A stretch of DNA of 64,000 bases from Candidatus Latescibacterota bacterium (GCA_965219995.1 CBDCOX010000002.1:1952001-2016000); one strand, 5' to 3'. Numbered from the stretch's first letter, positions 1 through 64,000 are shown. Numbers and translations are program-made. The notes: generated by a model from the letters alone, not told the origin.

Positions 1-879
1 GACCTGAAGAAGGCACAGGACCAGATCGTAATGCGCGAAAAGCTGGCTGCGCTCGGTGAACTGACCGCCGGGGTGGCACACGAAATCAAGAACCCGCTGA
101 ACTTCGTCAAGAACTTCTCCGAGGTCTCCCAGGAACTTCTGGAGGAACTTGGAGAGGAACTCCAGGACACGCTTAGCGGCGATGGCGGCGAACTCGACGA
201 AGAAGGGCGCGAACTCGTCCAGGAAATATGCCAGGACCTCAATGACAACCTCGCGCGCATCCGTGAACACGGCGAGCGGGCCAACCGTATTGTCCAGGAC
301 ATGCTTTCAATGGGCCGGGGTTCGGCTCAGCGACAGGCCACAAATATCAACAACCTGCTCGACGAACACGCCCGGCTCGCATACCACAGCGCAAGGGCGA
401 GTGACACCGAATTTCAGCTTGATATCAAACAGGATCTGGACCCTTCCGTTGGTGACGTCGAGGTTGTACCTCAGGACCTTGGCCGTGTCTTCCTGAACAT
501 GGTAAGCAACGCCTGCCATGCAACCGACGAGAGACGACGCGCCGTCGTTGCGTCGGAAGACAATGAGGGGTCTTACATGCCCACGTTGTGGTTGACGACC
601 CGACGTGAACCGGAACATCTGGTCGTGAGCATCCGCGACAATGGTACCGGGATGCCGCCGCATGTCGTCGAAAAGATCTTCAACCCGTTTTTCACCACGA
701 AGCCGACAGATCAGGGTACCGGGCTCGGTCTTGCACTTTCCAATGACATCGTGCGTGAGCATGGCGGCAGCATCCGGGTCGAAACCGAACCCGGCGAATA
801 TACCGAGATGATTGTTGAGATTCCCCTCGAAGCGCCCGCGTTGGTGGCGACGGAGTCCACCGTTGAGGATTCGCCCTGA
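1..879 (+). CDS. Sensor histidine kinase, C-terminal part (5' end lies outside the window)
   Basis: Frame open from base 1; H-box AGVAHEIKNPLNF, N-box FLNMVSNA, G1 DNGTG, F-box FNPFFTTK, G2 GTGLGL. Confidence 0.95.
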   Translation, partial: DLKKAQDQIVMREKLAALGELTAGVAHEIKNPLNFVKNFSEVSQELLEELGEELQDTLSGDGGELDEEGRELVQEICQDLNDNLARIREHGERANRIVQDMLSMGRGSAQRQATNINNLLDEHARLAYHSARASDTEFQLDIKQDLDPSVGDVEVVPQDLGRVFLNMVSNACHATDERRRAVVASEDNEGSYMPTLWLTTRREPEHLVVSIRDNGTGMPPHVVEKIFNPFFTTKPTDQGTGLGLALSNDIVREHGGSIRVETEPGEYTEMIVEIPLEAPALVATESTVEDSP

Positions 880-1082
880 TGTCGTTGTGCAAAACGTCCG
901 CCGCCTATCGCCCGGCCACTAAGGGCCACCGATTCTTTTCCATTTCGCACGGCAGAGTCCGTGCTCTTCGCCGTCGTCACTCGCGTGGCAAAGCCTTCGG
1001 GCCGGCCGTTGCGTAATATTGACGTCTCAATTCGGGCCGGTACGCTGCTTCCCATGCACAGAGAAAACGGGACTCGGCCGAA

Positions 1083-2597
1083 ATGCCATTGAATTTCCGC
1101 AATTTGCCGGTGTTGATATTCGCCGTGTGCCTGCCGTGGGGTTGCGGCGGCGACCATACGATGGCGCCGTCGGCCTCCCGGGTAGAGGAACACACGGTAC
1201 GGTCGCTTGGCAAACTGGCTGCCGGAGACGTTACGACGCGGGCCATCGTGTTGGCAACCGTGAAGCAGGACGGTTTACCATTGGGTGGTGTCACTGTCGC
1301 ATTGTCTCGTTCGGTTTCCGGGCGGACACCGGACGTCACGTTTTCCGACACGACGGACGCGAATGGACGAGTGCGCGTGGATGTTCACCTTGCCGCGGGA
1401 GGCTATTATTCGGCCCGCGCGACCCGTGCGGGCAGCCCGCTGGGTTCCTGGTTCAGCATTCCGATCAACGGCGGACAGAAAGTAACGGTCGAACTGCCGG
1501 TCGGCGAGACAGCCCGGGTAACCGACACGTCCAACCTGGCTCCGGGGCGCCTTCCGGCGACGATTCGGGTCGGAGTCGTTCTCCCCCTGACGGGTGACGG
1601 CAGGTCCGTCGGCCTATTCGTACGTAACGGAATGGCACTTGCCCGAGAAGAGGTCAACCGGTTTGAATTCGGGAATTCGACGCTTGAGTTCATCGTTGAA
1701 GACAGTGAGAGCGTTCCGGACGTCGCTGCAGAAGCATTCGAAAAGCTGATTCACGAGGACGACGTTTCAGTAATTCTGGGACCGGGCTACTCCTCGTCGG
1801 CTGCCGTAGCATTCCCGATTGCCCAGCAAAACAACGTCGTGGCGTTCAGCCCGACCGCGGCAGCCGCGGGATTGGGGGCCATTGGCGACTTCGTGTTCAG
1901 GGTCCCCGCACCCGTGAGCCGGATCGCTCAAAGCACGCTTGCTGTCGCAACGACGATACTGAAATTAACCAGCGTTGCCGTCATCTACGACAGCACGGAC
2001 GTTTTCTCACAAAGCGGTTACGAGGAAACCGCAAAGGCGCTTGACGAATTGGGCGTAGAGACGCTTGCAGCCGAGGCGTTCGCAACCGGACAGACCGATT
2101 TTTCCGCAGCTCTGAGCCGAATCAACGTCTTGAAGCCCGACGTCATTCTCGTCTGGACCCGGCCGATGCAAAGGGTGACGATTCCGGTGCAGGGACGCCA
2201 ACTTGGGATTCCTTACGAAATACCATTCCTCGTTTTCGGCTTCGCTTCGAGCCAGATCGAACCGGCGGGCGCCGCGGCAGAAGGGTTGATAACGGGGACG
2301 TTTTGGTCGCGTTCTATAGAAACGCCGGAAAACCGCGCATTTATCGAGAACTACCGCCATAAATTCGGCGGCGAACCCGATCTGTTCGCGGCGGAGGGAT
2401 ATGTCTGTGTGCGCATTCTGGCGGCCGCGATTGCAGCGGCCGGATCCTTAACGTCTGAATCCGTCAGGGATGCGCTGGCCGCCATCGAAATGCCGACCAT
2501 TGTGGGGCCATTCGCTTTCGACGAGAATGGTGATCCAACCTATCCGGCGGTCCTGCAGGTGGTCAGGGGCGGCAGATTCGAAACGCTTGGGAATTGA
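1083..2597 (+). CDS. Lipoprotein: N-terminal beta-rich domain fused to a LivK/LivJ-type (branched-chain amino acid/amide) ABC substrate-binding domain
   Basis: Lipobox-like LPWGC; IRVGVVLPLTG, IVEDSES, ILGP, FVFRV, GQTDFS, AEGY, GPFAFDENGD motifs of Peripla_BP_6. Confidence 0.85.
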   Translation: MPLNFRNLPVLIFAVCLPWGCGGDHTMAPSASRVEEHTVRSLGKLAAGDVTTRAIVLATVKQDGLPLGGVTVALSRSVSGRTPDVTFSDTTDANGRVRVDVHLAAGGYYSARATRAGSPLGSWFSIPINGGQKVTVELPVGETARVTDTSNLAPGRLPATIRVGVVLPLTGDGRSVGLFVRNGMALAREEVNRFEFGNSTLEFIVEDSESVPDVAAEAFEKLIHEDDVSVILGPGYSSSAAVAFPIAQQNNVVAFSPTAAAAGLGAIGDFVFRVPAPVSRIAQSTLAVATTILKLTSVAVIYDSTDVFSQSGYEETAKALDELGVETLAAEAFATGQTDFSAALSRINVLKPDVILVWTRPMQRVTIPVQGRQLGIPYEIPFLVFGFASSQIEPAGAAAEGLITGTFWSRSIETPENRAFIENYRHKFGGEPDLFAAEGYVCVRILAAAIAAAGSLTSESVRDALAAIEMPTIVGPFAFDENGDPTYPAVLQVVRGGRFETLGN

Positions 2598-2686
2598 TCG
2601 CACGTCGCCGCGTTGCCGAAACCGGCGAAGATTTCCATTGATACCGACAACACAAACCGCAACTTGGGAATTTTCAGGTTGTCACC

Positions 2687-4120
2687 ATGGATTTCGACAC
2701 CTACGCTCTGGATCCGGAGTTTTACGACGAGATGTTTCTTCCGGACGGTCGTCCCAGGGAGCATTGCCGCCCGCTGTTCGAAGCGCTGAACGATCTCTCC
2801 AGTGAAGATCTTTCGAGCATCCAGGAACGGGTAACGCGATCTTTTTCAAACGAGGGGATCACGTTTACCGTATACGGCGACGAGGAAGCCACGGAACGCA
2901 TCATTCCGGTCGACTGCCTGCCACGGGTCTTATCGGGCGCCGAATGGCGACAACTCGTCAGCGGACTAACCCAGCGCCTCGCAGCCCTCAATCGATTTCT
3001 CCAGGACATATATAACGACGCGCGGATTATAGAAGACGGCGTGATCCCGGCGGATATGGTTAAGGGTTGTCCGCAGTACCGCGTGGAGATGCGCGGCGTT
3101 TCTCCGCCCCATGGCGCTTGGGTTTCCATCTGTGGAACCGATCTCGTACGCACAAACGACGGCTTTCTGGTCCTTGAAGACAACCTGCGCGTACCCTCGG
3201 GTGTTTCGTATATGGTCGCGAATCGTAAGGCGGTGAAGGCAAGCCTGCGCCGCCTTTACAGACGTTCGCGCGTGCAGGACGTGGAACACTACGGCAGGTT
3301 GCTGCGCGAAATCCTCGTCGAGCTCGCCCCGGGGGGACGGTCCGAACCCTGCATCGTGTTGTTGACGCCCGGCGTCTACAATTCGGCTTTTTACGAACAC
3401 ATGTTTCTCGCCCGCGAGATCGGTGCTGCGCTTGTCGAGGGACGGGACCTCCTCGTCAACGACGGTTTTGTTTACATGCGCACCACCACCGGTCTCCGGC
3501 GGGTCGACGTGGTCTACAGGCGCGTCGACGACGACTTTCTCGATCCCCTCGTGTTTCGCGAGGATTCCCTTCTTGGCGTACCCGGCTTGCTGCACGCCTA
3601 CAAACTCGGCAACGTGACCCTTGTGAACGCGCCCGGAACAGGCGTGGCCGACGACAAGAGCGTATATGCCTACGTTCCGGACATCATACGCTACTACATG
3701 GGAGAAGAACCCATTCTGGCCAGCGTCGAGACTTACCTGTGCCGCCGGCCGGAACAGCTTCAATACACGCTGGACAATCTTGAGAACCTCGTTGTAAAAC
3801 GTGTTGGCGAATCAGGGGGTTACGGCATGCTGATTGGGCCCCATTCCACGCCGAAGGAACGCGAGGATTACGCCAGGGAGTTGCGCGCCGACCCCGCCGA
3901 CTTTATCTCCCAGCCGGTTCTGTCGCTTTCCCGCTCCCCGTGTCTGGTGGACGGCCGGTTCGAACCGCGGCATGTTGACCTGCGTCCGTTTGTGCTCCAC
4001 GGACAGGAGACACGCATCGTTCCTGGCGCATTTTGCCGGGTTGCCCTGCGACGGGGCAGCATCGTCGTGAACTCCAGTCAGGGGGGAGGCGGGAAGGATC
4101 TCTGGGTCCTGGAAAACTGA
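2687..4120 (+). CDS. Circularly permuted type 2 ATP-grasp peptide/amide ligase
   Basis: YDEMF, GITFTVY, VLEDNLRVPSGVSY, TPGVYNSAFYEH, YRRVDDDFLDP, NAPGTGVADDK, GGYGMLIG, VNSSQGGGGKDLWV. Confidence 0.95.
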   Translation: MDFDTYALDPEFYDEMFLPDGRPREHCRPLFEALNDLSSEDLSSIQERVTRSFSNEGITFTVYGDEEATERIIPVDCLPRVLSGAEWRQLVSGLTQRLAALNRFLQDIYNDARIIEDGVIPADMVKGCPQYRVEMRGVSPPHGAWVSICGTDLVRTNDGFLVLEDNLRVPSGVSYMVANRKAVKASLRRLYRRSRVQDVEHYGRLLREILVELAPGGRSEPCIVLLTPGVYNSAFYEHMFLAREIGAALVEGRDLLVNDGFVYMRTTTGLRRVDVVYRRVDDDFLDPLVFREDSLLGVPGLLHAYKLGNVTLVNAPGTGVADDKSVYAYVPDIIRYYMGEEPILASVETYLCRRPEQLQYTLDNLENLVVKRVGESGGYGMLIGPHSTPKEREDYARELRADPADFISQPVLSLSRSPCLVDGRFEPRHVDLRPFVLHGQETRIVPGAFCRVALRRGSIVVNSSQGGGGKDLWVLEN

Positions 4121-4196
4121 AGAGATTGATTCGGAAGACGTTGGACAGGTTAACCACGTATTTTGCCATTGTGGCGAAACCACGAAAGGAGAGGGT

Positions 4197-5582
4197 ATGA
4201 GAAGTTTCACGAAAGTACCGTTTCACAAACGCATCGGCGGTTCACTGGCAAGAAACGTCCTGCTGATGCTTGGCTGTCTGCTGTGCGGGACCACCGCCGC
4301 CTATGCAGCCGTCAGCCAGGAGACGATGTTCGTCTTCAACACCTTCGCGTTTCTGATCTGGGGTGCGCTCATTATGTGGATGTGCGCCGGGTTCACGATG
4401 CTCGAGTCCGGTTCGGTACGCACCAAGAACGCCTCCATGATCTGCATGAAGAACATCGGCCTTTACTCGATCGCCGGACTCGCCTATTACTTCCTGGGTT
4501 ACAACCTCATGTACACGGACGTCGGGAAGTTCATCGGCACATTTACACTCCTCTACGGCCCTTCCGCCGCCGACATCGCCCTGGTGGGCGGGCAGGAGTC
4601 GGCAAAGGCCAAGGTCATCGCGAACAAATACGCCACAATGTCCGACTGGTTCTTCCAGATGGTTTTTGTCGCTACGGCCGCCTCGATTGTATCGGGGGCG
4701 CTGGCGGAGCGGGTTAAGATGTGGTCGTTCTTTCTGTTCACGCTGGCCCTGACGGCTGTCATCTACCCCATTGTGGGCGCCTGGACATGGGGAGGCGGGT
4801 GGCTGAGCGCAATGGGATTCAAGGACTTCGCCGGTTCGACCATTGTCCACAGCACCGGTGGCTGGGCGGCGCTCGCGGGTGTCCTGGTTGTCGGCCCGCG
4901 ATTGGGGAAATTCCGAAGGGACGGTACCGTCAAGGCGACACCCCCGTCCAATATCCTCGTAGTGACACTCGGCGTGTTCATCCTGTGGTTCGGCTGGCTG
5001 GGGTTTAACGGCGGGTCGCAGCTGGCACTGGGCAGCGCCGCCGATGCGGTGGCGATGAGCCATGTCCTGGTCAACACGAATCTTGCTGCGGCGGCCGGCG
5101 TGGTCGTTGCCCTCATCGTCTCGAGACCGATCCTTGGCCGCATGGACCTGTTCGCAAGCCTGAACGGCGCGATTGCCGGGCTGGTCTCGATTACCGCCGG
5201 CCCCGACATCGTCCAGCATTACTGGGCCGTCATTATCGGCGGCGTGGGCGCGGTCATCTGCACGGTCGGTATCCGGCTGCTGGAGAAGCTGAAAATCGAC
5301 GACGTCGTCGGCGCGGTACCCGCCCACCTGTTCGCGGGTGTCTGGGGAACGCTCGCGGTCTGCATCGCCGCGGGCGGCAACTTCGGCGTTCAACTCCTGG
5401 GCTGCGTGGCCGTTGGCGTGTTCGTATTCTCGATCTCGTGGGTACTGTGGCGACTGCTTGCAGCGACCCTGAGCGTCCGCGTGTCCGACAAAGTCGAGCG
5501 ACTGGGCCAGGACGTTGGGGAACTCGGAATGGAAGCGTATCCCGAATTCGTGCTTACACCCGAAGAAGCCGATGAGGATTGA
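4197..5582 (+). CDS. amtB: Ammonium transporter (Amt family)
   Basis: GFTMLESG, FFQMVF, DFAGSTIVH, WFGWLGFNGGS, NGAIAGLVSIT, DDVVGAVPAH (both pore His present), C-terminal ExxGxD..E.G.EAY; RBS GAAAGGAG. Confidence 0.97.
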   Translation: MRSFTKVPFHKRIGGSLARNVLLMLGCLLCGTTAAYAAVSQETMFVFNTFAFLIWGALIMWMCAGFTMLESGSVRTKNASMICMKNIGLYSIAGLAYYFLGYNLMYTDVGKFIGTFTLLYGPSAADIALVGGQESAKAKVIANKYATMSDWFFQMVFVATAASIVSGALAERVKMWSFFLFTLALTAVIYPIVGAWTWGGGWLSAMGFKDFAGSTIVHSTGGWAALAGVLVVGPRLGKFRRDGTVKATPPSNILVVTLGVFILWFGWLGFNGGSQLALGSAADAVAMSHVLVNTNLAAAAGVVVALIVSRPILGRMDLFASLNGAIAGLVSITAGPDIVQHYWAVIIGGVGAVICTVGIRLLEKLKIDDVVGAVPAHLFAGVWGTLAVCIAAGGNFGVQLLGCVAVGVFVFSISWVLWRLLAATLSVRVSDKVERLGQDVGELGMEAYPEFVLTPEEADED

Positions 5583-6565
5583 TGGCAACGAGTCACGGAA
5601 ATCCCAGGCTTCTCTCACGCAGCGCGCAGGGCCTTTACTGGATGGGCCGCTACCTGGAACGCGCGGAACACCTCTGCCGCCTGCTGCGATTTCAGGCCGA
5701 AGCACTGGTGGATCGGCCCATCCGGGAGATCTACTTCGGCTGGAGTCGAATCTACATGAGCTTGAATCGACGTCCACCCGGCGGCAGCATCACAATGGTA
5801 GGAAGCGACGATTTCACGCTGGCGGATTCCTACACGCTGGCCGACGATCTCACGTTCGAACGCACAAATCCCGACTCCGTCTGGAACTGTTTCTCGCTCG
5901 GCCGAGAAAACGCGCGGCAGATGCGTCACTGCATCAGCGGGGAAATGTGGACATGTCTGAACCTCGCGTATCTGCGGCTCCGGAAACTCGGTATTCGGGA
6001 AATCTGGAAGCCCTCTCCGGAGAGTTTTTATGCTGAAACTGCCGGCGACATCAACACGTTTGCCGGCGTGGCGGAAGCAACGATGTATCGCGACGAGGGA
6101 TGGCATTTTCTACGACTGGGCAGGCATATCGAGCGCGCCCAATGTTCGGCTTCGTTGTTTCTTTCCCAACTCTCAGTAGACAAACTGATGGACGAGTCCT
6201 CCGACGCGGACTGGACGAACCTCCTGCACGTCAGCCAGGCGTCTGATGCGTACAGCCGAAATTACAGCGTCGACGTCCAGCCGCGTCGGGTCCTCGACCT
6301 TCTCGTTACAGACCCTTTGCTACACGGCTCTCTCTGCTACTCTCTCGACGCCGTGGCCGCGGAACTCGGCGCCATCGGTCCGGGTTCCGACGAACAGTCC
6401 AGTGCAGCAGCCCTTCGCATGGCCAGGCGTATGTGCGCGCTGATCCATTACGATTGGCCCGACCGTGAAGACCGGGAGGTCCTCCTCGGGGACCTCATGG
6501 GATACTGCCGGGAACTTCACGGCCTGGTTTCCGCCGCCTACATCGATTACGCCGTTGTCGATTGA
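5582..6565 (+). CDS. Alpha-E domain protein (DUF403)
   Basis: Two ER motifs, LYWMGRYLERAE and FLRLGRHIERA; ARENAR-like GRENAR..R..IS.EMW; TGATG overlap with the amt stop codon. Confidence 0.92.
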   Translation: MATSHGNPRLLSRSAQGLYWMGRYLERAEHLCRLLRFQAEALVDRPIREIYFGWSRIYMSLNRRPPGGSITMVGSDDFTLADSYTLADDLTFERTNPDSVWNCFSLGRENARQMRHCISGEMWTCLNLAYLRLRKLGIREIWKPSPESFYAETAGDINTFAGVAEATMYRDEGWHFLRLGRHIERAQCSASLFLSQLSVDKLMDESSDADWTNLLHVSQASDAYSRNYSVDVQPRRVLDLLVTDPLLHGSLCYSLDAVAAELGAIGPGSDEQSSAAALRMARRMCALIHYDWPDREDREVLLGDLMGYCRELHGLVSAAYIDYAVVD

Positions 6566-7458
6566 ATCCCCGGTGTGCCGATACCGTGTCCGGATCCGTC
6601 CAGTACGAAATCAGGCACGTCTCACGCTACCATTACGCACTCCCCGCTCGGGAGTGTGTTATGGTGCTTTGCCTGCAACCGCTCGACAACGGGGGACAGC
6701 GCCTCATCCGTTTTGAAATCGAAACGGCACCCCACGGCTCCCTCAGCGCGGAAAAGGATCCCTTCGGCAATACGCGGCACGTTCTCAATGTCCATCCGGA
6801 ACACCGGGCGCTGGAGATTGCTGCTCAGTCCACCGTGAGTCCGGCGCGCTTCAGTCCGCTGCCAACCGGACTTGGAACCGGTGCGTGGAAGGAAATCGAC
6901 GCCTGGAGGGACTCGTTTCTTCATTGGGACTTTACGCAGCCAAGTGCGATGGCGACTCCATCTTCCGCGCTCTCCGATTTCACGAGGAAAAATGGCATCG
7001 CGCGCGGGAGCGACCCGCTCGCGGACCTGACCCGGCTATCCGAATCGCTGCACAATGTGTTTCAATACACGCCGGGAAGCACGTCCGCCGCTTCATCAAT
7101 CGACGAAATCCTGAGCACGGGCCAGGGAGTCTGCCAGGACTACGCCCACGTCATGATCGCGGTTGCCCGCTCCTGGGGCGTTCCCGCCCGCTACGTCTCT
7201 GGCTATCTCTACGTTCCCGGTTCGCCGGAAGGCCAGGCCTGGAGCAACGCCTCGCACGCCTGGGTGGAATGCCTGCTGCCGAGACTGGGCTGGGTGGGCT
7301 TCGATCCCACAAACCGGAGTCTCTCCGACGAACGACACATCCGGATCGCGACCGGACGCGATTATCTGGATGTCTCGCCCACCCGCGGCGTGCGCCAGGG
7401 CGGCGGCGAGACGCAGCTTGAAGTCGACGTCCGGATGCGTCCGCGGACCAACCTGTAA
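6562..7458 (+). CDS. Bacterial transglutaminase-like protein (N-terminal domain plus core)
   Basis: YEIRHVSRYHY, DPFGN, catalytic triad GVCQDYAH / SHAWVE / GFDPTN, GRDY.DV.P.RG. Confidence 0.95.
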   Translation: MNPRCADTVSGSVQYEIRHVSRYHYALPARECVMVLCLQPLDNGGQRLIRFEIETAPHGSLSAEKDPFGNTRHVLNVHPEHRALEIAAQSTVSPARFSPLPTGLGTGAWKEIDAWRDSFLHWDFTQPSAMATPSSALSDFTRKNGIARGSDPLADLTRLSESLHNVFQYTPGSTSAASSIDEILSTGQGVCQDYAHVMIAVARSWGVPARYVSGYLYVPGSPEGQAWSNASHAWVECLLPRLGWVGFDPTNRSLSDERHIRIATGRDYLDVSPTRGVRQGGGETQLEVDVRMRPRTNL

Positions 7459-7466
7459 TTCCATCC

Positions 7467-7495
7467 TTGACAGAGTTCTCTTAACCGTTTAACTT
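7467..7495 (+). promoter_or_regulatory. Sigma70-type promoter upstream of the TPP riboswitch
   Basis: TTGACA (7467-7472), 17 nt spacer, TAACTT (7490-7495). Confidence 0.65.
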
Positions 7496-7507
7496 GTACT
7501 CTGAGAT

Positions 7508-9423
<1,916 letters not shown>

Positions 9424-9458
9424 TACACGGCAGCGGGTCGGATTTCGTCCGGGATTCA

Positions 9459-10799
9459 TCAACTTCGCGCTTCGTCCCCGGTCACACGTCGTTGCCTGGC
9501 TTCTCTGGCGTCGGCCGCTTCGATGTGTGGCGCATCCTCGCCGGCTTCGACCATGCGCCGGATCAAGCGCGCTCTCAGGATCTGCGCCACCTCTTCGTGG
9601 GACGTCATCCCGATCAGGTTGCACAACTCGTAGGGGTCCGCCTCCAGATCGTACAGATATTGCTCCACGTACCGGTCCGACCCCGGGTGTTGTCCACCGT
9701 GGCATTGCGGCGCGTCCACCCCGTATTTCCACCGGCGGGTGCGTACAGCCCGTCCCACCTGAGCCTCGCTGATCTGCACAAACGTCTCCTCCGGCCAACC
9801 CTCGCTGTTCCCGACCGTCAGCGGCAGGATCGACCGGCCCTGCATCTCTGCAGGTACCGCGATCCCGGCCGCATCCAGCAGTGTGGGCGTCAGATCGACC
9901 GTACTCACCAGATCGCGCACCTGACCCCCACCGTCAAATCCCGGGCCCTGGAACGCGGTTGGCACACGAATCGAGCTCTCGTGGCAGGACCGCTTGTACT
10001 CGGCATTCCGCGTTTTGAAGTGGCAACCGTGGTCTGACGTAAACAATACGACGGTCCGTTCCGCCAGGTCCGTACTCTTCAGTGCGTCCAGCATTCTGCC
10101 AAGCGCCTCATCCAGCCGCTTCACCATACCGTAATAGCCGCCCAGCGCCGCAAGATCCGGTGGGACCCACCCGCCGGTATAGCGTTCACGGTACCCATCC
10201 GGCGGCGGATAGTCGTCGATATGGTTCTGGTGATGGGGTTCGATATATGACACAAACAGAAAAAACGGCTGTTCCCGGTTCCCGTGAATGTAACGGATGG
10301 CCGCATCCGTTACGGCATCGACCCTGTATCCCGGCAATTCTACCGGTGCATCCTCGTTGTCGTACATCACCGTCCGATATGCCTCGGACGTAGCCTCCAG
10401 TGCGTTCGATGCCAACCAGTATTCATAGCCTCCGCGTCCCTCAGGCGGAACCGGTCCGGTCGATCCGCGTCCATTCAGATGCCACTTGCCGATGTACGCC
10501 GTGCGGAAGCCCGCGTCTCCGAAATGGTGCGCCAGAGTGCGACTGCCAGGCGGTAGAGGAATGCCGTTGCGAAAGCAGCCCGTCGTCGTTGCATACAACC
10601 CGGTCTGCAGGCAGGCACGCGCGGGACCACAGACAGGCTGGCAGGTGAATGAATTGAACGCATGGGTACCCCGTTGCGCCATCCGGTCGAAATTGGGCGT
10701 CAGGTCCATCGGATTTCCATGAACCCCGGTTGTATCCCACCTCTGTTGATCCGTATAGAACACAACGACATTCGGCTTCTTTGAGACGCTTTCAACCAT
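9459..10799 (-). CDS. Cys-type sulfatase
   Basis: PNVVVFYTDQQR, CGPAR (CxPxR), GKWHL, TSDHG, LYDLEADPYE. Confidence 0.93.
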   Translation of the reverse strand: MVESVSKKPNVVVFYTDQQRWDTTGVHGNPMDLTPNFDRMAQRGTHAFNSFTCQPVCGPARACLQTGLYATTTGCFRNGIPLPPGSRTLAHHFGDAGFRTAYIGKWHLNGRGSTGPVPPEGRGGYEYWLASNALEATSEAYRTVMYDNEDAPVELPGYRVDAVTDAAIRYIHGNREQPFFLFVSYIEPHHQNHIDDYPPPDGYRERYTGGWVPPDLAALGGYYGMVKRLDEALGRMLDALKSTDLAERTVVLFTSDHGCHFKTRNAEYKRSCHESSIRVPTAFQGPGFDGGGQVRDLVSTVDLTPTLLDAAGIAVPAEMQGRSILPLTVGNSEGWPEETFVQISEAQVGRAVRTRRWKYGVDAPQCHGGQHPGSDRYVEQYLYDLEADPYELCNLIGMTSHEEVAQILRARLIRRMVEAGEDAPHIEAADAREARQRRVTGDEARS

Positions 10800-11094
10800 G
10801 ACGACCTCCGTCTTTGTGGTTTTCCAGTCCGCCAGGAGCGCTATCCCGTTACATTACTCGCTGCAGAGGTTTTTCGGCAAACCGACGCCGACATTTTCGC
10901 ACGCTCTTCGTTCCGTTACAAGTCAGTCTCATCGCTTCAATTCATGATATACGTACCCGTCGATTGGGCGAATTCGATCGCGCCCCTTTCGATCGCACTG
11001 CAAAAGGGCGTGACAGAATGCGCCGGCAGGGATATCTTATGGCGTCCGTAGACGCCGGTCAGAATCCCCTCACACGTTGCCCGGAGACGGTTCG

Positions 11095-12390
11095 ATGGAT
11101 AATCTGTCGATGCGCGACCTGCTCGAATGGGCCGATCGGTATCTTGCCGGCGGCTGTCTGGGCAGCTTTCGGATTCCGGATGAAGTCGCAACCGTAATGC
11201 AGCGTGGAAGCGGCTGCCGGATTTACGATACCGAGGGCCGGGAATATATCGACTACATCCTCGGCTCCGGCCCGCTGATTCTGGGTCACGCCCATCCCGC
11301 CGTCGTCGAGGCCGTCCAGCGCCAGGTGGCGCTGGGATCGACATTCTACGCCCTCAATGAACCCGTTATTCGCCTGGCCGAGCGGATTGTCGAAGCCTCG
11401 CCCTGCGGGGAATCCATCCGCTTCATCTCCTCGGGCACCGAAGGGACTTTTTCAGCCCTCCGTATGGCGCGGGCATTCACCGGCCGGGAGAAAATCCTCA
11501 AGTTCGAGGGCGGCTGGCACGGCGGCCACGACTATGCCCAGCAGAGTACCACACCGACGCGACCGACGGACGGGCCGCTGCCCATCCCGGACTCCCAGGG
11601 CATTCCCAGGGCCGTCGGCCAATCGGTTCTGGTCGCCCCGTTCAACGACGGCGATGCTGCCGCAGAACTCATAGCGTCCTACGCGGACGACCTGGCGGCC
11701 GTTATCGTCGAACCCGTTCAGCGCGCCCTCCGGCCGGAGCCGGGCTTTCTGGAATCCATCCGGAAAGCCGCGAGCGCCTGCGGCGTCGTCCTCATTTTCG
11801 ACGAAGTCGTCACCGGCTTTCGCATCGCCTGGGGGGGCGCACAGGAGCGCTACGGCGTCGTGCCCGACGTTGCCGTCTACGGAAAGACGATCAGCGGCGG
11901 ATACCCGATGGCCGCCGTCTGCGGGCGGGCGGATATTCTGGCGTGCGCGGACCCCCGCCGTAAAGGGACCGCACCGTATACCTTTGTGAGCGGAACGACC
12001 AACGGGAATCCCGTCTCTGCCGCCGCCGGCCTGGCAACACTGGATGTGCTGGAGTCCGACGGCGTATATGGAAAGCTCTACGATATCCCTTCACGTCTGG
12101 GGCGCGGCCTCGAAGCGCTCGGCGTAGAGATGGGAATACCGCTTCAGGTCCTGGGTGAAGGGCCGGTGCTGCAACCCTATTTCTCGGATGCCGAAATCCG
12201 AAACTACGCGGACACGCTTCAGGCCGACGCCGGCGCCGCCAGGCAGTTCGGCATTGAAATGATCAAACGGGGCATTTTCTTCAATCCTGGAGGAAAGCTC
12301 TATTTCTCGCTGGCGCACACGGAGCAGGACATCGACCGGACATTAAAGGTCGCCGAGGCAGCCCTCCAGCGGGTTCGCGTAGATACATGA
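11095..12390 (+). CDS. Class III PLP aminotransferase (GSA-mutase-like)
   Basis: YIDYILGSGPLILGH, SSGTEG, FEGGWHG, IVEP, LIFDEVVTGFR, YGKTISGG, SGTTNGNP; RBS GGAG before ATG 11095. Confidence 0.92.
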   Translation: MDNLSMRDLLEWADRYLAGGCLGSFRIPDEVATVMQRGSGCRIYDTEGREYIDYILGSGPLILGHAHPAVVEAVQRQVALGSTFYALNEPVIRLAERIVEASPCGESIRFISSGTEGTFSALRMARAFTGREKILKFEGGWHGGHDYAQQSTTPTRPTDGPLPIPDSQGIPRAVGQSVLVAPFNDGDAAAELIASYADDLAAVIVEPVQRALRPEPGFLESIRKAASACGVVLIFDEVVTGFRIAWGGAQERYGVVPDVAVYGKTISGGYPMAAVCGRADILACADPRRKGTAPYTFVSGTTNGNPVSAAAGLATLDVLESDGVYGKLYDIPSRLGRGLEALGVEMGIPLQVLGEGPVLQPYFSDAEIRNYADTLQADAGAARQFGIEMIKRGIFFNPGGKLYFSLAHTEQDIDRTLKVAEAALQRVRVDT

Positions 12391-12484
12391 CCTGTGCATG
12401 AATAACGCTGCGATGCATTTGCCGGTAAATCGCTGAAGCCCTCTCGGGGGAACGGCCGTCTGAATTCAAGGGCGAATCCAATAT

Positions 12485-13465
12485 ATGGATCTCTTCCTGA
12501 GCAAGTCCACCGTTGTCGGCGCCGGTCTGATGGGCGGTCAGATCGCCATGGTCCTGGCGCTCGGAAGCAGCGAAACCTGGCTGATCAGCCGGCGGCGTGA
12601 AAGCCTCTTCAATGCGCGCGAAAATCTGGAGCGGTACGCGCAGGATCTCGCGCGGCACAACAGGCTTCGGGGTGAATCGCCCGACGACGTGCTGAACCGC
12701 ATACACACGACCACGAACCTGGAGACCGCTGTTGGCGAATCCAACTTTGTCGTGGAGTCCATCACGGAAGACCTGGAGTCCAAGCAAGCGCTCTTCCATC
12801 GTCTTGACGCCATGGCGGCTACCGAAGTCCCTCTGGTCAGCAACACATCCGGCCTGCCCATTACCAGCCTGGCGGCAAAAGCCCGGCACAGAGACCGCAT
12901 CGCCGGTTCGCACTTCGTGCAACCGGCCCACATCGTACCCGTTGCCGAAATCGTCCGCGGGGAGAAGACTTCGAACGAAATCATGGAATGTATCGCAGGA
13001 ATCTGGCAGCGGCTGGGCTACATGCCGCTTCGCGTGAACAAGGACGTACCAGGATTTCTCGTCAACCGGCTTCAGCATGCGCTGATCCGTGAGGCCGTCG
13101 ACCTGCTGGCTTCCGGCGTCGCCTCCGCCGAGGACATCGACGCCGCCTTCCGACTGGGACTGGCGCCAAGATTCACCACCGCGGGCCCGCTGGAACAACG
13201 CGACATCAACGGACTGACCATGCACGTCCGCGTCGCCTCGCATCTCTGGCAGGCCCTGGGAGGGTGGGAGCAGCCCCTAGCCTACCTCCAGGCGCTGGTC
13301 GGGAAGGGAGCGACAGGGGTGGAATCCGGAAATGGCTATTACAACTGGTCGGGAAGAGACCCGCAAGCGGTCCGCGCCGAAAAGGACGAGCAACTCCTGC
13401 GCCGGACCGCCGAGGTGATGGCGGACTGGGAGGAGGAGCAGGAGACGCGCGGAAAGGGGCCGTAA
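12485..13465 (+). CDS. 3-hydroxyacyl-CoA dehydrogenase family protein
   Basis: VVGAGLMG Rossmann motif, VESITEDL..K, SNTSG, GSHF..P, VPGFLVNRLQ, GPLE..D. Confidence 0.92.
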   Translation: MDLFLSKSTVVGAGLMGGQIAMVLALGSSETWLISRRRESLFNARENLERYAQDLARHNRLRGESPDDVLNRIHTTTNLETAVGESNFVVESITEDLESKQALFHRLDAMAATEVPLVSNTSGLPITSLAAKARHRDRIAGSHFVQPAHIVPVAEIVRGEKTSNEIMECIAGIWQRLGYMPLRVNKDVPGFLVNRLQHALIREAVDLLASGVASAEDIDAAFRLGLAPRFTTAGPLEQRDINGLTMHVRVASHLWQALGGWEQPLAYLQALVGKGATGVESGNGYYNWSGRDPQAVRAEKDEQLLRRTAEVMADWEEEQETRGKGP

Positions 13466-13518
13466 ACCCGGGATTCACGGTCGTTCAAAGGACATATTTC
13501 GTCGTTTCAGGAGGCAAA

Positions 13519-14394
13519 ATGAGCGCCAACAGGTACGTGATGTCGGCAGAAGAACGTTATTTCTTCGACCTGAGCGGATATCTGGTCGTCAGCAATGCGC
13601 TCACAGCCGAAGAGGTGGCCGAGTGCAATGCCGCCATCGACCACTTCGCCGACCGCGTTTCCACCCGTTCCGTCGACACCGGCAGCCTCTCCGGCGGATC
13701 ATCAGCCCTGAAAGGTGCGCAGGGGCGAAAGGAACTTACCGGAATGCTGGCCTGGCCTGCGCCATACAGGGAGCCGTTCAGAAACCTCCTGGTCCATCCC
13801 GTCGTAGTCTCGCGCCTGAATGAGATGTCCGGAAAGGGATTTCGACTCGACCACGGTCCATTGCTCATCGGCGCGGAAGCCGGCGCGGAGGGGCACCAGT
13901 TGCATGGCGCCGGGGAACCCTTCAGCCAGTCTGTATGGTACCACCAGCAGAACGGCAGGATGTACTGCCGCGGCGTCACCGTAGCCTGGCAACTGACGGA
14001 CGTCAACAAGGGTGACGGTGGATTCTGCATCGTACCCGGCAGCCACAAGACGCGCGAACCCGCTCCGGCGGGAATACGCTCCGTGGAAGATCATATGGAC
14101 CTGGTTGTACAGCCAGTGATGTCAGCTGGCGACGTCCTGTTTTTCGCCGAAACCGCCACGCATGGCACCCTCCCGTGGAGAGGCAGACACGAACGTCGTT
14201 CGGTACTCTACAAGTACGCTTCACGAGCCGCCGCCCGCGCAACGGGGCGCCATTTTACACCCGAAACCCGCTGGGGTAATTGGGTCCGGGACCTCAGTCC
14301 CGAACAGAGGGCCGTTCTCTATGGGCCCGGCGTCCACACAGGCTCGGACTTTCCGAGGCTGGATTCCGACGGAGAGACGACCCGGGTCGTCTGA
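13519..14394 (+). CDS. PhyH-family Fe(II)/2OG oxygenase, HxA variant
   Basis: FDLSGYLVV, LHGAG, LTDV..GDGGF..VPGSHK, AGDVLFF...THG, RR; RBS AGGAGG. Confidence 0.9.
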   Translation: MSANRYVMSAEERYFFDLSGYLVVSNALTAEEVAECNAAIDHFADRVSTRSVDTGSLSGGSSALKGAQGRKELTGMLAWPAPYREPFRNLLVHPVVVSRLNEMSGKGFRLDHGPLLIGAEAGAEGHQLHGAGEPFSQSVWYHQQNGRMYCRGVTVAWQLTDVNKGDGGFCIVPGSHKTREPAPAGIRSVEDHMDLVVQPVMSAGDVLFFAETATHGTLPWRGRHERRSVLYKYASRAAARATGRHFTPETRWGNWVRDLSPEQRAVLYGPGVHTGSDFPRLDSDGETTRVV

Positions 14395-14444
14395 GTAAAC
14401 GTGGCAAACGGCGCGGTACAGTCAGTACTCGACTGGAGCAGGTC

Positions 14445-15308
14445 ATGAATGCAAAGGAACGCTACCTGTGGGATCTCACGGGATACCTGATTGCACGCCA
14501 GGTACTTTCGCCCGAAGAGCTCGCAGCCGCGAACGAAGCCATCAACCGGTACCAGGAACGGATGCAGGTAGGCGATGACAATCTGGGCGCGCGTGACTCG
14601 AATTCCCTCCGGGGCACCGGCCGTCCGACCATGCACGACCTGCTGCAGTTGGAACACCCTCATTGCGAACCGTTTCGGCGGATGCTCGTCCACCCCGCCG
14701 TCGTCAGGCGCCTGAACGTCATGTGCGGGACGGGCTTTCGCCTGGATCACGGCCCGTTGCTCATATCCGGTGTCAAAGGTACCGAGGGCCTGACCATGCA
14801 CGGCTCCGGCGAGCCGCACAGACCCCACGTGGCCTACCATCACCAGAATGGCGGGACCTACTGCGGCGGCGTCACGGTAAGCTGGCAACTCGCCGACGTG
14901 AACCCGGGGGACGGCGGCTTCACCTGCGTACCCGGCAGCCACAAATCCGGATTTCCCATGCCGCCGGGCGTTCGCACGTGCGACGACGACATGGGTACGG
15001 TGGTGCAGCCGGCCATGCGGGCCGGCGACGTCCTGTTCTTCATGGACGGCGCACAGACCCATGGCACACGACCCTGGCAGAGCGAGCGGCCCCGCCGTTC
15101 CGTACTGTACAAATACGCTTCCAGATCTTCCATACGGGGCGGCTCCGCGAAAGATCTGGCCCCACCCGAAATATACTGGGGCGAAGAACTCGTGGAGGGC
15201 ATGACCCCTGAGCAGCGCGCGGTTATGTACGGGCCCTATTCCAACCACGGGGGCGAGATTCCGTTCCTCGCCGTGGACGCCGACGGGAATGTCCGGATCG
15301 AGCGTTGA
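14445..15308 (+). CDS. PhyH-family Fe(II)/2OG oxygenase, HxS variant; tandem paralog of the previous gene
   Basis: WDLTGYL, MHGSG, LADV.PGDGGF..VPGSHK, AGDVLFF...THGT, RRSVLYKYASR shared with the neighbour. Confidence 0.9.
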   Translation: MNAKERYLWDLTGYLIARQVLSPEELAAANEAINRYQERMQVGDDNLGARDSNSLRGTGRPTMHDLLQLEHPHCEPFRRMLVHPAVVRRLNVMCGTGFRLDHGPLLISGVKGTEGLTMHGSGEPHRPHVAYHHQNGGTYCGGVTVSWQLADVNPGDGGFTCVPGSHKSGFPMPPGVRTCDDDMGTVVQPAMRAGDVLFFMDGAQTHGTRPWQSERPRRSVLYKYASRSSIRGGSAKDLAPPEIYWGEELVEGMTPEQRAVMYGPYSNHGGEIPFLAVDADGNVRIER

Positions 15309-16312
15309 ATAAGGGCCTTATGGACGTTTCCGAAGCGGAAACGGTGGCACGCCTGATTCGAAATGCGTATCCGTCCTTCGCCCTGCTGGCCGGTATGCAA
15401 CTCGGCGTTTTCAATACCCTGGCCGACGGGCCGTTGGATGCGCGGCAAATCGCAGCAAAAAGCGAGGTGTCGGCCGATCGCCTCTCACGGCTGCTATACG
15501 CGCTGGTGGCGGCGGGCCTGCTGCGCGGGGAAGACGATCGCTTTGTCAATTGCAGCGAAGCACAGCGTTATCTTGTAGAGTCCAGCCCGGATTACATCGG
15601 CAACCTTCACCACCTTCTTTCGGTTCTCTGGTCGGCATCGCTCAAGACCGCGGAATCGATTCGGCTCGACCAACCCCAGGCCGAACACAGTTTTGCCGAC
15701 ATGCCCACCGGTCAGTTGTACGCCTTCCTTCGCGGACTTCACGACGAGGCACTCGCGACCGGACGGTACCTGGCCGCCTGTTTCGATTTTTCGTCCTGCA
15801 GGCGCCTTCTCGATGTTGGAGGGGGTTCGGGCGGCGTGGCGATCGCCGCCGCCGAGGCCAGTCCCCGCCTGACCGCCACCGTGCTGGATCTGCCCGAGGT
15901 CGTCCCCGTTACAAGGCGTTTCATTCGTCAGGCGAACGCGACCGACCGGGTACGCACCCTCGCGCTGGACGTCACCCGAGAACCCGTCCAGGAGGAATTC
16001 GACGCGGCGGTTGCGAAAGCGTTTGTCCAGACCCTTGCTCCGGACCAGGCAGGTCGGGCCCTGTCGCACATCGGCGCCGCGCTCCGTCCCGGGGGTTCCA
16101 TCTACATCCTGGGCAGCGGCATCCTGGACGACAGCCGATGTTCACCGCCCGACGCGGCAATCTTCAACATCGTCTTCCTCAACATCTATCGCGGGGGTCG
16201 CGCCTACACGGAAAGCGAGTACAGAACCTGGTTGATCCAGGCGGGATTCGAGGATGTCCATCGGACCAGGCAACCGAACGGATCGAGCATCATCACGGCG
16301 ACGAAATCATGA
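15305..16312 (+). CDS. SAM-dependent O-methyltransferase (dimerisation plus Methyltransf_2, ASMT/COMT-like); start may be ATG 15320
   Basis: QLGVF..LADGP winged helix, RLL.AL...GLL, LLDVGGGSG, LDLPEV, LRPGG, AGF. Confidence 0.9.
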   Translation: MNKGLMDVSEAETVARLIRNAYPSFALLAGMQLGVFNTLADGPLDARQIAAKSEVSADRLSRLLYALVAAGLLRGEDDRFVNCSEAQRYLVESSPDYIGNLHHLLSVLWSASLKTAESIRLDQPQAEHSFADMPTGQLYAFLRGLHDEALATGRYLAACFDFSSCRRLLDVGGGSGGVAIAAAEASPRLTATVLDLPEVVPVTRRFIRQANATDRVRTLALDVTREPVQEEFDAAVAKAFVQTLAPDQAGRALSHIGAALRPGGSIYILGSGILDDSRCSPPDAAIFNIVFLNIYRGGRAYTESEYRTWLIQAGFEDVHRTRQPNGSSIITATKS

Positions 16313-16366
16313 ATGGGCTGCCGCATCAGGCAGTGGCGCGGAATTCGGATTCCCGTCAGAATCGAG

Positions 16367-16410
16367 TTGACAAACAGGGTTTCCCTGTTTACCTGTAATA
16401 CATCTTTACA
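16367..16410 (+). promoter_or_regulatory. Putative promoter with two palindromic operator-like sites
   Basis: TTGACA 16367-16372; AAACAGGG-ttt-CCCTGTTT 16372-16390; TGTAA-N7-TTACA 16394-16410. Confidence 0.45.
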
Positions 16411-16502
16411 TAAGGGCGTCTCGGCAGATGTCATCCACCTGAAACGGTGTCGCGCCACATTCGGCGGCGGCCGGTTGCCCGGATTGACGACAGCCCTCAG
16501 GA

Positions 16503-17345
16503 ATGTTCATGGATACCGACCTCGCAACGTACCTGTTTGACCTTCGTGGTTATCTGCATCTCGAGAACGCGCTCTCCATCGAGGAAGTCGGAGAACTCAA
16601 CACCTGCCTGGACGGGATTCCGTCCCTCATGCCGGGGGAGTGGTTCGGCAATGTCCACGCCCATACCTACGGAGACGACACGTCCGGCCTGAATCTGCAA
16701 CAGATCTATGAAGCCGGAGAGCCCTTTGAGAACCTGATCGACCATCCTGCGTGGTTCGAACTGGTCAAGCGCTTCGTGGGAGGCGAGGGCAGCTTCGACT
16801 ACCACCACGGCCCCTTGTTCATCGACGAGAATTTCGCGAATTTTCGCGAACCCGGCGAAGCCATCGGGCTGCACTCCGGCGGGTACCCGCCCATATTGCG
16901 CAATCAGTTTCGCTACCACGGCGGACGCTTCATGTGCGGGCAGATCAACATCCTGGTCGCGCTTACCGACGTCGGGCCCGGCGACGGCGGCACCATGGTC
17001 ATTCCCGGAAGCCACAAATCCAATTTCAAACACCCCCACTTCGACAGACACCGGATGTCCAGAAACGCCACGGTCGAAGGCATCGAGGGCGCCGTCGAAA
17101 TTCAGATGAATGCAGGGGACGCGCTGTTGTTTGTGGACGGCATCTCGCATGGTTCCGCCCGGCGTTCCAACCCGGGTACGCGGCGCGTGGTTGTCTATCG
17201 TTATGGCCCGTCATGGGGCAACTTCCGGCACGGCTATCAGCCATCGCAGGAACTCCTGAAGAGACTCACGCCCGAGCGGCGACGGATCGTGCAGCCGCAG
17301 CACCTCATCCCTCGAGGATCGCACGAAAAGACCGATTCAGTCTGA
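16503..17345 (+). CDS. PhyH-family Fe(II)/2OG oxygenase, HxG variant
   Basis: LFDLRGYL, LHSGG, LTDVGPGDGGT.VIPGSHK, AGDALLF...SHGS, RR. Confidence 0.9.
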   Translation: MFMDTDLATYLFDLRGYLHLENALSIEEVGELNTCLDGIPSLMPGEWFGNVHAHTYGDDTSGLNLQQIYEAGEPFENLIDHPAWFELVKRFVGGEGSFDYHHGPLFIDENFANFREPGEAIGLHSGGYPPILRNQFRYHGGRFMCGQINILVALTDVGPGDGGTMVIPGSHKSNFKHPHFDRHRMSRNATVEGIEGAVEIQMNAGDALLFVDGISHGSARRSNPGTRRVVVYRYGPSWGNFRHGYQPSQELLKRLTPERRRIVQPQHLIPRGSHEKTDSV

Positions 17346-17409
17346 GCGTCGAGAAGAGGACCGACATTATCACTTCTAATAATCCCTTACGAATACCAAG
17401 GAGGCTCAC

Positions 17410-18141
17410 ATGGCTAACTCTCAGGACATGCTGGAAGCATTGAAGAACTTCGACACCCCGTCAATCACGAACGTCGTGGCCACGTATCCCGGCAACCCGC
17501 TCTGCCTGAGCCTCTACAATCCCTGGACGGAAAACTGGTACACGGACCAATCGATCAAATGCATGTACCCCGAGTTGGGCCGCACGGTCGGTTACGCGGT
17601 GACGTGCGTCTTCGGACTGCCCGACCCCGACTACACCTCTCTGTCGTTTCTGGACGTGATTGACGCGCTGGACGCGTCTCCCAAACCCACCGTTCTTGTC
17701 TTCCAGCAGAAATTTCCGCCGGAACTCGCGGCCAAGGTCGGACTGGCCGGAGGCAACATGACTTCGGCCATGAAAGCCGTCGGATGCGTAGGCGCCATCT
17801 CCAACGGGCCCTCTCGGGACATCGACGAGATTCGCCCCATGCAATTTCAATACATGCTCAGCGGCGTCACCGCCGGGCACGGCGGCATGGACGTGCACGC
17901 CGTCAATGTGCCGGTCTCGGTAGGCGGAATGGACGTGGCTCCCGGCGAGATCATCCATATGGACGAGAACGGCGCGTGCAAATTTCCCGCCGACAAACTG
18001 GAAGCCGTTCTCAACAACGTCCGTGCGCTGCAGAAGGAAGAGGAGGAACGAATGGGCGCCCTGCTGAACGCCTCTTCAGCCGATGAAGTCCGGGCGATCC
18101 TGGGCGGACATACGTACGCTGACGAGGACGAGGATGTCTGA
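17410..18141 (+). CDS. RraA/HMG-CHA aldolase family protein
   Basis: FDTPSITN, VGYAVT, GGNM, G..SNGPSRDIDE, VSVGGM.VAPG.IIH.DENG; RBS AAGGAGG. Confidence 0.85.
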   Translation: MANSQDMLEALKNFDTPSITNVVATYPGNPLCLSLYNPWTENWYTDQSIKCMYPELGRTVGYAVTCVFGLPDPDYTSLSFLDVIDALDASPKPTVLVFQQKFPPELAAKVGLAGGNMTSAMKAVGCVGAISNGPSRDIDEIRPMQFQYMLSGVTAGHGGMDVHAVNVPVSVGGMDVAPGEIIHMDENGACKFPADKLEAVLNNVRALQKEEEERMGALLNASSADEVRAILGGHTYADEDEDV

Positions 18142-18280
18142 CGCCGAGATTGCAGTCTGCCCGGGACAAATCAGACCTGCCTTACGGACCTCTCCTGATC
18201 GGGGATCGGGAATTGCTCGCGCGGTCGGGGGATGGACGAATCGTGGACGTAAATTCCACAGACTTTCGAAATTTCGGAGA

Positions 18281-21200
18281 CTACGCCACAATCCTGACGC
18301 GATCGCCAACGGCCGTTGAATACACTTCAAATGATTCGCCGATAACCTTCGAAAAATCAAATGCTTCCTCTACAACAAAGGTCGTTCGCCCGCGCATCCT
18401 GCGAATCGTAAACACGTGGTTCCCGATTCTCAACCGGCATCCGGGATATGCACCGCCCTTCGGATGATCCACGGTGCTTTCGAATCTGGATCGCTTCCCG
18501 GATGCCACCTTGCCCCTGCCTCTGACGAACCTGGGCATGTCCGCCAGGAAGACACGGCTGCCGCCACCCTCACGCTCTATTCGCCGCACCCGATACACCG
18601 TTTCAAGCGTTGACGGATGCCGGACGTAGACCACCTTTCCGTCAAGCGATCCATCCTCAGGCAACGCGACGTCCAGCACCATTTCGCTCCGCCCCGGTGC
18701 ACCGGAAATGTCTCCCGCCAGTTCCGTGACGACCCCTTTGTAGTCGGAAATCCTCTGAACTTCCGATTCGCCGACCCTTAACCGCGACCCTTCAATCACA
18801 TCGAGATCGAGGTTTGCGGAGGTCTCGCTCGCCACGCCCGCCCGTCCCCTGAGTTCAAATCGCCTGCCGTCCGGCAGGGTCGTAACCAACCCCACGCCCC
18901 GGGGATCGATCGCGATTGTCCGGTCCCGGTCTCGTTCATTCACCTGCAGCACAACGCCGGACCCATTCCGCGCCACCAGGTTCGCACCCCGAACGAAACT
19001 CTCGCCGGTATGCGCTTCAATGACTGCGACGAACAGGCTCGTTTCGCCTCGTTGCCGCAGGCAGACTGTACGCATCCAGAAATCGTCCAACTTGCCGTCG
19101 TCCTCCCGCGTCCGTCGGATGGAAGGTGCGTCGCTGATCAGCAATCGCCCCGCTTGCACGCCCAGAAACCTGACGTCCACCTGCGCGCCTCCACCCTCGA
19201 ACCGCACGTTGAAATCTCCGGACACATCCGCAGCGCGCGTGCGTTTCAGATATCCGAAAAGGGCGCCGTCCGTCCCGTCTCCGCGCAGAATCATCTCCGC
19301 TTCAGCGGCTCGCAGTCCTACTTCTGTGGAAATCGTCTGGTCGAAGTCGGCCGATCCGTGCAGCAGATAGTCGTGCACGTCACCGCCTTCCACCTCGAAC
19401 AGGTCCACCACGTACCCGCTATCGGGCCCCGTTGGGACGAGCATCATCGATCGTCGATACACGGTCGTATTCCCGAAGGCTCCCGCTGCTTCCGCGCAAA
19501 CGAATCCAACGCGCGTACGGGAAGCCGGGCGATAACTGAGCAGCCGCCCGCTTTCTCTGGTCTGCTCCCGTCCGTCGACGACCACGGTATTGTGGCTGCC
19601 GACCGTCGTCGCCCACTCCCGGTAACGGGTATGCGTGTACCCGATGTCCGACAGCAGTTCCTGACCGAACATATCCAGGCCCATCGCGAGGGTGTCGTAA
19701 TGGTGATGTCCGCCCCACGGACCGTAACCCAGCGTCGCGCGCACGGCTTCCTTCGATCGTCCCACGCCCAGGATCACGTCGCCGGCCGCCGGCAACAGAT
19801 AATTCGCGGGCACAAGCGCGAGCAGATCGTCGTCCGTGACGCGCCGGTCGGCTTCCGACGTCCGTCGAAAGAGCGCGTGCTCGACGTCGGCGACTGGAAT
19901 GCGGGAGGTGCCTCTGATTTCATCCGCTGCTTCCACGAATTTGCCCATAGACGCAATCTGACTGGAAACACGTGCGAAACCGGTACTCAGCGCCCACGTG
20001 TCATTGGCCATGAACGTGCGTCCGTCCGGCATGAACAATCCCAGCGGCGCCGTATAGACTCGCTCCAGAAACGGCATCTCTCCGTAAACGTCGATTCCGC
20101 CTGGCCCACTGATGACATCAGGCACACGAAGGGTCCCGCTTGTAATCATATTGAAGTAGTTGAGGGTATTCTCGTGCCAGTACCCGTCGTAATAATAGCA
20201 GTTATCGATCAACGTACGGTACAGGCTGTACGATCTGCTTACGAAATCCGTTTCGTCGAGAGCCCTTCCCACGAGCGCCATCCCGTTGATCCGCCCCCCG
20301 TCGTAATTGGTCGAGCCATGGGGAATCTCCAGTGTGTGCCGGATTGCCTCGTACAGCAGATCACGCTCGATGGCCTCGCGCACGTCCCGCCCCTCGGATT
20401 CAGACAGACTTTCGATGGCGCCGCTGTCGGAAATCAGGTCGTAAACCTGAGCCAGCCGGAACGCGTTGTACGCGTCCGAAAAGGGGCTGGCATGAAAATT
20501 GCCCATTCTGGCGGAAACGAACGGAAAGGGCGGATCCTTGTAGAAGTGGTTCTCGTAGAATCCCTTCCGATCGGCGTGCAGATACGACACGCCCAGTCCG
20601 TGCACGGGATAGTTCTTGTAGACTTCCGAAAGCCGATCCAGGATCACCGCCGCTTTGTGTGCATACGCCATTTCGCCGGTCAGCACATAGGCGATCGACA
20701 GGGGATCCGCCATCCGGACCACCTGGTATTGCGTGTAATTCAGCAGCATATTCTCGAAAAAGTACCGCATCCCCTCTTCATCCTCCCAATACCGGTATCG
20801 CACCGTCCCACCGGCAGGACCGATCACCTCGATCTCTCCCACCTGCTGGTGTTCCGGTCCCGGGAACACGCTCCCGCAAATCTTGCACCGAACTCGGTAC
20901 GGATCCTTCGGCGACCATTCCCAGAAATGGATCCGCCAACTCCTCTTTCTCCGGTCCACGGGACATCGCGGGAGCGGAAAGTTGACCTGGTCTGAAATAC
21001 CGGCACGAATCTGCGCGTCGGGCATTTCGAGAATCTTGCGGTTGGCGATCCACCTCAATTGCCCGTCTCTGAACCGCCTGGCCCATTCGTGCGATTCCAC
21101 CCGCCTGCGCGCCCGCTCGATCTGATCCGGAGTATAGAAGAGCGGGTGTTCCACCCCTCTGGGAAACGGTCGTTCGCCTTCCCAGTACCTCTTTTCCCTT

Positions 21201-21328
21201 GAACAGTCGATTCGCTCGATTCCCATATCATTCCTCCACAACGCCCGATCGCATCCCGCCGCAAGAACCACGGCGCCCAGGCCGGCGTCCCGCAAAAACT
21301 CCCGTCTCGTGAGTAAATGCTCTGACAT
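18281..21328 (-). CDS. Tat-exported lipoprotein, heparinase II/III-like polysaccharide lyase
   Basis: TRREFL twin-arginine motif plus LAAGC lipobox; YYDGYWHE..LNY, GGHHHYD, D.GY, HNTVVVDG, YRR..., VDLF.V.GG..HDY.LHG. Confidence 0.85.
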   Translation of the reverse strand: MSEHLLTRREFLRDAGLGAVVLAAGCDRALWRNDMGIERIDCSREKRYWEGERPFPRGVEHPLFYTPDQIERARRRVESHEWARRFRDGQLRWIANRKILEMPDAQIRAGISDQVNFPLPRCPVDRRKRSWRIHFWEWSPKDPYRVRCKICGSVFPGPEHQQVGEIEVIGPAGGTVRYRYWEDEEGMRYFFENMLLNYTQYQVVRMADPLSIAYVLTGEMAYAHKAAVILDRLSEVYKNYPVHGLGVSYLHADRKGFYENHFYKDPPFPFVSARMGNFHASPFSDAYNAFRLAQVYDLISDSGAIESLSESEGRDVREAIERDLLYEAIRHTLEIPHGSTNYDGGRINGMALVGRALDETDFVSRSYSLYRTLIDNCYYYDGYWHENTLNYFNMITSGTLRVPDVISGPGGIDVYGEMPFLERVYTAPLGLFMPDGRTFMANDTWALSTGFARVSSQIASMGKFVEAADEIRGTSRIPVADVEHALFRRTSEADRRVTDDDLLALVPANYLLPAAGDVILGVGRSKEAVRATLGYGPWGGHHHYDTLAMGLDMFGQELLSDIGYTHTRYREWATTVGSHNTVVVDGREQTRESGRLLSYRPASRTRVGFVCAEAAGAFGNTTVYRRSMMLVPTGPDSGYVVDLFEVEGGDVHDYLLHGSADFDQTISTEVGLRAAEAEMILRGDGTDGALFGYLKRTRAADVSGDFNVRFEGGGAQVDVRFLGVQAGRLLISDAPSIRRTREDDGKLDDFWMRTVCLRQRGETSLFVAVIEAHTGESFVRGANLVARNGSGVVLQVNERDRDRTIAIDPRGVGLVTTLPDGRRFELRGRAGVASETSANLDLDVIEGSRLRVGESEVQRISDYKGVVTELAGDISGAPGRSEMVLDVALPEDGSLDGKVVYVRHPSTLETVYRVRRIEREGGGSRVFLADMPRFVRGRGKVASGKRSRFESTVDHPKGGAYPGCRLRIGNHVFTIRRMRGRTTFVVEEAFDFSKVIGESFEVYSTAVGDRVRIVA

Positions 21329-21603
21329 CTGGCGCACCCGTAAACGCACGGCCCTGCAGGAGCCGTATCACTCATCATCTAACTTACGAATTCCATTGGG
21401 CGTTCGACGATGGGCGACGTCCCGAAATAAGACGCCGGGAGAATGTCCCGTGTTGCGGACTCCCCCGGCCGGATCGTGTGTTCCAGCGGGAATACCGCCC
21501 TGCTGCGGAAATATACGCCGGCCACGTATCGAAGTCCAGGCACACCGTGAAGCCGGTTTGAGCTCGTGGCGTCGAACGCTATCCGAAAAAACGATCGCAA
21601 CCC

Positions 21604-21647
21604 TTGACATTTCCTAATCAATTCGTCATATTACTAATAATATAGTA
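21604..21647 (+). promoter_or_regulatory. blaI promoter with BlaI/CopY-type palindromic operator
   Basis: TTGACA 21604-21609; AT-rich -10 region overlapped by TACTA-ATAATA-TAGTA (21632-21647). Confidence 0.65.
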
Positions 21648-21776
21648 GCACGCGGCAGGAAAAATCGCCGGCAACGCTTGGACATCCAACGGCCGCGCGC
21701 TGTTCACCGAGCACGCAAGCGAATCCGTCAGATTGCTTGAAATCCGGAAATCAGGCAAAGACGAAAGGAGACTGAG

Positions 21777-22175
21777 ATGGCGAAGAAAAGACGATTGGCC
21801 GAAGCGGAATGGGAGGTGATGGACGGCGTCTGGCAATTCGGTCGCCGGGTTACCGTTCGCGAGGTTGTGGATCACCTCTATCCCAACGGCGAGAAGGCCT
21901 ATACGACGGTTCAGACGATCATGAATATTCTGACTGCAAAGGGCGTACTTGACCGGGAGAAGATCGGTCCCGTCAATGTGTACAGACCCGCGCTGTCGCG
22001 GCAGGACGTCGCCCAGGCCGAAACGCGAAACCTGGTATCGCGCATGTTCGAGGGTTCCTTCGGCGCCCTGGCGACCTATCTCGTGGATTCGGGCGAACTC
22101 TCGAAGAAGGAGCTCGATGAATTGCGGGCACTGATCGAGGAAAGAGAAAAGGCGAAGGAAGGAGGCCCGACGTGA
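21777..22175 (+). CDS. blaI: BlaI/MecI/CopY family repressor
   Basis: L.EAEWEVM..VW, TVREV, AYTTVQTIM..L..KG.L.R, F.GS...L...L, LS.KELDELR. Confidence 0.95.
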   Translation: MAKKRRLAEAEWEVMDGVWQFGRRVTVREVVDHLYPNGEKAYTTVQTIMNILTAKGVLDREKIGPVNVYRPALSRQDVAQAETRNLVSRMFEGSFGALATYLVDSGELSKKELDELRALIEEREKAKEGGPT

Positions 22176-24373
22176 ACACGTTCATACATCTGGCGGAAGC
22201 GTGGTGGCCGCTCTATGCCGTGCACATGGTCGAAATCTCGTTCTTCATTGTTCTTGTGTGGTCCGTCGACCGGTGGTTGGCGCTGGATTCACGGTTGAGA
22301 TACGCGCTCTATCTGCTGGCCCTCGCGAAGGTGTTTGTACCGCCGGTACTCGCCATCCCGATACCCGCGTTTCTGGTTTCTCCGGCAGGTGTCGCAGTGG
22401 ACGCAACCGCTTATTTCGGAGCGGTATCTGAAGCCGTCGCTGTCTCTCCCGAACCTGCAGCCACGCTTCCGCCGGCGTTCTATTTGTTCTGTCTGTGGAT
22501 TCTCTCGGTCCTGGCCTGGACGGGCGCGGCGCTGTGGAAAAACGCGGCCTTTCGTCGAGCGCTGAAGCCGGCAAGCCCGGTGGACCTGGCAAGCGAGATC
22601 GCGTCACTGAACGCACCCGAGACCTTGAGAGTGTATTCCAGGGCAACCCTGCCTTCTCCCATTCTGGTGGGCCTGCGGAGACCGCGGTTGTTCCTGCCCT
22701 CGAAGTGGTCTTCGTGGTCGTCTGAAGAACTGCGAGGCGTCTTGAAGCACGAACTGGCGCACCATGAACGGCGTGACATCTACGTGCTGATTCTGCAGGC
22801 CCTGGCAACGGCGCTGTTTGGCGCAAATCCGTTCATCTGGCTGTTGAACCGCAGGTTGGCGTACCTGCGCGAATTGCGCTGTGACGAAGCGGTGCTGCGT
22901 GAGACGAATCTGACACCGGCCGATTACGGGCGCCTGTTGCTGGGCTTTGTCGACAAGCGGTCCTCCCCGGGGCCGCTGACCGTATTTTTCACCGAGCGTG
23001 GAACGACACTGAAGAAGCGGCTGGAGCACATCCTCAACTACAAGGCGGGCAATATGAACCGGTCAAAGCGGCAGTTTGTAACGCTAATACTCGTCGGCCT
23101 GATGATGGTGCCGCTCTCGATCCGTGAAGCGTATACACAGAATGACGTCTCAAAGTCGGCCACAAACGTCAAGGTGGCGAAAATTGAACACGTACAGCGT
23201 ACCGCGCCCACGGGTACGGGCAACATCGACTCTGTTTCGGTTGGAGTCCCAACCGCCGACGAGGCTGAAGTGGAAACGAAGCCCGTTACGATTTCGCAGA
23301 TCAAGAGTTCAGTTATTGTTCAGGATGCTTTTATGCAATTCGTGAATTCTCGTACCGCACCTGATACAGGGTTCACCGCCACGGTAACCTTGAACGTACG
23401 GGCCGATCTATACGGCTCGGTGGAAGATGTGAAGGTTATGAACGTCGAAGGACCGGCAGGATTCAAAAACGCGGTAAAAGACGCCTTATCGCGAGTAAGA
23501 TTTGAACCAGAGAAACACGTTAGCGAAAATGCGTCGGTATGGTTTACCCAGCAAGTTTCATATCACTGGTATGGCACATCAATGCGCTCAAATCCGGGAA
23601 ATCTCCCCGCTGCCCCGGACACTGGCCTGATCGACGTTCTTGACATCGACCAGATCGAAACGAAACCCCATCCGATACATATTGTCGGCCTGGAGTATCC
23701 GGAAGAAGCAATCAAGACCAAAACAGAAGGAGTGGTTACACTGAGGCTTATCGTGAATGTCGACAGTTCGGTTAGCGACGTGAACGTATTGAACGGACCG
23801 GAGATATTTCACAAGGCCGCGACAGATGCGGTATTGCAATGGCGGTTCAGACCGGCAATGCATCGGGGCGAAATCGTCCGTGCATGGATCAAAATGCCAA
23901 TTGGATTTACCCTTAAACCAGAGGAGAAGGACAAGACGTCATCCGCAAAGACGACGGATCGCCTGATAATCGAAACACCGGACCCAACGTCCGCGCTGCC
24001 GCCGGACAGGAGCGCCTTTGAAGGTGCCAAGGTCTTTCGGTCTTTCGAGGTAGACGTAAAGCCGGTCAACCTGAACTTGCACGCTGTTCGGCCCAATTAT
24101 CCAGATTCGGCAAAGGAAACAGGATTAACGGGCAGCGTCTTTCTGAAATTCAAGATCAACGTGGATGGATCCGTGAGCGGCGTGCAGGTTCTGCGAGGCG
24201 ATGAGATATTTCGCAAGCCGGCGATCGAGACAGTTACACAATTTAGATTCACACCTGCTGAACTTGATGGCAAACCCGTCCCCGTTTGGATGACCCAGCG
24301 CATTGCGTTCGCGCTACCGAATAATCGGGACGAGACAGTTTCTGATACGAGTGATTCGGGTGGGAAAAATTAG
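22172..24373 (+). CDS. BlaR1-type M56 metallopeptidase fused to three TonB C-terminal domains
   Basis: N-terminal TM helices, HELAH (HExxH) ..RRD, NPFIW, RELRCDE, LKKRLEHIL; two YP..A....EG.V.L...V..DG.V..V.V TonB_C repeats plus one degenerate copy; GTGA overlap with blaI. Confidence 0.9.
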   Translation: MNTFIHLAEAWWPLYAVHMVEISFFIVLVWSVDRWLALDSRLRYALYLLALAKVFVPPVLAIPIPAFLVSPAGVAVDATAYFGAVSEAVAVSPEPAATLPPAFYLFCLWILSVLAWTGAALWKNAAFRRALKPASPVDLASEIASLNAPETLRVYSRATLPSPILVGLRRPRLFLPSKWSSWSSEELRGVLKHELAHHERRDIYVLILQALATALFGANPFIWLLNRRLAYLRELRCDEAVLRETNLTPADYGRLLLGFVDKRSSPGPLTVFFTERGTTLKKRLEHILNYKAGNMNRSKRQFVTLILVGLMMVPLSIREAYTQNDVSKSATNVKVAKIEHVQRTAPTGTGNIDSVSVGVPTADEAEVETKPVTISQIKSSVIVQDAFMQFVNSRTAPDTGFTATVTLNVRADLYGSVEDVKVMNVEGPAGFKNAVKDALSRVRFEPEKHVSENASVWFTQQVSYHWYGTSMRSNPGNLPAAPDTGLIDVLDIDQIETKPHPIHIVGLEYPEEAIKTKTEGVVTLRLIVNVDSSVSDVNVLNGPEIFHKAATDAVLQWRFRPAMHRGEIVRAWIKMPIGFTLKPEEKDKTSSAKTTDRLIIETPDPTSALPPDRSAFEGAKVFRSFEVDVKPVNLNLHAVRPNYPDSAKETGLTGSVFLKFKINVDGSVSGVQVLRGDEIFRKPAIETVTQFRFTPAELDGKPVPVWMTQRIAFALPNNRDETVSDTSDSGGKN

Positions 24374-24497
24374 CAGAACACGGTCCGTTTTTTCACAGCA
24401 TCCATCGGTTTCCGGTGGAAAAAAGCGGTCGTGGTGCAGATGGCATTCATCCGGCACCTCGACCGCTTCGCAATACGGGCGACATTTAGACCTTGCC

Positions 24498-24520
24498 GAA
24501 TGGGAGGTGATGGACGGCGT
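24498..24520 (+). repeat. Exact 23-nt copy of the blaI 5' coding region
   Basis: GAATGGGAGGTGATGGACGGCGT occurs at 21807-21829 and 24498-24520. Confidence 0.9.
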
Positions 24521-24589
24521 AATGAAAGGCTTCTACGCAAAATGCGTCCTTGTTTCTTCATGCTGCCAACTAACGAAAGGCGTTGAGAT

Positions 24590-24698
24590 CCCCCCACCGC
24601 ATCAGCAATCGCCGGTCCTTCGACCCTTCACCAAACTCAGGAACCGCAGGCTAAGAGACCGGCTCGGCTTCTGCGACTCCCCCTCAAGGGGGGAGTGA
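24590..24698. repeat. Composite REP/MITE-like palindromic element
   Basis: Nested inverted repeats GCCGGTC/GACCGGC and CGCATCAGC/GCTTCTGCG, CCTTCGAC..CTCAGG REP-like core, terminal hairpin ACTCCCCCT-CAA-GGGGGGAGT. Confidence 0.6.
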
Positions 24699-24720
24699 TT
24701 CGGATGTGCTGTCCGGCTAG

Positions 24721-25245
<525 letters not shown>

Positions 25246-25249
<4 letters not shown>

Positions 25250-26415
25250 ATATCCATCGTTGACAGCATCAGGTTGAGATAGACGTCTGCGCCTGCATTC
25301 AACTGGCTGAGATCGATCCACTCGTCTGCCGTGTGTCCCTGCGCAATGTCACCGGGCCCGAGCACAACCGCCGGGATGCCTGCACGGCTGAAGCTGCTGG
25401 CATCCGTACCATAGCCGACGCCGGTCAGGCCGTCCGGCAGCCCCGTCGATTTCAGCACGGAGGCCGCGAACGCGCCGAACGCTTCCCCGCCAACCGGGTC
25501 CAGCGGGCTATCCACCATATCGGGCGCCTCCTGAACGACCGTCAGGTGCGGGTTGCTCGCACGGAGTGCCTCCAGAATGCATTCGACCGACGGGATCACC
25601 GTGTCCGGGTCCTCGCCCGGCACCACGCGGCGGTCCACGTGGATCTCGCAATGCTCCGGGATGATGTTGATCTGGGTACCGCCCCAGATCATATTAATGC
25701 TGCACTGCGCCCGGCCCGTCAGAGGATGTTCTGACTTCAGCCTTGGGATGTATCGCTCTTCGAGCGCTGCGATCACCTCCATCATCATGCGAATGGCGGA
25801 CCGGCCACGGCCGGGGTCCGAAGAGTGTGCGGCCACACCCTCCGTCCGAATCCGCCAGCGCACCACCCCGTTGTGCGCAACCACGGCCCGAAGCCGTGTG
25901 GGCTCTCCAACGATCACACCCGTCGGCCGCCAGCCCAGACCCGGCAGTTGTGACGCCACAAACGTGCGGACACCCGTCTTCCCGATCTCCTCGTCCAGGG
26001 TAAACAGGATTGCCACGTTGTTCGGGCCGCCTCGCTTGCGGTATCGCGAAAGCGCGCAGAGCATCGCCGCGCCGGTTCCCTTCGTATCGCACGCGCCGCG
26101 ACCATACAACCTTCCGTCCACAATCCGTCCTGCGAACGGGTCCACCGTCATCTTGTCCACGCTTACCGTATCGAGGTGGCTTTCAAACAACAGCCACGGC
26201 GCCTGCCCGTCCACCTGGTGAGTGACGAGCAGATTGAACCCTTCGCCGGTCACCGGCAGCCTGCGCGTGTCCAGTCCCATCGACTTCGCCAGGTCATCCA
26301 GATACACCGACAGCGCCCGCTCCGCGTCCGGCTTCCCGGAAATCGCCGAATTTACGGTATCGAATCCAACCATCGCCTGAAGCAGGGACTCACATGTTTC
26401 GCGGGTCTCAGGCAC
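25246..26415 (-). CDS. M20/ArgE-DapE family deacylase
   Basis: ESHLDTV, GRGACDTKG, DEE, GEPT, AAHSS, GG.QINIIP, TDA, GPG....H; GTG start after GGAG. Confidence 0.92.
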
Positions 26416-26428
26416 CTTGTCTCCGTGT

Positions 26429-27463
26429 CTATCGCCAGCGCTCCTCAAACACCGAGATTGCTGTTCGAGCCGCCAGCATGGACGTCTCCACGCGCTCCCT
26501 GTAGCCGCCCTTCATCGCCATACCCGTCTCAATCGTGAATGAGGGTCCGTACCTGTCCGCACCGTAATCGGCCAGGTTCAACCCTTCGCCGCGTTCCGCC
26601 GCGATCAGCCAGAGCACGCCGGGTTCGCCGGTCTCGAAGAACGGACCCGGTGCGTACCCCTGAGGCGCAAGCTGCGCTCCCGAATCGGCAACGGCCCGAA
26701 TCATTGAATCGGCCATTCGCTTTTCCCACAATTCGTCGTCTTCACTTCGCTGGTGCCGCGCCGAAAACCAGAATCCGTCGCCGCCATACTCGTGGAGATC
26801 CAGCGTAAGCCCCGGCTCTATCCTTGCCATCAGATCTCGCGCGCAACGGGACTCCACCGGCGCCCACGGCGAATCGTGAAACCGGTTGATGTGCAACACC
26901 TCCCCGTCCGGGCTGACAATCAGCGTATAGGCCCTCTGGCAGGGCGCCGTGCCTTCGCCCTCATCGCTGGATGGATAGAATATGCGTCGTCCGAACAGGG
27001 GTTCCAGGAATTCGGCGCCAACCTCGAATCGGCCGAGAAGACCCGTCGTCGAATACCCGTACTCGCCTATGATTGCAAGGACCGTCTCGTCCTCTTCGTA
27101 AAGCACCTCGCCCCTCGTCTTCAGAAGTGCCCGAACATCCTCGACCGACCCTACGTCCGGCTCCTCGCCCAGACTCAGGCTCAACGCGTACCCGTAGCCA
27201 TTCATCCCCATGGGATCGCGACTGGGAATCACGTAGACCTGGTGTTCGGTGTCCAATTCCTCCACAAGCCCGAGGGCCGACCCCACGCCCGCCTGTTCGG
27301 TCGAATGGCTGCCGGCACTGATGAATATCGCCGGCCGTTTTTCACCTCCCGTCTTGAGACATACCACCGGCGCACCGTCAGGCGCGCACCCGAGCACTTC
27401 CCGCTGAAAGCCCTTTCTCTCGACCCATTCAAGGAGATCCGCGTATCGATCGAAAATCCGCAT
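26429..27463 (-). CDS. M14-like zinc carboxypeptidase/deacylase-fold protein
   Basis: AGSHSTE (HxxE), IP..DP.G, INR, DLHE, FTIET; RBS GGGAGG. Confidence 0.7.
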   Translation of the reverse strand: MRIFDRYADLLEWVERKGFQREVLGCAPDGAPVVCLKTGGEKRPAIFISAGSHSTEQAGVGSALGLVEELDTEHQVYVIPSRDPMGMNGYGYALSLSLGEEPDVGSVEDVRALLKTRGEVLYEEDETVLAIIGEYGYSTTGLLGRFEVGAEFLEPLFGRRIFYPSSDEGEGTAPCQRAYTLIVSPDGEVLHINRFHDSPWAPVESRCARDLMARIEPGLTLDLHEYGGDGFWFSARHQRSEDDELWEKRMADSMIRAVADSGAQLAPQGYAPGPFFETGEPGVLWLIAAERGEGLNLADYGADRYGPSFTIETGMAMKGGYRERVETSMLAARTAISVFEERWR

Positions 27464-27542
27464 GAAATTCCTCCCGCATTTTGTACAGAAAAAGCCGATT
27501 TCCCGCATTCAATCGACGGTTTTTCGCGGGCACTCTCGCGAC

Positions 27543-30530
27543 TCAGTGTTTCGCCTCGAACCAACCGGAGTTCAATATCGTTACCGTCTCGGTTGGAATC
27601 GCTGGATAGTCTCTGACGGTAACGGCGTTTTCGGTGGCCGATTCAATCTCGAAACCCGTACGAGGCGCCTCGCCGGCCAACAGATACGACCCCGCGACGC
27701 GCGCGGGATCGGGCAACGGTTCCGAAAGATGGTACGTCCGGTCTTCTACAGACCGGACGCGCAACCTCGTGCTGGCTTCGGGCAGCGAAACATCCAGATC
27801 GCCGCACGTCAATTCCGTACCGTTCAACAAATAGCCCTGGACGGCGCCACCGTGCTCATTCACCGACACAAATCCAAATCGACCCGCCAGACGAACGGGA
27901 CCATATTGACGTTGCTCCTGGTCCGTCGAGGAAATGATATAGTCGGTGCGGCCGGCCAACTGAACTTCGATCGCCACAACACCGGTTTCCGGATTGTCTT
28001 CGATCAATCGCGCACCGGCAACCGGCGAACTTCCCGATATATAAGGCACAATCAGTGCGGTATACTGGCTTGAGAGCGCGGTACGGTCGTCGCCGGCGCG
28101 GTCTTCCGCAAGTAGTTGCCCGATGGATGGCTGTTTCAACTCTTCGGTATCGAATACCCGCCAACCCGGAGCGTCGGCGACGACCAACCTCTGCGGCGTA
28201 TTCAGCAGCATGAGATCCAGATTCACGCCCCGATATTTCCACGTAAACGACGTTGATTTATCCGGCAGAGTCGCCCTCGGATTCTCAAGCCATTCAGCCC
28301 AGACATCCGGAAGTTCCACTGCATCGTACTCGGCGAAATCCGGCGACCCTCCCATGAGAGATCCGTTGCAGTGAAATCCGTATTGATGGGTTCTTCCACC
28401 TCTGACGCGGAAAATGTCGACGACGTAACGCTGATTCTCAGGCGCGTCCACCAGAACGCAAACTCGCTGGTAGACGTCGCACTGCGGGTACACGTTGACA
28501 CCCGAAGCCTGCACGACCTCAATTCCCGGAGCCAATCCGAAAAGCTCCAGGTTGGAGCCACACTCGCTTCGCTCCTGCTCCTGTTCGTCGACGACCACCA
28601 GATTGTGTGAAAGGGTACTCCGCATCCACCTCTGCCCGCTCCGACCGTCCGGCAGGCGCTGGTCGCTGCCGGAAAAATAACCCCGGTCCGACGCCAATTC
28701 CTCGCCGAAGGCATACAGACTAAAGCTCAACACATCCTGGTGCCGATGCCCGGTTTCCACCGTCCACTGGTGCTCGTTGCCGTTCAGATAGAGCGCCGTG
28801 TCGTTTGTCTTTCCATCGCCTCGCAAAACAGCCACATGCCATCCTGGAAACCACTCGGAGCGAATCGGCAGCTCCGCCGCGACGGACGTCAGACCGGAGG
28901 GCCGATACCACAACGCATACTCGCTCCCCTTCCGTGACAATTCCTCACCTTGTACAAGCTCCAGCATTCTACCATATTGCCCGCCGAGGCGTGCCGCCAG
29001 GATTTCGAAGGACAGATGGTCCGCGTACGTATCATAACGCGTATCTCCAATTACCGGCATGCGGTTTCCGGGTGCGAGCAGGCGAACATGTGACTCGACG
29101 GACTCACGAAAGCGGCCCCTCGAAAACATGTCCAACGTCTGGATCCGTTCGCCTTCCTCGGGCACGTAATCCGGCGGGTCGCTGTAACCATGCAGCAGAT
29201 CGGCCAGTTCGCGCACGTTCGAAAGGTTGTGGGCCGAATAGGACGGCGTTTCCGCGTAGAACCCATCGTGATGGTAGCGTGCGTCCAGCATGCGGTGGAA
29301 ACCGTCCAGCGCGCGCCGGACCCGGTCCGGCTGCCTGAATAGCATCCCCGCTCCTGCGCTCAACACGAAGACGGCGGTGCCTTTATTCGAAAGAGAATTC
29401 CAATGTTCCATGTCCGTGCAACCGGCCAGCAACAGGTCATCGACGATCCGGCGATCGGTAGCCTCATCCAGCACGCGGCGACCGTCGGGAAATGATGCAT
29501 CTCGAACCAGATCATACGCGACCATCAACGAAAACAGCGGGCCTGCATCGCTTCCCTTCCCGTGTACGTTCATTCGCCCCGCCCCCCAGAATCCGTTGTT
29601 CAGCGTGGACCAGGTCTCAAACTGGTGCAGGCCGTAGGCGTGTCGTATCGCGCCCGGCGGAAAGCGGCCGCCATGGGGGCCACCCGCCGATTCCTCCCTG
29701 CCCATATTGGCGGCCACCTCCGCGGGCGGCAGGTCCGCGATGCTGCCGTCGTACGAATGGTAGAGATAATTCGGATAAACACGGGCGAACCGATCCAGTA
29801 TCCAGACGACCCTCTCGGCGTATTTCGCCTCGACTGTAACGGCGTACAGCTTTGCCAACGTCAACGCCTGGCCCGTGGCCCAACCCACCTTGCGATCTCG
29901 AATATGACCCGTGAAACTGGTCATCGTTGGACGTTCCCCGAGCCACTTGAGCGCGTGTTTCGCCCGGTTTTCTGGATCAGCCACTTCCTCGGGGGTCTGG
30001 TAGTAGGTAAACTGCTGTCCCATCCTGGGGCATTCGAGCACGCCGGTTTCCGGATACCGTGCGTTCGGATACACCGTCCCACAGGCGCTGCAGGCTATCT
30101 CGTCGGGACGCGCAATATTCCATCTGAACCGCCCGCCGCCCATCAGCGACTGTGTCCCCACGCAGTGGGGGCAATTCTGACCATAGTGGGTCCCGGGCGT
30201 CAACTCCGGTATCAACGCATCGAAGAACGCCCGGTCCTTCTGCATCGCCAGCGCAACGCTCCTTTTCCATCCCCCCACGATTTCATTCGCCCAACCGTAG
30301 CGCGTCACGTTTCGGCGGGCATTTTCGATATCCCCGGATTTGTACATCGTCCGCGGTTGAGCGTGCGCAGTCTTACACGCCAACAGCAGTGCGCTCGCAG
30401 CCAACACGAGCGCCGGCGCGGGGACACTCCTCAACATCCACACGGCGAGCACCGAAAGGGCAACTCCGGGGATGGCCAGAGCGGCGATACCGACCAACCG
30501 GCCGATGTCTTTCGCGGTCGTCCTTCTCAT
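27543..30530 (-). CDS. Secreted heparinase II/III-like polysaccharide lyase
   Basis: Hydrophobic N-terminus ending AHA; CPHC..CSAC; DGFYAETPSY, GHRHQD, SDRGY, SHNLVVVD, VDIFRVRGG..H.Y.FH; RBS AAGGAGG. Confidence 0.85.
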   Translation of the reverse strand: MRRTTAKDIGRLVGIAALAIPGVALSVLAVWMLRSVPAPALVLAASALLLACKTAHAQPRTMYKSGDIENARRNVTRYGWANEIVGGWKRSVALAMQKDRAFFDALIPELTPGTHYGQNCPHCVGTQSLMGGGRFRWNIARPDEIACSACGTVYPNARYPETGVLECPRMGQQFTYYQTPEEVADPENRAKHALKWLGERPTMTSFTGHIRDRKVGWATGQALTLAKLYAVTVEAKYAERVVWILDRFARVYPNYLYHSYDGSIADLPPAEVAANMGREESAGGPHGGRFPPGAIRHAYGLHQFETWSTLNNGFWGAGRMNVHGKGSDAGPLFSLMVAYDLVRDASFPDGRRVLDEATDRRIVDDLLLAGCTDMEHWNSLSNKGTAVFVLSAGAGMLFRQPDRVRRALDGFHRMLDARYHHDGFYAETPSYSAHNLSNVRELADLLHGYSDPPDYVPEEGERIQTLDMFSRGRFRESVESHVRLLAPGNRMPVIGDTRYDTYADHLSFEILAARLGGQYGRMLELVQGEELSRKGSEYALWYRPSGLTSVAAELPIRSEWFPGWHVAVLRGDGKTNDTALYLNGNEHQWTVETGHRHQDVLSFSLYAFGEELASDRGYFSGSDQRLPDGRSGQRWMRSTLSHNLVVVDEQEQERSECGSNLELFGLAPGIEVVQASGVNVYPQCDVYQRVCVLVDAPENQRYVVDIFRVRGGRTHQYGFHCNGSLMGGSPDFAEYDAVELPDVWAEWLENPRATLPDKSTSFTWKYRGVNLDLMLLNTPQRLVVADAPGWRVFDTEELKQPSIGQLLAEDRAGDDRTALSSQYTALIVPYISGSSPVAGARLIEDNPETGVVAIEVQLAGRTDYIISSTDQEQRQYGPVRLAGRFGFVSVNEHGGAVQGYLLNGTELTCGDLDVSLPEASTRLRVRSVEDRTYHLSEPLPDPARVAGSYLLAGEAPRTGFEIESATENAVTVRDYPAIPTETVTILNSGWFEAKH

Positions 30531-30548
30531 GTCAGCCCCTCCTTGGCT

Positions 30549-30714
30549 TAGCAGCCCGTTGAAAAAGTCCATCCGGTCTGCGTCCGGCCCTTGTGGCCGA
30601 AATACAGCGTTGCGCTCCCTCCCCGAATCCAGGGATGCGCGTCGGTCGCGCGCCTTGTCTTCGGCCACAATGACTCGGCCTCGCCTGCAGAGCGACTTTT
30701 TCAACGGACTGTTA
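30549..30714. mobile_element. MITE-like non-autonomous element
   Basis: 21-bp terminal inverted repeats TAGCAGCCCGTTGAAAAAGTC / GACTTTTTCAACGGACTGTTA (19/21), inner perfect 11-bp IR TTGTGGCCGAA/TTCGGCCACAA, TTA at both ends, no transposase. Confidence 0.75.
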
Positions 30715-31533
30715 CGAACCATACAGCGAATCCGCTGTTTTGCCCAGAATCCACGTTTTGTCGTCGTCAGAAAGAAATTCCATCGCTTCTTCGATCACGC
30801 GGAAGCCGACGGCCTCGCCGCGCTGAGGGTCTTCGGGAAAACCCGTACATCCCAGCATCCGGCGGGATCCGAACGCCTCGTAAACGGCCCTGACGTAGGG
30901 ATGAACGTCTTCATGCGGCCATGGCTTCGTGGAAATCCCGTCAATCCTCGTGGCCTTCACGTAGAGATTGGGGTATTTCGCCGCCTCCAGGAGGATCCGG
31001 AAACTGCCATCCAGGCCCTCCGCAAGAAAGGGCTCTCCCAGATGGTCCACAATCACATTCACCTCGGGGAATCGCTGCAACATCGGTTCCATCAATGGAA
31101 TCTGATGGCAGCGGCCGAACCAGGTGAACGGAACGCCGAGCTTTCGAGCCGTATCCCAAAGCGCCGTCTGATCATCGCGTGACAACCACGATGCGTCCTT
31201 ATCCTTGACCGGATACAACCGCATCCCCTGTACGCCATGTTCGCGGTGCAGCCGCACCATCTTTTCAGCAGCATCCGGTTTCAGAGGATCGATCAACGCC
31301 ACCCCGTGCAAACGACCGGGAAATCGGCGCATGCAGTCACACATGTAACTGTTGTCATATCCATGATACATGCACTGAATGAGTACGGTCCGGTCGATGC
31401 CGTTCAGGTCCATATATCTGATGAGATCCTCGACAAGACCCGGATACACGGGCCTGTTTGTCGACATCTGGTCGTTGTGGGTGAACGGCGGCTCTCCCAT
31501 GGTCCATACGTGTACGTGAGAATCGATTCGCAT
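30712..31533 (-). CDS. Amidohydrolase_2 family protein (lactonase-like)
   Basis: IDSHVHVW, VLIQ...HGYDNSY, GMRL, IVDHLG, N.YVK, FG..RML..T.FP. Confidence 0.9.
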   Translation of the reverse strand: MRIDSHVHVWTMGEPPFTHNDQMSTNRPVYPGLVEDLIRYMDLNGIDRTVLIQCMYHGYDNSYMCDCMRRFPGRLHGVALIDPLKPDAAEKMVRLHREHGVQGMRLYPVKDKDASWLSRDDQTALWDTARKLGVPFTWFGRCHQIPLMEPMLQRFPEVNVIVDHLGEPFLAEGLDGSFRILLEAAKYPNLYVKATRIDGISTKPWPHEDVHPYVRAVYEAFGSRRMLGCTGFPEDPQRGEAVGFRVIEEAMEFLSDDDKTWILGKTADSLYGS

Positions 31534-31571
31534 CGTTTCCTCCTATCTGAAAGCAAGTTCGAGCTTTTCGG

Positions 31572-32507
31572 TCACGGCGCGCTCTTGCGTACAAGCTTAC
31601 ACAATGCATCCAGTGTAATGCCCTCCGGACGCATCCCAATCCGCCGGCAGGCGTCCGGTATCGTTTTGAAGATCAGTTCAAGGTTCATCCGTGCCGGATG
31701 ACCGGGATCGGAATAGTCCCGGTCGTTGTGACTGTCCGTCACAATGACCGGAAACCGGGGATCGTCGCGCAGGAACCGGTCCAGCATGTCCTTGACAACG
31801 GCAACGTGGTCGTACCGATGGGGAACATAGAGCCATTCAAATCCCCGCTCTCCGGCGTGTCCGCGCTGCACCGGGCGGCCGAACGCTACCGACACCGGTA
31901 CATTGATGAAATCTCTTCCCCCAGCAACCAGACGACATTCGTAATGTGCCCTGTGGGGGTACGTCTCCGCCCCGGCCCACATGCTCTGATGGCCCGGGAG
32001 TACGCGCCCCGGAATGGACAGGCTGCCTCCGGCGAAGCCCAGTTCGTCCAGAACGCGAAACGTGGCGTCACTCGCCGAAAAGTAGCCCGCCCTGAAGTAT
32101 CGAGGCCGGCCGCCCAGCGCGGATTCCCATGCCAGCATCGCTTCGCTGATTATTCCCGACTGTTCCGCGGCCGTGTACGCCCCGAGGTCATGTTTGTATT
32201 TCCCGCCCTTGAGCTTGTACGGATGCAAATGCAACCCCAGACACGCGCCGCGCTCCCGCAGGTCGAGAAGCAGGTCCGCATTTCCGGACGCGACTTCCGG
32301 ATGCGTGAAGAGCGTTACCGGAAAGTCGTACGAGGCCGCCGTTTCGACATAGGCACGGATCGACCGTTCGCTTTCCCGATAGTCTGAAGGACCGCTGCCC
32401 GACATCCGGATTGCGCAGGGCGTCAGGTCTGACCTGGCGGTCTCGCAGTCCATCGTCAGCAGCACGTAGACCGTCCTCAATTCACGCCTCTGCGAGACGG
32501 GACACAA
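31572..32507 (-). CDS. Polysaccharide deacetylase (NodB-like) family protein; start uncertain
   Basis: LTMDCE, VTLF, GLHLHP, FRAGYFS motifs. Confidence 0.75.
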   Translation of the reverse strand: MCPVSQRRELRTVYVLLTMDCETARSDLTPCAIRMSGSGPSDYRESERSIRAYVETAASYDFPVTLFTHPEVASGNADLLLDLRERGACLGLHLHPYKLKGGKYKHDLGAYTAAEQSGIISEAMLAWESALGGRPRYFRAGYFSASDATFRVLDELGFAGGSLSIPGRVLPGHQSMWAGAETYPHRAHYECRLVAGGRDFINVPVSVAFGRPVQRGHAGERGFEWLYVPHRYDHVAVVKDMLDRFLRDDPRFPVIVTDSHNDRDYSDPGHPARMNLELIFKTIPDACRRIGMRPEGITLDALCKLVRKSAP

Positions 32508-32543
32508 ACGTCAGCCCTCTTGCGAAATCGAGCCGGTTTCGCG

Positions 32544-33413
32544 TTATCCGCGCCAATCCGTGTCGATGCTCGTATAGCCATGGGTATATTTCTTCAAGTG
32601 CTCCGGCAGATTCTGCAGAAACCATCGACCCGACTGCGGAATCTCCCACGGAACGTCGATTCGGTGCCCGCGGTCTCTGAACCCGATGGCACACGACAGT
32701 CTCGTCTCCCCTGTCCGATTGGGAAACGCGCCATGGTACGTCCGGTGTGCGAAAACGATCATATCGCCACCATGCGTAAACAACGGCACAAGCCCTGGAA
32801 TGTCAAACCCGGCGTAGGGTCGCTCTTCCCCGCCTTGGGGGTAAAACGACCGCCTGTCCGCCGTCATGCTGAACCCCTCCGGCCCTTCCCAACCGTCCAC
32901 GTGGGAGTCTTCGATGACACACAATCCGCCATGTACCGGGCGGGATCCCGTCAGGTAGAACCACTTGCCCGACGGCCAGAGACCACGGTTCAAAACATCG
33001 CCGGAATTCCTGATTTCCGTTGAAAACCCGCCCCAGTCCGTATGCCACGTCACAGGTTGAGACCCCGGCTTCCTGATGATTGCGGCCGACCGGTGTACTG
33101 TCAACTCGTCGGTACCGATCAGATGGCGATGAATGGCCAGGAACGGTTCGTATTCAAGGAGCGACCAGGCTCCGGGCCCGGATTCGATCCACGCGTGGCG
33201 TGTACGGCTCTCACCCGGGCCTAGATTGCCCTCGGGATCGGTGCCGTCATACACGGCCTGTTTCAGCCGCTCAACCCTGTCATGAGGCAGCACGTCCTTG
33301 ATGACCGCGAACCCGTGCGCCTCCAGGCATTCGCTCATCGCGTCCAGATCCTCAATGCCGAATTCGTACTGATATTCAATGTCGGGCTTCTGCACGTGTG
33401 AATAGTCTTCCAT
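32544..33413 (-). CDS. PhyH-family dioxygenase with canonical HxD triad
   Basis: HGFAVIKDVL, WHTD, GGL.VI..SH, GDMIVF..RTYHGA.PN, R. Confidence 0.85.
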   Translation of the reverse strand: MEDYSHVQKPDIEYQYEFGIEDLDAMSECLEAHGFAVIKDVLPHDRVERLKQAVYDGTDPEGNLGPGESRTRHAWIESGPGAWSLLEYEPFLAIHRHLIGTDELTVHRSAAIIRKPGSQPVTWHTDWGGFSTEIRNSGDVLNRGLWPSGKWFYLTGSRPVHGGLCVIEDSHVDGWEGPEGFSMTADRRSFYPQGGEERPYAGFDIPGLVPLFTHGGDMIVFAHRTYHGAFPNRTGETRLSCAIGFRDRGHRIDVPWEIPQSGRWFLQNLPEHLKKYTHGYTSIDTDWRG

Positions 33414-33464
33414 CGCACTCTCGCTTTGGTTCAACCGCGTTGTGTGACTGGAAATGGCAGCCTC

Positions 33465-34274
33465 TCAATCCCCAATGGCCGTGCGCATCGTTGGATCCGA
33501 CGAACTCAGGTAGTGGTCCAACGTATTCCGGGTTGCCGGCCGGGTACGAAAATCGGCAATCCACGGTTCTCGGAAATAGGCTTGTTTCTCCCGCGGCAGA
33601 CCGTTCAGTACTTCGGGAGGCACGTTCAGCCGGTGCCAGTGCGTTGCCAGGTGCGAATAGGCGTGCAACACGGCAATACGCGGCGTATCACGGGTCCACT
33701 CGGGGCCGACGTGGCAGACGTTCTCAGTGAAAAACACGGCGCTTCCAGCGGGGCAGGCATATCCCATCAGGAACGGGCTCCGCTTTCCCGGCTCCATGGA
33801 AAGGTGATCGGGATGCATTTCGAAATTCGCCTTATGGCTGCCGACGATGAAATGCGTGCCTCCATCTTCCGGCTCCACTTCCGTCAACTCGAAGACCACG
33901 CGCACCATCCCCGCGTGAATCCGCCCGTTCTGACACCGGTATCCGAATATGGGATCGATCTGGCTCGGACCGCCTCCGTGAAGCCCCCCGCCGTGAGACT
34001 CCCCCTTTTTTCTGATTACGCAGTAGCACCCTTCCATCCGGATCTCGGGCCCGATAATTTCGTGCAATACCTCCACGACTTTCGGATGATCGATCAGAAC
34101 ACTGGACGGCCCCCCGGGAACGGTACGGTGCTCGGGCGGCAGCGAGTCCGGATTGTGGACGATGCGATCGATCTGCTCGACGATGGATACAATCTCACCC
34201 TGATTCAGAATGGCGGGACGCACCAGAAAACCCGTCAGATCGAACCGAAACCTCTCTTCATCGGTCATGGCCAT
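33465..34274 (-). CDS. PhyH-family Fe(II)/2OG oxygenase, HxG variant
   Basis: EERFRFDLTGFL, LHGGG, ELTEV..EDGGT.FI.GSHK, AGSAVFFTE..CH, R; RBS GGAGG. Confidence 0.88.
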   Translation of the reverse strand: MAMTDEERFRFDLTGFLVRPAILNQGEIVSIVEQIDRIVHNPDSLPPEHRTVPGGPSSVLIDHPKVVEVLHEIIGPEIRMEGCYCVIRKKGESHGGGLHGGGPSQIDPIFGYRCQNGRIHAGMVRVVFELTEVEPEDGGTHFIVGSHKANFEMHPDHLSMEPGKRSPFLMGYACPAGSAVFFTENVCHVGPEWTRDTPRIAVLHAYSHLATHWHRLNVPPEVLNGLPREKQAYFREPWIADFRTRPATRNTLDHYLSSSDPTMRTAIGD

Positions 34275-34467
34275 CTCGATTCCTCCAAAGCAGAGTTCGC
34301 TATTGACAGAAACTACCGCAATATATCCAAACGCCCTTCGCTTGCAAACTCCCTTCAAGGGGTCCCGGCCCGGGACCGAAAACAGCTTTCAACAGGGCAC
34401 CAGGATATTATCTTGTCTGCGTTCTGCACAACCGCAAAGGATGTTGGAAAGCAAGGGAGACGAACGG

Positions 34468-36984
34468 ATGGGCGACGACAGACGTCAATGGGTACACCCG
34501 GCCGGATTCGTGGACGTGGCGACCCTGGAAGAGATCGGACCGAAGATCCGGACCCACGACTGGGCAAAGACAGCGCTGGATGAACTGAGGGAGAGTGTCC
34601 AACCCTGGCTGGCGCAGCCGCTCGAACGCATCGAGTCGCTGATGCCGAAACGGAAGATGCAGGTGTACTGGCTGCTGATGTGCCCGCGATGTCGCGAGAG
34701 AATGAGGTTTTATCCGTTCAACGACCGTGAAGTCACATGCCTGAATTGCGACGAAACCTATCCGCTGAGCCAGCAATCGACGGCGGTACATCTGACCGGC
34801 AAGTATTACGGCACGCTGTACGAAGGCTGGGGTTGCTCCTTCATCCAGGCCATGGCAAACACGGCACAGCAACTTGCATTCCTGTACGCTCTGGGCGCGG
34901 AACGCAGGTACGCGGAAAAGAGCGCCGGGATCCTGAGACTATTCGCGAAACATATCCAATCCCTGCCCGTTCAGGGAAGCGGTACCCAGCATGTCATCTG
35001 GACCTATAACATGGAAGGCGACTGCGTCATCGTGCTCGCGTTGGCGGAAGCCTACGAACTTCTGAGATCGTCGCCCGGCCTGTTCACCACACAGGAACAC
35101 CGTCAGATCCGGGAAGACCTGCTCCAACACTGGGCAGACGCTGTCTTCCGCGTTGAGGAGGACAGCAGCCCGCGCCACAACGGGATGTTCGCCTATCTGA
35201 GTTCCGTGGCGATGGTTGGCTGCGCGATCGAAAACACGGATTACGTCGACTGGGCGTTCGGTCACCGAAAATACGCCTCTGAGCGGCGCCCTCACCACCG
35301 CGGTATCCGCTGGCTCACCCGGAACAACTATCTGGCAGACGGGGCGTTCTGGGGTCTGTGCAGCGCCTACCACCTGTATGCCCTGGGTCCGAACTGCCGC
35401 GCATTGGTACTCGGCCACAGGCTCTCACGCCAGATGCCGGACCTGTTCCCGCCCGAAGTCTACGACGAATTACACCCCGCCAACAGCAGCTACCGATCCG
35501 TGCGCCGAGCCATCAAATGGTTCACCGCCCAGGCGTTTCCTGACCTGACCGTTGCGCCGACGGGAGACATGGGAGGGCGCGCGAGTCTTGCCAGTTATCC
35601 GCTCACGGCCGAAATCGGATACCGCTACCTGGACATAGGCGAAACAGGTTCGTACCGCGAACTGCGGGAAGGCGACAGAGGACTGACCGGACTCCTGTTC
35701 GGCGCGGACACGATTGAGAAGCAACCCGTGCCCTATCGGAGCGCCAACCTTTCCAGCGGGTACGTGGCATTGAAGCGGGAGGCAGGCGGCAACCGTCTGT
35801 TTGCCGGTCTGAACGCGCTCCGGCCCGGGTCCGGTCACGCGCACGGGGATCGACTGAATCTCATCACCTACTCGCATGACCGGATGCTGACCGGCGAGAA
35901 ACGCACGCGCTACGAAGACCCGGATCAGCGCATCTACAGCGGGGCGTCGTACGCGCACAACACGGTAACCGTCGACGAAACGTCGCAGGTTCACGGCGAC
36001 GCGCTAACGGGAGAACAGGTCCCGCACATCCGTACCTTCGTCGACCTTCCCGCGGGCCAGGTGGCCGAGGCCCACGGTGACCGGGTGTACGGACAGACGG
36101 ATATCTACCGCCGCATACTGATCCAGTTCGACGCATACCTGCTGGATATCTTCCGGGTGGAGGGCGGAGCGACACACGACTGGTTCTATCACGGCATCGG
36201 AGAAGAACCGGAGATCGGTCTGTCGATGAAGGAAGGAAGCGGATTCGAACCGGCCCTCTACGTCATGAGGGGCGAACCGCAATATATGGAAGGTCTGACG
36301 GAGGAGTCGTTCGCGGCAATCTGGCGCGTGCCGGCCGACCCTGAAACGGGCAACGGCGCTGCCGGAGTCGACGTATTCAACCGGGTGACGGTGTCCGGCT
36401 CGCCGGGACAGGCTGCCTACATGCTGAACACCTTTCCGGACCCGGGACGGCACAGTCTGATGGTCCGCCACCGGGAGACTGCCGCGCCCTTTGTGGCCGT
36501 CCACGAGGCCTACGTTGAGAGACCCGTGGCCACGAACGTTCGGATGCTGCCGGGTAACGCGGCGGCGGTGGTCCACGTCGAACACGCCGACGGCGGAAGC
36601 AGGCAGGCGATTTACGAGACCGGCTCGGGTCCCGAAGGTCTGAGCCTGTCGGGACGTTTCGCCTCGATTTCCCGGGAGGCCTCCGGGCGTGTTACGAGCG
36701 TCATCCTGGTGCATGCGACGGATTTCCGCTCCGGCGGAATCCGAATACGGTCGCGGACACCCGTCACGCTCTCGGCCGCCTTCAAGGACGAATCGATCCT
36801 GCTGGTATCCAGTCCGGCCGTGGCCTATGAAACGCTGGAGGGCCGGCCTGTGTACGACACCGGCCGCGACGCGGACGTCTGGTTCGAACTCCCGCCGGAG
36901 GGGGCGCTGGCAGGAAGAACAATCAAAGCCCGGTTGCCGGCACAGACCGCGAGCGGACCGGTCTGCATTGAGGTGTCGAGATAA
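34468..36984 (+). CDS. Heparinase II/III-like (oligo)saccharide lyase, no signal peptide
   Basis: CPRC..CLNC, RHNG, DG.FW...SAYH, GHAHGD, AHNTVTVD, YRR, LDIFRVEGG.THDWFYH; RBS GGGAG. Confidence 0.82.
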   Translation: MGDDRRQWVHPAGFVDVATLEEIGPKIRTHDWAKTALDELRESVQPWLAQPLERIESLMPKRKMQVYWLLMCPRCRERMRFYPFNDREVTCLNCDETYPLSQQSTAVHLTGKYYGTLYEGWGCSFIQAMANTAQQLAFLYALGAERRYAEKSAGILRLFAKHIQSLPVQGSGTQHVIWTYNMEGDCVIVLALAEAYELLRSSPGLFTTQEHRQIREDLLQHWADAVFRVEEDSSPRHNGMFAYLSSVAMVGCAIENTDYVDWAFGHRKYASERRPHHRGIRWLTRNNYLADGAFWGLCSAYHLYALGPNCRALVLGHRLSRQMPDLFPPEVYDELHPANSSYRSVRRAIKWFTAQAFPDLTVAPTGDMGGRASLASYPLTAEIGYRYLDIGETGSYRELREGDRGLTGLLFGADTIEKQPVPYRSANLSSGYVALKREAGGNRLFAGLNALRPGSGHAHGDRLNLITYSHDRMLTGEKRTRYEDPDQRIYSGASYAHNTVTVDETSQVHGDALTGEQVPHIRTFVDLPAGQVAEAHGDRVYGQTDIYRRILIQFDAYLLDIFRVEGGATHDWFYHGIGEEPEIGLSMKEGSGFEPALYVMRGEPQYMEGLTEESFAAIWRVPADPETGNGAAGVDVFNRVTVSGSPGQAAYMLNTFPDPGRHSLMVRHRETAAPFVAVHEAYVERPVATNVRMLPGNAAAVVHVEHADGGSRQAIYETGSGPEGLSLSGRFASISREASGRVTSVILVHATDFRSGGIRIRSRTPVTLSAAFKDESILLVSSPAVAYETLEGRPVYDTGRDADVWFELPPEGALAGRTIKARLPAQTASGPVCIEVSR

Positions 36985-37056
36985 CGCCGGTCCGGCAGGC
37001 TTATTCTCCTCGTCACGCACCCGATCGGGCGATACCCCCCGCTTCGCCCGACGCGT

Positions 37057-38025
37057 TCACTTCCGACTGCCGCTGGCGTCCTGGATTTTCGGACTGCCCG
37101 GCCCCACCGTATTTCGAACCGCGAAACAGTCTTCGCGTGACAGGCACTTCCCGGCGGCGCCGACGGCCTCGGCGACCTGGTCGAGCGTCTTGATTCCGCA
37201 GACAGCCACGTGAATCGCCGGATGCATCAGCGTGGCGGACAACGCCAATTGGTAGATGGTGAGGTTGTTGCGCTCCGCGATCGGTTTCAGGCTTTGCACC
37301 TTCGCGCACAGTTCCCTGAACCGGTCTCCCCGGAAATCGGGATGATTCATCCTGAAATCGTCAAACGTCTCGTCTCCGGAGTACTTTCCGCTGAGCAGTC
37401 CCTTGTGCATGGGTGAATAGATCATCACCCCGATATTCTCCGATTGGCACCAGGGCAGCAGGTCGTTCTCCCCGGCAGGTTCAATCAGGCTGTACGGAGG
37501 CTGTACAACGTCGTACGCGCCGAAGCGGCGCTGGGCTCGACACTGCTCGACGGAATGGTTGCTCACCCCGTATGACCGGATTTTTCCCTGATCGCGAAGT
37601 CTATCCAGAGTCCCCGCGATATCGGCGAGCGGCGTCATCGGATCGTACATGTGAAGCAGATAGAGGTCGATTGTCTCGATTCCCATCCGTCCAAGCGATA
37701 CGTCGCAGCGCGCCATGATGTGTTCGGGTGAAAGATCCGGATACCGGGAACCGTCCGGGTTGAAGTGGTTGAACACTTTGGTCGCCAGCACGAGTTCGTC
37801 CCTCGGCAGATCCCTCACGACCTCGCCCAGCACGGTCTCGGCATACCCATCGCCGTAGGCCTCCGCCGTATCGAAAAAGTTGATTCCGCGATCGAACGCG
37901 AACTTCATCGCGGCCATCGCGTCGTCCTTCGACTGCGGCCCCCAGAACCGGGGACTGAGCTGCCACGTGCCGACGGCGATCGGGGATACCGAAAGGCCGC
38001 TCTCGCCAAGCACGATACGGTCCAT
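37057..38025 (-). CDS. Aldo/keto reductase
   Basis: LG.SGL.VS.I..GTW, FFDTAEAYG, ATK, IDLYLLH, GVSN, QPPYS, YSP..KGLL. Confidence 0.95.
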   Translation of the reverse strand: MDRIVLGESGLSVSPIAVGTWQLSPRFWGPQSKDDAMAAMKFAFDRGINFFDTAEAYGDGYAETVLGEVVRDLPRDELVLATKVFNHFNPDGSRYPDLSPEHIMARCDVSLGRMGIETIDLYLLHMYDPMTPLADIAGTLDRLRDQGKIRSYGVSNHSVEQCRAQRRFGAYDVVQPPYSLIEPAGENDLLPWCQSENIGVMIYSPMHKGLLSGKYSGDETFDDFRMNHPDFRGDRFRELCAKVQSLKPIAERNNLTIYQLALSATLMHPAIHVAVCGIKTLDQVAEAVGAAGKCLSREDCFAVRNTVGPGSPKIQDASGSRK

Positions 38026-38096
38026 TGTCGTTCCTCCCATCATCGACCGATGTACTGATTCTCTCTCGTCGAACCCGTACAGCGCGGGCACCATCG

Positions 38097-39173
38097 CTAA
38101 TCGGCTGCGCGCACGCCTGCTTCGTCCATCGTACCGAGGCCCAGCCCCCTCAGGTCGGCAACCGTGTCCGTTTCCTCCGCCTCGTACAGTTTCCAGATCA
38201 CCTTGAGCCCTTCAAGGCTGGATACAGGGTCGGTCAACGGCTTCCGGCCGGTCTCGATACAATCAATAAAGTGCGCCATTTCCACTTCCGTCGGTTTGGC
38301 GTGTTTTTCTTCCATCAACACGATCTCGCGCTGACCGGGGTCGTGCTCGCCGGGTACGTGTTTCTCGACATCGCCCAGGTACACGACCCGTCCCGTGCGC
38401 AGATGCAGTTCCACCATGCCCTTCTCGCAGTGCGCGTGAAAGGAATATCCGAGCCGGGTGCCGCGGGCCCCCCAGGTGCCGAAGTGATATCCAAGGATGC
38501 CGCCCTCGAACTCGATGCTGACGTTACTGGTTCCCTCTCTCTCCATCCACGGCGTACCTCGATTGGTGCCCAGGTGCACGCCCTTGACCGGCCTGCCAAG
38601 CATCCACAACATCAGATCGATATAGTGGCAGCCATGGCTGAAGAATTGCCCGCCTCCAAGGGTTCCTGCCGTGCAGTGCCAGCTCTCGGGCTCGCGCTGG
38701 GTATGCTGCTCGGTCCAGATCGATAACTGGAAGACCTCGCCGAACGTCTTGCTGTCCACCACTTCCTTGAACTTCAGCACAAGGGGATGAAACCGCATGC
38801 AGTAGGCTACCATCAGGACGCGATCGTTCCTCTGCGCGGCCTCGATCATCTCCAGGCATGCCCGTTCACTGTTGGCCATCGGCTTTTCCACGAGCACGTG
38901 CTTGCCAGCATCCAGGCACCGGACCGTTACGGGATGGTGGAGATGATGGGGCAGCACGACGAGTACGGCATCGACGTGATCCAGTACCTCCTCATAGTCG
39001 GCGGCAACCACGGGGTCATTGGGAAAGTGTTCGGCCACCGCCCGTGCCCGTTCGAGGTCGACGTCGACCACCGCCGAAATCTCCACCCTGTGAAGTACCT
39101 CGCTCATCCGGCTGGCGTGGGACCGGGCCATACCGCCACATCCGATGATTCCAACCCGTGTTCTCCGTGTCAT
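38097..39173 (-). CDS. Gfo/Idh/MocA family oxidoreductase
   Basis: VGIIGCGGM, PHHLH, GKHVLVEKPMA, GGG....GCHYID. Confidence 0.95.
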   Translation of the reverse strand: MTRRTRVGIIGCGGMARSHASRMSEVLHRVEISAVVDVDLERARAVAEHFPNDPVVAADYEEVLDHVDAVLVVLPHHLHHPVTVRCLDAGKHVLVEKPMANSERACLEMIEAAQRNDRVLMVAYCMRFHPLVLKFKEVVDSKTFGEVFQLSIWTEQHTQREPESWHCTAGTLGGGQFFSHGCHYIDLMLWMLGRPVKGVHLGTNRGTPWMEREGTSNVSIEFEGGILGYHFGTWGARGTRLGYSFHAHCEKGMVELHLRTGRVVYLGDVEKHVPGEHDPGQREIVLMEEKHAKPTEVEMAHFIDCIETGRKPLTDPVSSLEGLKVIWKLYEAEETDTVADLRGLGLGTMDEAGVRAAD

Positions 39174-39204
39174 TTCCCTTTCCTCCGTTTCACCTCGATC
39201 AGAT

Positions 39205-40242
39205 TCAATTCCCTTCTCCGTCCTCCCATTCGAAGATCACCTTACCCGTCTCCCCCCTATCGAAGACTGCAAAGGCTTCACTCGCCTGTTCAATTTGAAA
39301 GCGATGCGTCACGATTTCATCCAGAGGCACCCTGTGGTCCTGCAGAAAGGCGACGGCATCGTAATAGGCCCCCATCGAATACACGGAATTGCCCCTGAGC
39401 GTCAGTTCCTTTCTAAGGATGTCCGTAAATTCGATCTCGAGAGACGCGGCGCCGGCGCCCACGTACACCACCGTCCCGTGCAGCCCCGCAACCGCCGCAG
39501 CCTGTGTCCGCGCAACGCCACTTCCCGAGCACTCCACAACGCCGGCCGCTCCGCGTCCGCCTGTCATCGCCTCAATCGTTTCAAGCGGGTCGTTCTCCTT
39601 CGCGTTAATGACAACCCCGCCTCCGACGCGGTGTGCGAGATCAACCCTGAAGGGGCTGATATCCACGCCGAACGTCCTGTATCCCATCGCCTCACCCATT
39701 AAAAGCGTCGTCAGTCCCACCGGACCCAGTCCAAACACCACCAGCGGATCGCCATGACGTTTCGAGACCTTGTTCACGGCGGAAAACGCCGTCCCCGCGG
39801 TACACGCCAGTTGCGTCCCGACTGCAAATGAGACGTTGGCCGGCAGCGGCATGCAGTACCGTGCGTCGGTGAGCATGTAATCCGCGTGGGATCCGTCACG
39901 AGTCCTGCCGAACGCGCCCTGGTTCGAACAGAATACCGGCGTTCCCGACACACAGACCGCACAATGACCGCACCCGACCGTGTGATAGACACAGACCCTG
40001 TCGCCTTCGGACACGTTCTCCACGTCCTTGCCGACGTCGGCCACAACCCCTGCCGGTTCGTGTCCGGAAATCATTCCGTTCCGTTCCCTTGCCCACTCCC
40101 GGCTGCTATGGTATTTGTGCAGATCGCTCCCGCACAGCCCCGCGACCCTCATTTCGATGACCACCTGTCCGGGCCCCGGATCCGGGCGATCGAAATCCCT
40201 GACCTCCACCTCGCTGTCGCCGAGGTAGACAACGCCCCTCAT
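39205..40242 (-). CDS. Zn-dependent medium-chain alcohol dehydrogenase
   Basis: GLCGSDLH, GHEPAG, CGHCAVC..G...C, VFGLGPVG. Confidence 0.95.
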   Translation of the reverse strand: MRGVVYLGDSEVEVRDFDRPDPGPGQVVIEMRVAGLCGSDLHKYHSSREWARERNGMISGHEPAGVVADVGKDVENVSEGDRVCVYHTVGCGHCAVCVSGTPVFCSNQGAFGRTRDGSHADYMLTDARYCMPLPANVSFAVGTQLACTAGTAFSAVNKVSKRHGDPLVVFGLGPVGLTTLLMGEAMGYRTFGVDISPFRVDLAHRVGGGVVINAKENDPLETIEAMTGGRGAAGVVECSGSGVARTQAAAVAGLHGTVVYVGAGAASLEIEFTDILRKELTLRGNSVYSMGAYYDAVAFLQDHRVPLDEIVTHRFQIEQASEAFAVFDRGETGKVIFEWEDGEGN

Positions 40243-40427
40243 ACCCTCATCTCCCAGGAATTGAATTCCCCGGTTTGATTGGCTATCTTTGTACCCTGTT
40301 GACGGGAGCGGGTCCGCCCCGAATCTGCAAGGCCATGATACTGCGAACCAGGATGCCACGCAAGGAGACATTGCGAGGGAAAACCGATCGGGCGGCCGAA
40401 CCCGTCCTGTCTCGACCTGAATACACC

Positions 40428-41591
40428 ATGCGACCCATCCCTCTTGCCTCTACCCTTTCCAACGTCGCGCCATCGCGCATACGGGAACTGGCCGACGTCG
40501 CTTTCGGCATGGAAGGCGTCTACAAGCTGCATTTCGGCGAATCCGACATGCCCACGCCCCTATATATCAAGGACGCGGCGGTCCGGGCGCTGGACGAAGG
40601 ATATACTTACTACACCGAAAACGCCGGCCTACCCGGCCTCCGGGAGGCCCTGGCCGCGAAATATGCCGACGTTCACGGTGCAACCCTCGCCCCGGGCGAA
40701 ATCCTCATTACCGCTTCGGGCGTCCAGGCCCTCAACGTATCGATCCGCTGCGTGATCGATCCCGGTGACGAAGCCATCGTTCTCACGCCGAACTGGCCCA
40801 ATGCGGCGGCCATTGTCAACCTCTTCGGCGGCAACTCGGTTGAGATTCCGCTTGTCAGAGCGAGGGATCGCTACAGGATCGACTTCAACGCCCTGGAATC
40901 CGCACGAAACGGGAAGACAAAGCTGCTCGCATACACGTCGCCTTCCAACCCGCTGGGCTGGGTCGCCTCGACGGACGAACAGCGGAAGCTTCTGGACTTC
41001 TGCCGCCGCCATAACCTCTGGCTCCTTGCCGACGAAGTCTACGAGCACATCTGCTACAACAGATCGGTCGCGCCTTCCATTCTGCGGCTGTGCGACCGAA
41101 ACGACGCCGTAATCGTCGTGCAGTCCTTCTCCAAGACGTATCGCATGACCGGGTGGCGCCTGGGCTGGGTGGCATCGCGCCGGGACCTGGTTGACAAGGC
41201 TGCTCAGCTCAATGAATTCATCGTATCGCACGCCCCGGCGATGGTTCAGAGAGCCGGTGAGATTGCACTTCGCCATGGCGATTCCAGTATCCGCACGATG
41301 GTCGAAGCCTATCGCGAGAGGCTCTCCTACTGTTTCGATGCCCTGAATTCGACAAACGGCGTGTCGATCAGCCGTCCGGAAGGGGCTTTCTATCTCTTTC
41401 CACGCATTGAAGGCGTCAGTGATTCGTACGCGTTCGCACTCGAACTGCTCGATCGGCAAAGCGTTTCGGTTGCCCCGGGCGTCGCTTTCGGCGCAGGCGG
41501 CGAAGGCTCGGTACGGCTTTGCTGTGCGTCCGACCCCTCGGTACTGGAACCCGCCATGGAACGCTTCTGTCAATTTGTCGAACAACGATGA
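40428..41591 (+). CDS. Class I/II PLP aminotransferase (AspC-like)
   Basis: GESD..TP, YT.NAG...LRE, SPSNPLG, DEVY, SFSKTYRMTGWRLG, GAFY, VAPG.AFG, VRL. Confidence 0.95.
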   Translation: MRPIPLASTLSNVAPSRIRELADVAFGMEGVYKLHFGESDMPTPLYIKDAAVRALDEGYTYYTENAGLPGLREALAAKYADVHGATLAPGEILITASGVQALNVSIRCVIDPGDEAIVLTPNWPNAAAIVNLFGGNSVEIPLVRARDRYRIDFNALESARNGKTKLLAYTSPSNPLGWVASTDEQRKLLDFCRRHNLWLLADEVYEHICYNRSVAPSILRLCDRNDAVIVVQSFSKTYRMTGWRLGWVASRRDLVDKAAQLNEFIVSHAPAMVQRAGEIALRHGDSSIRTMVEAYRERLSYCFDALNSTNGVSISRPEGAFYLFPRIEGVSDSYAFALELLDRQSVSVAPGVAFGAGGEGSVRLCCASDPSVLEPAMERFCQFVEQR

Positions 41592-41716
41592 CAAAACGAT
41601 ACGCTGACAGCGGGCGTCAAGGGTTGTTGAAGGATGTTGCGACAGAGAATCAAACGCCGAACGGGAGACCCGCCGGGTGGTAACGCAGTGAAATATGTAT
41701 AGAACAGGAGAATCTC

Positions 41717-43447
41717 ATGCCGGAAACGGTCCTGTCCGAACCCCGACATAAAGTACGAGTGGAACGAAGTATACCCATAAGGATGCGAGACGGCGTCGTC
41801 CTTCGAGCCGACGTCTACCGTCCGGAAACTGACGGGAGATACCCGGTCATCGTTGAACGGGTTGCGTACGAATTGGTTGGACGCTGCACCTCCAATGGCG
41901 AATTCTACGCGAGCCGGGGGTACGTCTTCGTTGGCCAGAACGTACGGGGGACCTTTGCCTCTGAGGGCGAATGGCGACCCTTCCGGGACGACGGCTGGGG
42001 CGCCAACCGCGACGGGTACGATACCATCGAATGGGCGGGAGTACAGCCCTGGTCCGACGGCCGCGTAGGCATGGCCGACGGCTCCTACTCCGGATTCTCT
42101 CAGTACATGGTCGCGCCTACCCGGCCGCAGCACCTGAAGGCGCTCTACGTGCGGCAGGGCGGTGCAGATTACTACAGCGGCTTCTGGTACCGTTACGGCG
42201 CCTATTCGCTACCCTTCCAGAAATGGGCGATGCAGACGCTGCTGGCGCAACTGAACCACGAAAGCGCGCCTCCGGGTCTGGAAGCCGCGACGGCGCGCCT
42301 CGCAGCTGCATTGAATGAATACGAAGACTGGGAGCGGCACCTTCCACTGAAGTCTTTCCCTCCCCTGGAAGGACTGATCGACTGGTACTTCGAATACCTG
42401 GACCACCCCGAAGACGGACCCTACTGGTGGCACACCAATATCACATCGAAATTCGGCGAAATCGACACACCCATGCTTCATTTCGGCGCCTGGTTCGACG
42501 TCTTCCTGGACGGTACGCTGCAGTCTTTTCAGGGAATCCGGAAACACGGTCGAACCCGGGCCTGCCGGGAAGGGCAGCGCCTGCTCATCGGACCCTGGAT
42601 TCACGGTCCGGGAAACGCCGCGAAACGCGTCGTCGGCGAACTCGACTTCGGCCCGGAGGCGGCGTTCGACATGAATGCGCACCGCCTGCAATGGTATGAT
42701 TACTGGCTGAAGGGAATAGACAACGGAACCATGGACGGCCCGCCCGTACGAATCTTCCTGATGGGAAAGAACGATTGGCTGGGCCTGGATGACTGGCCGC
42801 CGCCGGGCGTCACTTACCGGTCTGCATTCTTCCGGGAGGGTTCCGGGAAGAATGAGAACTCGCTCAACAACGGCGGCCTGACTTTCGACGCTCCCGATAC
42901 CGCAGAACATCCGGACAGCTTTTCGTACGATCCGAACGACCCCATGCCCGGGCTGCGATTCTATCCCACGCTGGGGCCGGTGGACCATCTGGCATTGGAA
43001 AGCGGCATGCTCACCTATACGTCTGCCGTGCTGAAGCGCGAGCTGACCGTCATTGGGCCCGTCAAGGCGATCGTACACGGCCTGTCGTCGGCCCCGGATA
43101 CGGATTGGGTGGTCAGACTTTGCGACGTCTGGCCGGATGGCCGGTCCATGCCCGTGTGCGACGGGATCCTGAGGGCGCGATTCCGCAATTCGCTGCAGCG
43201 CCCCGAACTCCTGACGCCGGGCAGGATCTACCGGTTCGAAATCGACATGTCCGCCACGGCGCAGGTGTTCCAGTCCGGGCACCGCCTGCGGGTGGAAATC
43301 ACAAGCAGCGATTTCCCCCGATACGATCGAAACCTGAACACGGGCGGTCCATTCGGCGAAGAAGCCACCGGACGGGTCGCCCTCAACACGGTCTTTCACG
43401 ACGCGGACCGACCGTCATGCGTCGTCCTGCCCGTTATGGAAGACTGA
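41717..43447 (+). CDS. CocE/NonD family serine hydrolase (S15)
   Basis: MRDGVVLRADVYRP, RG.F.SEG, DGYDTIEW, GSYSG, GAWFD, IGPWIH, DTD..VRL.DV.PDG, SSDFPRYDRNLN. Confidence 0.95.
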   Translation: MPETVLSEPRHKVRVERSIPIRMRDGVVLRADVYRPETDGRYPVIVERVAYELVGRCTSNGEFYASRGYVFVGQNVRGTFASEGEWRPFRDDGWGANRDGYDTIEWAGVQPWSDGRVGMADGSYSGFSQYMVAPTRPQHLKALYVRQGGADYYSGFWYRYGAYSLPFQKWAMQTLLAQLNHESAPPGLEAATARLAAALNEYEDWERHLPLKSFPPLEGLIDWYFEYLDHPEDGPYWWHTNITSKFGEIDTPMLHFGAWFDVFLDGTLQSFQGIRKHGRTRACREGQRLLIGPWIHGPGNAAKRVVGELDFGPEAAFDMNAHRLQWYDYWLKGIDNGTMDGPPVRIFLMGKNDWLGLDDWPPPGVTYRSAFFREGSGKNENSLNNGGLTFDAPDTAEHPDSFSYDPNDPMPGLRFYPTLGPVDHLALESGMLTYTSAVLKRELTVIGPVKAIVHGLSSAPDTDWVVRLCDVWPDGRSMPVCDGILRARFRNSLQRPELLTPGRIYRFEIDMSATAQVFQSGHRLRVEITSSDFPRYDRNLNTGGPFGEEATGRVALNTVFHDADRPSCVVLPVMED

Positions 43448-43611
43448 CAGGGCGTTTCCGGACCCGGGCCGGAAACCGCGGCAATCACCGGCCCGACATG
43501 CCGTCAGAAAATCGCCCTGCCCGGGTACGCTGCAATCCATCGAAACAGCCACCGGGCAGGGCCCGCACGTCCGACCGAAATTCAAGTGACCGCCTTAAAA
43601 CCCCTGGCGGC

Positions 43612-45075
43612 CTATTCTTCGGGAAATACATTACAACCTGCCGGCGCCCTCCAGAAGTCCGCGAGGTCGTGTTCCACTGCGCCAGCCCACCTGCGCAACA
43701 CACGCCTACCGCCGGCCCGACGTTGCAGCTCAGGCCCGATCGCACCCCCGTCCCAGCCCTCCCGGACCCTGGCCAGAAGCGCCTCCCTCACCTCCGCGCA
43801 ATCCGGATCGCCCGCACGATCGGCGAACTCTCCAGGGTCTTCGGCGAGATTGAACAGCTGCGGTTCATCGTACCCGTGATAGCTGTTCAGTTTCCACGGA
43901 CCCTGCCGGACCATCCGTCCGGGCGGCTCGTCGGCGCCGCTGTAATTTTCGGAAAAAACCTCGTTCGACCAACCGTGCGCCCGTCCACCGCCCTCGAGGA
44001 AACACCTCAGGCTCCTGCCCGCGACCTCCGGCAGCGGATCTCCGCCGGCCAGGTCGATCAGCGTGGGGCCGACGTCCAGCAGACTTGTCAAGGCATCCAC
44101 GCGCCGTCCTTCATTGAATCGCCCCGGAAACGATGCGATCATCGGCACGCCGGAAGACCCGTCGTAAAAGCTGCTCTTCCACCACATCCCGTGCTCACCG
44201 GCCATCTCCCCGTGGTCCGAAAGATAGATCACAGCCGTGTTGTCCGCGAACGACGTCGAGGCCAGCGTCTCGAGAAGCCGGCCGATCAGACCGTCCATAA
44301 ACGTGACCAGGCCATAGTAGGCCGCGCGGGCCCGGCGCACCGCGTCATCGCTCAATCCGTTTACGCCGCGCTTCTCGCGCCAAAGCTTTATCGCCGGATG
44401 GAGCCGGTCCAGATAGCCCTCCGGCACGGCCGGAACCTCCACGCGATGGTAGTACTCTTCGTAAAGGTCCCTGGGACAGATAAAAGGGCAATGCGGCAGC
44501 ACATAGCCCGTCACGAGACAAAATGGACGCTCGGCGCCGGCCCGGTCGCGTCTTGCGAGAAACTCACAGCACGCGTCCGTGACCGCCACGTCGTACGCCT
44601 GGTATGCCGTGCGCCCGGGTCCGGAAATTTCCACCGAGTTGCGGGATTGGCCCGTTGTCCCCGTGGGGATATGCCCCAGATCGGGACCCGGGCCGCCCGG
44701 AAATGGACCGGAGACATCCCCTATAATACGCTTTTCGAAACCGTGTCGCTGGTCAGGCCCAACGAAATGCATCCTGCCGCCCAGCACCGTTTCGTATCCC
44801 GCCATCCCCAGACCGTGCGCGAAGGTAGGGACGTCGGACCGAAGAAAACAGGCATTGGACCACACTTCGATGTCTGAGGAATGACGGCCCGTGAGGAAGG
44901 TCATGCGGGAAGGCACGCAGAGCGGTGACGCGCAATAGGTGTTTTCGAACAACACGCCGCGTTCCGCCAGGGCGTCCAGGTGCGGGGTACGGACGATTGG
45001 ATCCCCGGCACAACCCATATACCGGCGGTTGTGCTGGTCTGACATAATGACCAGAAAATTGGGTTGGTCCGGCAA
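43612..45075 (-). CDS. Cys-type sulfatase (choline-sulfatase-like)
   Basis: PNFLVIMSDQH, CVPSR, GRMHF.GPDQ.HGF, PHCP, SDHGEM.GEHGMWWK. Confidence 0.92.
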   Translation of the reverse strand: MPDQPNFLVIMSDQHNRRYMGCAGDPIVRTPHLDALAERGVLFENTYCASPLCVPSRMTFLTGRHSSDIEVWSNACFLRSDVPTFAHGLGMAGYETVLGGRMHFVGPDQRHGFEKRIIGDVSGPFPGGPGPDLGHIPTGTTGQSRNSVEISGPGRTAYQAYDVAVTDACCEFLARRDRAGAERPFCLVTGYVLPHCPFICPRDLYEEYYHRVEVPAVPEGYLDRLHPAIKLWREKRGVNGLSDDAVRRARAAYYGLVTFMDGLIGRLLETLASTSFADNTAVIYLSDHGEMAGEHGMWWKSSFYDGSSGVPMIASFPGRFNEGRRVDALTSLLDVGPTLIDLAGGDPLPEVAGRSLRCFLEGGGRAHGWSNEVFSENYSGADEPPGRMVRQGPWKLNSYHGYDEPQLFNLAEDPGEFADRAGDPDCAEVREALLARVREGWDGGAIGPELQRRAGGRRVLRRWAGAVEHDLADFWRAPAGCNVFPEE

Positions 45076-45137
45076 GACAGGCCCCCCTCGTCTTCAGGCC
45101 AATTGACCTCGCTTCGTATTCTTCGACATACGGTGCG

Positions 45138-46379
45138 TCAGGGAGTTCCCGAACCTGGAAGCATTACGATCCGGACACGATGATTGTACGTATCGGCAAT
45201 GTAAAGGAGTCCGTTTGCCTCATCGAACCCGACGCCTGCCGGCCGGTTCAGTGCGGCCGACGTGGCGGGGCCTCCATCACCGCTGAATCCCGGCTGTCCG
45301 GTTCCGGCCACCGTTGCAATCGTCCCTGACGCCAGATCGATTGCCCTGATGCGATGGTTCATCTCATCGGCGACGTAAAGCCGCCCATCCGGCCCGAACT
45401 GAATATCGCGCGGGTTGTTCAGGTTCGCCTCCACGGCCGGACCTCCGTCGCCGCTGAACCCCGCGGCGCCCGTGCCCGCCACGGTATCGATCCGGTCCCT
45501 CTCAAAGTCCACTCGTCGAATCCGCTGATTGAGCGTATCGGAGATATAGAGCTTTCCATCCGGACCCAGGGCCAATCCGCCCGCCGGCGGAGGATTGTTG
45601 CCCGCCGGGAGGTTCAATTGCGCCATCAGGGGAGGACCGCCGTCGCCTCCGGATCCGGCCGTGCCCGTGCCTACCACTGTCCTGATGACGCTGTTTGTAT
45701 CGATCTTTCGCACCCGCAGATTTCGCTGATCCAGGACATAGAGCGTATTTCCCGGTGCGAGCACCGTCTGCGAAGGATAGTTCAACAGCGCGTCCTCCGC
45801 GGGACCGCCGTCTCCAGAAAAGCCCGGTGCGTCTCCCAGGAATACCCGCACCCTGCCACTGCCAGGATCGAAGAGCCGCAGCTTGTGGTTCCGCCAGGCC
45901 GTCAGCAGAAAGGCCCCGCCTGAGAGCTGAGACAGGTGCGTCGGATGGCTCAGATTGACGGATCTCCCGGGCGCGCCCGGCGGGATCCGCTCGGACTGCG
46001 CGTAGGAACCGTCGCCCATAAAGCCGCTGCCGATCGCTGTCTCCAGCGTGCTGTCGCCGATCGCGGCCCGCCGCACGCGATGATTGTTCCAGTCCAGAAC
46101 ATAAACCCGGCCTTCTGGCGTGACCATCACATCCACAGGCCAGTAGAACGTGGACAGCAAATACACGTTGCCGTCTCCGTCCCAGCCCGCATCGCCGGTT
46201 CCCGCCCAGGTGCAGATCGTTCCGGGCGTGTCCGAACACAGCGACGGCGGCGCAATGGGTTCTTCGTCGTCATCGGATTCGATCGGATTGTCGTCTCCAC
46301 AGGCCGCCAGAAAACAGGCCAGCATCCCGACACAGAACCAGAACATGCCCCGCCGTAGTCTATCCGCAATGAGATGCAT
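45138..46379 (-). CDS. NHL-repeat lipoprotein
   Basis: LAAC lipobox; repeated TVAGTG.AGFSGDGGPA..A.LN.P..(G)..LY(I/V)AD..NHR(I/V)R units. Confidence 0.92.
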   Translation of the reverse strand: MHLIADRLRRGMFWFCVGMLACFLAACGDDNPIESDDDEEPIAPPSLCSDTPGTICTWAGTGDAGWDGDGNVYLLSTFYWPVDVMVTPEGRVYVLDWNNHRVRRAAIGDSTLETAIGSGFMGDGSYAQSERIPPGAPGRSVNLSHPTHLSQLSGGAFLLTAWRNHKLRLFDPGSGRVRVFLGDAPGFSGDGGPAEDALLNYPSQTVLAPGNTLYVLDQRNLRVRKIDTNSVIRTVVGTGTAGSGGDGGPPLMAQLNLPAGNNPPPAGGLALGPDGKLYISDTLNQRIRRVDFERDRIDTVAGTGAAGFSGDGGPAVEANLNNPRDIQFGPDGRLYVADEMNHRIRAIDLASGTIATVAGTGQPGFSGDGGPATSAALNRPAGVGFDEANGLLYIADTYNHRVRIVMLPGSGTP

Positions 46380-46467
46380 CTTTACTTCCCTTCACATCTT
46401 CTCCCTATTGACAGGCCCGGCCGGTTGCCTCCTCTCGTCAAACACATCCTTGCAGGCTGGAGGACCT

Positions 46468-47607
46468 TCAGAAATCGCTCGCACACCGGAATCCGATCTG
46501 TTCATCCGTAGCAAATGGCGCATCGAACCACCGCGTGGTCGTGTCGGCCAGATCCCGAAACTTCCATGAACCGCCCCGCATCACGCGGTTGAGTCCGATT
46601 TCCGGCCCTTTTGGATTTTCCTTTGGCGTATCATGATAATAATCGGGGTTGAACCAGTCCTCACACCACTCCCATGCGTTGCCGGACATATCGTGCACCC
46701 CGTACGGGCTTACGCCAATTGGGTGGCTGCCCACGTCTACCGTACGGCCAACAAGATCGGCGATATTCGCGTGTTCAGGGGTAGGCGTCGCCGTTCCCCA
46801 TGGGTAGGGTCGCTTATCGGTGCCACGAGCCGCCTTTTCCCACTCCGCTTCGGTCGGGAGGCGCATTCCCGCCCATTCGCAGTAGGCTTTGGCGCCAAAC
46901 CAGGTCACGTTCGTCACGGCCCGGTTGGCGAGATAAAACGCCTTCAGCACGTACTCATCCTTTATGGTGCGCCCCAGTTCCTCGCTTTCCTCATCATCGT
47001 CCCCTTGCCGTCCCGCCAATACGTCAATCGAAATCCGGATATCTGCCCTTCTCGAATCCAGATTGTAGAGCACGTTATCTTCCGAGTCCAGGTTCCGGTT
47101 CGCCGCATTCTGGTATGCGATGTCCTCGTCCGTCTGCCATGGCGCCGTTCGGCCTACGGTTTTGGTGTTCCGGTTTCTGTCGTTCAGGAAAGCGATAAAC
47201 TGGACGTTGTTCACTTCAAACTTATCTATCTTGAAGGCGTCCAGGTACACGACGTGTTCGGGGCCATCGGGCGGCAGCCCGCCCCGATCGGTCCCCATGA
47301 TGAATTCTCCAGCCGGTACCTCGAGCAGTTCATGTTTAAGGATCGGCACGACCTGTCCATCGACCACCTGCCGACCGAAGAAAGTTGCGAAAATTACGAA
47401 GTCGGGCAAGTCCACCGCGCGGCTGCCGTCCAGGTCGTATATCGGATCGTCCGACTGAAAGGCACGCGCAAACAGGACGAAGTCGGTCAGATCGATGGTT
47501 CCGTTGCCGTCGAAGTCCACGTCTTCTATGGTCACCCTTTCCGCCCACGCACGTGCCGGACACAGTGCGAGCAAGAAAGCCAGACAAACAGAATAAAACA
47601 CACGCGA
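46468..47607 (-). CDS. Secreted FGE-sulfatase (SUMF1-like) domain protein with an N-terminal dockerin/EF-hand pair
   Basis: Signal ..AWA; DFDGNGTIDLTDF / DLDGSRAVDLPDF; VPAGEF.MG, RLPTEAEWEKAARG, DMSGNAWEW, RGGSW, GFRCA; no FGE catalytic Cys pair. Confidence 0.88.
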   Translation of the reverse strand, partial: SRVFYSVCLAFLLALCPARAWAERVTIEDVDFDGNGTIDLTDFVLFARAFQSDDPIYDLDGSRAVDLPDFVIFATFFGRQVVDGQVVPILKHELLEVPAGEFIMGTDRGGLPPDGPEHVVYLDAFKIDKFEVNNVQFIAFLNDRNRNTKTVGRTAPWQTDEDIAYQNAANRNLDSEDNVLYNLDSRRADIRISIDVLAGRQGDDDEESEELGRTIKDEYVLKAFYLANRAVTNVTWFGAKAYCEWAGMRLPTEAEWEKAARGTDKRPYPWGTATPTPEHANIADLVGRTVDVGSHPIGVSPYGVHDMSGNAWEWCEDWFNPDYYHDTPKENPKGPEIGLNRVMRGGSWKFRDLADTTTRWFDAPFATDEQIGFRCASDF

Positions 47608-47782
47608 CATGTGCGAAATCTCCTTCACCGGCGTTTCTTATCAGACGACAGACATCATCTCCGGCGTTTCCCGTCGCGCGCCAACTTATTGTACGCACTT
47701 ACGTTACGTCGTTAGTCGAGTGGTCTGGGAGAACTGACGAAGGATACCTGCCGGCGCCGTCCATGAGCGTTTGCGAAACGTC

Positions 47783-50700
47783 TCACTTCTGCACCACGAA
47801 CGTGGTCTCCTTTGAAAAGGACTTGCCGCTGTTTAAATCCGTAACCTCCACCGTCAGGTAGTATTTCCCGGACCGCGCTTCCCCCAATTCCAGTTCCGTA
47901 TACGCCACTTCCGAGTCCAGGAAGCCGAGTTGCTCATAACCCACCGCCACTTCCCTTTTGTTCGACCGCCCCCTGAGCGTTTGCGCCAGCGTGGACAATA
48001 CGCCGCCCGCCTTCGGTCCCATCGTGTACTCCACACGGTACTGGGTCTGTCCGAATTCATCCTTTTTCAGGTTGTATATTTCGTAATACACGAATACGTT
48101 CTGGCCCATTCCATAGGTTCGAGACGGCATCGGTACCACGTTCAACCCATGTTTTCCGAATTTGCCGGCATCCGTATCGGCCTCGCTGACTCTGTATGCC
48201 AATTCCAGGTCGCTGACGCGGAGACCCTCCCGATGGTAAGACTCCACGTCGACCTGCTGCCGGTATATTCCCAGCCGACCCGTCATCCGGTCCCGAGCCT
48301 TAACCTCCAGCCGGTAAGTGCCCGGCGGCACTTCCAGCCTGACCACGTCCGGGAGGACCACGTCGGGACCCGTTCGATTGCCCGGCTGCTTGTAAAACAC
48401 CTCCGCCGTCTTCCGGTAGACCTTGCCGGAAAGGGACGAGAGCAACGCCAACTGCCGCCGGACCGCCACCTGTGTGACGTTATGTTCGGGAAGGTAATTC
48501 GGTACCGTGCACGGTATGCCGTAATAGATCTCCAGCACGCTCTTGCCGTCTCGCCCTTTGAAGTCTGCCAGCGCATAATAGAAGTCGAACGGCGCTTCCG
48601 CGTATTCCGGCGTGAAGGTGTCCGGGGTCAGCGCAACCGCCTGCTTGTACACCTGCTCCGGCGAAAAACGCCGGAACCTTGAAACCTGATCGACATTCAA
48701 ATCGGGCGCACTCGGAACCGGCGCGAAATCAAAGACCTGCGAGTTGAACTCGTCCGTGAACGTTATCTCTACACCCCCGTCGATATCGAGATAGACCCAC
48801 GACTCCCAGGGCGTGGACCCAAGGTCGGCGCCGGCGCTGAGTACCGGACTGAAGCCCGACCCCGCAAAGATGTCCGTGTTGATGTTGGACGGGACCGGTC
48901 GCATAACTGTGCTCGCGAGTTCACTCTGTCCGATGTCTCCTCCCGCGCCGATCGTACCGGCGGTGCTGCGGCGCTCCGTGTTATTCCGGTCGGTGGACGA
49001 GCCCCCATCCCGGCTTCCTTCCGACGTTGTCATCTGCCTCAGATTCGAGTCCGCGCCATCCGGGTCCCCGCCCGTGAACGCGTCCCGCTCGCCTTCGATA
49101 CCGAGATCGGCCGCCGCGCTTTCGAAACCGAGAATATCGCGCTCCAGAGAGAAATTGCGGATGGGGAACACGGGACCCATAAACGACGCGCCGATGGACT
49201 CGGTACCGTAGAGTTGCCTGGCCAGCCGCTCCTTCACGCGCAGCACGGGCAGGTTCTGCCGGAAATTCACCTTCCGCGAGCTCGTCACGTGATCCGGCTC
49301 GCCGAACCGGATGTACACCTCGCCGCGCCGGTCCCACGGTTCCTTGCCCTTGGAAAACTCCAATAGCGCGTACCAGACTCTGCGGTAGTGTTCCAGAAGC
49401 CTTTCGTTTACAGGTGTGCCAATGTCGGGGTCGCGAACGCTCCAGAAACTCTCCAGATACGCCTCACGGGCAGCGCCGGAGGTCTGTTCGAATTCCGCCA
49501 TTTCCTCAGGGTAAGCAATCAGACCGATATCGTAATAGTGGGCCCGCTGCTCCGGTTCCAACCGCGAAATGTACGTAGAGAAAAACCCCATCGCCATATC
49601 GTACTTGCTGCGTTTCGCGCATGCCTGAGCCAGGATCGGCATCAGTTCGATTGCGTCGGGGTATTCGTGTGTAAACGCCCTTACCTTTTCCAGAATCCGG
49701 TCGTAGTCCTTCACTTTCAGGTACGCGTGGCCCAGCCGTCTGCCCACTTTCCGGTCCGTCGGCCGCATGGCCAGATACCGGGTGTACCAGACGATGGCTT
49801 CCTCGTAATCCTCCATGAAATTGGCGTACCAATCTCCCATCAGCAGATAGGCGTCGGCGTACTCCGGATCCGTCTTCAGCACGCGGTCCAACTCCGGCTT
49901 CACGTCGTGCTCATTGAGCATATATCGCACAAGCGCGATCTTGTATTGGGCATCCACGAAGTCCCGATCGCGCATCAAAGCCTTTCTGAAATAGCTGATC
50001 GCCTGGTAGCGTTCGTTGTGGAGTTCCATCAACACGAGGCCCAGACCATAATAGGGCTCCGGGTCGTTGCTTGTGTGGGCGGCCGCCCTCCTGAACGCCC
50101 ACTTGGCGCCCCGGTAGTATTTGTCCTCGAGGAATGCGTAACCCAGCTTCAGATGCGAGTCTTTATCCCGTGGGCGCTGGTGGGCAACCACGCGGAGCGG
50201 AAAGATCGCCGCTTCCACGTCATGCCTGTCGAGCCGCGCCACGCCCAGGTCGAAAAGCGAATCGACCCTGGCGCGCGGCAAGTCACGCGACTCCACCGCG
50301 TATCCGCCGGGACCTCCCAGGAGGTACTGCACCCGACCCCGGTGCCAGTAACAGGTCAGTACGGGACCGCCGGCGCGAACATTCGGCCGGAAGAAATACC
50401 CGACTTCAGGCATATGCGGTTCGTCCGTTGCCGGACATTGGAAAAGACGCCTGAGTTGCGCCAGGTCCCGCGCTCTCGCGGATGCGTCCGACTGCCGCTT
50501 TTCCAATTCAGCGGACGCCCATGACAGGAGCCCGCTCAACCCTGCCGCTGATTCATCGCTGCGCGCGGCGTTGAACTCCGAAATCAGATCGCCCACCACC
50601 AGCAGGCGTTCCGAGCAAACCGCTTCCTTCAATGCGTCGTCGTTACTGATCCGGCTTCGAATTCCATCGATGTAACCCTGGCAGCTTCCACGCGACAGCC

Positions 50701-51532
50701 CCAGCGGCGCATACGCCTTTCGAAGTTCCCTGAAACCCCTCACGGCCTCCCGGTAGGCATCCCTGGCGCCGCGGTACTCGCCCCGATGCATCGCGTGGTG
50801 ACCCCGCACCCACCAGTTCAATGCCTGGTGAACCATCAGCATGGCCGCGTCAATTTCCGATTCCAGCGCCGGTTCCGGAGGTCTGCCGTCACCTGAATGA
50901 TCCGAACCGGCCCATGCCTCCACGCTGCCTCCGTCCATTCCGACAAAGGAAACCTCGCCGTCGACCACAGCGGTCACGGCGTCCGCGCCTGCAGACCACG
51001 CCAACGGGCCTCGCACGCGTCCGGCCGCGAGCAGCCTGCCACGTCCGAATGCATCGACGGTCCACAATCCGCGGCGGTCCGTTACGGCCAGCCGGCTTCC
51101 GTCGGGCGCCACGGCCATTTCGACGGGTTCCATTCCCTCAGGCAATCGCCAGAGAGACTCTCCGGATGCATCTATCCGCCAGATGCGGTTACGGATGAGG
51201 GCAAGCCGCCGCTGTTTGCGCGTGTCGGACGTCAGCCTTCCCAGGGGTGTCGTGCCGAACGCGACGTGGTCCAGCCCCCGTTCCAGATAAACCAGCCCAC
51301 CGCCGGGCAAAAAGCCCACGTCTCCAGGCGGGCCCAGGAAGACTCCCGCCCTTGCGGGCGGCGTCCCGTCGATTCGCCCCTCCCAGATCTGGGTGAACAG
51401 GACCATCGGTTTCCCGGACGGCACCAGCCACACCACTCGCTCGCCGTCGGGAGAATAAACCGCGGACGGGACGGAATCAGCCCGGGTCGCAAGCGCCAGC
51501 AGGGCGACTGCGACAGTGAGAAATCTCAACAA
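47783..51532 (-). CDS. Large secreted beta-propeller + TPR + GWxTD-like domain protein
   Basis: Signal peptide; SPDG/APDG propeller repeats; multiple TPRs; FW..RDP...T.VNE...EHYRR; PWDRRGEVYIRFGEP; C-terminal LRVSDLELA..VVP.PSR.Y..VYYEIYNL. Confidence 0.8.
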   Translation of the reverse strand: MLRFLTVAVALLALATRADSVPSAVYSPDGERVVWLVPSGKPMVLFTQIWEGRIDGTPPARAGVFLGPPGDVGFLPGGGLVYLERGLDHVAFGTTPLGRLTSDTRKQRRLALIRNRIWRIDASGESLWRLPEGMEPVEMAVAPDGSRLAVTDRRGLWTVDAFGRGRLLAAGRVRGPLAWSAGADAVTAVVDGEVSFVGMDGGSVEAWAGSDHSGDGRPPEPALESEIDAAMLMVHQALNWWVRGHHAMHRGEYRGARDAYREAVRGFRELRKAYAPLGLSRGSCQGYIDGIRSRISNDDALKEAVCSERLLVVGDLISEFNAARSDESAAGLSGLLSWASAELEKRQSDASARARDLAQLRRLFQCPATDEPHMPEVGYFFRPNVRAGGPVLTCYWHRGRVQYLLGGPGGYAVESRDLPRARVDSLFDLGVARLDRHDVEAAIFPLRVVAHQRPRDKDSHLKLGYAFLEDKYYRGAKWAFRRAAAHTSNDPEPYYGLGLVLMELHNERYQAISYFRKALMRDRDFVDAQYKIALVRYMLNEHDVKPELDRVLKTDPEYADAYLLMGDWYANFMEDYEEAIVWYTRYLAMRPTDRKVGRRLGHAYLKVKDYDRILEKVRAFTHEYPDAIELMPILAQACAKRSKYDMAMGFFSTYISRLEPEQRAHYYDIGLIAYPEEMAEFEQTSGAAREAYLESFWSVRDPDIGTPVNERLLEHYRRVWYALLEFSKGKEPWDRRGEVYIRFGEPDHVTSSRKVNFRQNLPVLRVKERLARQLYGTESIGASFMGPVFPIRNFSLERDILGFESAAADLGIEGERDAFTGGDPDGADSNLRQMTTSEGSRDGGSSTDRNNTERRSTAGTIGAGGDIGQSELASTVMRPVPSNINTDIFAGSGFSPVLSAGADLGSTPWESWVYLDIDGGVEITFTDEFNSQVFDFAPVPSAPDLNVDQVSRFRRFSPEQVYKQAVALTPDTFTPEYAEAPFDFYYALADFKGRDGKSVLEIYYGIPCTVPNYLPEHNVTQVAVRRQLALLSSLSGKVYRKTAEVFYKQPGNRTGPDVVLPDVVRLEVPPGTYRLEVKARDRMTGRLGIYRQQVDVESYHREGLRVSDLELAYRVSEADTDAGKFGKHGLNVVPMPSRTYGMGQNVFVYYEIYNLKKDEFGQTQYRVEYTMGPKAGGVLSTLAQTLRGRSNKREVAVGYEQLGFLDSEVAYTELELGEARSGKYYLTVEVTDLNSGKSFSKETTFVVQK

Positions 51533-51612
51533 GCGCTCCTCCAGACCTCACAAATGGCCGCGAAGGATAGGCAACGAGCAATGCCTATAAGATAAGGAAG
51601 TTATCCCCCGTT

Positions 51613-52830
51613 TTACAACCCTTCTGTCGCGATGACTTCCAGCGCCTCGCCCATCGCACGGACGGCCTGGTCGATATCCGCCTCCGTGTGTGAGAAATTC
51701 GTATAACAGACGGAATAGATGATGATCCCTCGCTTCAGGACTTCCTCGTTGAACCTGAGAAACAACCGGCCCGAGTCGGGATGGTCGAACACCAGTTGTC
51801 CGACGGGCGGCGCCCCCGCGAAGCGCACCGGCAGACCCAATCTCTCGCTGCACGCATTGAAGCCTTCGTGAAGCTGTTCGCCGCGCTTCCACAACGTGCC
51901 GATCACATCCTCACGTTCATAGACATCCAGCACGGCACGTGCTGCGGCCAGACCAAGGGTGTCTCCTCCGAACGTGGACGACACCACGCAGTCCTTCACC
52001 GTCTCCATCACCGCCGCATTTCCCGCAAAACAGGATAGCGGCACGCCGTTCGACAACCCCTTGGCAAATACCGCCAGATCGGGAATCACTCCGAAATACT
52101 CCTGTGCGCCGGCACGCCGCAGGCGGAACCCCGTGACGATCTCGTCGAAAATGAGGACGGCCCCGCGCTGTTCGGTTAACTTCCGCAATTCCTTCAGAAA
52201 AGAACGCCCCTGTTCAACTTCCGCATACGCGCAGGCCACGCTGACGGCCGCAATCTCATCCGGCGCGGCTTCGAACGCCGCCGCATACGGACCGATATCG
52301 CCCCACGGCAACGCCATGTAAGTATTTCGAGTCGCCTCCGGCACCCCGCCTCGAGCCATCGTGTTGACCCAGCCGTGATATCCGCAGGTCAGGATGAGTT
52401 CCCGTTCCGTAAACGCCCTCGAAAGGCGGTGGGCGGCCGCCATCGCCTCGCCGCCCGTCTTCAGGAATCGGACCCGTTCCGCGCATGGCAACACCTCGAC
52501 CAGCCGCTCTGCGACCTCAACCTCCAGCGGGTGGGCATAGCTGAACACGATCCCACGCTCCAGCTGCTCTTTGACGGCCTCATCCACCGCGGGGAAACGA
52601 TAGCCCAGGGTAATCGGCCCCAATCCGTTCCTGAAATCGATGTATTCGTTGCCGTCGGCGTCCCACACCCGGCATCCGTCACCCCGAACCAGGTAGCAAG
52701 GCTCCACGCCCCGCAACGCCTCTCTCGGGGCCTTGGAATGGGTCTGGGTACCCAGCGGGATCACCTGCTGCGCCCGGTCATACAGCTCCCACGAACGCGC
52801 AACCGATCGCTCGACCTCCGTTGTCATCAT
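51613..52830 (-). CDS. Class III PLP aminotransferase (GSA-mutase-like)
   Basis: QTHSK, DGNEYID...GLGP..LG, KTGGEA, CGYHGW, LIFDEIVTGFR, FAKGLSNG.P, SSTFGG; RBS AGGAGG. Confidence 0.92.
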   Translation of the reverse strand: MMTTEVERSVARSWELYDRAQQVIPLGTQTHSKAPREALRGVEPCYLVRGDGCRVWDADGNEYIDFRNGLGPITLGYRFPAVDEAVKEQLERGIVFSYAHPLEVEVAERLVEVLPCAERVRFLKTGGEAMAAAHRLSRAFTERELILTCGYHGWVNTMARGGVPEATRNTYMALPWGDIGPYAAAFEAAPDEIAAVSVACAYAEVEQGRSFLKELRKLTEQRGAVLIFDEIVTGFRLRRAGAQEYFGVIPDLAVFAKGLSNGVPLSCFAGNAAVMETVKDCVVSSTFGGDTLGLAAARAVLDVYEREDVIGTLWKRGEQLHEGFNACSERLGLPVRFAGAPPVGQLVFDHPDSGRLFLRFNEEVLKRGIIIYSVCYTNFSHTEADIDQAVRAMGEALEVIATEGL

Positions 52831-52909
52831 CGACCTCCTGAGGAATCCTGTAAAGGGGCCTCGATCGAAAGTGGGATCCAACCCTTGCCATGTGCCCGCA
52901 ACCAGCGGG

Positions 52910-54877
52910 TCAATACCCGTGGATCGAATGCCCGCCGCCCGGAAACCAGACCATGTCCACAATCAACGAAACCCCCACGCCCGTCGAATAACCCACCAGA
53001 ACGCCAAGGAAAAACGGCACGTAGCGACGGTAGAGCGCGGCCCCGCCGATTCGTAATATGAGGAATTTGATAGCCCATGCCAGAAAGACCGAAAACACGG
53101 TATACCGTACCGAGGTTCCCGTACCGGCCAGCGCGAACCCCACGGGGTGGAAAGGCCACCAGGGAAACCGGTACTTGAGAAACGTCAACAACGACATCAC
53201 CGCCGCGCCAATGCCAAACAGACTCAGCTGCAAACGATGGGGCGGCTCCGGGTTGTTCATCTGGGTCAGTACACGTCCAAAACCGGATTTGCTGTACCTC
53301 GTGAACGGCCAATCGTTGAAATTATAGGCCCCGTACGTATATCCCAGATACAACGTAAACACAACCGAGAATATACACCCCAAACCGAAGGCCAGCAGTA
53401 GAGCAGCCAGCACACGCCGCCGCCCGTCTCGGGGGCAAACATCCGCCAATTTCGTGCCGTGGATTACCGACGGCATGAACAGTCCCTTGCCGTAGGACGC
53501 GACGCCGTTCGTGAATGCCAGCGTTGTCAGACTGGAACCCGACAGATTTCGCGACCCGAACAGCGACGTAACGAACCGTTGCGGCCCAACGGGCATGCTG
53601 ATGAATACCAGTCCCACGTCTGACACGATGCGCGCAACGCCCAGATACAGGACGAATGCCGCCAGAACGAACGCACAGGCCAGTACAAGACTCATCCCCG
53701 CCTGCCACCACCAGAAAACGGCGAAGAGCACGCACGCAGCCAGCCCGAACACCGCCGTCCGGAACGACATCATCTCGTCTTTCTCGTCCAGCGGCGCTGC
53801 CTTCCCGATCGCTTTCCTGAAGACCAGCCTCAAATGGTTCCTGGAAGTCCAGAATCCCCAACCCACCATCGCGAAAAACGCGCCCAGAGGCAGCCACTGA
53901 AAATCGCCCGACGCGTGGGACCACGAACTGGCGTTGTATCCCAGACGGTTCAGGATTCCGCTCCGAATGATGAACAGCAGATCGAAGAACCAGAGGCTGA
54001 ACAGGACGTCGATATTGGCGAAATAGCAGAAAGATATCGTGAACATGTTGATCCGTGTCCACAGACCAGGGAAGTAGCGTTCGAACCTGATCCAGGGACC
54101 CCAGCGGATATTCGGAATTTGCGGAAAGCCGGGAACGAAGTAGTTGATCATATTCCACGCCAGAATGCCGAACGCGACGGCGAAGCCAATCCAGAAAAGC
54201 CGTGGGAACTCCAATGACCGGGCACGTTCCGTAAGCTCCGTGACCGGGCGCAGAATCGGAAACGAAATGCGTTCGCTCTCCACCCACTGCTTGCGCAGAA
54301 TCACCGCGAGGCAGACGGAACCGAAGAAAAGAGCGGTAATCAGCCCCATCCAGCAAACCACCGGCACGAACCAGGCATTCCAGGGAATGGCGTCGCCGGG
54401 CGGCAGTCCTTCGAACAGGTGATTGAGCGTGCCGTTCGTGTTCCTCGGCGCCAGCCAGTGCGGAATATAGGGATGGAAGAATTCTCCCCACTGGTTCTCC
54501 GGCGTCGCGAAGTAGAAAGGCGCCGCGATCGCACCCAGGAAATACCCCGTCAGGCCCACAGACGGAATGGCCCCGCCGACCAGACCGCCCGCGAGCACGA
54601 CCAGGAGTTCCGTCGACGATAGCGCGTACCGATGCGAGAGTAACCGGCACAGCGGGTTCAGTCCCAGGGCAAGCAGGAGGTACAACAGCAGCGTACCCAT
54701 CGGAAAATGACTCAACGTCATGCGCGACGCGTGGACGACGTACTCCACGTAATTCACGACGACGTTCACCCCGACGGCCAGCAATCCGGCCAGCAAAACG
54801 CTGCGCAGCGTCACCGCCTTCCTGTCAAGTCCACCCTCGACTTCGGCCGGTACGGCAACGGCGGATGCTTCTGCCAT
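52910..54877 (-). CDS. Polytopic membrane protein, DUF6785/DUF6784 (OPT-like putative transporter)
   Basis: Many TM helices; FYFATPEN.W, IPW..W..P, ILRKQWVE.ERI.FP, SLWFF, RFPWWPFHPVG, KFLILRIGG..LYR...PFFLG. Confidence 0.78.
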   Translation of the reverse strand: MAEASAVAVPAEVEGGLDRKAVTLRSVLLAGLLAVGVNVVVNYVEYVVHASRMTLSHFPMGTLLLYLLLALGLNPLCRLLSHRYALSSTELLVVLAGGLVGGAIPSVGLTGYFLGAIAAPFYFATPENQWGEFFHPYIPHWLAPRNTNGTLNHLFEGLPPGDAIPWNAWFVPVVCWMGLITALFFGSVCLAVILRKQWVESERISFPILRPVTELTERARSLEFPRLFWIGFAVAFGILAWNMINYFVPGFPQIPNIRWGPWIRFERYFPGLWTRINMFTISFCYFANIDVLFSLWFFDLLFIIRSGILNRLGYNASSWSHASGDFQWLPLGAFFAMVGWGFWTSRNHLRLVFRKAIGKAAPLDEKDEMMSFRTAVFGLAACVLFAVFWWWQAGMSLVLACAFVLAAFVLYLGVARIVSDVGLVFISMPVGPQRFVTSLFGSRNLSGSSLTTLAFTNGVASYGKGLFMPSVIHGTKLADVCPRDGRRRVLAALLLAFGLGCIFSVVFTLYLGYTYGAYNFNDWPFTRYSKSGFGRVLTQMNNPEPPHRLQLSLFGIGAAVMSLLTFLKYRFPWWPFHPVGFALAGTGTSVRYTVFSVFLAWAIKFLILRIGGAALYRRYVPFFLGVLVGYSTGVGVSLIVDMVWFPGGGHSIHGY

Positions 54878-55199
54878 CGTAACTATCCTCTTATCCTGTG
54901 ACACCCACAATGGCGAGCCGCCGGATCACCTGCGGATCCAGGACCAATGAGATCGGGATCAGCGATAAACACACTAATTCTGAGGCATTCTCCGGGACAC
55001 AGCAATATACAAAACCAACTTAATAAACACAAAAAGACCGGGCTCCAGCGTTCGAGCCCAGTATGTGAATCGTTGCAATCGAATCTGAATCCCCATCGGG
55101 TACGGCTTTCCTCGTGGGAACGGTATTTGCTATCAAATTGACTTAAGGGCGATGGTTGTTTACTTTAATTCAACGGACGCAGGCGGAGCGAATTCCAGG

Positions 55200-55432
55200 A
55201 TGCCGACGACTTCGATCGAAGGGTACAAACTTCGGTTCTATTCTTCAGACCGGTTTGAACCCCGCACGTCCATGTGTTAAAGGGCGGCAACGAAGCCAAA
55301 ATCTGGCTTCAGCCGATAGAGGTAGAACGTAACTACGGTTTCAACCCGGTGGAATTGAATCGCATTGTCAGATTAACACATCGGAATCAGCCAATGCTAC
55401 TGGAGACGTGGAATGTCTATTTTGCCCGATGA
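55200..55432 (+). pseudogene. DUF4160-family (DhiT-like) toxin with a single-base frameshift
   Basis: MPT..IEGYKLRFYSSD..EP in one frame, PHVHV.KG.NEAKIWL.P...NYGF...EL..I..........W..YF in the next; C4 run at 55260-55263 where C5 would restore the frame. Confidence 0.8.
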
Positions 55433-55679
55433 AACCACCAGTCAGGTCAAAGCAACCGGGGTTCGATTCGTCGACAACAGGCTTCATATTTCGTTGGACG
55501 ACGGCCGGGACATCAGCCTCTCCATACACAGGGTCGATTGGCTGGGCTGGCTTGCAAAAGCAACCCCTGAGCAACGAGACAACTGGTCGATTGAGCCCGG
55601 AGGCTTCGCGGTGTATTGGGAAGACCTCGACGACGGCATCGAAATCAGACATCTGTTGAAACTGCAGCCCCTTTCATAG
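55413..55679 (+). CDS. DUF2442-family antitoxin-like protein
   Basis: A..VRF....L.I.LDDGR.IS......WL..ATPEQR.NW.I..GG..VYWEDLDDGI. Confidence 0.88.
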   Translation: MSILPDETTSQVKATGVRFVDNRLHISLDDGRDISLSIHRVDWLGWLAKATPEQRDNWSIEPGGFAVYWEDLDDGIEIRHLLKLQPLS

Positions 55680-55820
55680 TCACGCGGACGCCTTACGGCA
55701 TTCAATCAGACTACGTAAATTGAACGTTCCGTACCCTTAAACAAAAGCGGAAGACCTGCATCCAGTCCCTGCAATGCCGTCCGAAAGGGCAATACCGCCA
55801 TCTGCAAAGACTCGTGTCTA

Positions 55821-57434
55821 CTATACACCAGCAGCCCACATGTTTCCGCCCGCCCGCACCTTCCCCTCCGTCTTCAGGAATTCCGCGCAATGCGCGCCGC
55901 CCGCGACGCCTCCGACCACGTCCAGATCGTGGCCCATTTCGAGCAGCCCGTCCCGAATGGCTTCGTCCAGCGATCTCGTTACCATCAGGGGCTCCTCCAT
56001 CTGGACGTGCATCCGGGGGCCGGACACGGCCTCGAACGATGTCGCGCCGAAATCCACGATTTTCTGCGCGACCCGCGCGTTCACGCTCACAAGCCTTCGC
56101 CCTCCCGGCAACCCCGTCGCGACGTCCCGGTCCGGGAGGCGAATGATCAGCGGCGCCGTGTTGTTCAGCGGGCGTTTTCCGGGTCCCACCGAGTTTCGGC
56201 GTCCCGGCCGAGGATCCAGCCGGCACATCCCGTGCCCCAGTATCAACCCCGTACCGGGCACCGTGACCAGGGACCCGAATGCGCCGCCCTGAGAGATTGT
56301 CACGGACGCCACGTTGCCTTCCACGTCCGCCGTGGAAACATGGAGTGTCCCCTCCGACGAATCCCCCTCCGGCCCCGGGGACCGCCGATCCACAAGCTGC
56401 GGAAACTGCCGTACGGACTCTGCGCGTCCCGCCGCGTAGTCTTTACTCAACAGCCGCTCAACCCGGACCTCCACGTGATCCGGATCCGCCAGATACAGGA
56501 GCCGGTCCCGCCACGCCAGTTTCAGCACTTCGGCCAGCAGGTGCCAGTACGTCACCGTATCGTCCGGCACCGGATCGAAGCACTCCAGCATATTGAGCAC
56601 CTGGAGGGCCGTCAGCCCACCGTTCGGCAAGATCGCCGCATAGACGGTAGCGTCGCGGTAGCCGGTCTCGTAAGGCGCCGTTACGCGGGGCTCAAAGGCG
56701 GCCATATCCTTCCGCGTTAGCGCCCCGCCCGCGCTGCCGACGTGATCCGCGATCTTCCACCCGATCTCTCCATCGTAGAAGTCGCGCCACCCCGCCTCGC
56801 ACGCTCGCGTCAACGATTTTTCCATATCACGCCTGTGCCATCTGTCGTCCTCCTTCGGCAGACGCCCTTCCGGCATCAGATGCTTCTCTGTTTCCGGGAA
56901 CCGCCGGATCACCTTCGCCAGGTGCCGAACCGCGGCGGCCGTGGAGCCGAACGGGAATCCGTTCTCCAGCAGCGTCAGCGACGGCGCCACGATATCCGAC
57001 CACTTCAGCCGGCCCCAGCGCTCCCACAGCAGCCCCATCCCCGCCATCATGCCCGGCGGGCCCACCGCCTGCGGGCCGTGCACATTGGCGTTGTCCCTCA
57101 CGGAACAGAGGTACTCGTTCTCGTTGATCCCCTTCGGCCCGTCCCGCATCGGCACCACGTCGTACATCGTCTCACGCGCCGATGCGGGCGCAATGGAGTT
57201 GGCATCCAGAGACCACACCTTCCCGGTCCGCCCGTCCAGCACGAGGGCGCACAGCACATATCCCATCACGCCAGTGGACTGAGGCTGCAGCATACAGCAG
57301 GCCATACTTGCCGCGGCGGCCGCGTCCATCGCGTTCCCGCCCAGGTCCAATACGCGCGCGCCCACACGGGCCGCTTCCTCCGGGCCGGCGGCAACAGCGC
57401 CCCGAGACGTGAGAATTTCCTTGCCTTCAATCAT
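55821..57434 (-). CDS. Gamma-glutamyltransferase family Ntn hydrolase (T3)
   Basis: GGNAMDAA, FY.GEI, GG.LT..D, EGTLHVS..D..GN..S.T (Thr nucleophile), FGS.V..PGTG..L, PGKRP, G.PGG. Confidence 0.9.
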   Translation of the reverse strand: MIEGKEILTSRGAVAAGPEEAARVGARVLDLGGNAMDAAAAASMACCMLQPQSTGVMGYVLCALVLDGRTGKVWSLDANSIAPASARETMYDVVPMRDGPKGINENEYLCSVRDNANVHGPQAVGPPGMMAGMGLLWERWGRLKWSDIVAPSLTLLENGFPFGSTAAAVRHLAKVIRRFPETEKHLMPEGRLPKEDDRWHRRDMEKSLTRACEAGWRDFYDGEIGWKIADHVGSAGGALTRKDMAAFEPRVTAPYETGYRDATVYAAILPNGGLTALQVLNMLECFDPVPDDTVTYWHLLAEVLKLAWRDRLLYLADPDHVEVRVERLLSKDYAAGRAESVRQFPQLVDRRSPGPEGDSSEGTLHVSTADVEGNVASVTISQGGAFGSLVTVPGTGLILGHGMCRLDPRPGRRNSVGPGKRPLNNTAPLIIRLPDRDVATGLPGGRRLVSVNARVAQKIVDFGATSFEAVSGPRMHVQMEEPLMVTRSLDEAIRDGLLEMGHDLDVVGGVAGGAHCAEFLKTEGKVRAGGNMWAAGV

Positions 57435-57538
57435 CCGATTCCTTGCTCGGGATCGCAAACCGCCGCTTCCGACGGCGCCACGGGTTTCCTGTGTTTTCGG
57501 CAGAACGGCTCGCATGCGAGAGACCGCATGGACGATGC

Positions 57539-58756
57539 CTACAATCCGGCTGCGACCTTGTTGATTGCGGCCGCGATATCCCGAATGTCGGAGGCTTCCA
57601 TCTGCTCATGGATGCCCCGTACGGCGACGGTCCGCAAACCGGCTACGGCCTGAGGGGTTGTGTCCGGGCCATAATGGTATTCCCGGTCCGTCGCCCCGCA
57701 GGTGAACGGACAACCGCTTTTTCCGTACGTTTTCTTCTCAGTGAGGAACTTTCCGCGCATGAATATCGGATCGCCAATATAGTGGGCGCCTGTAGGCACG
57801 CCCTCGGCGGACAGCGCTTTGCAGAACCGATCCGGGTCGTGACCCGTCACGTGAAATATGAAATTCCACCACGATACCTCCCTGTCCGCCTCCCCGGGCA
57901 CGGGTTCGATTCCCGGTGCGTGCGCAATCAACTCGCACAACGTCCGGCCCAGGTAAATCCGGCGCTTGACCACGGAGCGCACCTTTTCCAACTGCGCCAG
58001 GCCCACCGCTCCCTGCATTTCCGTCATCCGATACGTCGGCGCCAGAAACCCGTGATCCCGCTCGCCCATGTATTGATAGTCCCATCCCTTATCTGAAAAC
58101 AGCTTCAGGCGGATGTACGTCTTTTCGTCATTGGTGACCGTCATTCCGCCGTCGCCGGTGGTCATGTGTTTGGATTGCTGAAGGCTGAAACACCCCATGT
58201 GCCCGAACGTCCCCACGTACCGACCCTTGAATCTGGTCGCGTGCGCCTGGCTGCAATCCTCGATCAGGATCAGGTTGTATCGATCGGCGACGTCCACGAC
58301 CCCTTCGACGTCGCACGGCCTCCCGAAGAGATGCACCAGAATGATCGCCCGCGTCCGGCCCGTAATGACAGCTTCGATGGACTCGGGCGTCATGTTCAAC
58401 GTCCTCGGTTCCACGTCGGCGAAGACCGGGACCGCGTTCTGCTGCAGGATCGGCATCACGCTGCCCGGATCGGTCACGGGCGCGGTAATGATCTCGTCTC
58501 CCGGCTCCGGGTTCACGGCCCCCACCGCAACGTGAATAGCGGCCGATCCGCCCGTGGAACTCTGTGCGTACCTGACACCGTAAAAGTCGGCAAAGGCTCT
58601 TTCGAAATCCTTTACGAACCGTCCGCTCTTGCCGAACAGATTCTGGCTGCGCACGGCATCAATCAGCAACTCTTCCTCCCGTTGCCCGAACGGCGTCCTC
58701 TCGGGAAACGGTCGCGTTCGAACCTTCGGCCCTCCATGGATTGCCAGCCTTGCCAT
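57539..58756 (-). CDS. DegT/DnrJ/EryC1/StrS family PLP aminotransferase
   Basis: LAIHGG, FE..FA...G, PGDEII, PVFADV, VHLFG, IEDCSQA, FSLQQSKHMTTGDGG, YRMTEMQGAVG; RBS GGAGG. Confidence 0.95.
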   Translation of the reverse strand: MARLAIHGGPKVRTRPFPERTPFGQREEELLIDAVRSQNLFGKSGRFVKDFERAFADFYGVRYAQSSTGGSAAIHVAVGAVNPEPGDEIITAPVTDPGSVMPILQQNAVPVFADVEPRTLNMTPESIEAVITGRTRAIILVHLFGRPCDVEGVVDVADRYNLILIEDCSQAHATRFKGRYVGTFGHMGCFSLQQSKHMTTGDGGMTVTNDEKTYIRLKLFSDKGWDYQYMGERDHGFLAPTYRMTEMQGAVGLAQLEKVRSVVKRRIYLGRTLCELIAHAPGIEPVPGEADREVSWWNFIFHVTGHDPDRFCKALSAEGVPTGAHYIGDPIFMRGKFLTEKKTYGKSGCPFTCGATDREYHYGPDTTPQAVAGLRTVAVRGIHEQMEASDIRDIAAAINKVAAGL

Positions 58757-58782
58757 TTTCCCTCCGAAACACAAAACGATTT

Positions 58783-59104
58783 TGGATAGGCGTGATCCAC
58801 TCCTGACAAATCGAAAACTTGGAACAAACATGGATGGACAGGATGAGCAGGATAAAAGCTGGAAAAGCGGAGAACCCTTGTCGATCCGGCATATCATCCA
58901 GGCAAATGACAACGTCACTGCCGTCCAACACTCAAACCGACTATGGATAGACGTGATCCACTCCTGACAAATTCAAAACCCGGAACAAACAAGGATGGAC
59001 AGGATGAACAGGATAAAAACTGGAAAAGCGGAGAACCCTTGTCGATCCGGCATATCATCCAGGCAAATGACAACGTCACTGCCGTCCAACACTCGAACCG
59101 TCTT
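58783..59104. repeat. Tandem duplication of a 161-bp unit containing CAGGAT-type 9-mer repeats
   Basis: Copies start at 58783 and 58944; a long identical core (CTGGAAAAGCGGAGAACC...CCAACACTC) with scattered substitutions elsewhere. Confidence 0.92.
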
Positions 59105-59129
59105 GGGCACACGTGACTTCCAAAAAATA

Positions 59130-59208
59130 AGAATCCAGAAGCTGGAAGTCAGAATCCGGTAGTGAAACCGGCAATTATTCTGATTCTGACCCTCAACTCC
59201 TGGATTTC
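59130..59208. repeat. Heptamer-periodic inverted repeat (long hairpin)
   Basis: AATCCAGAAGCTGGAAGTCAGAATC pairs with GATTCTGACCCTCAACTCCTGGATT; inner CCGGT/ACCGG stem. Confidence 0.7.
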
Positions 59209-59261
59209 TCAAATGGCACTCCGCCCAATGCCCCTCCATCCCGATCCCCTTTTGTTGCCGT

Positions 59262-61730
59262 TTACCGCTCCAACCGGAACAGGACCTCCTTCTCCGCTTC
59301 CACGTCGCCGTTCTGGTCCACAACGCGAACCGTCAGCCGGTTCACGCCGGACTTGGCGTTTCTGAGGTCCATCTCGAAATACTCCTGAAGGTCCGTTTCA
59401 TCCCGGATTTGCTCCGTGGATACGGAAACCTCCGGGGTGCGTTCACCCCTGCGGAACAGCGTGCCTACACCCGCCCACAAGCGCCCGAACGTGCCGCCCT
59501 TCTCCGGCATCGAATGGATCGTGTAATGCAGCGTAAACCGGCTCTGGCCGAACGTGTCCGGCTTCAGCCCATAAGCTTCGTAATAGACAAACGGGTGCTG
59601 GTTCATCCGATAGGTCTTGGTGGTCATCGGAATTACCCAGATTCCGCCCCCCTTTGCGTATTTTTCCAGCCCGCCATCCGTCGATATCTGGAATCCCAGT
59701 TCCAGGCCGCTCAGCTTCAACGTATCCAGGGAATAGTCCTCGACCTCGAGTCGTTCCTTATAGATGCCCGAATGGCCGGAAACAAGGTCTTTGACCTGTA
59801 CACGCATATCGTAAGCGCCCGGCGTCACGTCCAGCGCGAGCTGATTCGGAATAAAGGTCCCCTTGCCCGTATAGAGCTCCTTCGACGTGCGCAACGCCAG
59901 TTCCTCGCTGTCCTGCAGCGTCTGTCCCGATACCGGATCGTACAACGCGATCGCACACCCCAGTTGGAAAACGGTCTGTTCGTCCGATTCCGACCCGCTC
60001 AGGCTGCGGGGCGGAATTCCATAATAGACTTCAACTCGCGTCTTGCCATTGGATCCCCGGAACGTCGCGCGATCGTAGTAGAAATCCAGAAATGCCTCGC
60101 GGCCGCCGGGAAGATAGTGTTCCGGCATCTGCCGTATGCTCCGGTTCATTACCATCGCGGGCGAATACTTCACCATCCGGCTGGTCCGCCGTAGCGCGCC
60201 TTCGTCGAATTCCGCCGCGGGCACGGGCGCGAAGTCGAACCTCCCACCCCCCAGTTCGTTGGTAAACACCACCTCGATGCCCCCCGCGACACCCGTATAT
60301 ACCCAGGACTCCCACTTGATGAAGGACATGAAGTCCCCTCCCGCCACCTGCGCGCGGTTTTGGGACAGGGTGACCACGTAATTGTCTCCATCCAGCGCCG
60401 ACATATCCGCGGGGGCCAGGGGTTCGTCGGCCAGAGCAGGCGCCCCCAGTTCCACCTCCAGAGGGTCCGGCGCCTCGCCCTGATCGGTACCCGGCGGCAA
60501 TTCAGCCGGGAAATCCAGGCCCACCTCGTGCATCCTGCGAACCGGGAATACAGGCCCACGTCCCACGTCCGCCATGCCCAGCGGCCCGTAGATATCGTGG
60601 GCGACGCGCTCCTTGATCCGCTCGACGGAAACCGGCATTGGCGGCGCCACGCTGCCGGACGTCGACCGGTATTCCGGTTCGCCGTATCGGATATAGACCT
60701 CCCCGCGCCGGTCCCACGGATACGCCAATTCGGAAAAAGAGGTTCGCGAATACCACACGCGCCGATAGTGCTCCAGCTTCCGCTCGTTCACCGAAGTCAT
60801 CAGGTCCGGGTCTCTTACCGACCAGAACCGCACGAGGTACTCCCTCCGTACGGCCGCATCATCCGCGGTCTCCCGATAGGCGTGGAGCTCTTCCCTGGAT
60901 GCAATCAGGCTAACGTCCTGGTACAACCGGCGTTCTTCGGACGGCATCCGTGAAAAACCGCGGCCGTAATACTGCATGGCCAGATCCAGGGCCTCCCGGC
61001 TCGCGCAGGCCTGCGCCACGACCGGCAGCAGCAAAGCCTCGTCCGCGGTTACCTCCAGGGAGTCCAGCGCTTCCGATGGCAAGTCCTCAAAAACACCCGT
61101 CCGGACAAAGGCCCCGACCACCGCCTGGACCACCGCCGGCTCCCTCGTCGGATCCACCGACAGAGAGCGCACGTAGGCGTCGACAGACTTGTCATAATCC
61201 TCGATATCGGAATACAGGCGCCCGAGGAGTCTGTGGGCCAGTTCGAAACGCGGCGACAGCGCCGCTGCCCGCGACGCGTGGTAAATCGTCTGCTCCGTAA
61301 ACCTGCCCTTTTCGCCCTCAGCGGTCCCGGACCGGTAGGACGCCAGCGCCATCCCGAAGTGGGCCGGCGCGAACCCGTCGTTCTGCGCAAGGGCCGACTG
61401 GAACGCCTCCCGCGCCCTCGTCAGGTCCGACTTCAGCAACCTCGTGTATCCAATGCGGGTATTGTGACCGGCCGGATCAGTCGTCAATTGCGGCCAGTAC
61501 GCCTTTACGGCCCGCTGCACCTCCCGGTCCGGGTCGAAAGGCAGGTTGCCAAAGACAGCCGGCATCTCGTACCCCTCAGCGACCCGCTGCCCCTCCGGGT
61601 CCGGTACGGCGGTTGAAGACCCTGCCGCTTCCGGTTTTGTCTGTTCGGCACGGGTAGGGAGACCGTTCGTCAGCACAAAGGTCAAAGCGGCGAACCAGAT
61701 AACCGTCCTCAATGATTGAATCCGGTACAT
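59262..61730 (-). CDS. Secreted TPR + GWxTD-like domain protein (paralog of 47783-51532)
   Basis: Signal peptide; TPRs; FWSVRDPD..T.VNER.LEHYRRVWY; PWDRRGEVYIRYGEP; WESWVY; C-terminal Ig-like domains. Confidence 0.82.
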   Translation of the reverse strand: MYRIQSLRTVIWFAALTFVLTNGLPTRAEQTKPEAAGSSTAVPDPEGQRVAEGYEMPAVFGNLPFDPDREVQRAVKAYWPQLTTDPAGHNTRIGYTRLLKSDLTRAREAFQSALAQNDGFAPAHFGMALASYRSGTAEGEKGRFTEQTIYHASRAAALSPRFELAHRLLGRLYSDIEDYDKSVDAYVRSLSVDPTREPAVVQAVVGAFVRTGVFEDLPSEALDSLEVTADEALLLPVVAQACASREALDLAMQYYGRGFSRMPSEERRLYQDVSLIASREELHAYRETADDAAVRREYLVRFWSVRDPDLMTSVNERKLEHYRRVWYSRTSFSELAYPWDRRGEVYIRYGEPEYRSTSGSVAPPMPVSVERIKERVAHDIYGPLGMADVGRGPVFPVRRMHEVGLDFPAELPPGTDQGEAPDPLEVELGAPALADEPLAPADMSALDGDNYVVTLSQNRAQVAGGDFMSFIKWESWVYTGVAGGIEVVFTNELGGGRFDFAPVPAAEFDEGALRRTSRMVKYSPAMVMNRSIRQMPEHYLPGGREAFLDFYYDRATFRGSNGKTRVEVYYGIPPRSLSGSESDEQTVFQLGCAIALYDPVSGQTLQDSEELALRTSKELYTGKGTFIPNQLALDVTPGAYDMRVQVKDLVSGHSGIYKERLEVEDYSLDTLKLSGLELGFQISTDGGLEKYAKGGGIWVIPMTTKTYRMNQHPFVYYEAYGLKPDTFGQSRFTLHYTIHSMPEKGGTFGRLWAGVGTLFRRGERTPEVSVSTEQIRDETDLQEYFEMDLRNAKSGVNRLTVRVVDQNGDVEAEKEVLFRLER

Positions 61731-61860
61731 CGTTTTCGTCCTCGTTTCAGGTTGGCGCCATCAGATCAGACCGCAACAGCAATCCTCGATACACGACGGG
61801 CGAAACGCGCACACTGTTCCCGATAACTATAGGATGCTCACGGGAGAAAATGGTTGCAAA

Positions 61861-62142
61861 AAACCGGTGAGACGCAAGACGGTAGACGGGAGATGACGTC
61901 CTTGCCCGATTGGCTCGTCCTTAATGCCTCTGGCAAGAGATGCAACCGCACAGGGCAATAAAACCGGTGAGACGCAAGACGGTAGACGGTAGATGACATC
62001 CTTGCCCGATTGGTCCTTCCACTATGCCTGCGGCAAGAGATGATACCGAACAGGCACTCACATCATCTCCCGTCTTACGTCTCCCGTCTACCCTCTTTTT
62101 GGCACTGATATCCTCTCACGTCTTACGTCTCCCGTCTCACCG
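61861..62142. repeat. Two 100-bp direct repeats with (G/A/T)AGACG heptamer arrays, plus two inverted heptamer arrays
   Basis: Units begin 61861 and 61961 (AAACCGGTGAGACGCAAGACGGTAGACGG.AGATGAC.TCCTTGCCCGATTGG); complementary arms at 62064-62092 and 62114-62142. Confidence 0.9.
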
Positions 62143-62157
62143 CCTCTTTATGCCTGG

Positions 62158-62198
62158 AAACAAGAAAGGAGGACGGTCCCGCGGACCGCCCCCCTTTG
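62158..62198 (-). terminator. Rho-independent terminator after porV
   Basis: On the minus strand, AAAGGGGGGCGGTCC-GCG-GGACCGTCCTCCTTT followed by CTTGTTT, about 20 nt after the stop. Confidence 0.7.
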
Positions 62199-62218
62199 TG
62201 TTTACCGCCCGTCAGCCC

Positions 62219-63265
62219 TTAGAACGTTCCGCCCACCGACAGACGCATCGGCGGATCGAAGATTCCCAGATCCGCGTTATGGTAAGAGAGGTCCACGGTG
62301 ATCAGCTGACCGCCCGGGAGTTCGTGCTTCAGGCCGGCGCCGACGCTCCAGCTTTCGAGGGCCGTATGCGTCCGGTATCCGGCGCGAAGCGCCAGCGTGT
62401 TCTCCAGCCAGAGTTCCCCGCCCATGCGGGTGATCGGCCGGAAGTCCGTTACGAACTCGTGCTCGAGCGAGAGCGTGAAGTATCCCGGGTCGCCCTTCTG
62501 CCCGAAAATCTCCATCGCTCCACCGAGGGAGTACGTGGTGGGCATCACCGCCGTGAAACCGCCTTCCGTTGCCTTGACGTTCGGGCCCAGGTTCCGGAAA
62601 CTCATGGCGATCCTGCTGCTCCGGTACCCGGTGTAGAAGTGGGTGCCGATGCTGTAGTCCAGCGTGGACACCTTCTCCAGGTGAAGATCTTCCTGGATCC
62701 AGCGAATCTGACCGCCCAGCATGAATTTATCGGTCATCTTCTTCGCAAATACCGCACCCAGAGCGATATCACCTGCCCGAAACATGGTTCCCGTGCCCCA
62801 CGGCGCCGTCGGGGTGGTGACCTCCATCTCCTCCGTTGTAAAGCTGTTTACGGTAAACCCGATGACCCCGAAGCCGGCGTTGAACGCCAGCGCCCCGGAA
62901 ATCGTTGAGGAATTGGTCAACCAGCGGGTGTAATTCAGGGAATAGGCCACGTTTTCGATGTGCCCCAGGCCCGCGGCGTTCCAGAACGCGGACGAGATGT
63001 CGTCCGATATTGCCGTGTAAGCCCCGCCCATGGCCTCGGCGCGGGCGCTCTGGCCGATTTTCAGAAACGGGAACTCGGAGAGTCCCACGCGCTCGACCCA
63101 GAGACCCCAGGCCTTGTCGACGTTCTCCATCTTCGGATCGATCAACGCCCCGTCGCGCGACCCGGTGCCGGGCGCCGGCTGCTCAACCGCCCCCGCCGGC
63201 GTCACGGACAGGAGAGCGACGGTCACGAGGGCCAATCCCAAGATGATCCATCCTTTTTTCATCAC
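62219..63265 (-). CDS. PorV/PorQ-family outer-membrane beta-barrel
   Basis: Signal peptide; FLKIGQSARAEAMGGAYTA..DD.S..FWN.AGL motif; amphipathic strands; LALRAGY; C-terminal Phe. Confidence 0.85.
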   Translation of the reverse strand: MMKKGWIILGLALVTVALLSVTPAGAVEQPAPGTGSRDGALIDPKMENVDKAWGLWVERVGLSEFPFLKIGQSARAEAMGGAYTAISDDISSAFWNAAGLGHIENVAYSLNYTRWLTNSSTISGALAFNAGFGVIGFTVNSFTTEEMEVTTPTAPWGTGTMFRAGDIALGAVFAKKMTDKFMLGGQIRWIQEDLHLEKVSTLDYSIGTHFYTGYRSSRIAMSFRNLGPNVKATEGGFTAVMPTTYSLGGAMEIFGQKGDPGYFTLSLEHEFVTDFRPITRMGGELWLENTLALRAGYRTHTALESWSVGAGLKHELPGGQLITVDLSYHNADLGIFDPPMRLSVGGTF

Positions 63266-63292
63266 TAATCTCCTTAATCGTCGCGAGGTCCG

Positions 63293-64000
63293 TTAACGGA
63301 TCACCACAAACGTACCGGTCTTGATCTTACCGGCGGCCGCCGAACCTTCAACGCCATGCACGGCATAGAAATAGATTCCCGGGCCCACAAGCGCCCGGAT
63401 CGTGGAATAAGGACGGCCGGTCCAGCTTGTCTCGCTGGATGAAATGGCCTTCTGTCGCAATACCTGGATCAACTGTCCGGCGGTATTGAAGATATAGATG
63501 AACGAGTTTGACGGCACGTTCACAAACCGGATTTTCAGACCGCCGCCGTACTCGTTGGTGCCGTTGGCCATATAGGGGTTCGGCACCACCACGATGTCCC
63601 GTTCCAGCGCGTCGGCTGCCGCCACGTAGGGCAGCACGGGAGACCCGCGGTTTACCTGCAGGAAGTTGGAAAAAGGCCCCTCCTGCCCGTTCTGCAGGAA
63701 CTTCTGCGCCCTGGGCGGGAGATCCGCAAACGTCATGTTTCCGTCGTTGTTCGCCCAGTCGTTATGCGGTTCCTGGTAAGCCCGAATACTGTAGTAATAG
63801 AAGAATCCGGCGTTGGAACTCGCATCGGACCAGCCGTACATCCCAGGCCGTGCGGCGCGGCGGCCGTCATTCGCCTGGTTCGCCAGCCCAACCGCCGTAT
63901 TCTCGTTTCCTTCCGCCGCCGCCACGGGCCAGTCGGCGCCCGCGTCGTACGTGACACCCGCCGGCAGAGGCCCGCCAACCGGAATGTCGCCGACCAGCGA
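63293..64000 (-). CDS. C-terminal part of a secreted protein with a T9SS/FlgD-Ig-like C-terminal sorting domain (5' end outside the window)
   Basis: IVVVPNPY, IRFVNVP, IYIFNTAGQLIQVL, W.GR, VGPGIYFYAV, KTGTFVVIR. Confidence 0.82.
   Translation of the reverse strand, partial: SLVGDIPVGGPLPAGVTYDAGADWPVAAAEGNENTAVGLANQANDGRRAARPGMYGWSDASSNAGFFYYYSIRAYQEPHNDWANNDGNMTFADLPPRAQKFLQNGQEGPFSNFLQVNRGSPVLPYVAAADALERDIVVVPNPYMANGTNEYGGGLKIRFVNVPSNSFIYIFNTAGQLIQVLRQKAISSSETSWTGRPYSTIRALVGPGIYFYAVHGVEGSAAAGKIKTGTFVVIR

Follow-up and report, generated by a model that had tools for sequence, protein, structure and literature searches.

Halogenases of the SyrB2/CytC3 type hold iron without a protein carboxylate. 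HygX of Streptomyces hygroscopicus (PDB 4XC9, 4XCA, 4XCB, and 4ZPI), which is an oxidative cyclase in hygromycin B biosynthesis, departs from the usual iron site in another way, and its relocated-carboxylate geometry has been known since 2015; the primary structure paper is reportedly McCulloch 2015. A 2026 review ascribes to HygX an H-x-G ... E-x3-H metal-binding motif with a relocated Glu, reports in vitro conversion of hygromycin C to hygromycin B via orthoester formation, and states that Lys137 fills the gap left by the Gly (PMC13374393); our literature search on HygX returned no other paper describing its triad. AspH, a 2-His Fe(II)/2OG hydroxylase, shows that hydroxylation, too, can proceed where the H-x-D carboxylate has been lost. 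PhyH, the Pfam family to which the proteins analyzed here belong, has been reported as the most abundant Pfam family in Poribacteria, of unknown function (Kamke 2014, PMC3909097); in our literature search on PhyH genes of sponge-associated bacteria, this study alone treats them, and the PAUC34f paper makes no mention of them.

The stretch of DNA analyzed here (hereafter, the window) spans 64,000 nucleotides of a Candidatus Latescibacterota genome (GCA_965219995.1, CBDCOX010000002.1:1952001-2016000) and encodes five PhyH-fold proteins, W1 to W5, all of which match Pfam PF05721 (PhyH) above the cut-off; a search of the window ORFs of at least 80 aa with the family HMM found no sixth copy. None of the five reaches the cut-off of an NCBIfam family, and the Atlas look-alikes were generic PhyH clusters and nothing more specific. 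Four of the proteins, W1, W2, W3, and W5, are likely to be HygX-type Fe(II)/2OG oxygenases of the PhyH branch, with a triad that is complete but rearranged and from which oxidation rather than halogenation would be expected. The genes and their motifs, derived from translation and alignment, are as follows:

13519..14394, + strand: W1, putative HygX-type PhyH-fold Fe(II)/2OG oxygenase, 291 aa (Pfam PhyH, E 1.1e-15)
13903..13911, + strand: W1 first motif H129-G-A131, without carboxylate (translation and alignment)
14149..14163, + strand: W1 second motif E211-T-A-T-H215, candidate relocated carboxylate and distal His (alignment to HygX ...NEALMHGT)
14194-14196, + strand: W1 predicted 2OG-binding Arg R226, 11 residues past the distal His
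14445..15308, + strand: W2, putative HygX-type PhyH-fold oxygenase, 287 aa (Pfam PhyH, E 7e-14)
14799..14807, + strand: W2 first motif H119-G-S121 (translation and alignment)
15045..15062, + strand: W2 second motif D201-G-A-Q-T-H206, acid at -5 (alignment)
15093-15095, + strand: W2 R217, 11 residues past the distal His
16503..17345, + strand: W3, putative HygX-type PhyH-fold oxygenase, 280 aa (Pfam PhyH, E 2.6e-18)
16872..16880, + strand: W3 first motif H124-S-G126 (translation and alignment)
17136..17150, + strand: W3 second motif D212-G-I-S-H216 (alignment)
17181-17183, + strand: W3 R227, 11 residues past the distal His
32544..33413, - strand: W4, canonical PhyH-family oxygenase, 289 aa (Pfam PhyH, E 9.6e-15)
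33036-33044, - strand: W4 first motif H124-T-D126 (translation and alignment)
32733-32747, - strand: W4 distal segment H223-R-T-Y-H227, without an acid at the relocated position (alignment)
33465..34274, - strand: W5, putative HygX-type PhyH-fold oxygenase, 269 aa (Pfam PhyH, E 2.9e-05)
33972..33980, - strand: W5 first motif H99-G-G101 (translation and alignment)
33711..33725, - strand: W5 second motif E184-N-V-C-H188 (alignment)
33678-33680, - strand: W5 R199, 11 residues past the distal His

A preliminary description of this DNA had noted that four of the five PhyH-fold enzymes lack the H-x-D carboxylate, and this holds: the canonical Asp/Glu two residues after the first His (H+2) is found in W4 alone, as H-T-D, and the residue there is small in the other four (A in W1, S in W2, G in W3 and W5). 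The further statement that all keep the distal His, the Arg, and GSHK is right for the distal His and for the Arg at +11 and, with respect to GSHK, for W1, W2, W3, and W5; W4 reads DSHV. W2 is 52% identical to W1, and the HygX-type family HMM scores W5 at 300 bits and W4 at just 37.7. The four variant proteins are paralogues within one clade and therefore do not represent four independent losses of the carboxylate. In an alignment of 120 homologues, the H+2 position of W1 is filled by A, G, or S in 119 cases and by Q in the remaining one, never by D or E; W3 orthologues read LHSGG in 24 of 24; and H99 and G101 of W5 are invariant across 120 homologues. W2 orthologues carry A, N, Q, or S at this position, with Asn or Gln in many of them.

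Examination of the segment preceding the distal His points to a substitute for the missing carboxylate. An acid is located four residues before this His in W1 (E211), W3 (D212), and W5 (E184), and five residues before it in W2 (D201), where the spacer is one residue longer than in W1 and HygX; if the GDVLFF strand ahead of it is taken as the starting point, D201 and E211 of W1 are in register. W4, the canonical paralogue, has a His at the corresponding position. The acid is retained in all 82 W1-like ORFs from related loci, in 91 of 92 W2-like ORFs (the last row is unaligned at that place), in 24 of 24 W3 orthologues, and in the five W5 orthologues from related loci; E184, H188, and R199 of W5 are also invariant across the 120 wider homologues. 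For a more diverse sample, 150 listed representatives of 50%-identity clusters were aligned, giving 173 domain rows, of which 47 have one or both His residues unaligned or missing and were set aside. Among the remaining 126 domains, D or E never occurs at H+2; 110 have an acid at -4/-5, and 16 have an acid at neither position. Mutual exclusion of the two carboxylate positions was assessed on the PhyH-like ORFs of 80 related loci (286 rows, 228 with both His aligned): the -4/-5 acid is present in 206 of 213 rows lacking H-x-D/E and in none of the 15 rows with H-x-D. In the 58 rows set aside for lack of both aligned His, no visible distal-His segment shows an acid at -4.

The closest solved relative by far, in sequence and in fold, is HygX, and here the relocated acid finds its counterpart. 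HygX is the best PDB sequence match for each of the four proteins (E-values of 4.6e-07 for W1, 1.4e-07 for W2, 9.9e-12 for W3, and 7.5e-11 for W5), and the family profile retrieves it from the PDB at 1.7e-33. The alignment of the profile with HygX pairs LHgg with LHGG, FtEaltHGt with LNEALMHGT, and GSHKsnfP with GSHKANFP, and the second motif of W1 matches NEALMHGT of HygX with E on E and H on H. The column of Lys137 (numbering inferred from chain positions) is occupied by T in W1 and W2, N in W3, and R in W5. As for the fold, PF05721 supports it in W1, W2, W3, and W5, and an AF2 model combined with Foldseek in W1 only: the W1 model (pLDDT 93.7, pTM 0.92) retrieved HygX chains at ranks 1 to 10 with E-values of 2e-16 to 2e-14. 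The W2 model, built with 41 close orthologues, was poor (pLDDT 63.5), and no evidence was drawn from it. From homology to HygX, through an alignment of about 20% identity, we infer that the Glu or Asp at -4/-5 binds iron in W1, W2, W3, and W5.

Under the proposed mechanism, the carboxylate would have been lost from the H-x-D position, which now holds Gly, Ala, or Ser, and its role would fall to the acidic residue, Glu or Asp, that closes the strand preceding the distal His, in sites of the form E-x3-H (W1 and W5), D-x3-H (W3), and D-x4-H (W2). Iron would be held by His, Glu/Asp, and His together with bidentate 2OG, which would leave a single free site, for O2, and no room for a halide; ferryl-based oxidation rather than halogenation would be expected, in the form of hydroxylation, oxidative dealkylation, or cyclization. 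The products would thus presumably be oxygenated. The PhyH domain begins about 12 residues or fewer from Met1, which implies that there is no signal peptide, and the enzymes appear to be cytoplasmic.

The first motif by itself would fit a different chemistry, namely, that of Fe(II)/2OG halogenases such as SyrB2, CytC3, WelO5, and BesD, with iron bound by two His residues and a halide. All four proteins have H-x-G/A/S at this motif, a published annotation pipeline takes 'HxG/A' as the non-haem iron halogenase signature (PMC13519999), and SyrB2 and CytC3 are detectable with the family profile (3.4e-09 and 1.8e-08, respectively). By the same measure, profile-to-PDB E-values, EctD is found at 1.3e-16, and some 24 orders of magnitude separate SyrB2 from the nearer HygX; HygX also tops the fold search, where no halogenase occurs among the Foldseek matches listed (to rank 49). 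The conserved Glu/Asp, matched in the alignment to the relocated HygX ligand, would by homology place a protein carboxylate on the iron, and the range of residues at H+2 in W2 orthologues, with Asn or Gln in many, is hard to square with a conserved halide pocket. Furthermore, a missing carboxylate alone need not mean halogenation, AspH being a 2-His hydroxylase. The closest characterized relatives are not halogenases, and the Pfam scan of 44 window ORFs detected no carrier-protein, NRPS, or PKS domain and no natural-product cluster context. Halogenase function is accordingly unlikely, and two-His coordination with halide in these four proteins seems to us highly improbable. The carrier-independent halogenase clade envisaged in the preliminary description is thus not supported: its conserved carboxylate aligns with the metal-binding Glu of HygX, the closest solved relative is no halogenase, and Asn and Gln are tolerated at H+2 among W2 orthologues. 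Prior characterization of the clade as hydroxylases, named there as counting against the idea, applies in spirit, HygX being an oxidative cyclase without halide chemistry.

The same description alternatively proposed a relocated ligand: an acidic residue upstream of the first His that would reach the iron from the neighboring strand. These acids are indeed in place, 18 (W1), 18 (W2), 16 (W3), and 18 (W5) residues before the His, but they do not form one homologous position. W1 D111, W2 D101, and W5 E81 share a column, in which W3 has His101, and D108 of W3 (FIDE) lies seven residues downstream of it. Conservation alone is no basis for choosing between the two acids: the shared column is D or E in 98 of the 126 representative domains with both His, compared with 110 of 126 for the -4/-5 acid, and it is invariant in the W1, W2, and W5 orthologue sets. 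The column is, however, His in W3 and all 24 of its orthologues, and Leu in HygX by the family-profile alignment, although HygX, according to the review, binds metal via E-x3-H. An alternative cause of the conservation is suggested by the predicted W1:W2 complex, in which residues 105-111 of W1 and 95-100 of W2 fall in the interface. We therefore assign a very low probability to iron ligation by D111, D101, E81, and D108. The idea of relocation is supported in principle, with an acid that aligns with the HygX Glu, but the residue named was wrong; nor would the geometry be new, the H-x-G ... E-x3-H arrangement being already described for HygX (PMC13374393).

It is also conceivable, if quite improbable, that the acid at -4/-5 stays off the iron, with two-His catalysis for which AspH provides a precedent, or that some of the copies are catalytically dead partners. 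This possibility would fit the 16 domains, out of the 126 representatives with both His, in which neither position is acidic, and also the clearly degenerate domains in tandem-domain relatives. Nevertheless, none of the four window proteins has lost a His, the acid, the Arg at +11, or GSHK, and the invariance of the acid in orthologues argues for function. The minority of relatives with two His and neither acid may include genuine binders of halide or another anion; there are none in the window.

The putative relocated-carboxylate oxygenases form a large clade, with 5959 clusters at 50% identity for E up to 1e-3 and 336 for E up to 1e-30, in genomes of Latescibacterota, Poribacteria, Gemmatimonadota, and Dehalococcoidia; HygX is its sole characterized member. 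In the window, which comes from a Latescibacterota-type genome, the neighbors include sulfatase, heparinase-II/III-like, GFO/IDH/MocA, amidohydrolase, and aminotransferase genes, and the Pfam scan of the window revealed no aminoglycoside or orthosomycin pathway genes. The gene order, aminotransferase, 3-hydroxyacyl-CoA-dehydrogenase-like, W1, W2, O-methyltransferase, W3, RraA-like, is retained only in the 15 closest loci (W1 identity 82-90%), two of which lack the methyltransferase, and the neighbors of W1-W2 differ outside the closest genomes. Conserved neighbors were considered as a clue to the substrate and rejected, the window order being confined to these 15 loci. In five distant loci, only W2, other PhyH paralogues, and, frequently, sulfatases recur by Pfam; a sulfatase-like ORF is present in 39 of the 80 related loci. 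From the neighboring genes and the action of HygX on a pseudo-trisaccharide, our guess is a sugar- or amine-derived metabolite as the substrate.

W1 and W2 adjoin each other in 75 of the 80 related loci, their equivalents occur fused in other genomes, and complex prediction yields a heterodimer, so that the two proteins probably act as one. A tentative broader scenario, possible although we would not favor it, combines these observations: W1 and W2 would be the subunits of an obligate heterodimeric HygX-type oxygenase, kept as a gene pair across Latescibacterota, Poribacteria, Gemmatimonadota, and Dehalococcoidia, mostly uncultured marine bacteria; the fusions would be single chains in which the decayed half is a non-catalytic partner; and the very large family that the pair would form with W3 and W5 would act on sugar or amine metabolites of host or algal origin, for example, by stripping them oxidatively of O-methyl or O-sulfate groups. 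If true, this would account for the surplus of PhyH genes that has long been noted in Poribacteria (Kamke 2014). The conserved pair is, in any case, a concrete, expressible target for finding the function of these enzymes. More generally, the clade bears the H-x-G/A signature attributed to halogenases in PMC13519999 and yet keeps a carboxylate elsewhere, so that motif mining would over-call halogenases if it did not inspect the E/D-x3-H position as well; and the site design of HygX, a seeming oddity of one antibiotic pathway, appears to be typical of a large family from genomes of uncultured bacteria.

Among the known systems, AspH belongs to an unrelated branch of the superfamily and has no relocated carboxylate. 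TlxI/TlxJ (PDB 7VBQ) resembles the W1-W2 pair in being a heterodimer of two PhyH-fold paralogues, both chains of which match the family profile; however, it is a fungal meroterpenoid enzyme and distant (1.8e-12 and 5.9e-09), and W1:W2 pairing is only predicted. The canonical PhyH hydroxylases, EctD and human PhyH, share the fold, the distal His, and the Arg 11 residues on, but use H-x-D and have no acid at -4 from the distal His; this is the type of W4, whose sole PDB match is ectoine hydroxylase (E 0.011), with wHtDw aligned to wHsDf. SyrB2 (2FCT) and CytC3 (3GJA) belong to the PhyH superfamily and have the H-x-D carboxylate replaced with Ala or Gly, but match the profile in two separate stretches, the best in the N-terminal half (profile 14-182), whereas W1, W2, W3, and W5 offer a conserved carboxylate and have no carrier protein or NRPS nearby. 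With HygX, the four proteins share the PhyH-type double-stranded beta-helix, the H-G-G first motif, E-x3-H before the distal His, the GSHK(A/S)NFP block, and an N-terminal (Y/F)xFDxxG(Y/F)L block; they differ in the identity of only about 20%, the insertion of roughly 10 residues that follows the first motif in HygX, the D-x4-H form of W2, and a window without an aminoglycoside or orthosomycin cluster. W1, W2, W3, and W5 are thus homologues of HygX with a common site design and not its orthologues.

Five genes of the window encode proteins of the PhyH fold of Fe(II)/2-oxoglutarate (2OG) oxygenases, each matching Pfam family PF05721 (PhyH) above the family cut-off; the first motif below is that at the H-x-D position.

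13519-14394, + strand: W1, first motif H129-G-A
14445-15308, + strand: W2, first motif H119-G-S
16503-17345, + strand: W3, first motif H124-S-G
32544-33413, - strand: W4, first motif H124-T-D
33465-34274, - strand: W5, first motif H99-G-G

A search of all window ORFs of at least 80 aa with the family HMM produced no sixth copy, and none of the NCBIfam models reached its cut-off with any of the five proteins. Translations and alignment confirmed that four of the five lack the H-x-D carboxylate, which is found in W4 only. Of the other motifs that the preliminary description assigned to all of them, the distal His with an Arg exactly at +11 is indeed present in all five, but GSHK only in the four variants, W4 having DSHV. 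The PhyH domain starts at most about 12 residues from the first Met in the window proteins, so that there is no signal peptide and the location is presumably cytoplasmic.

The alignment supports a relocated ligand in W1, W2, W3 and W5, that is, the missing carboxylate would be supplied elsewhere, namely by an acid at position -4 or -5 relative to the distal His. The respective segments are FFA-E-TAT-H in W1 (E211), LFV-D-GIS-H in W3 (D212), and FFT-E-NVC-H in W5 (E184); in W2, FFM-D-GAQT-H (D201), the acid-to-His spacing is one residue longer, and the Asp is in register with the W1 Glu when counted from the preceding GDVLFF strand. W4 has His, not an acid, at this position (FA-H-RTY-H). Among the 80 related loci (L001-L080), the acid is present in 82/82 W1-like, 91/92 W2-like (the remaining row is unaligned at the site), 24/24 W3-like, and 5/5 W5-like ORFs, as well as in 120/120 wider homologues of W1 and 120/120 of W5. 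Both His are aligned in 228 of the 286 PhyH-like ORF rows from these loci, and the acid is found in 206 of the 213 rows without H-x-D/E versus 0 of the 15 with H-x-D, counts that represent clades rather than independent events because the rows hold many orthologues. The other 58 rows were left out of these counts; where they display the segment with the distal His, none has an acid at -4.

The family was also sampled more widely: a search of 1.84 billion representatives with a profile built from W1, W2, W3, and W5 yielded 5959 clusters at 50% identity with an E-value limit of 1e-3, or 336 with a limit of 1e-30. The best 150 proteins of the 5959 clusters gave 173 domain rows, 47 of which were set aside because one or both aligned His are absent (fragments or decayed domains). 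None of the remaining 126 domains from these best 150 has D/E at H+2 (the third residue of the first motif), and 110 have the acid before the distal His (104 at -4 and 6 at -5). The other 16, for example, P0253, P0259, P0317, and P0352, have an acid at neither H+2, -4 nor -5; judging from the alignment, it is these representatives, not the window genes, that might be true two-His sites, either halide-binding or AspH-like.

The relocation anticipated in the preliminary description is thus supported, but the residue named there, an upstream Asp/Glu, is by our reading the wrong one. The upstream acids W1 D111, W2 D101, W3 D108, and W5 E81 do precede the first His by 18, 18, 16, and 18 residues, respectively, but W3 D108 belongs to another column: at the column of the other three, W3 has His101. 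Of the 126 representative domains, 98 have D/E in this column, compared to 110 with the -4/-5 acid, but the column is His throughout the W3 family (24/24) and Leu in HygX, the hygromycin B orthoester-forming Fe(II)/2OG oxygenase (profile alignment), which makes the upstream acid the weaker candidate. Conservation alone does not decide between the two acids. The upstream acid clearly has some role; in a predicted W1:W2 complex, the strand that carries it (W1 105-111 and W2 95-100) is located in the subunit interface.

The pairing of W1 and W2 (window 13519-15308; around position 10001-11900 in L001-L080) is itself conserved. At 75 of the 80 loci, from four phyla, the W1 orthologue has a same-strand W2-like ORF as its immediate neighbour (downstream only at 57, upstream only at 7, and on both sides at 11); one of the contigs of the other 5 stops 216 bases after W1. 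Furthermore, 18 of the 150 representatives have more than one domain row (P0246-P0256, P0289, P0290, P0302, P0305, P0334, P0351, and P0386, all from outside the window): 13 combine a W1-like N-terminal domain with a W2-like C-terminal one, 1 has the reverse order, 2 contain the W2-like domain twice, and 2 are split matches of one domain. Most two-domain relatives no longer have the first His in the N-terminal domain, which sometimes retains E-x3-H; the C-terminal W2-like domain has both His, often with Gly/Ala in place of the W2 Asp; by primary sequence, these losses leave a full triad in neither half. The complex prediction supports binding of W1 to W2, with a score of 0.72 (best of 3 controls, 0.00), contact agreement between runs of at least 94%, and partner pLDDT of at least 86. 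The score passes a mark reached by 116/157 solved complexes and 2/215 mismatched pairs, calibration counts that are only rough because our own alignments were used. TlxIJ (7VBQ) is a solved heterodimer of PhyH-fold paralogues, and HygX oligomers have been solved as well, so that the pass may reflect likeness to these structures. The conserved pair offers a way in to a very large family whose function is uncharacterised.

Among the relatives of W1, the closest (82-90% identity) come from Candidatus Latescibacterota genomes, with some from Gemmatimonadota or an uncultured bacterium, and those at 66-75% identity from Latescibacterota, Poribacteria, Gemmatimonadota, and Dehalococcoidia. In Kamke et al. 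2014 (PMC3909097), PF05721 is given as the most abundant Pfam family of Poribacteria genomes (>1.9% of genes), mostly without assignable function; the window PhyH genes belong to this expansion. The local gene order (aminotransferase, 3-hydroxyacyl-CoA-dehydrogenase-like, W1, W2, O-methyltransferase, W3, RraA-like) is confined to the 15 closest loci, the methyltransferase being absent from two of them. Pfam matches around W4/W5 include polysaccharide-deacetylase-like, amidohydrolase_2, and three heparinase-II/III-like genes, along with a sulfatase, GFO/IDH/MocA, and aldo-keto reductases; sulfatase-like ORFs occur at 39/80 related loci. The following window genes suggest glycan breakdown.

9459-10799: sulfatase
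18281-21349, - strand: heparinase II/III-like protein, 1022 aa
27543-30722, - strand: heparinase II/III-like protein, 1059 aa
34210-36984, + strand: heparinase II/III-like protein, 924 aa
46468-47628: FGE-sulfatase domain protein

In each of the three very large heparinase II/III-like proteins, the C-terminal domain is the sole Pfam match; NCBIfam shows weak likeness to oligoalginate lyase. Several other features of the window can be recorded. A DUF6785/DUF6784 protein (52910-54910, - strand) recurs at the Poribacteria locus L029 (15798-17708, - strand), about 4 kb from W1-W2, which may be a coincidence. At 21777-24373 (+ strand), a gene for a BlaI-type repressor precedes one for BlaR1 (peptidase M56) with two TonB C-terminal domain matches, an unusual sensor architecture. 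The long ORFs 12281-13243 (-) and 12485-13465 (+) overlap; Pfam matches (3-hydroxyacyl-CoA dehydrogenase domains) are confined to the latter, so the former is probably an artefact of high G+C (about 60% in the window). A homologue of PorV (type IX secretion) at 62219-63265 (- strand) is consistent with an organism of the FCB group, such as Latescibacterota.

H-x-G/A is in use as a halogenase signature (PMC13519999), and the four variants had been put forward as possible Fe(II)/2OG halogenases. This proposal is not supported, given the conserved carboxylate near the distal His and HygX as the closest known protein. If the iron is bound by two His, one carboxylate, and 2OG as a bidentate ligand, no coordination site would be left for halide, so that oxygenase chemistry would be expected. 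In addition, many W2 orthologues have Asn or Gln at H+2, a Pfam scan found no carrier-protein or NRPS/PKS genes among 44 window ORFs, and an enzyme that lacks the carboxylate can hydroxylate anyway, as is described for AspH. H-x-G/A alone is therefore unsafe for calling halogenases.

HygX (PDB 4XC9, 4XCA, 4XCB, and 4ZPI) is the top solved-structure sequence match for each variant (plain-sequence E 4.6e-07 for W1, 1.4e-07 for W2, 9.9e-12 for W3, and 7.5e-11 for W5). A 149-sequence family profile matches it over almost its full length (E 1.7e-33), followed by EctD (1.3e-16), SyrB2 (3.4e-09), and CytC3 (1.8e-08), with LHgg, FtEaltHGt, and GSHKsnfP of the profile aligned to LHGG, LNEALMHGT, and GSHKANFP of HygX. 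The AlphaFold2 model of W1 (pLDDT 93.7, pTM 0.92; that of W2 is poor, pLDDT 63.5) retrieved HygX chains at Foldseek ranks 1-10 (E 2e-16 to 2e-14, about 20% identity), with fungal meroterpenoid oxygenases next. As described in a 2026 review (PMC13374393), HygX converts hygromycin C to hygromycin B in vitro via orthoester formation, and the gap in its site is filled by Lys137; in our reading of the profile alignment, this column is Thr, Thr, Asn, and Arg in W1, W2, W3, and W5, respectively. By their aligned motifs, W1, W2, W3, and W5 appear to share the site design of HygX (H-x-G ... E-x3-H), which, as these genes show, is widespread; the four variants are new members, and the relocated-carboxylate geometry itself has already been described for HygX.
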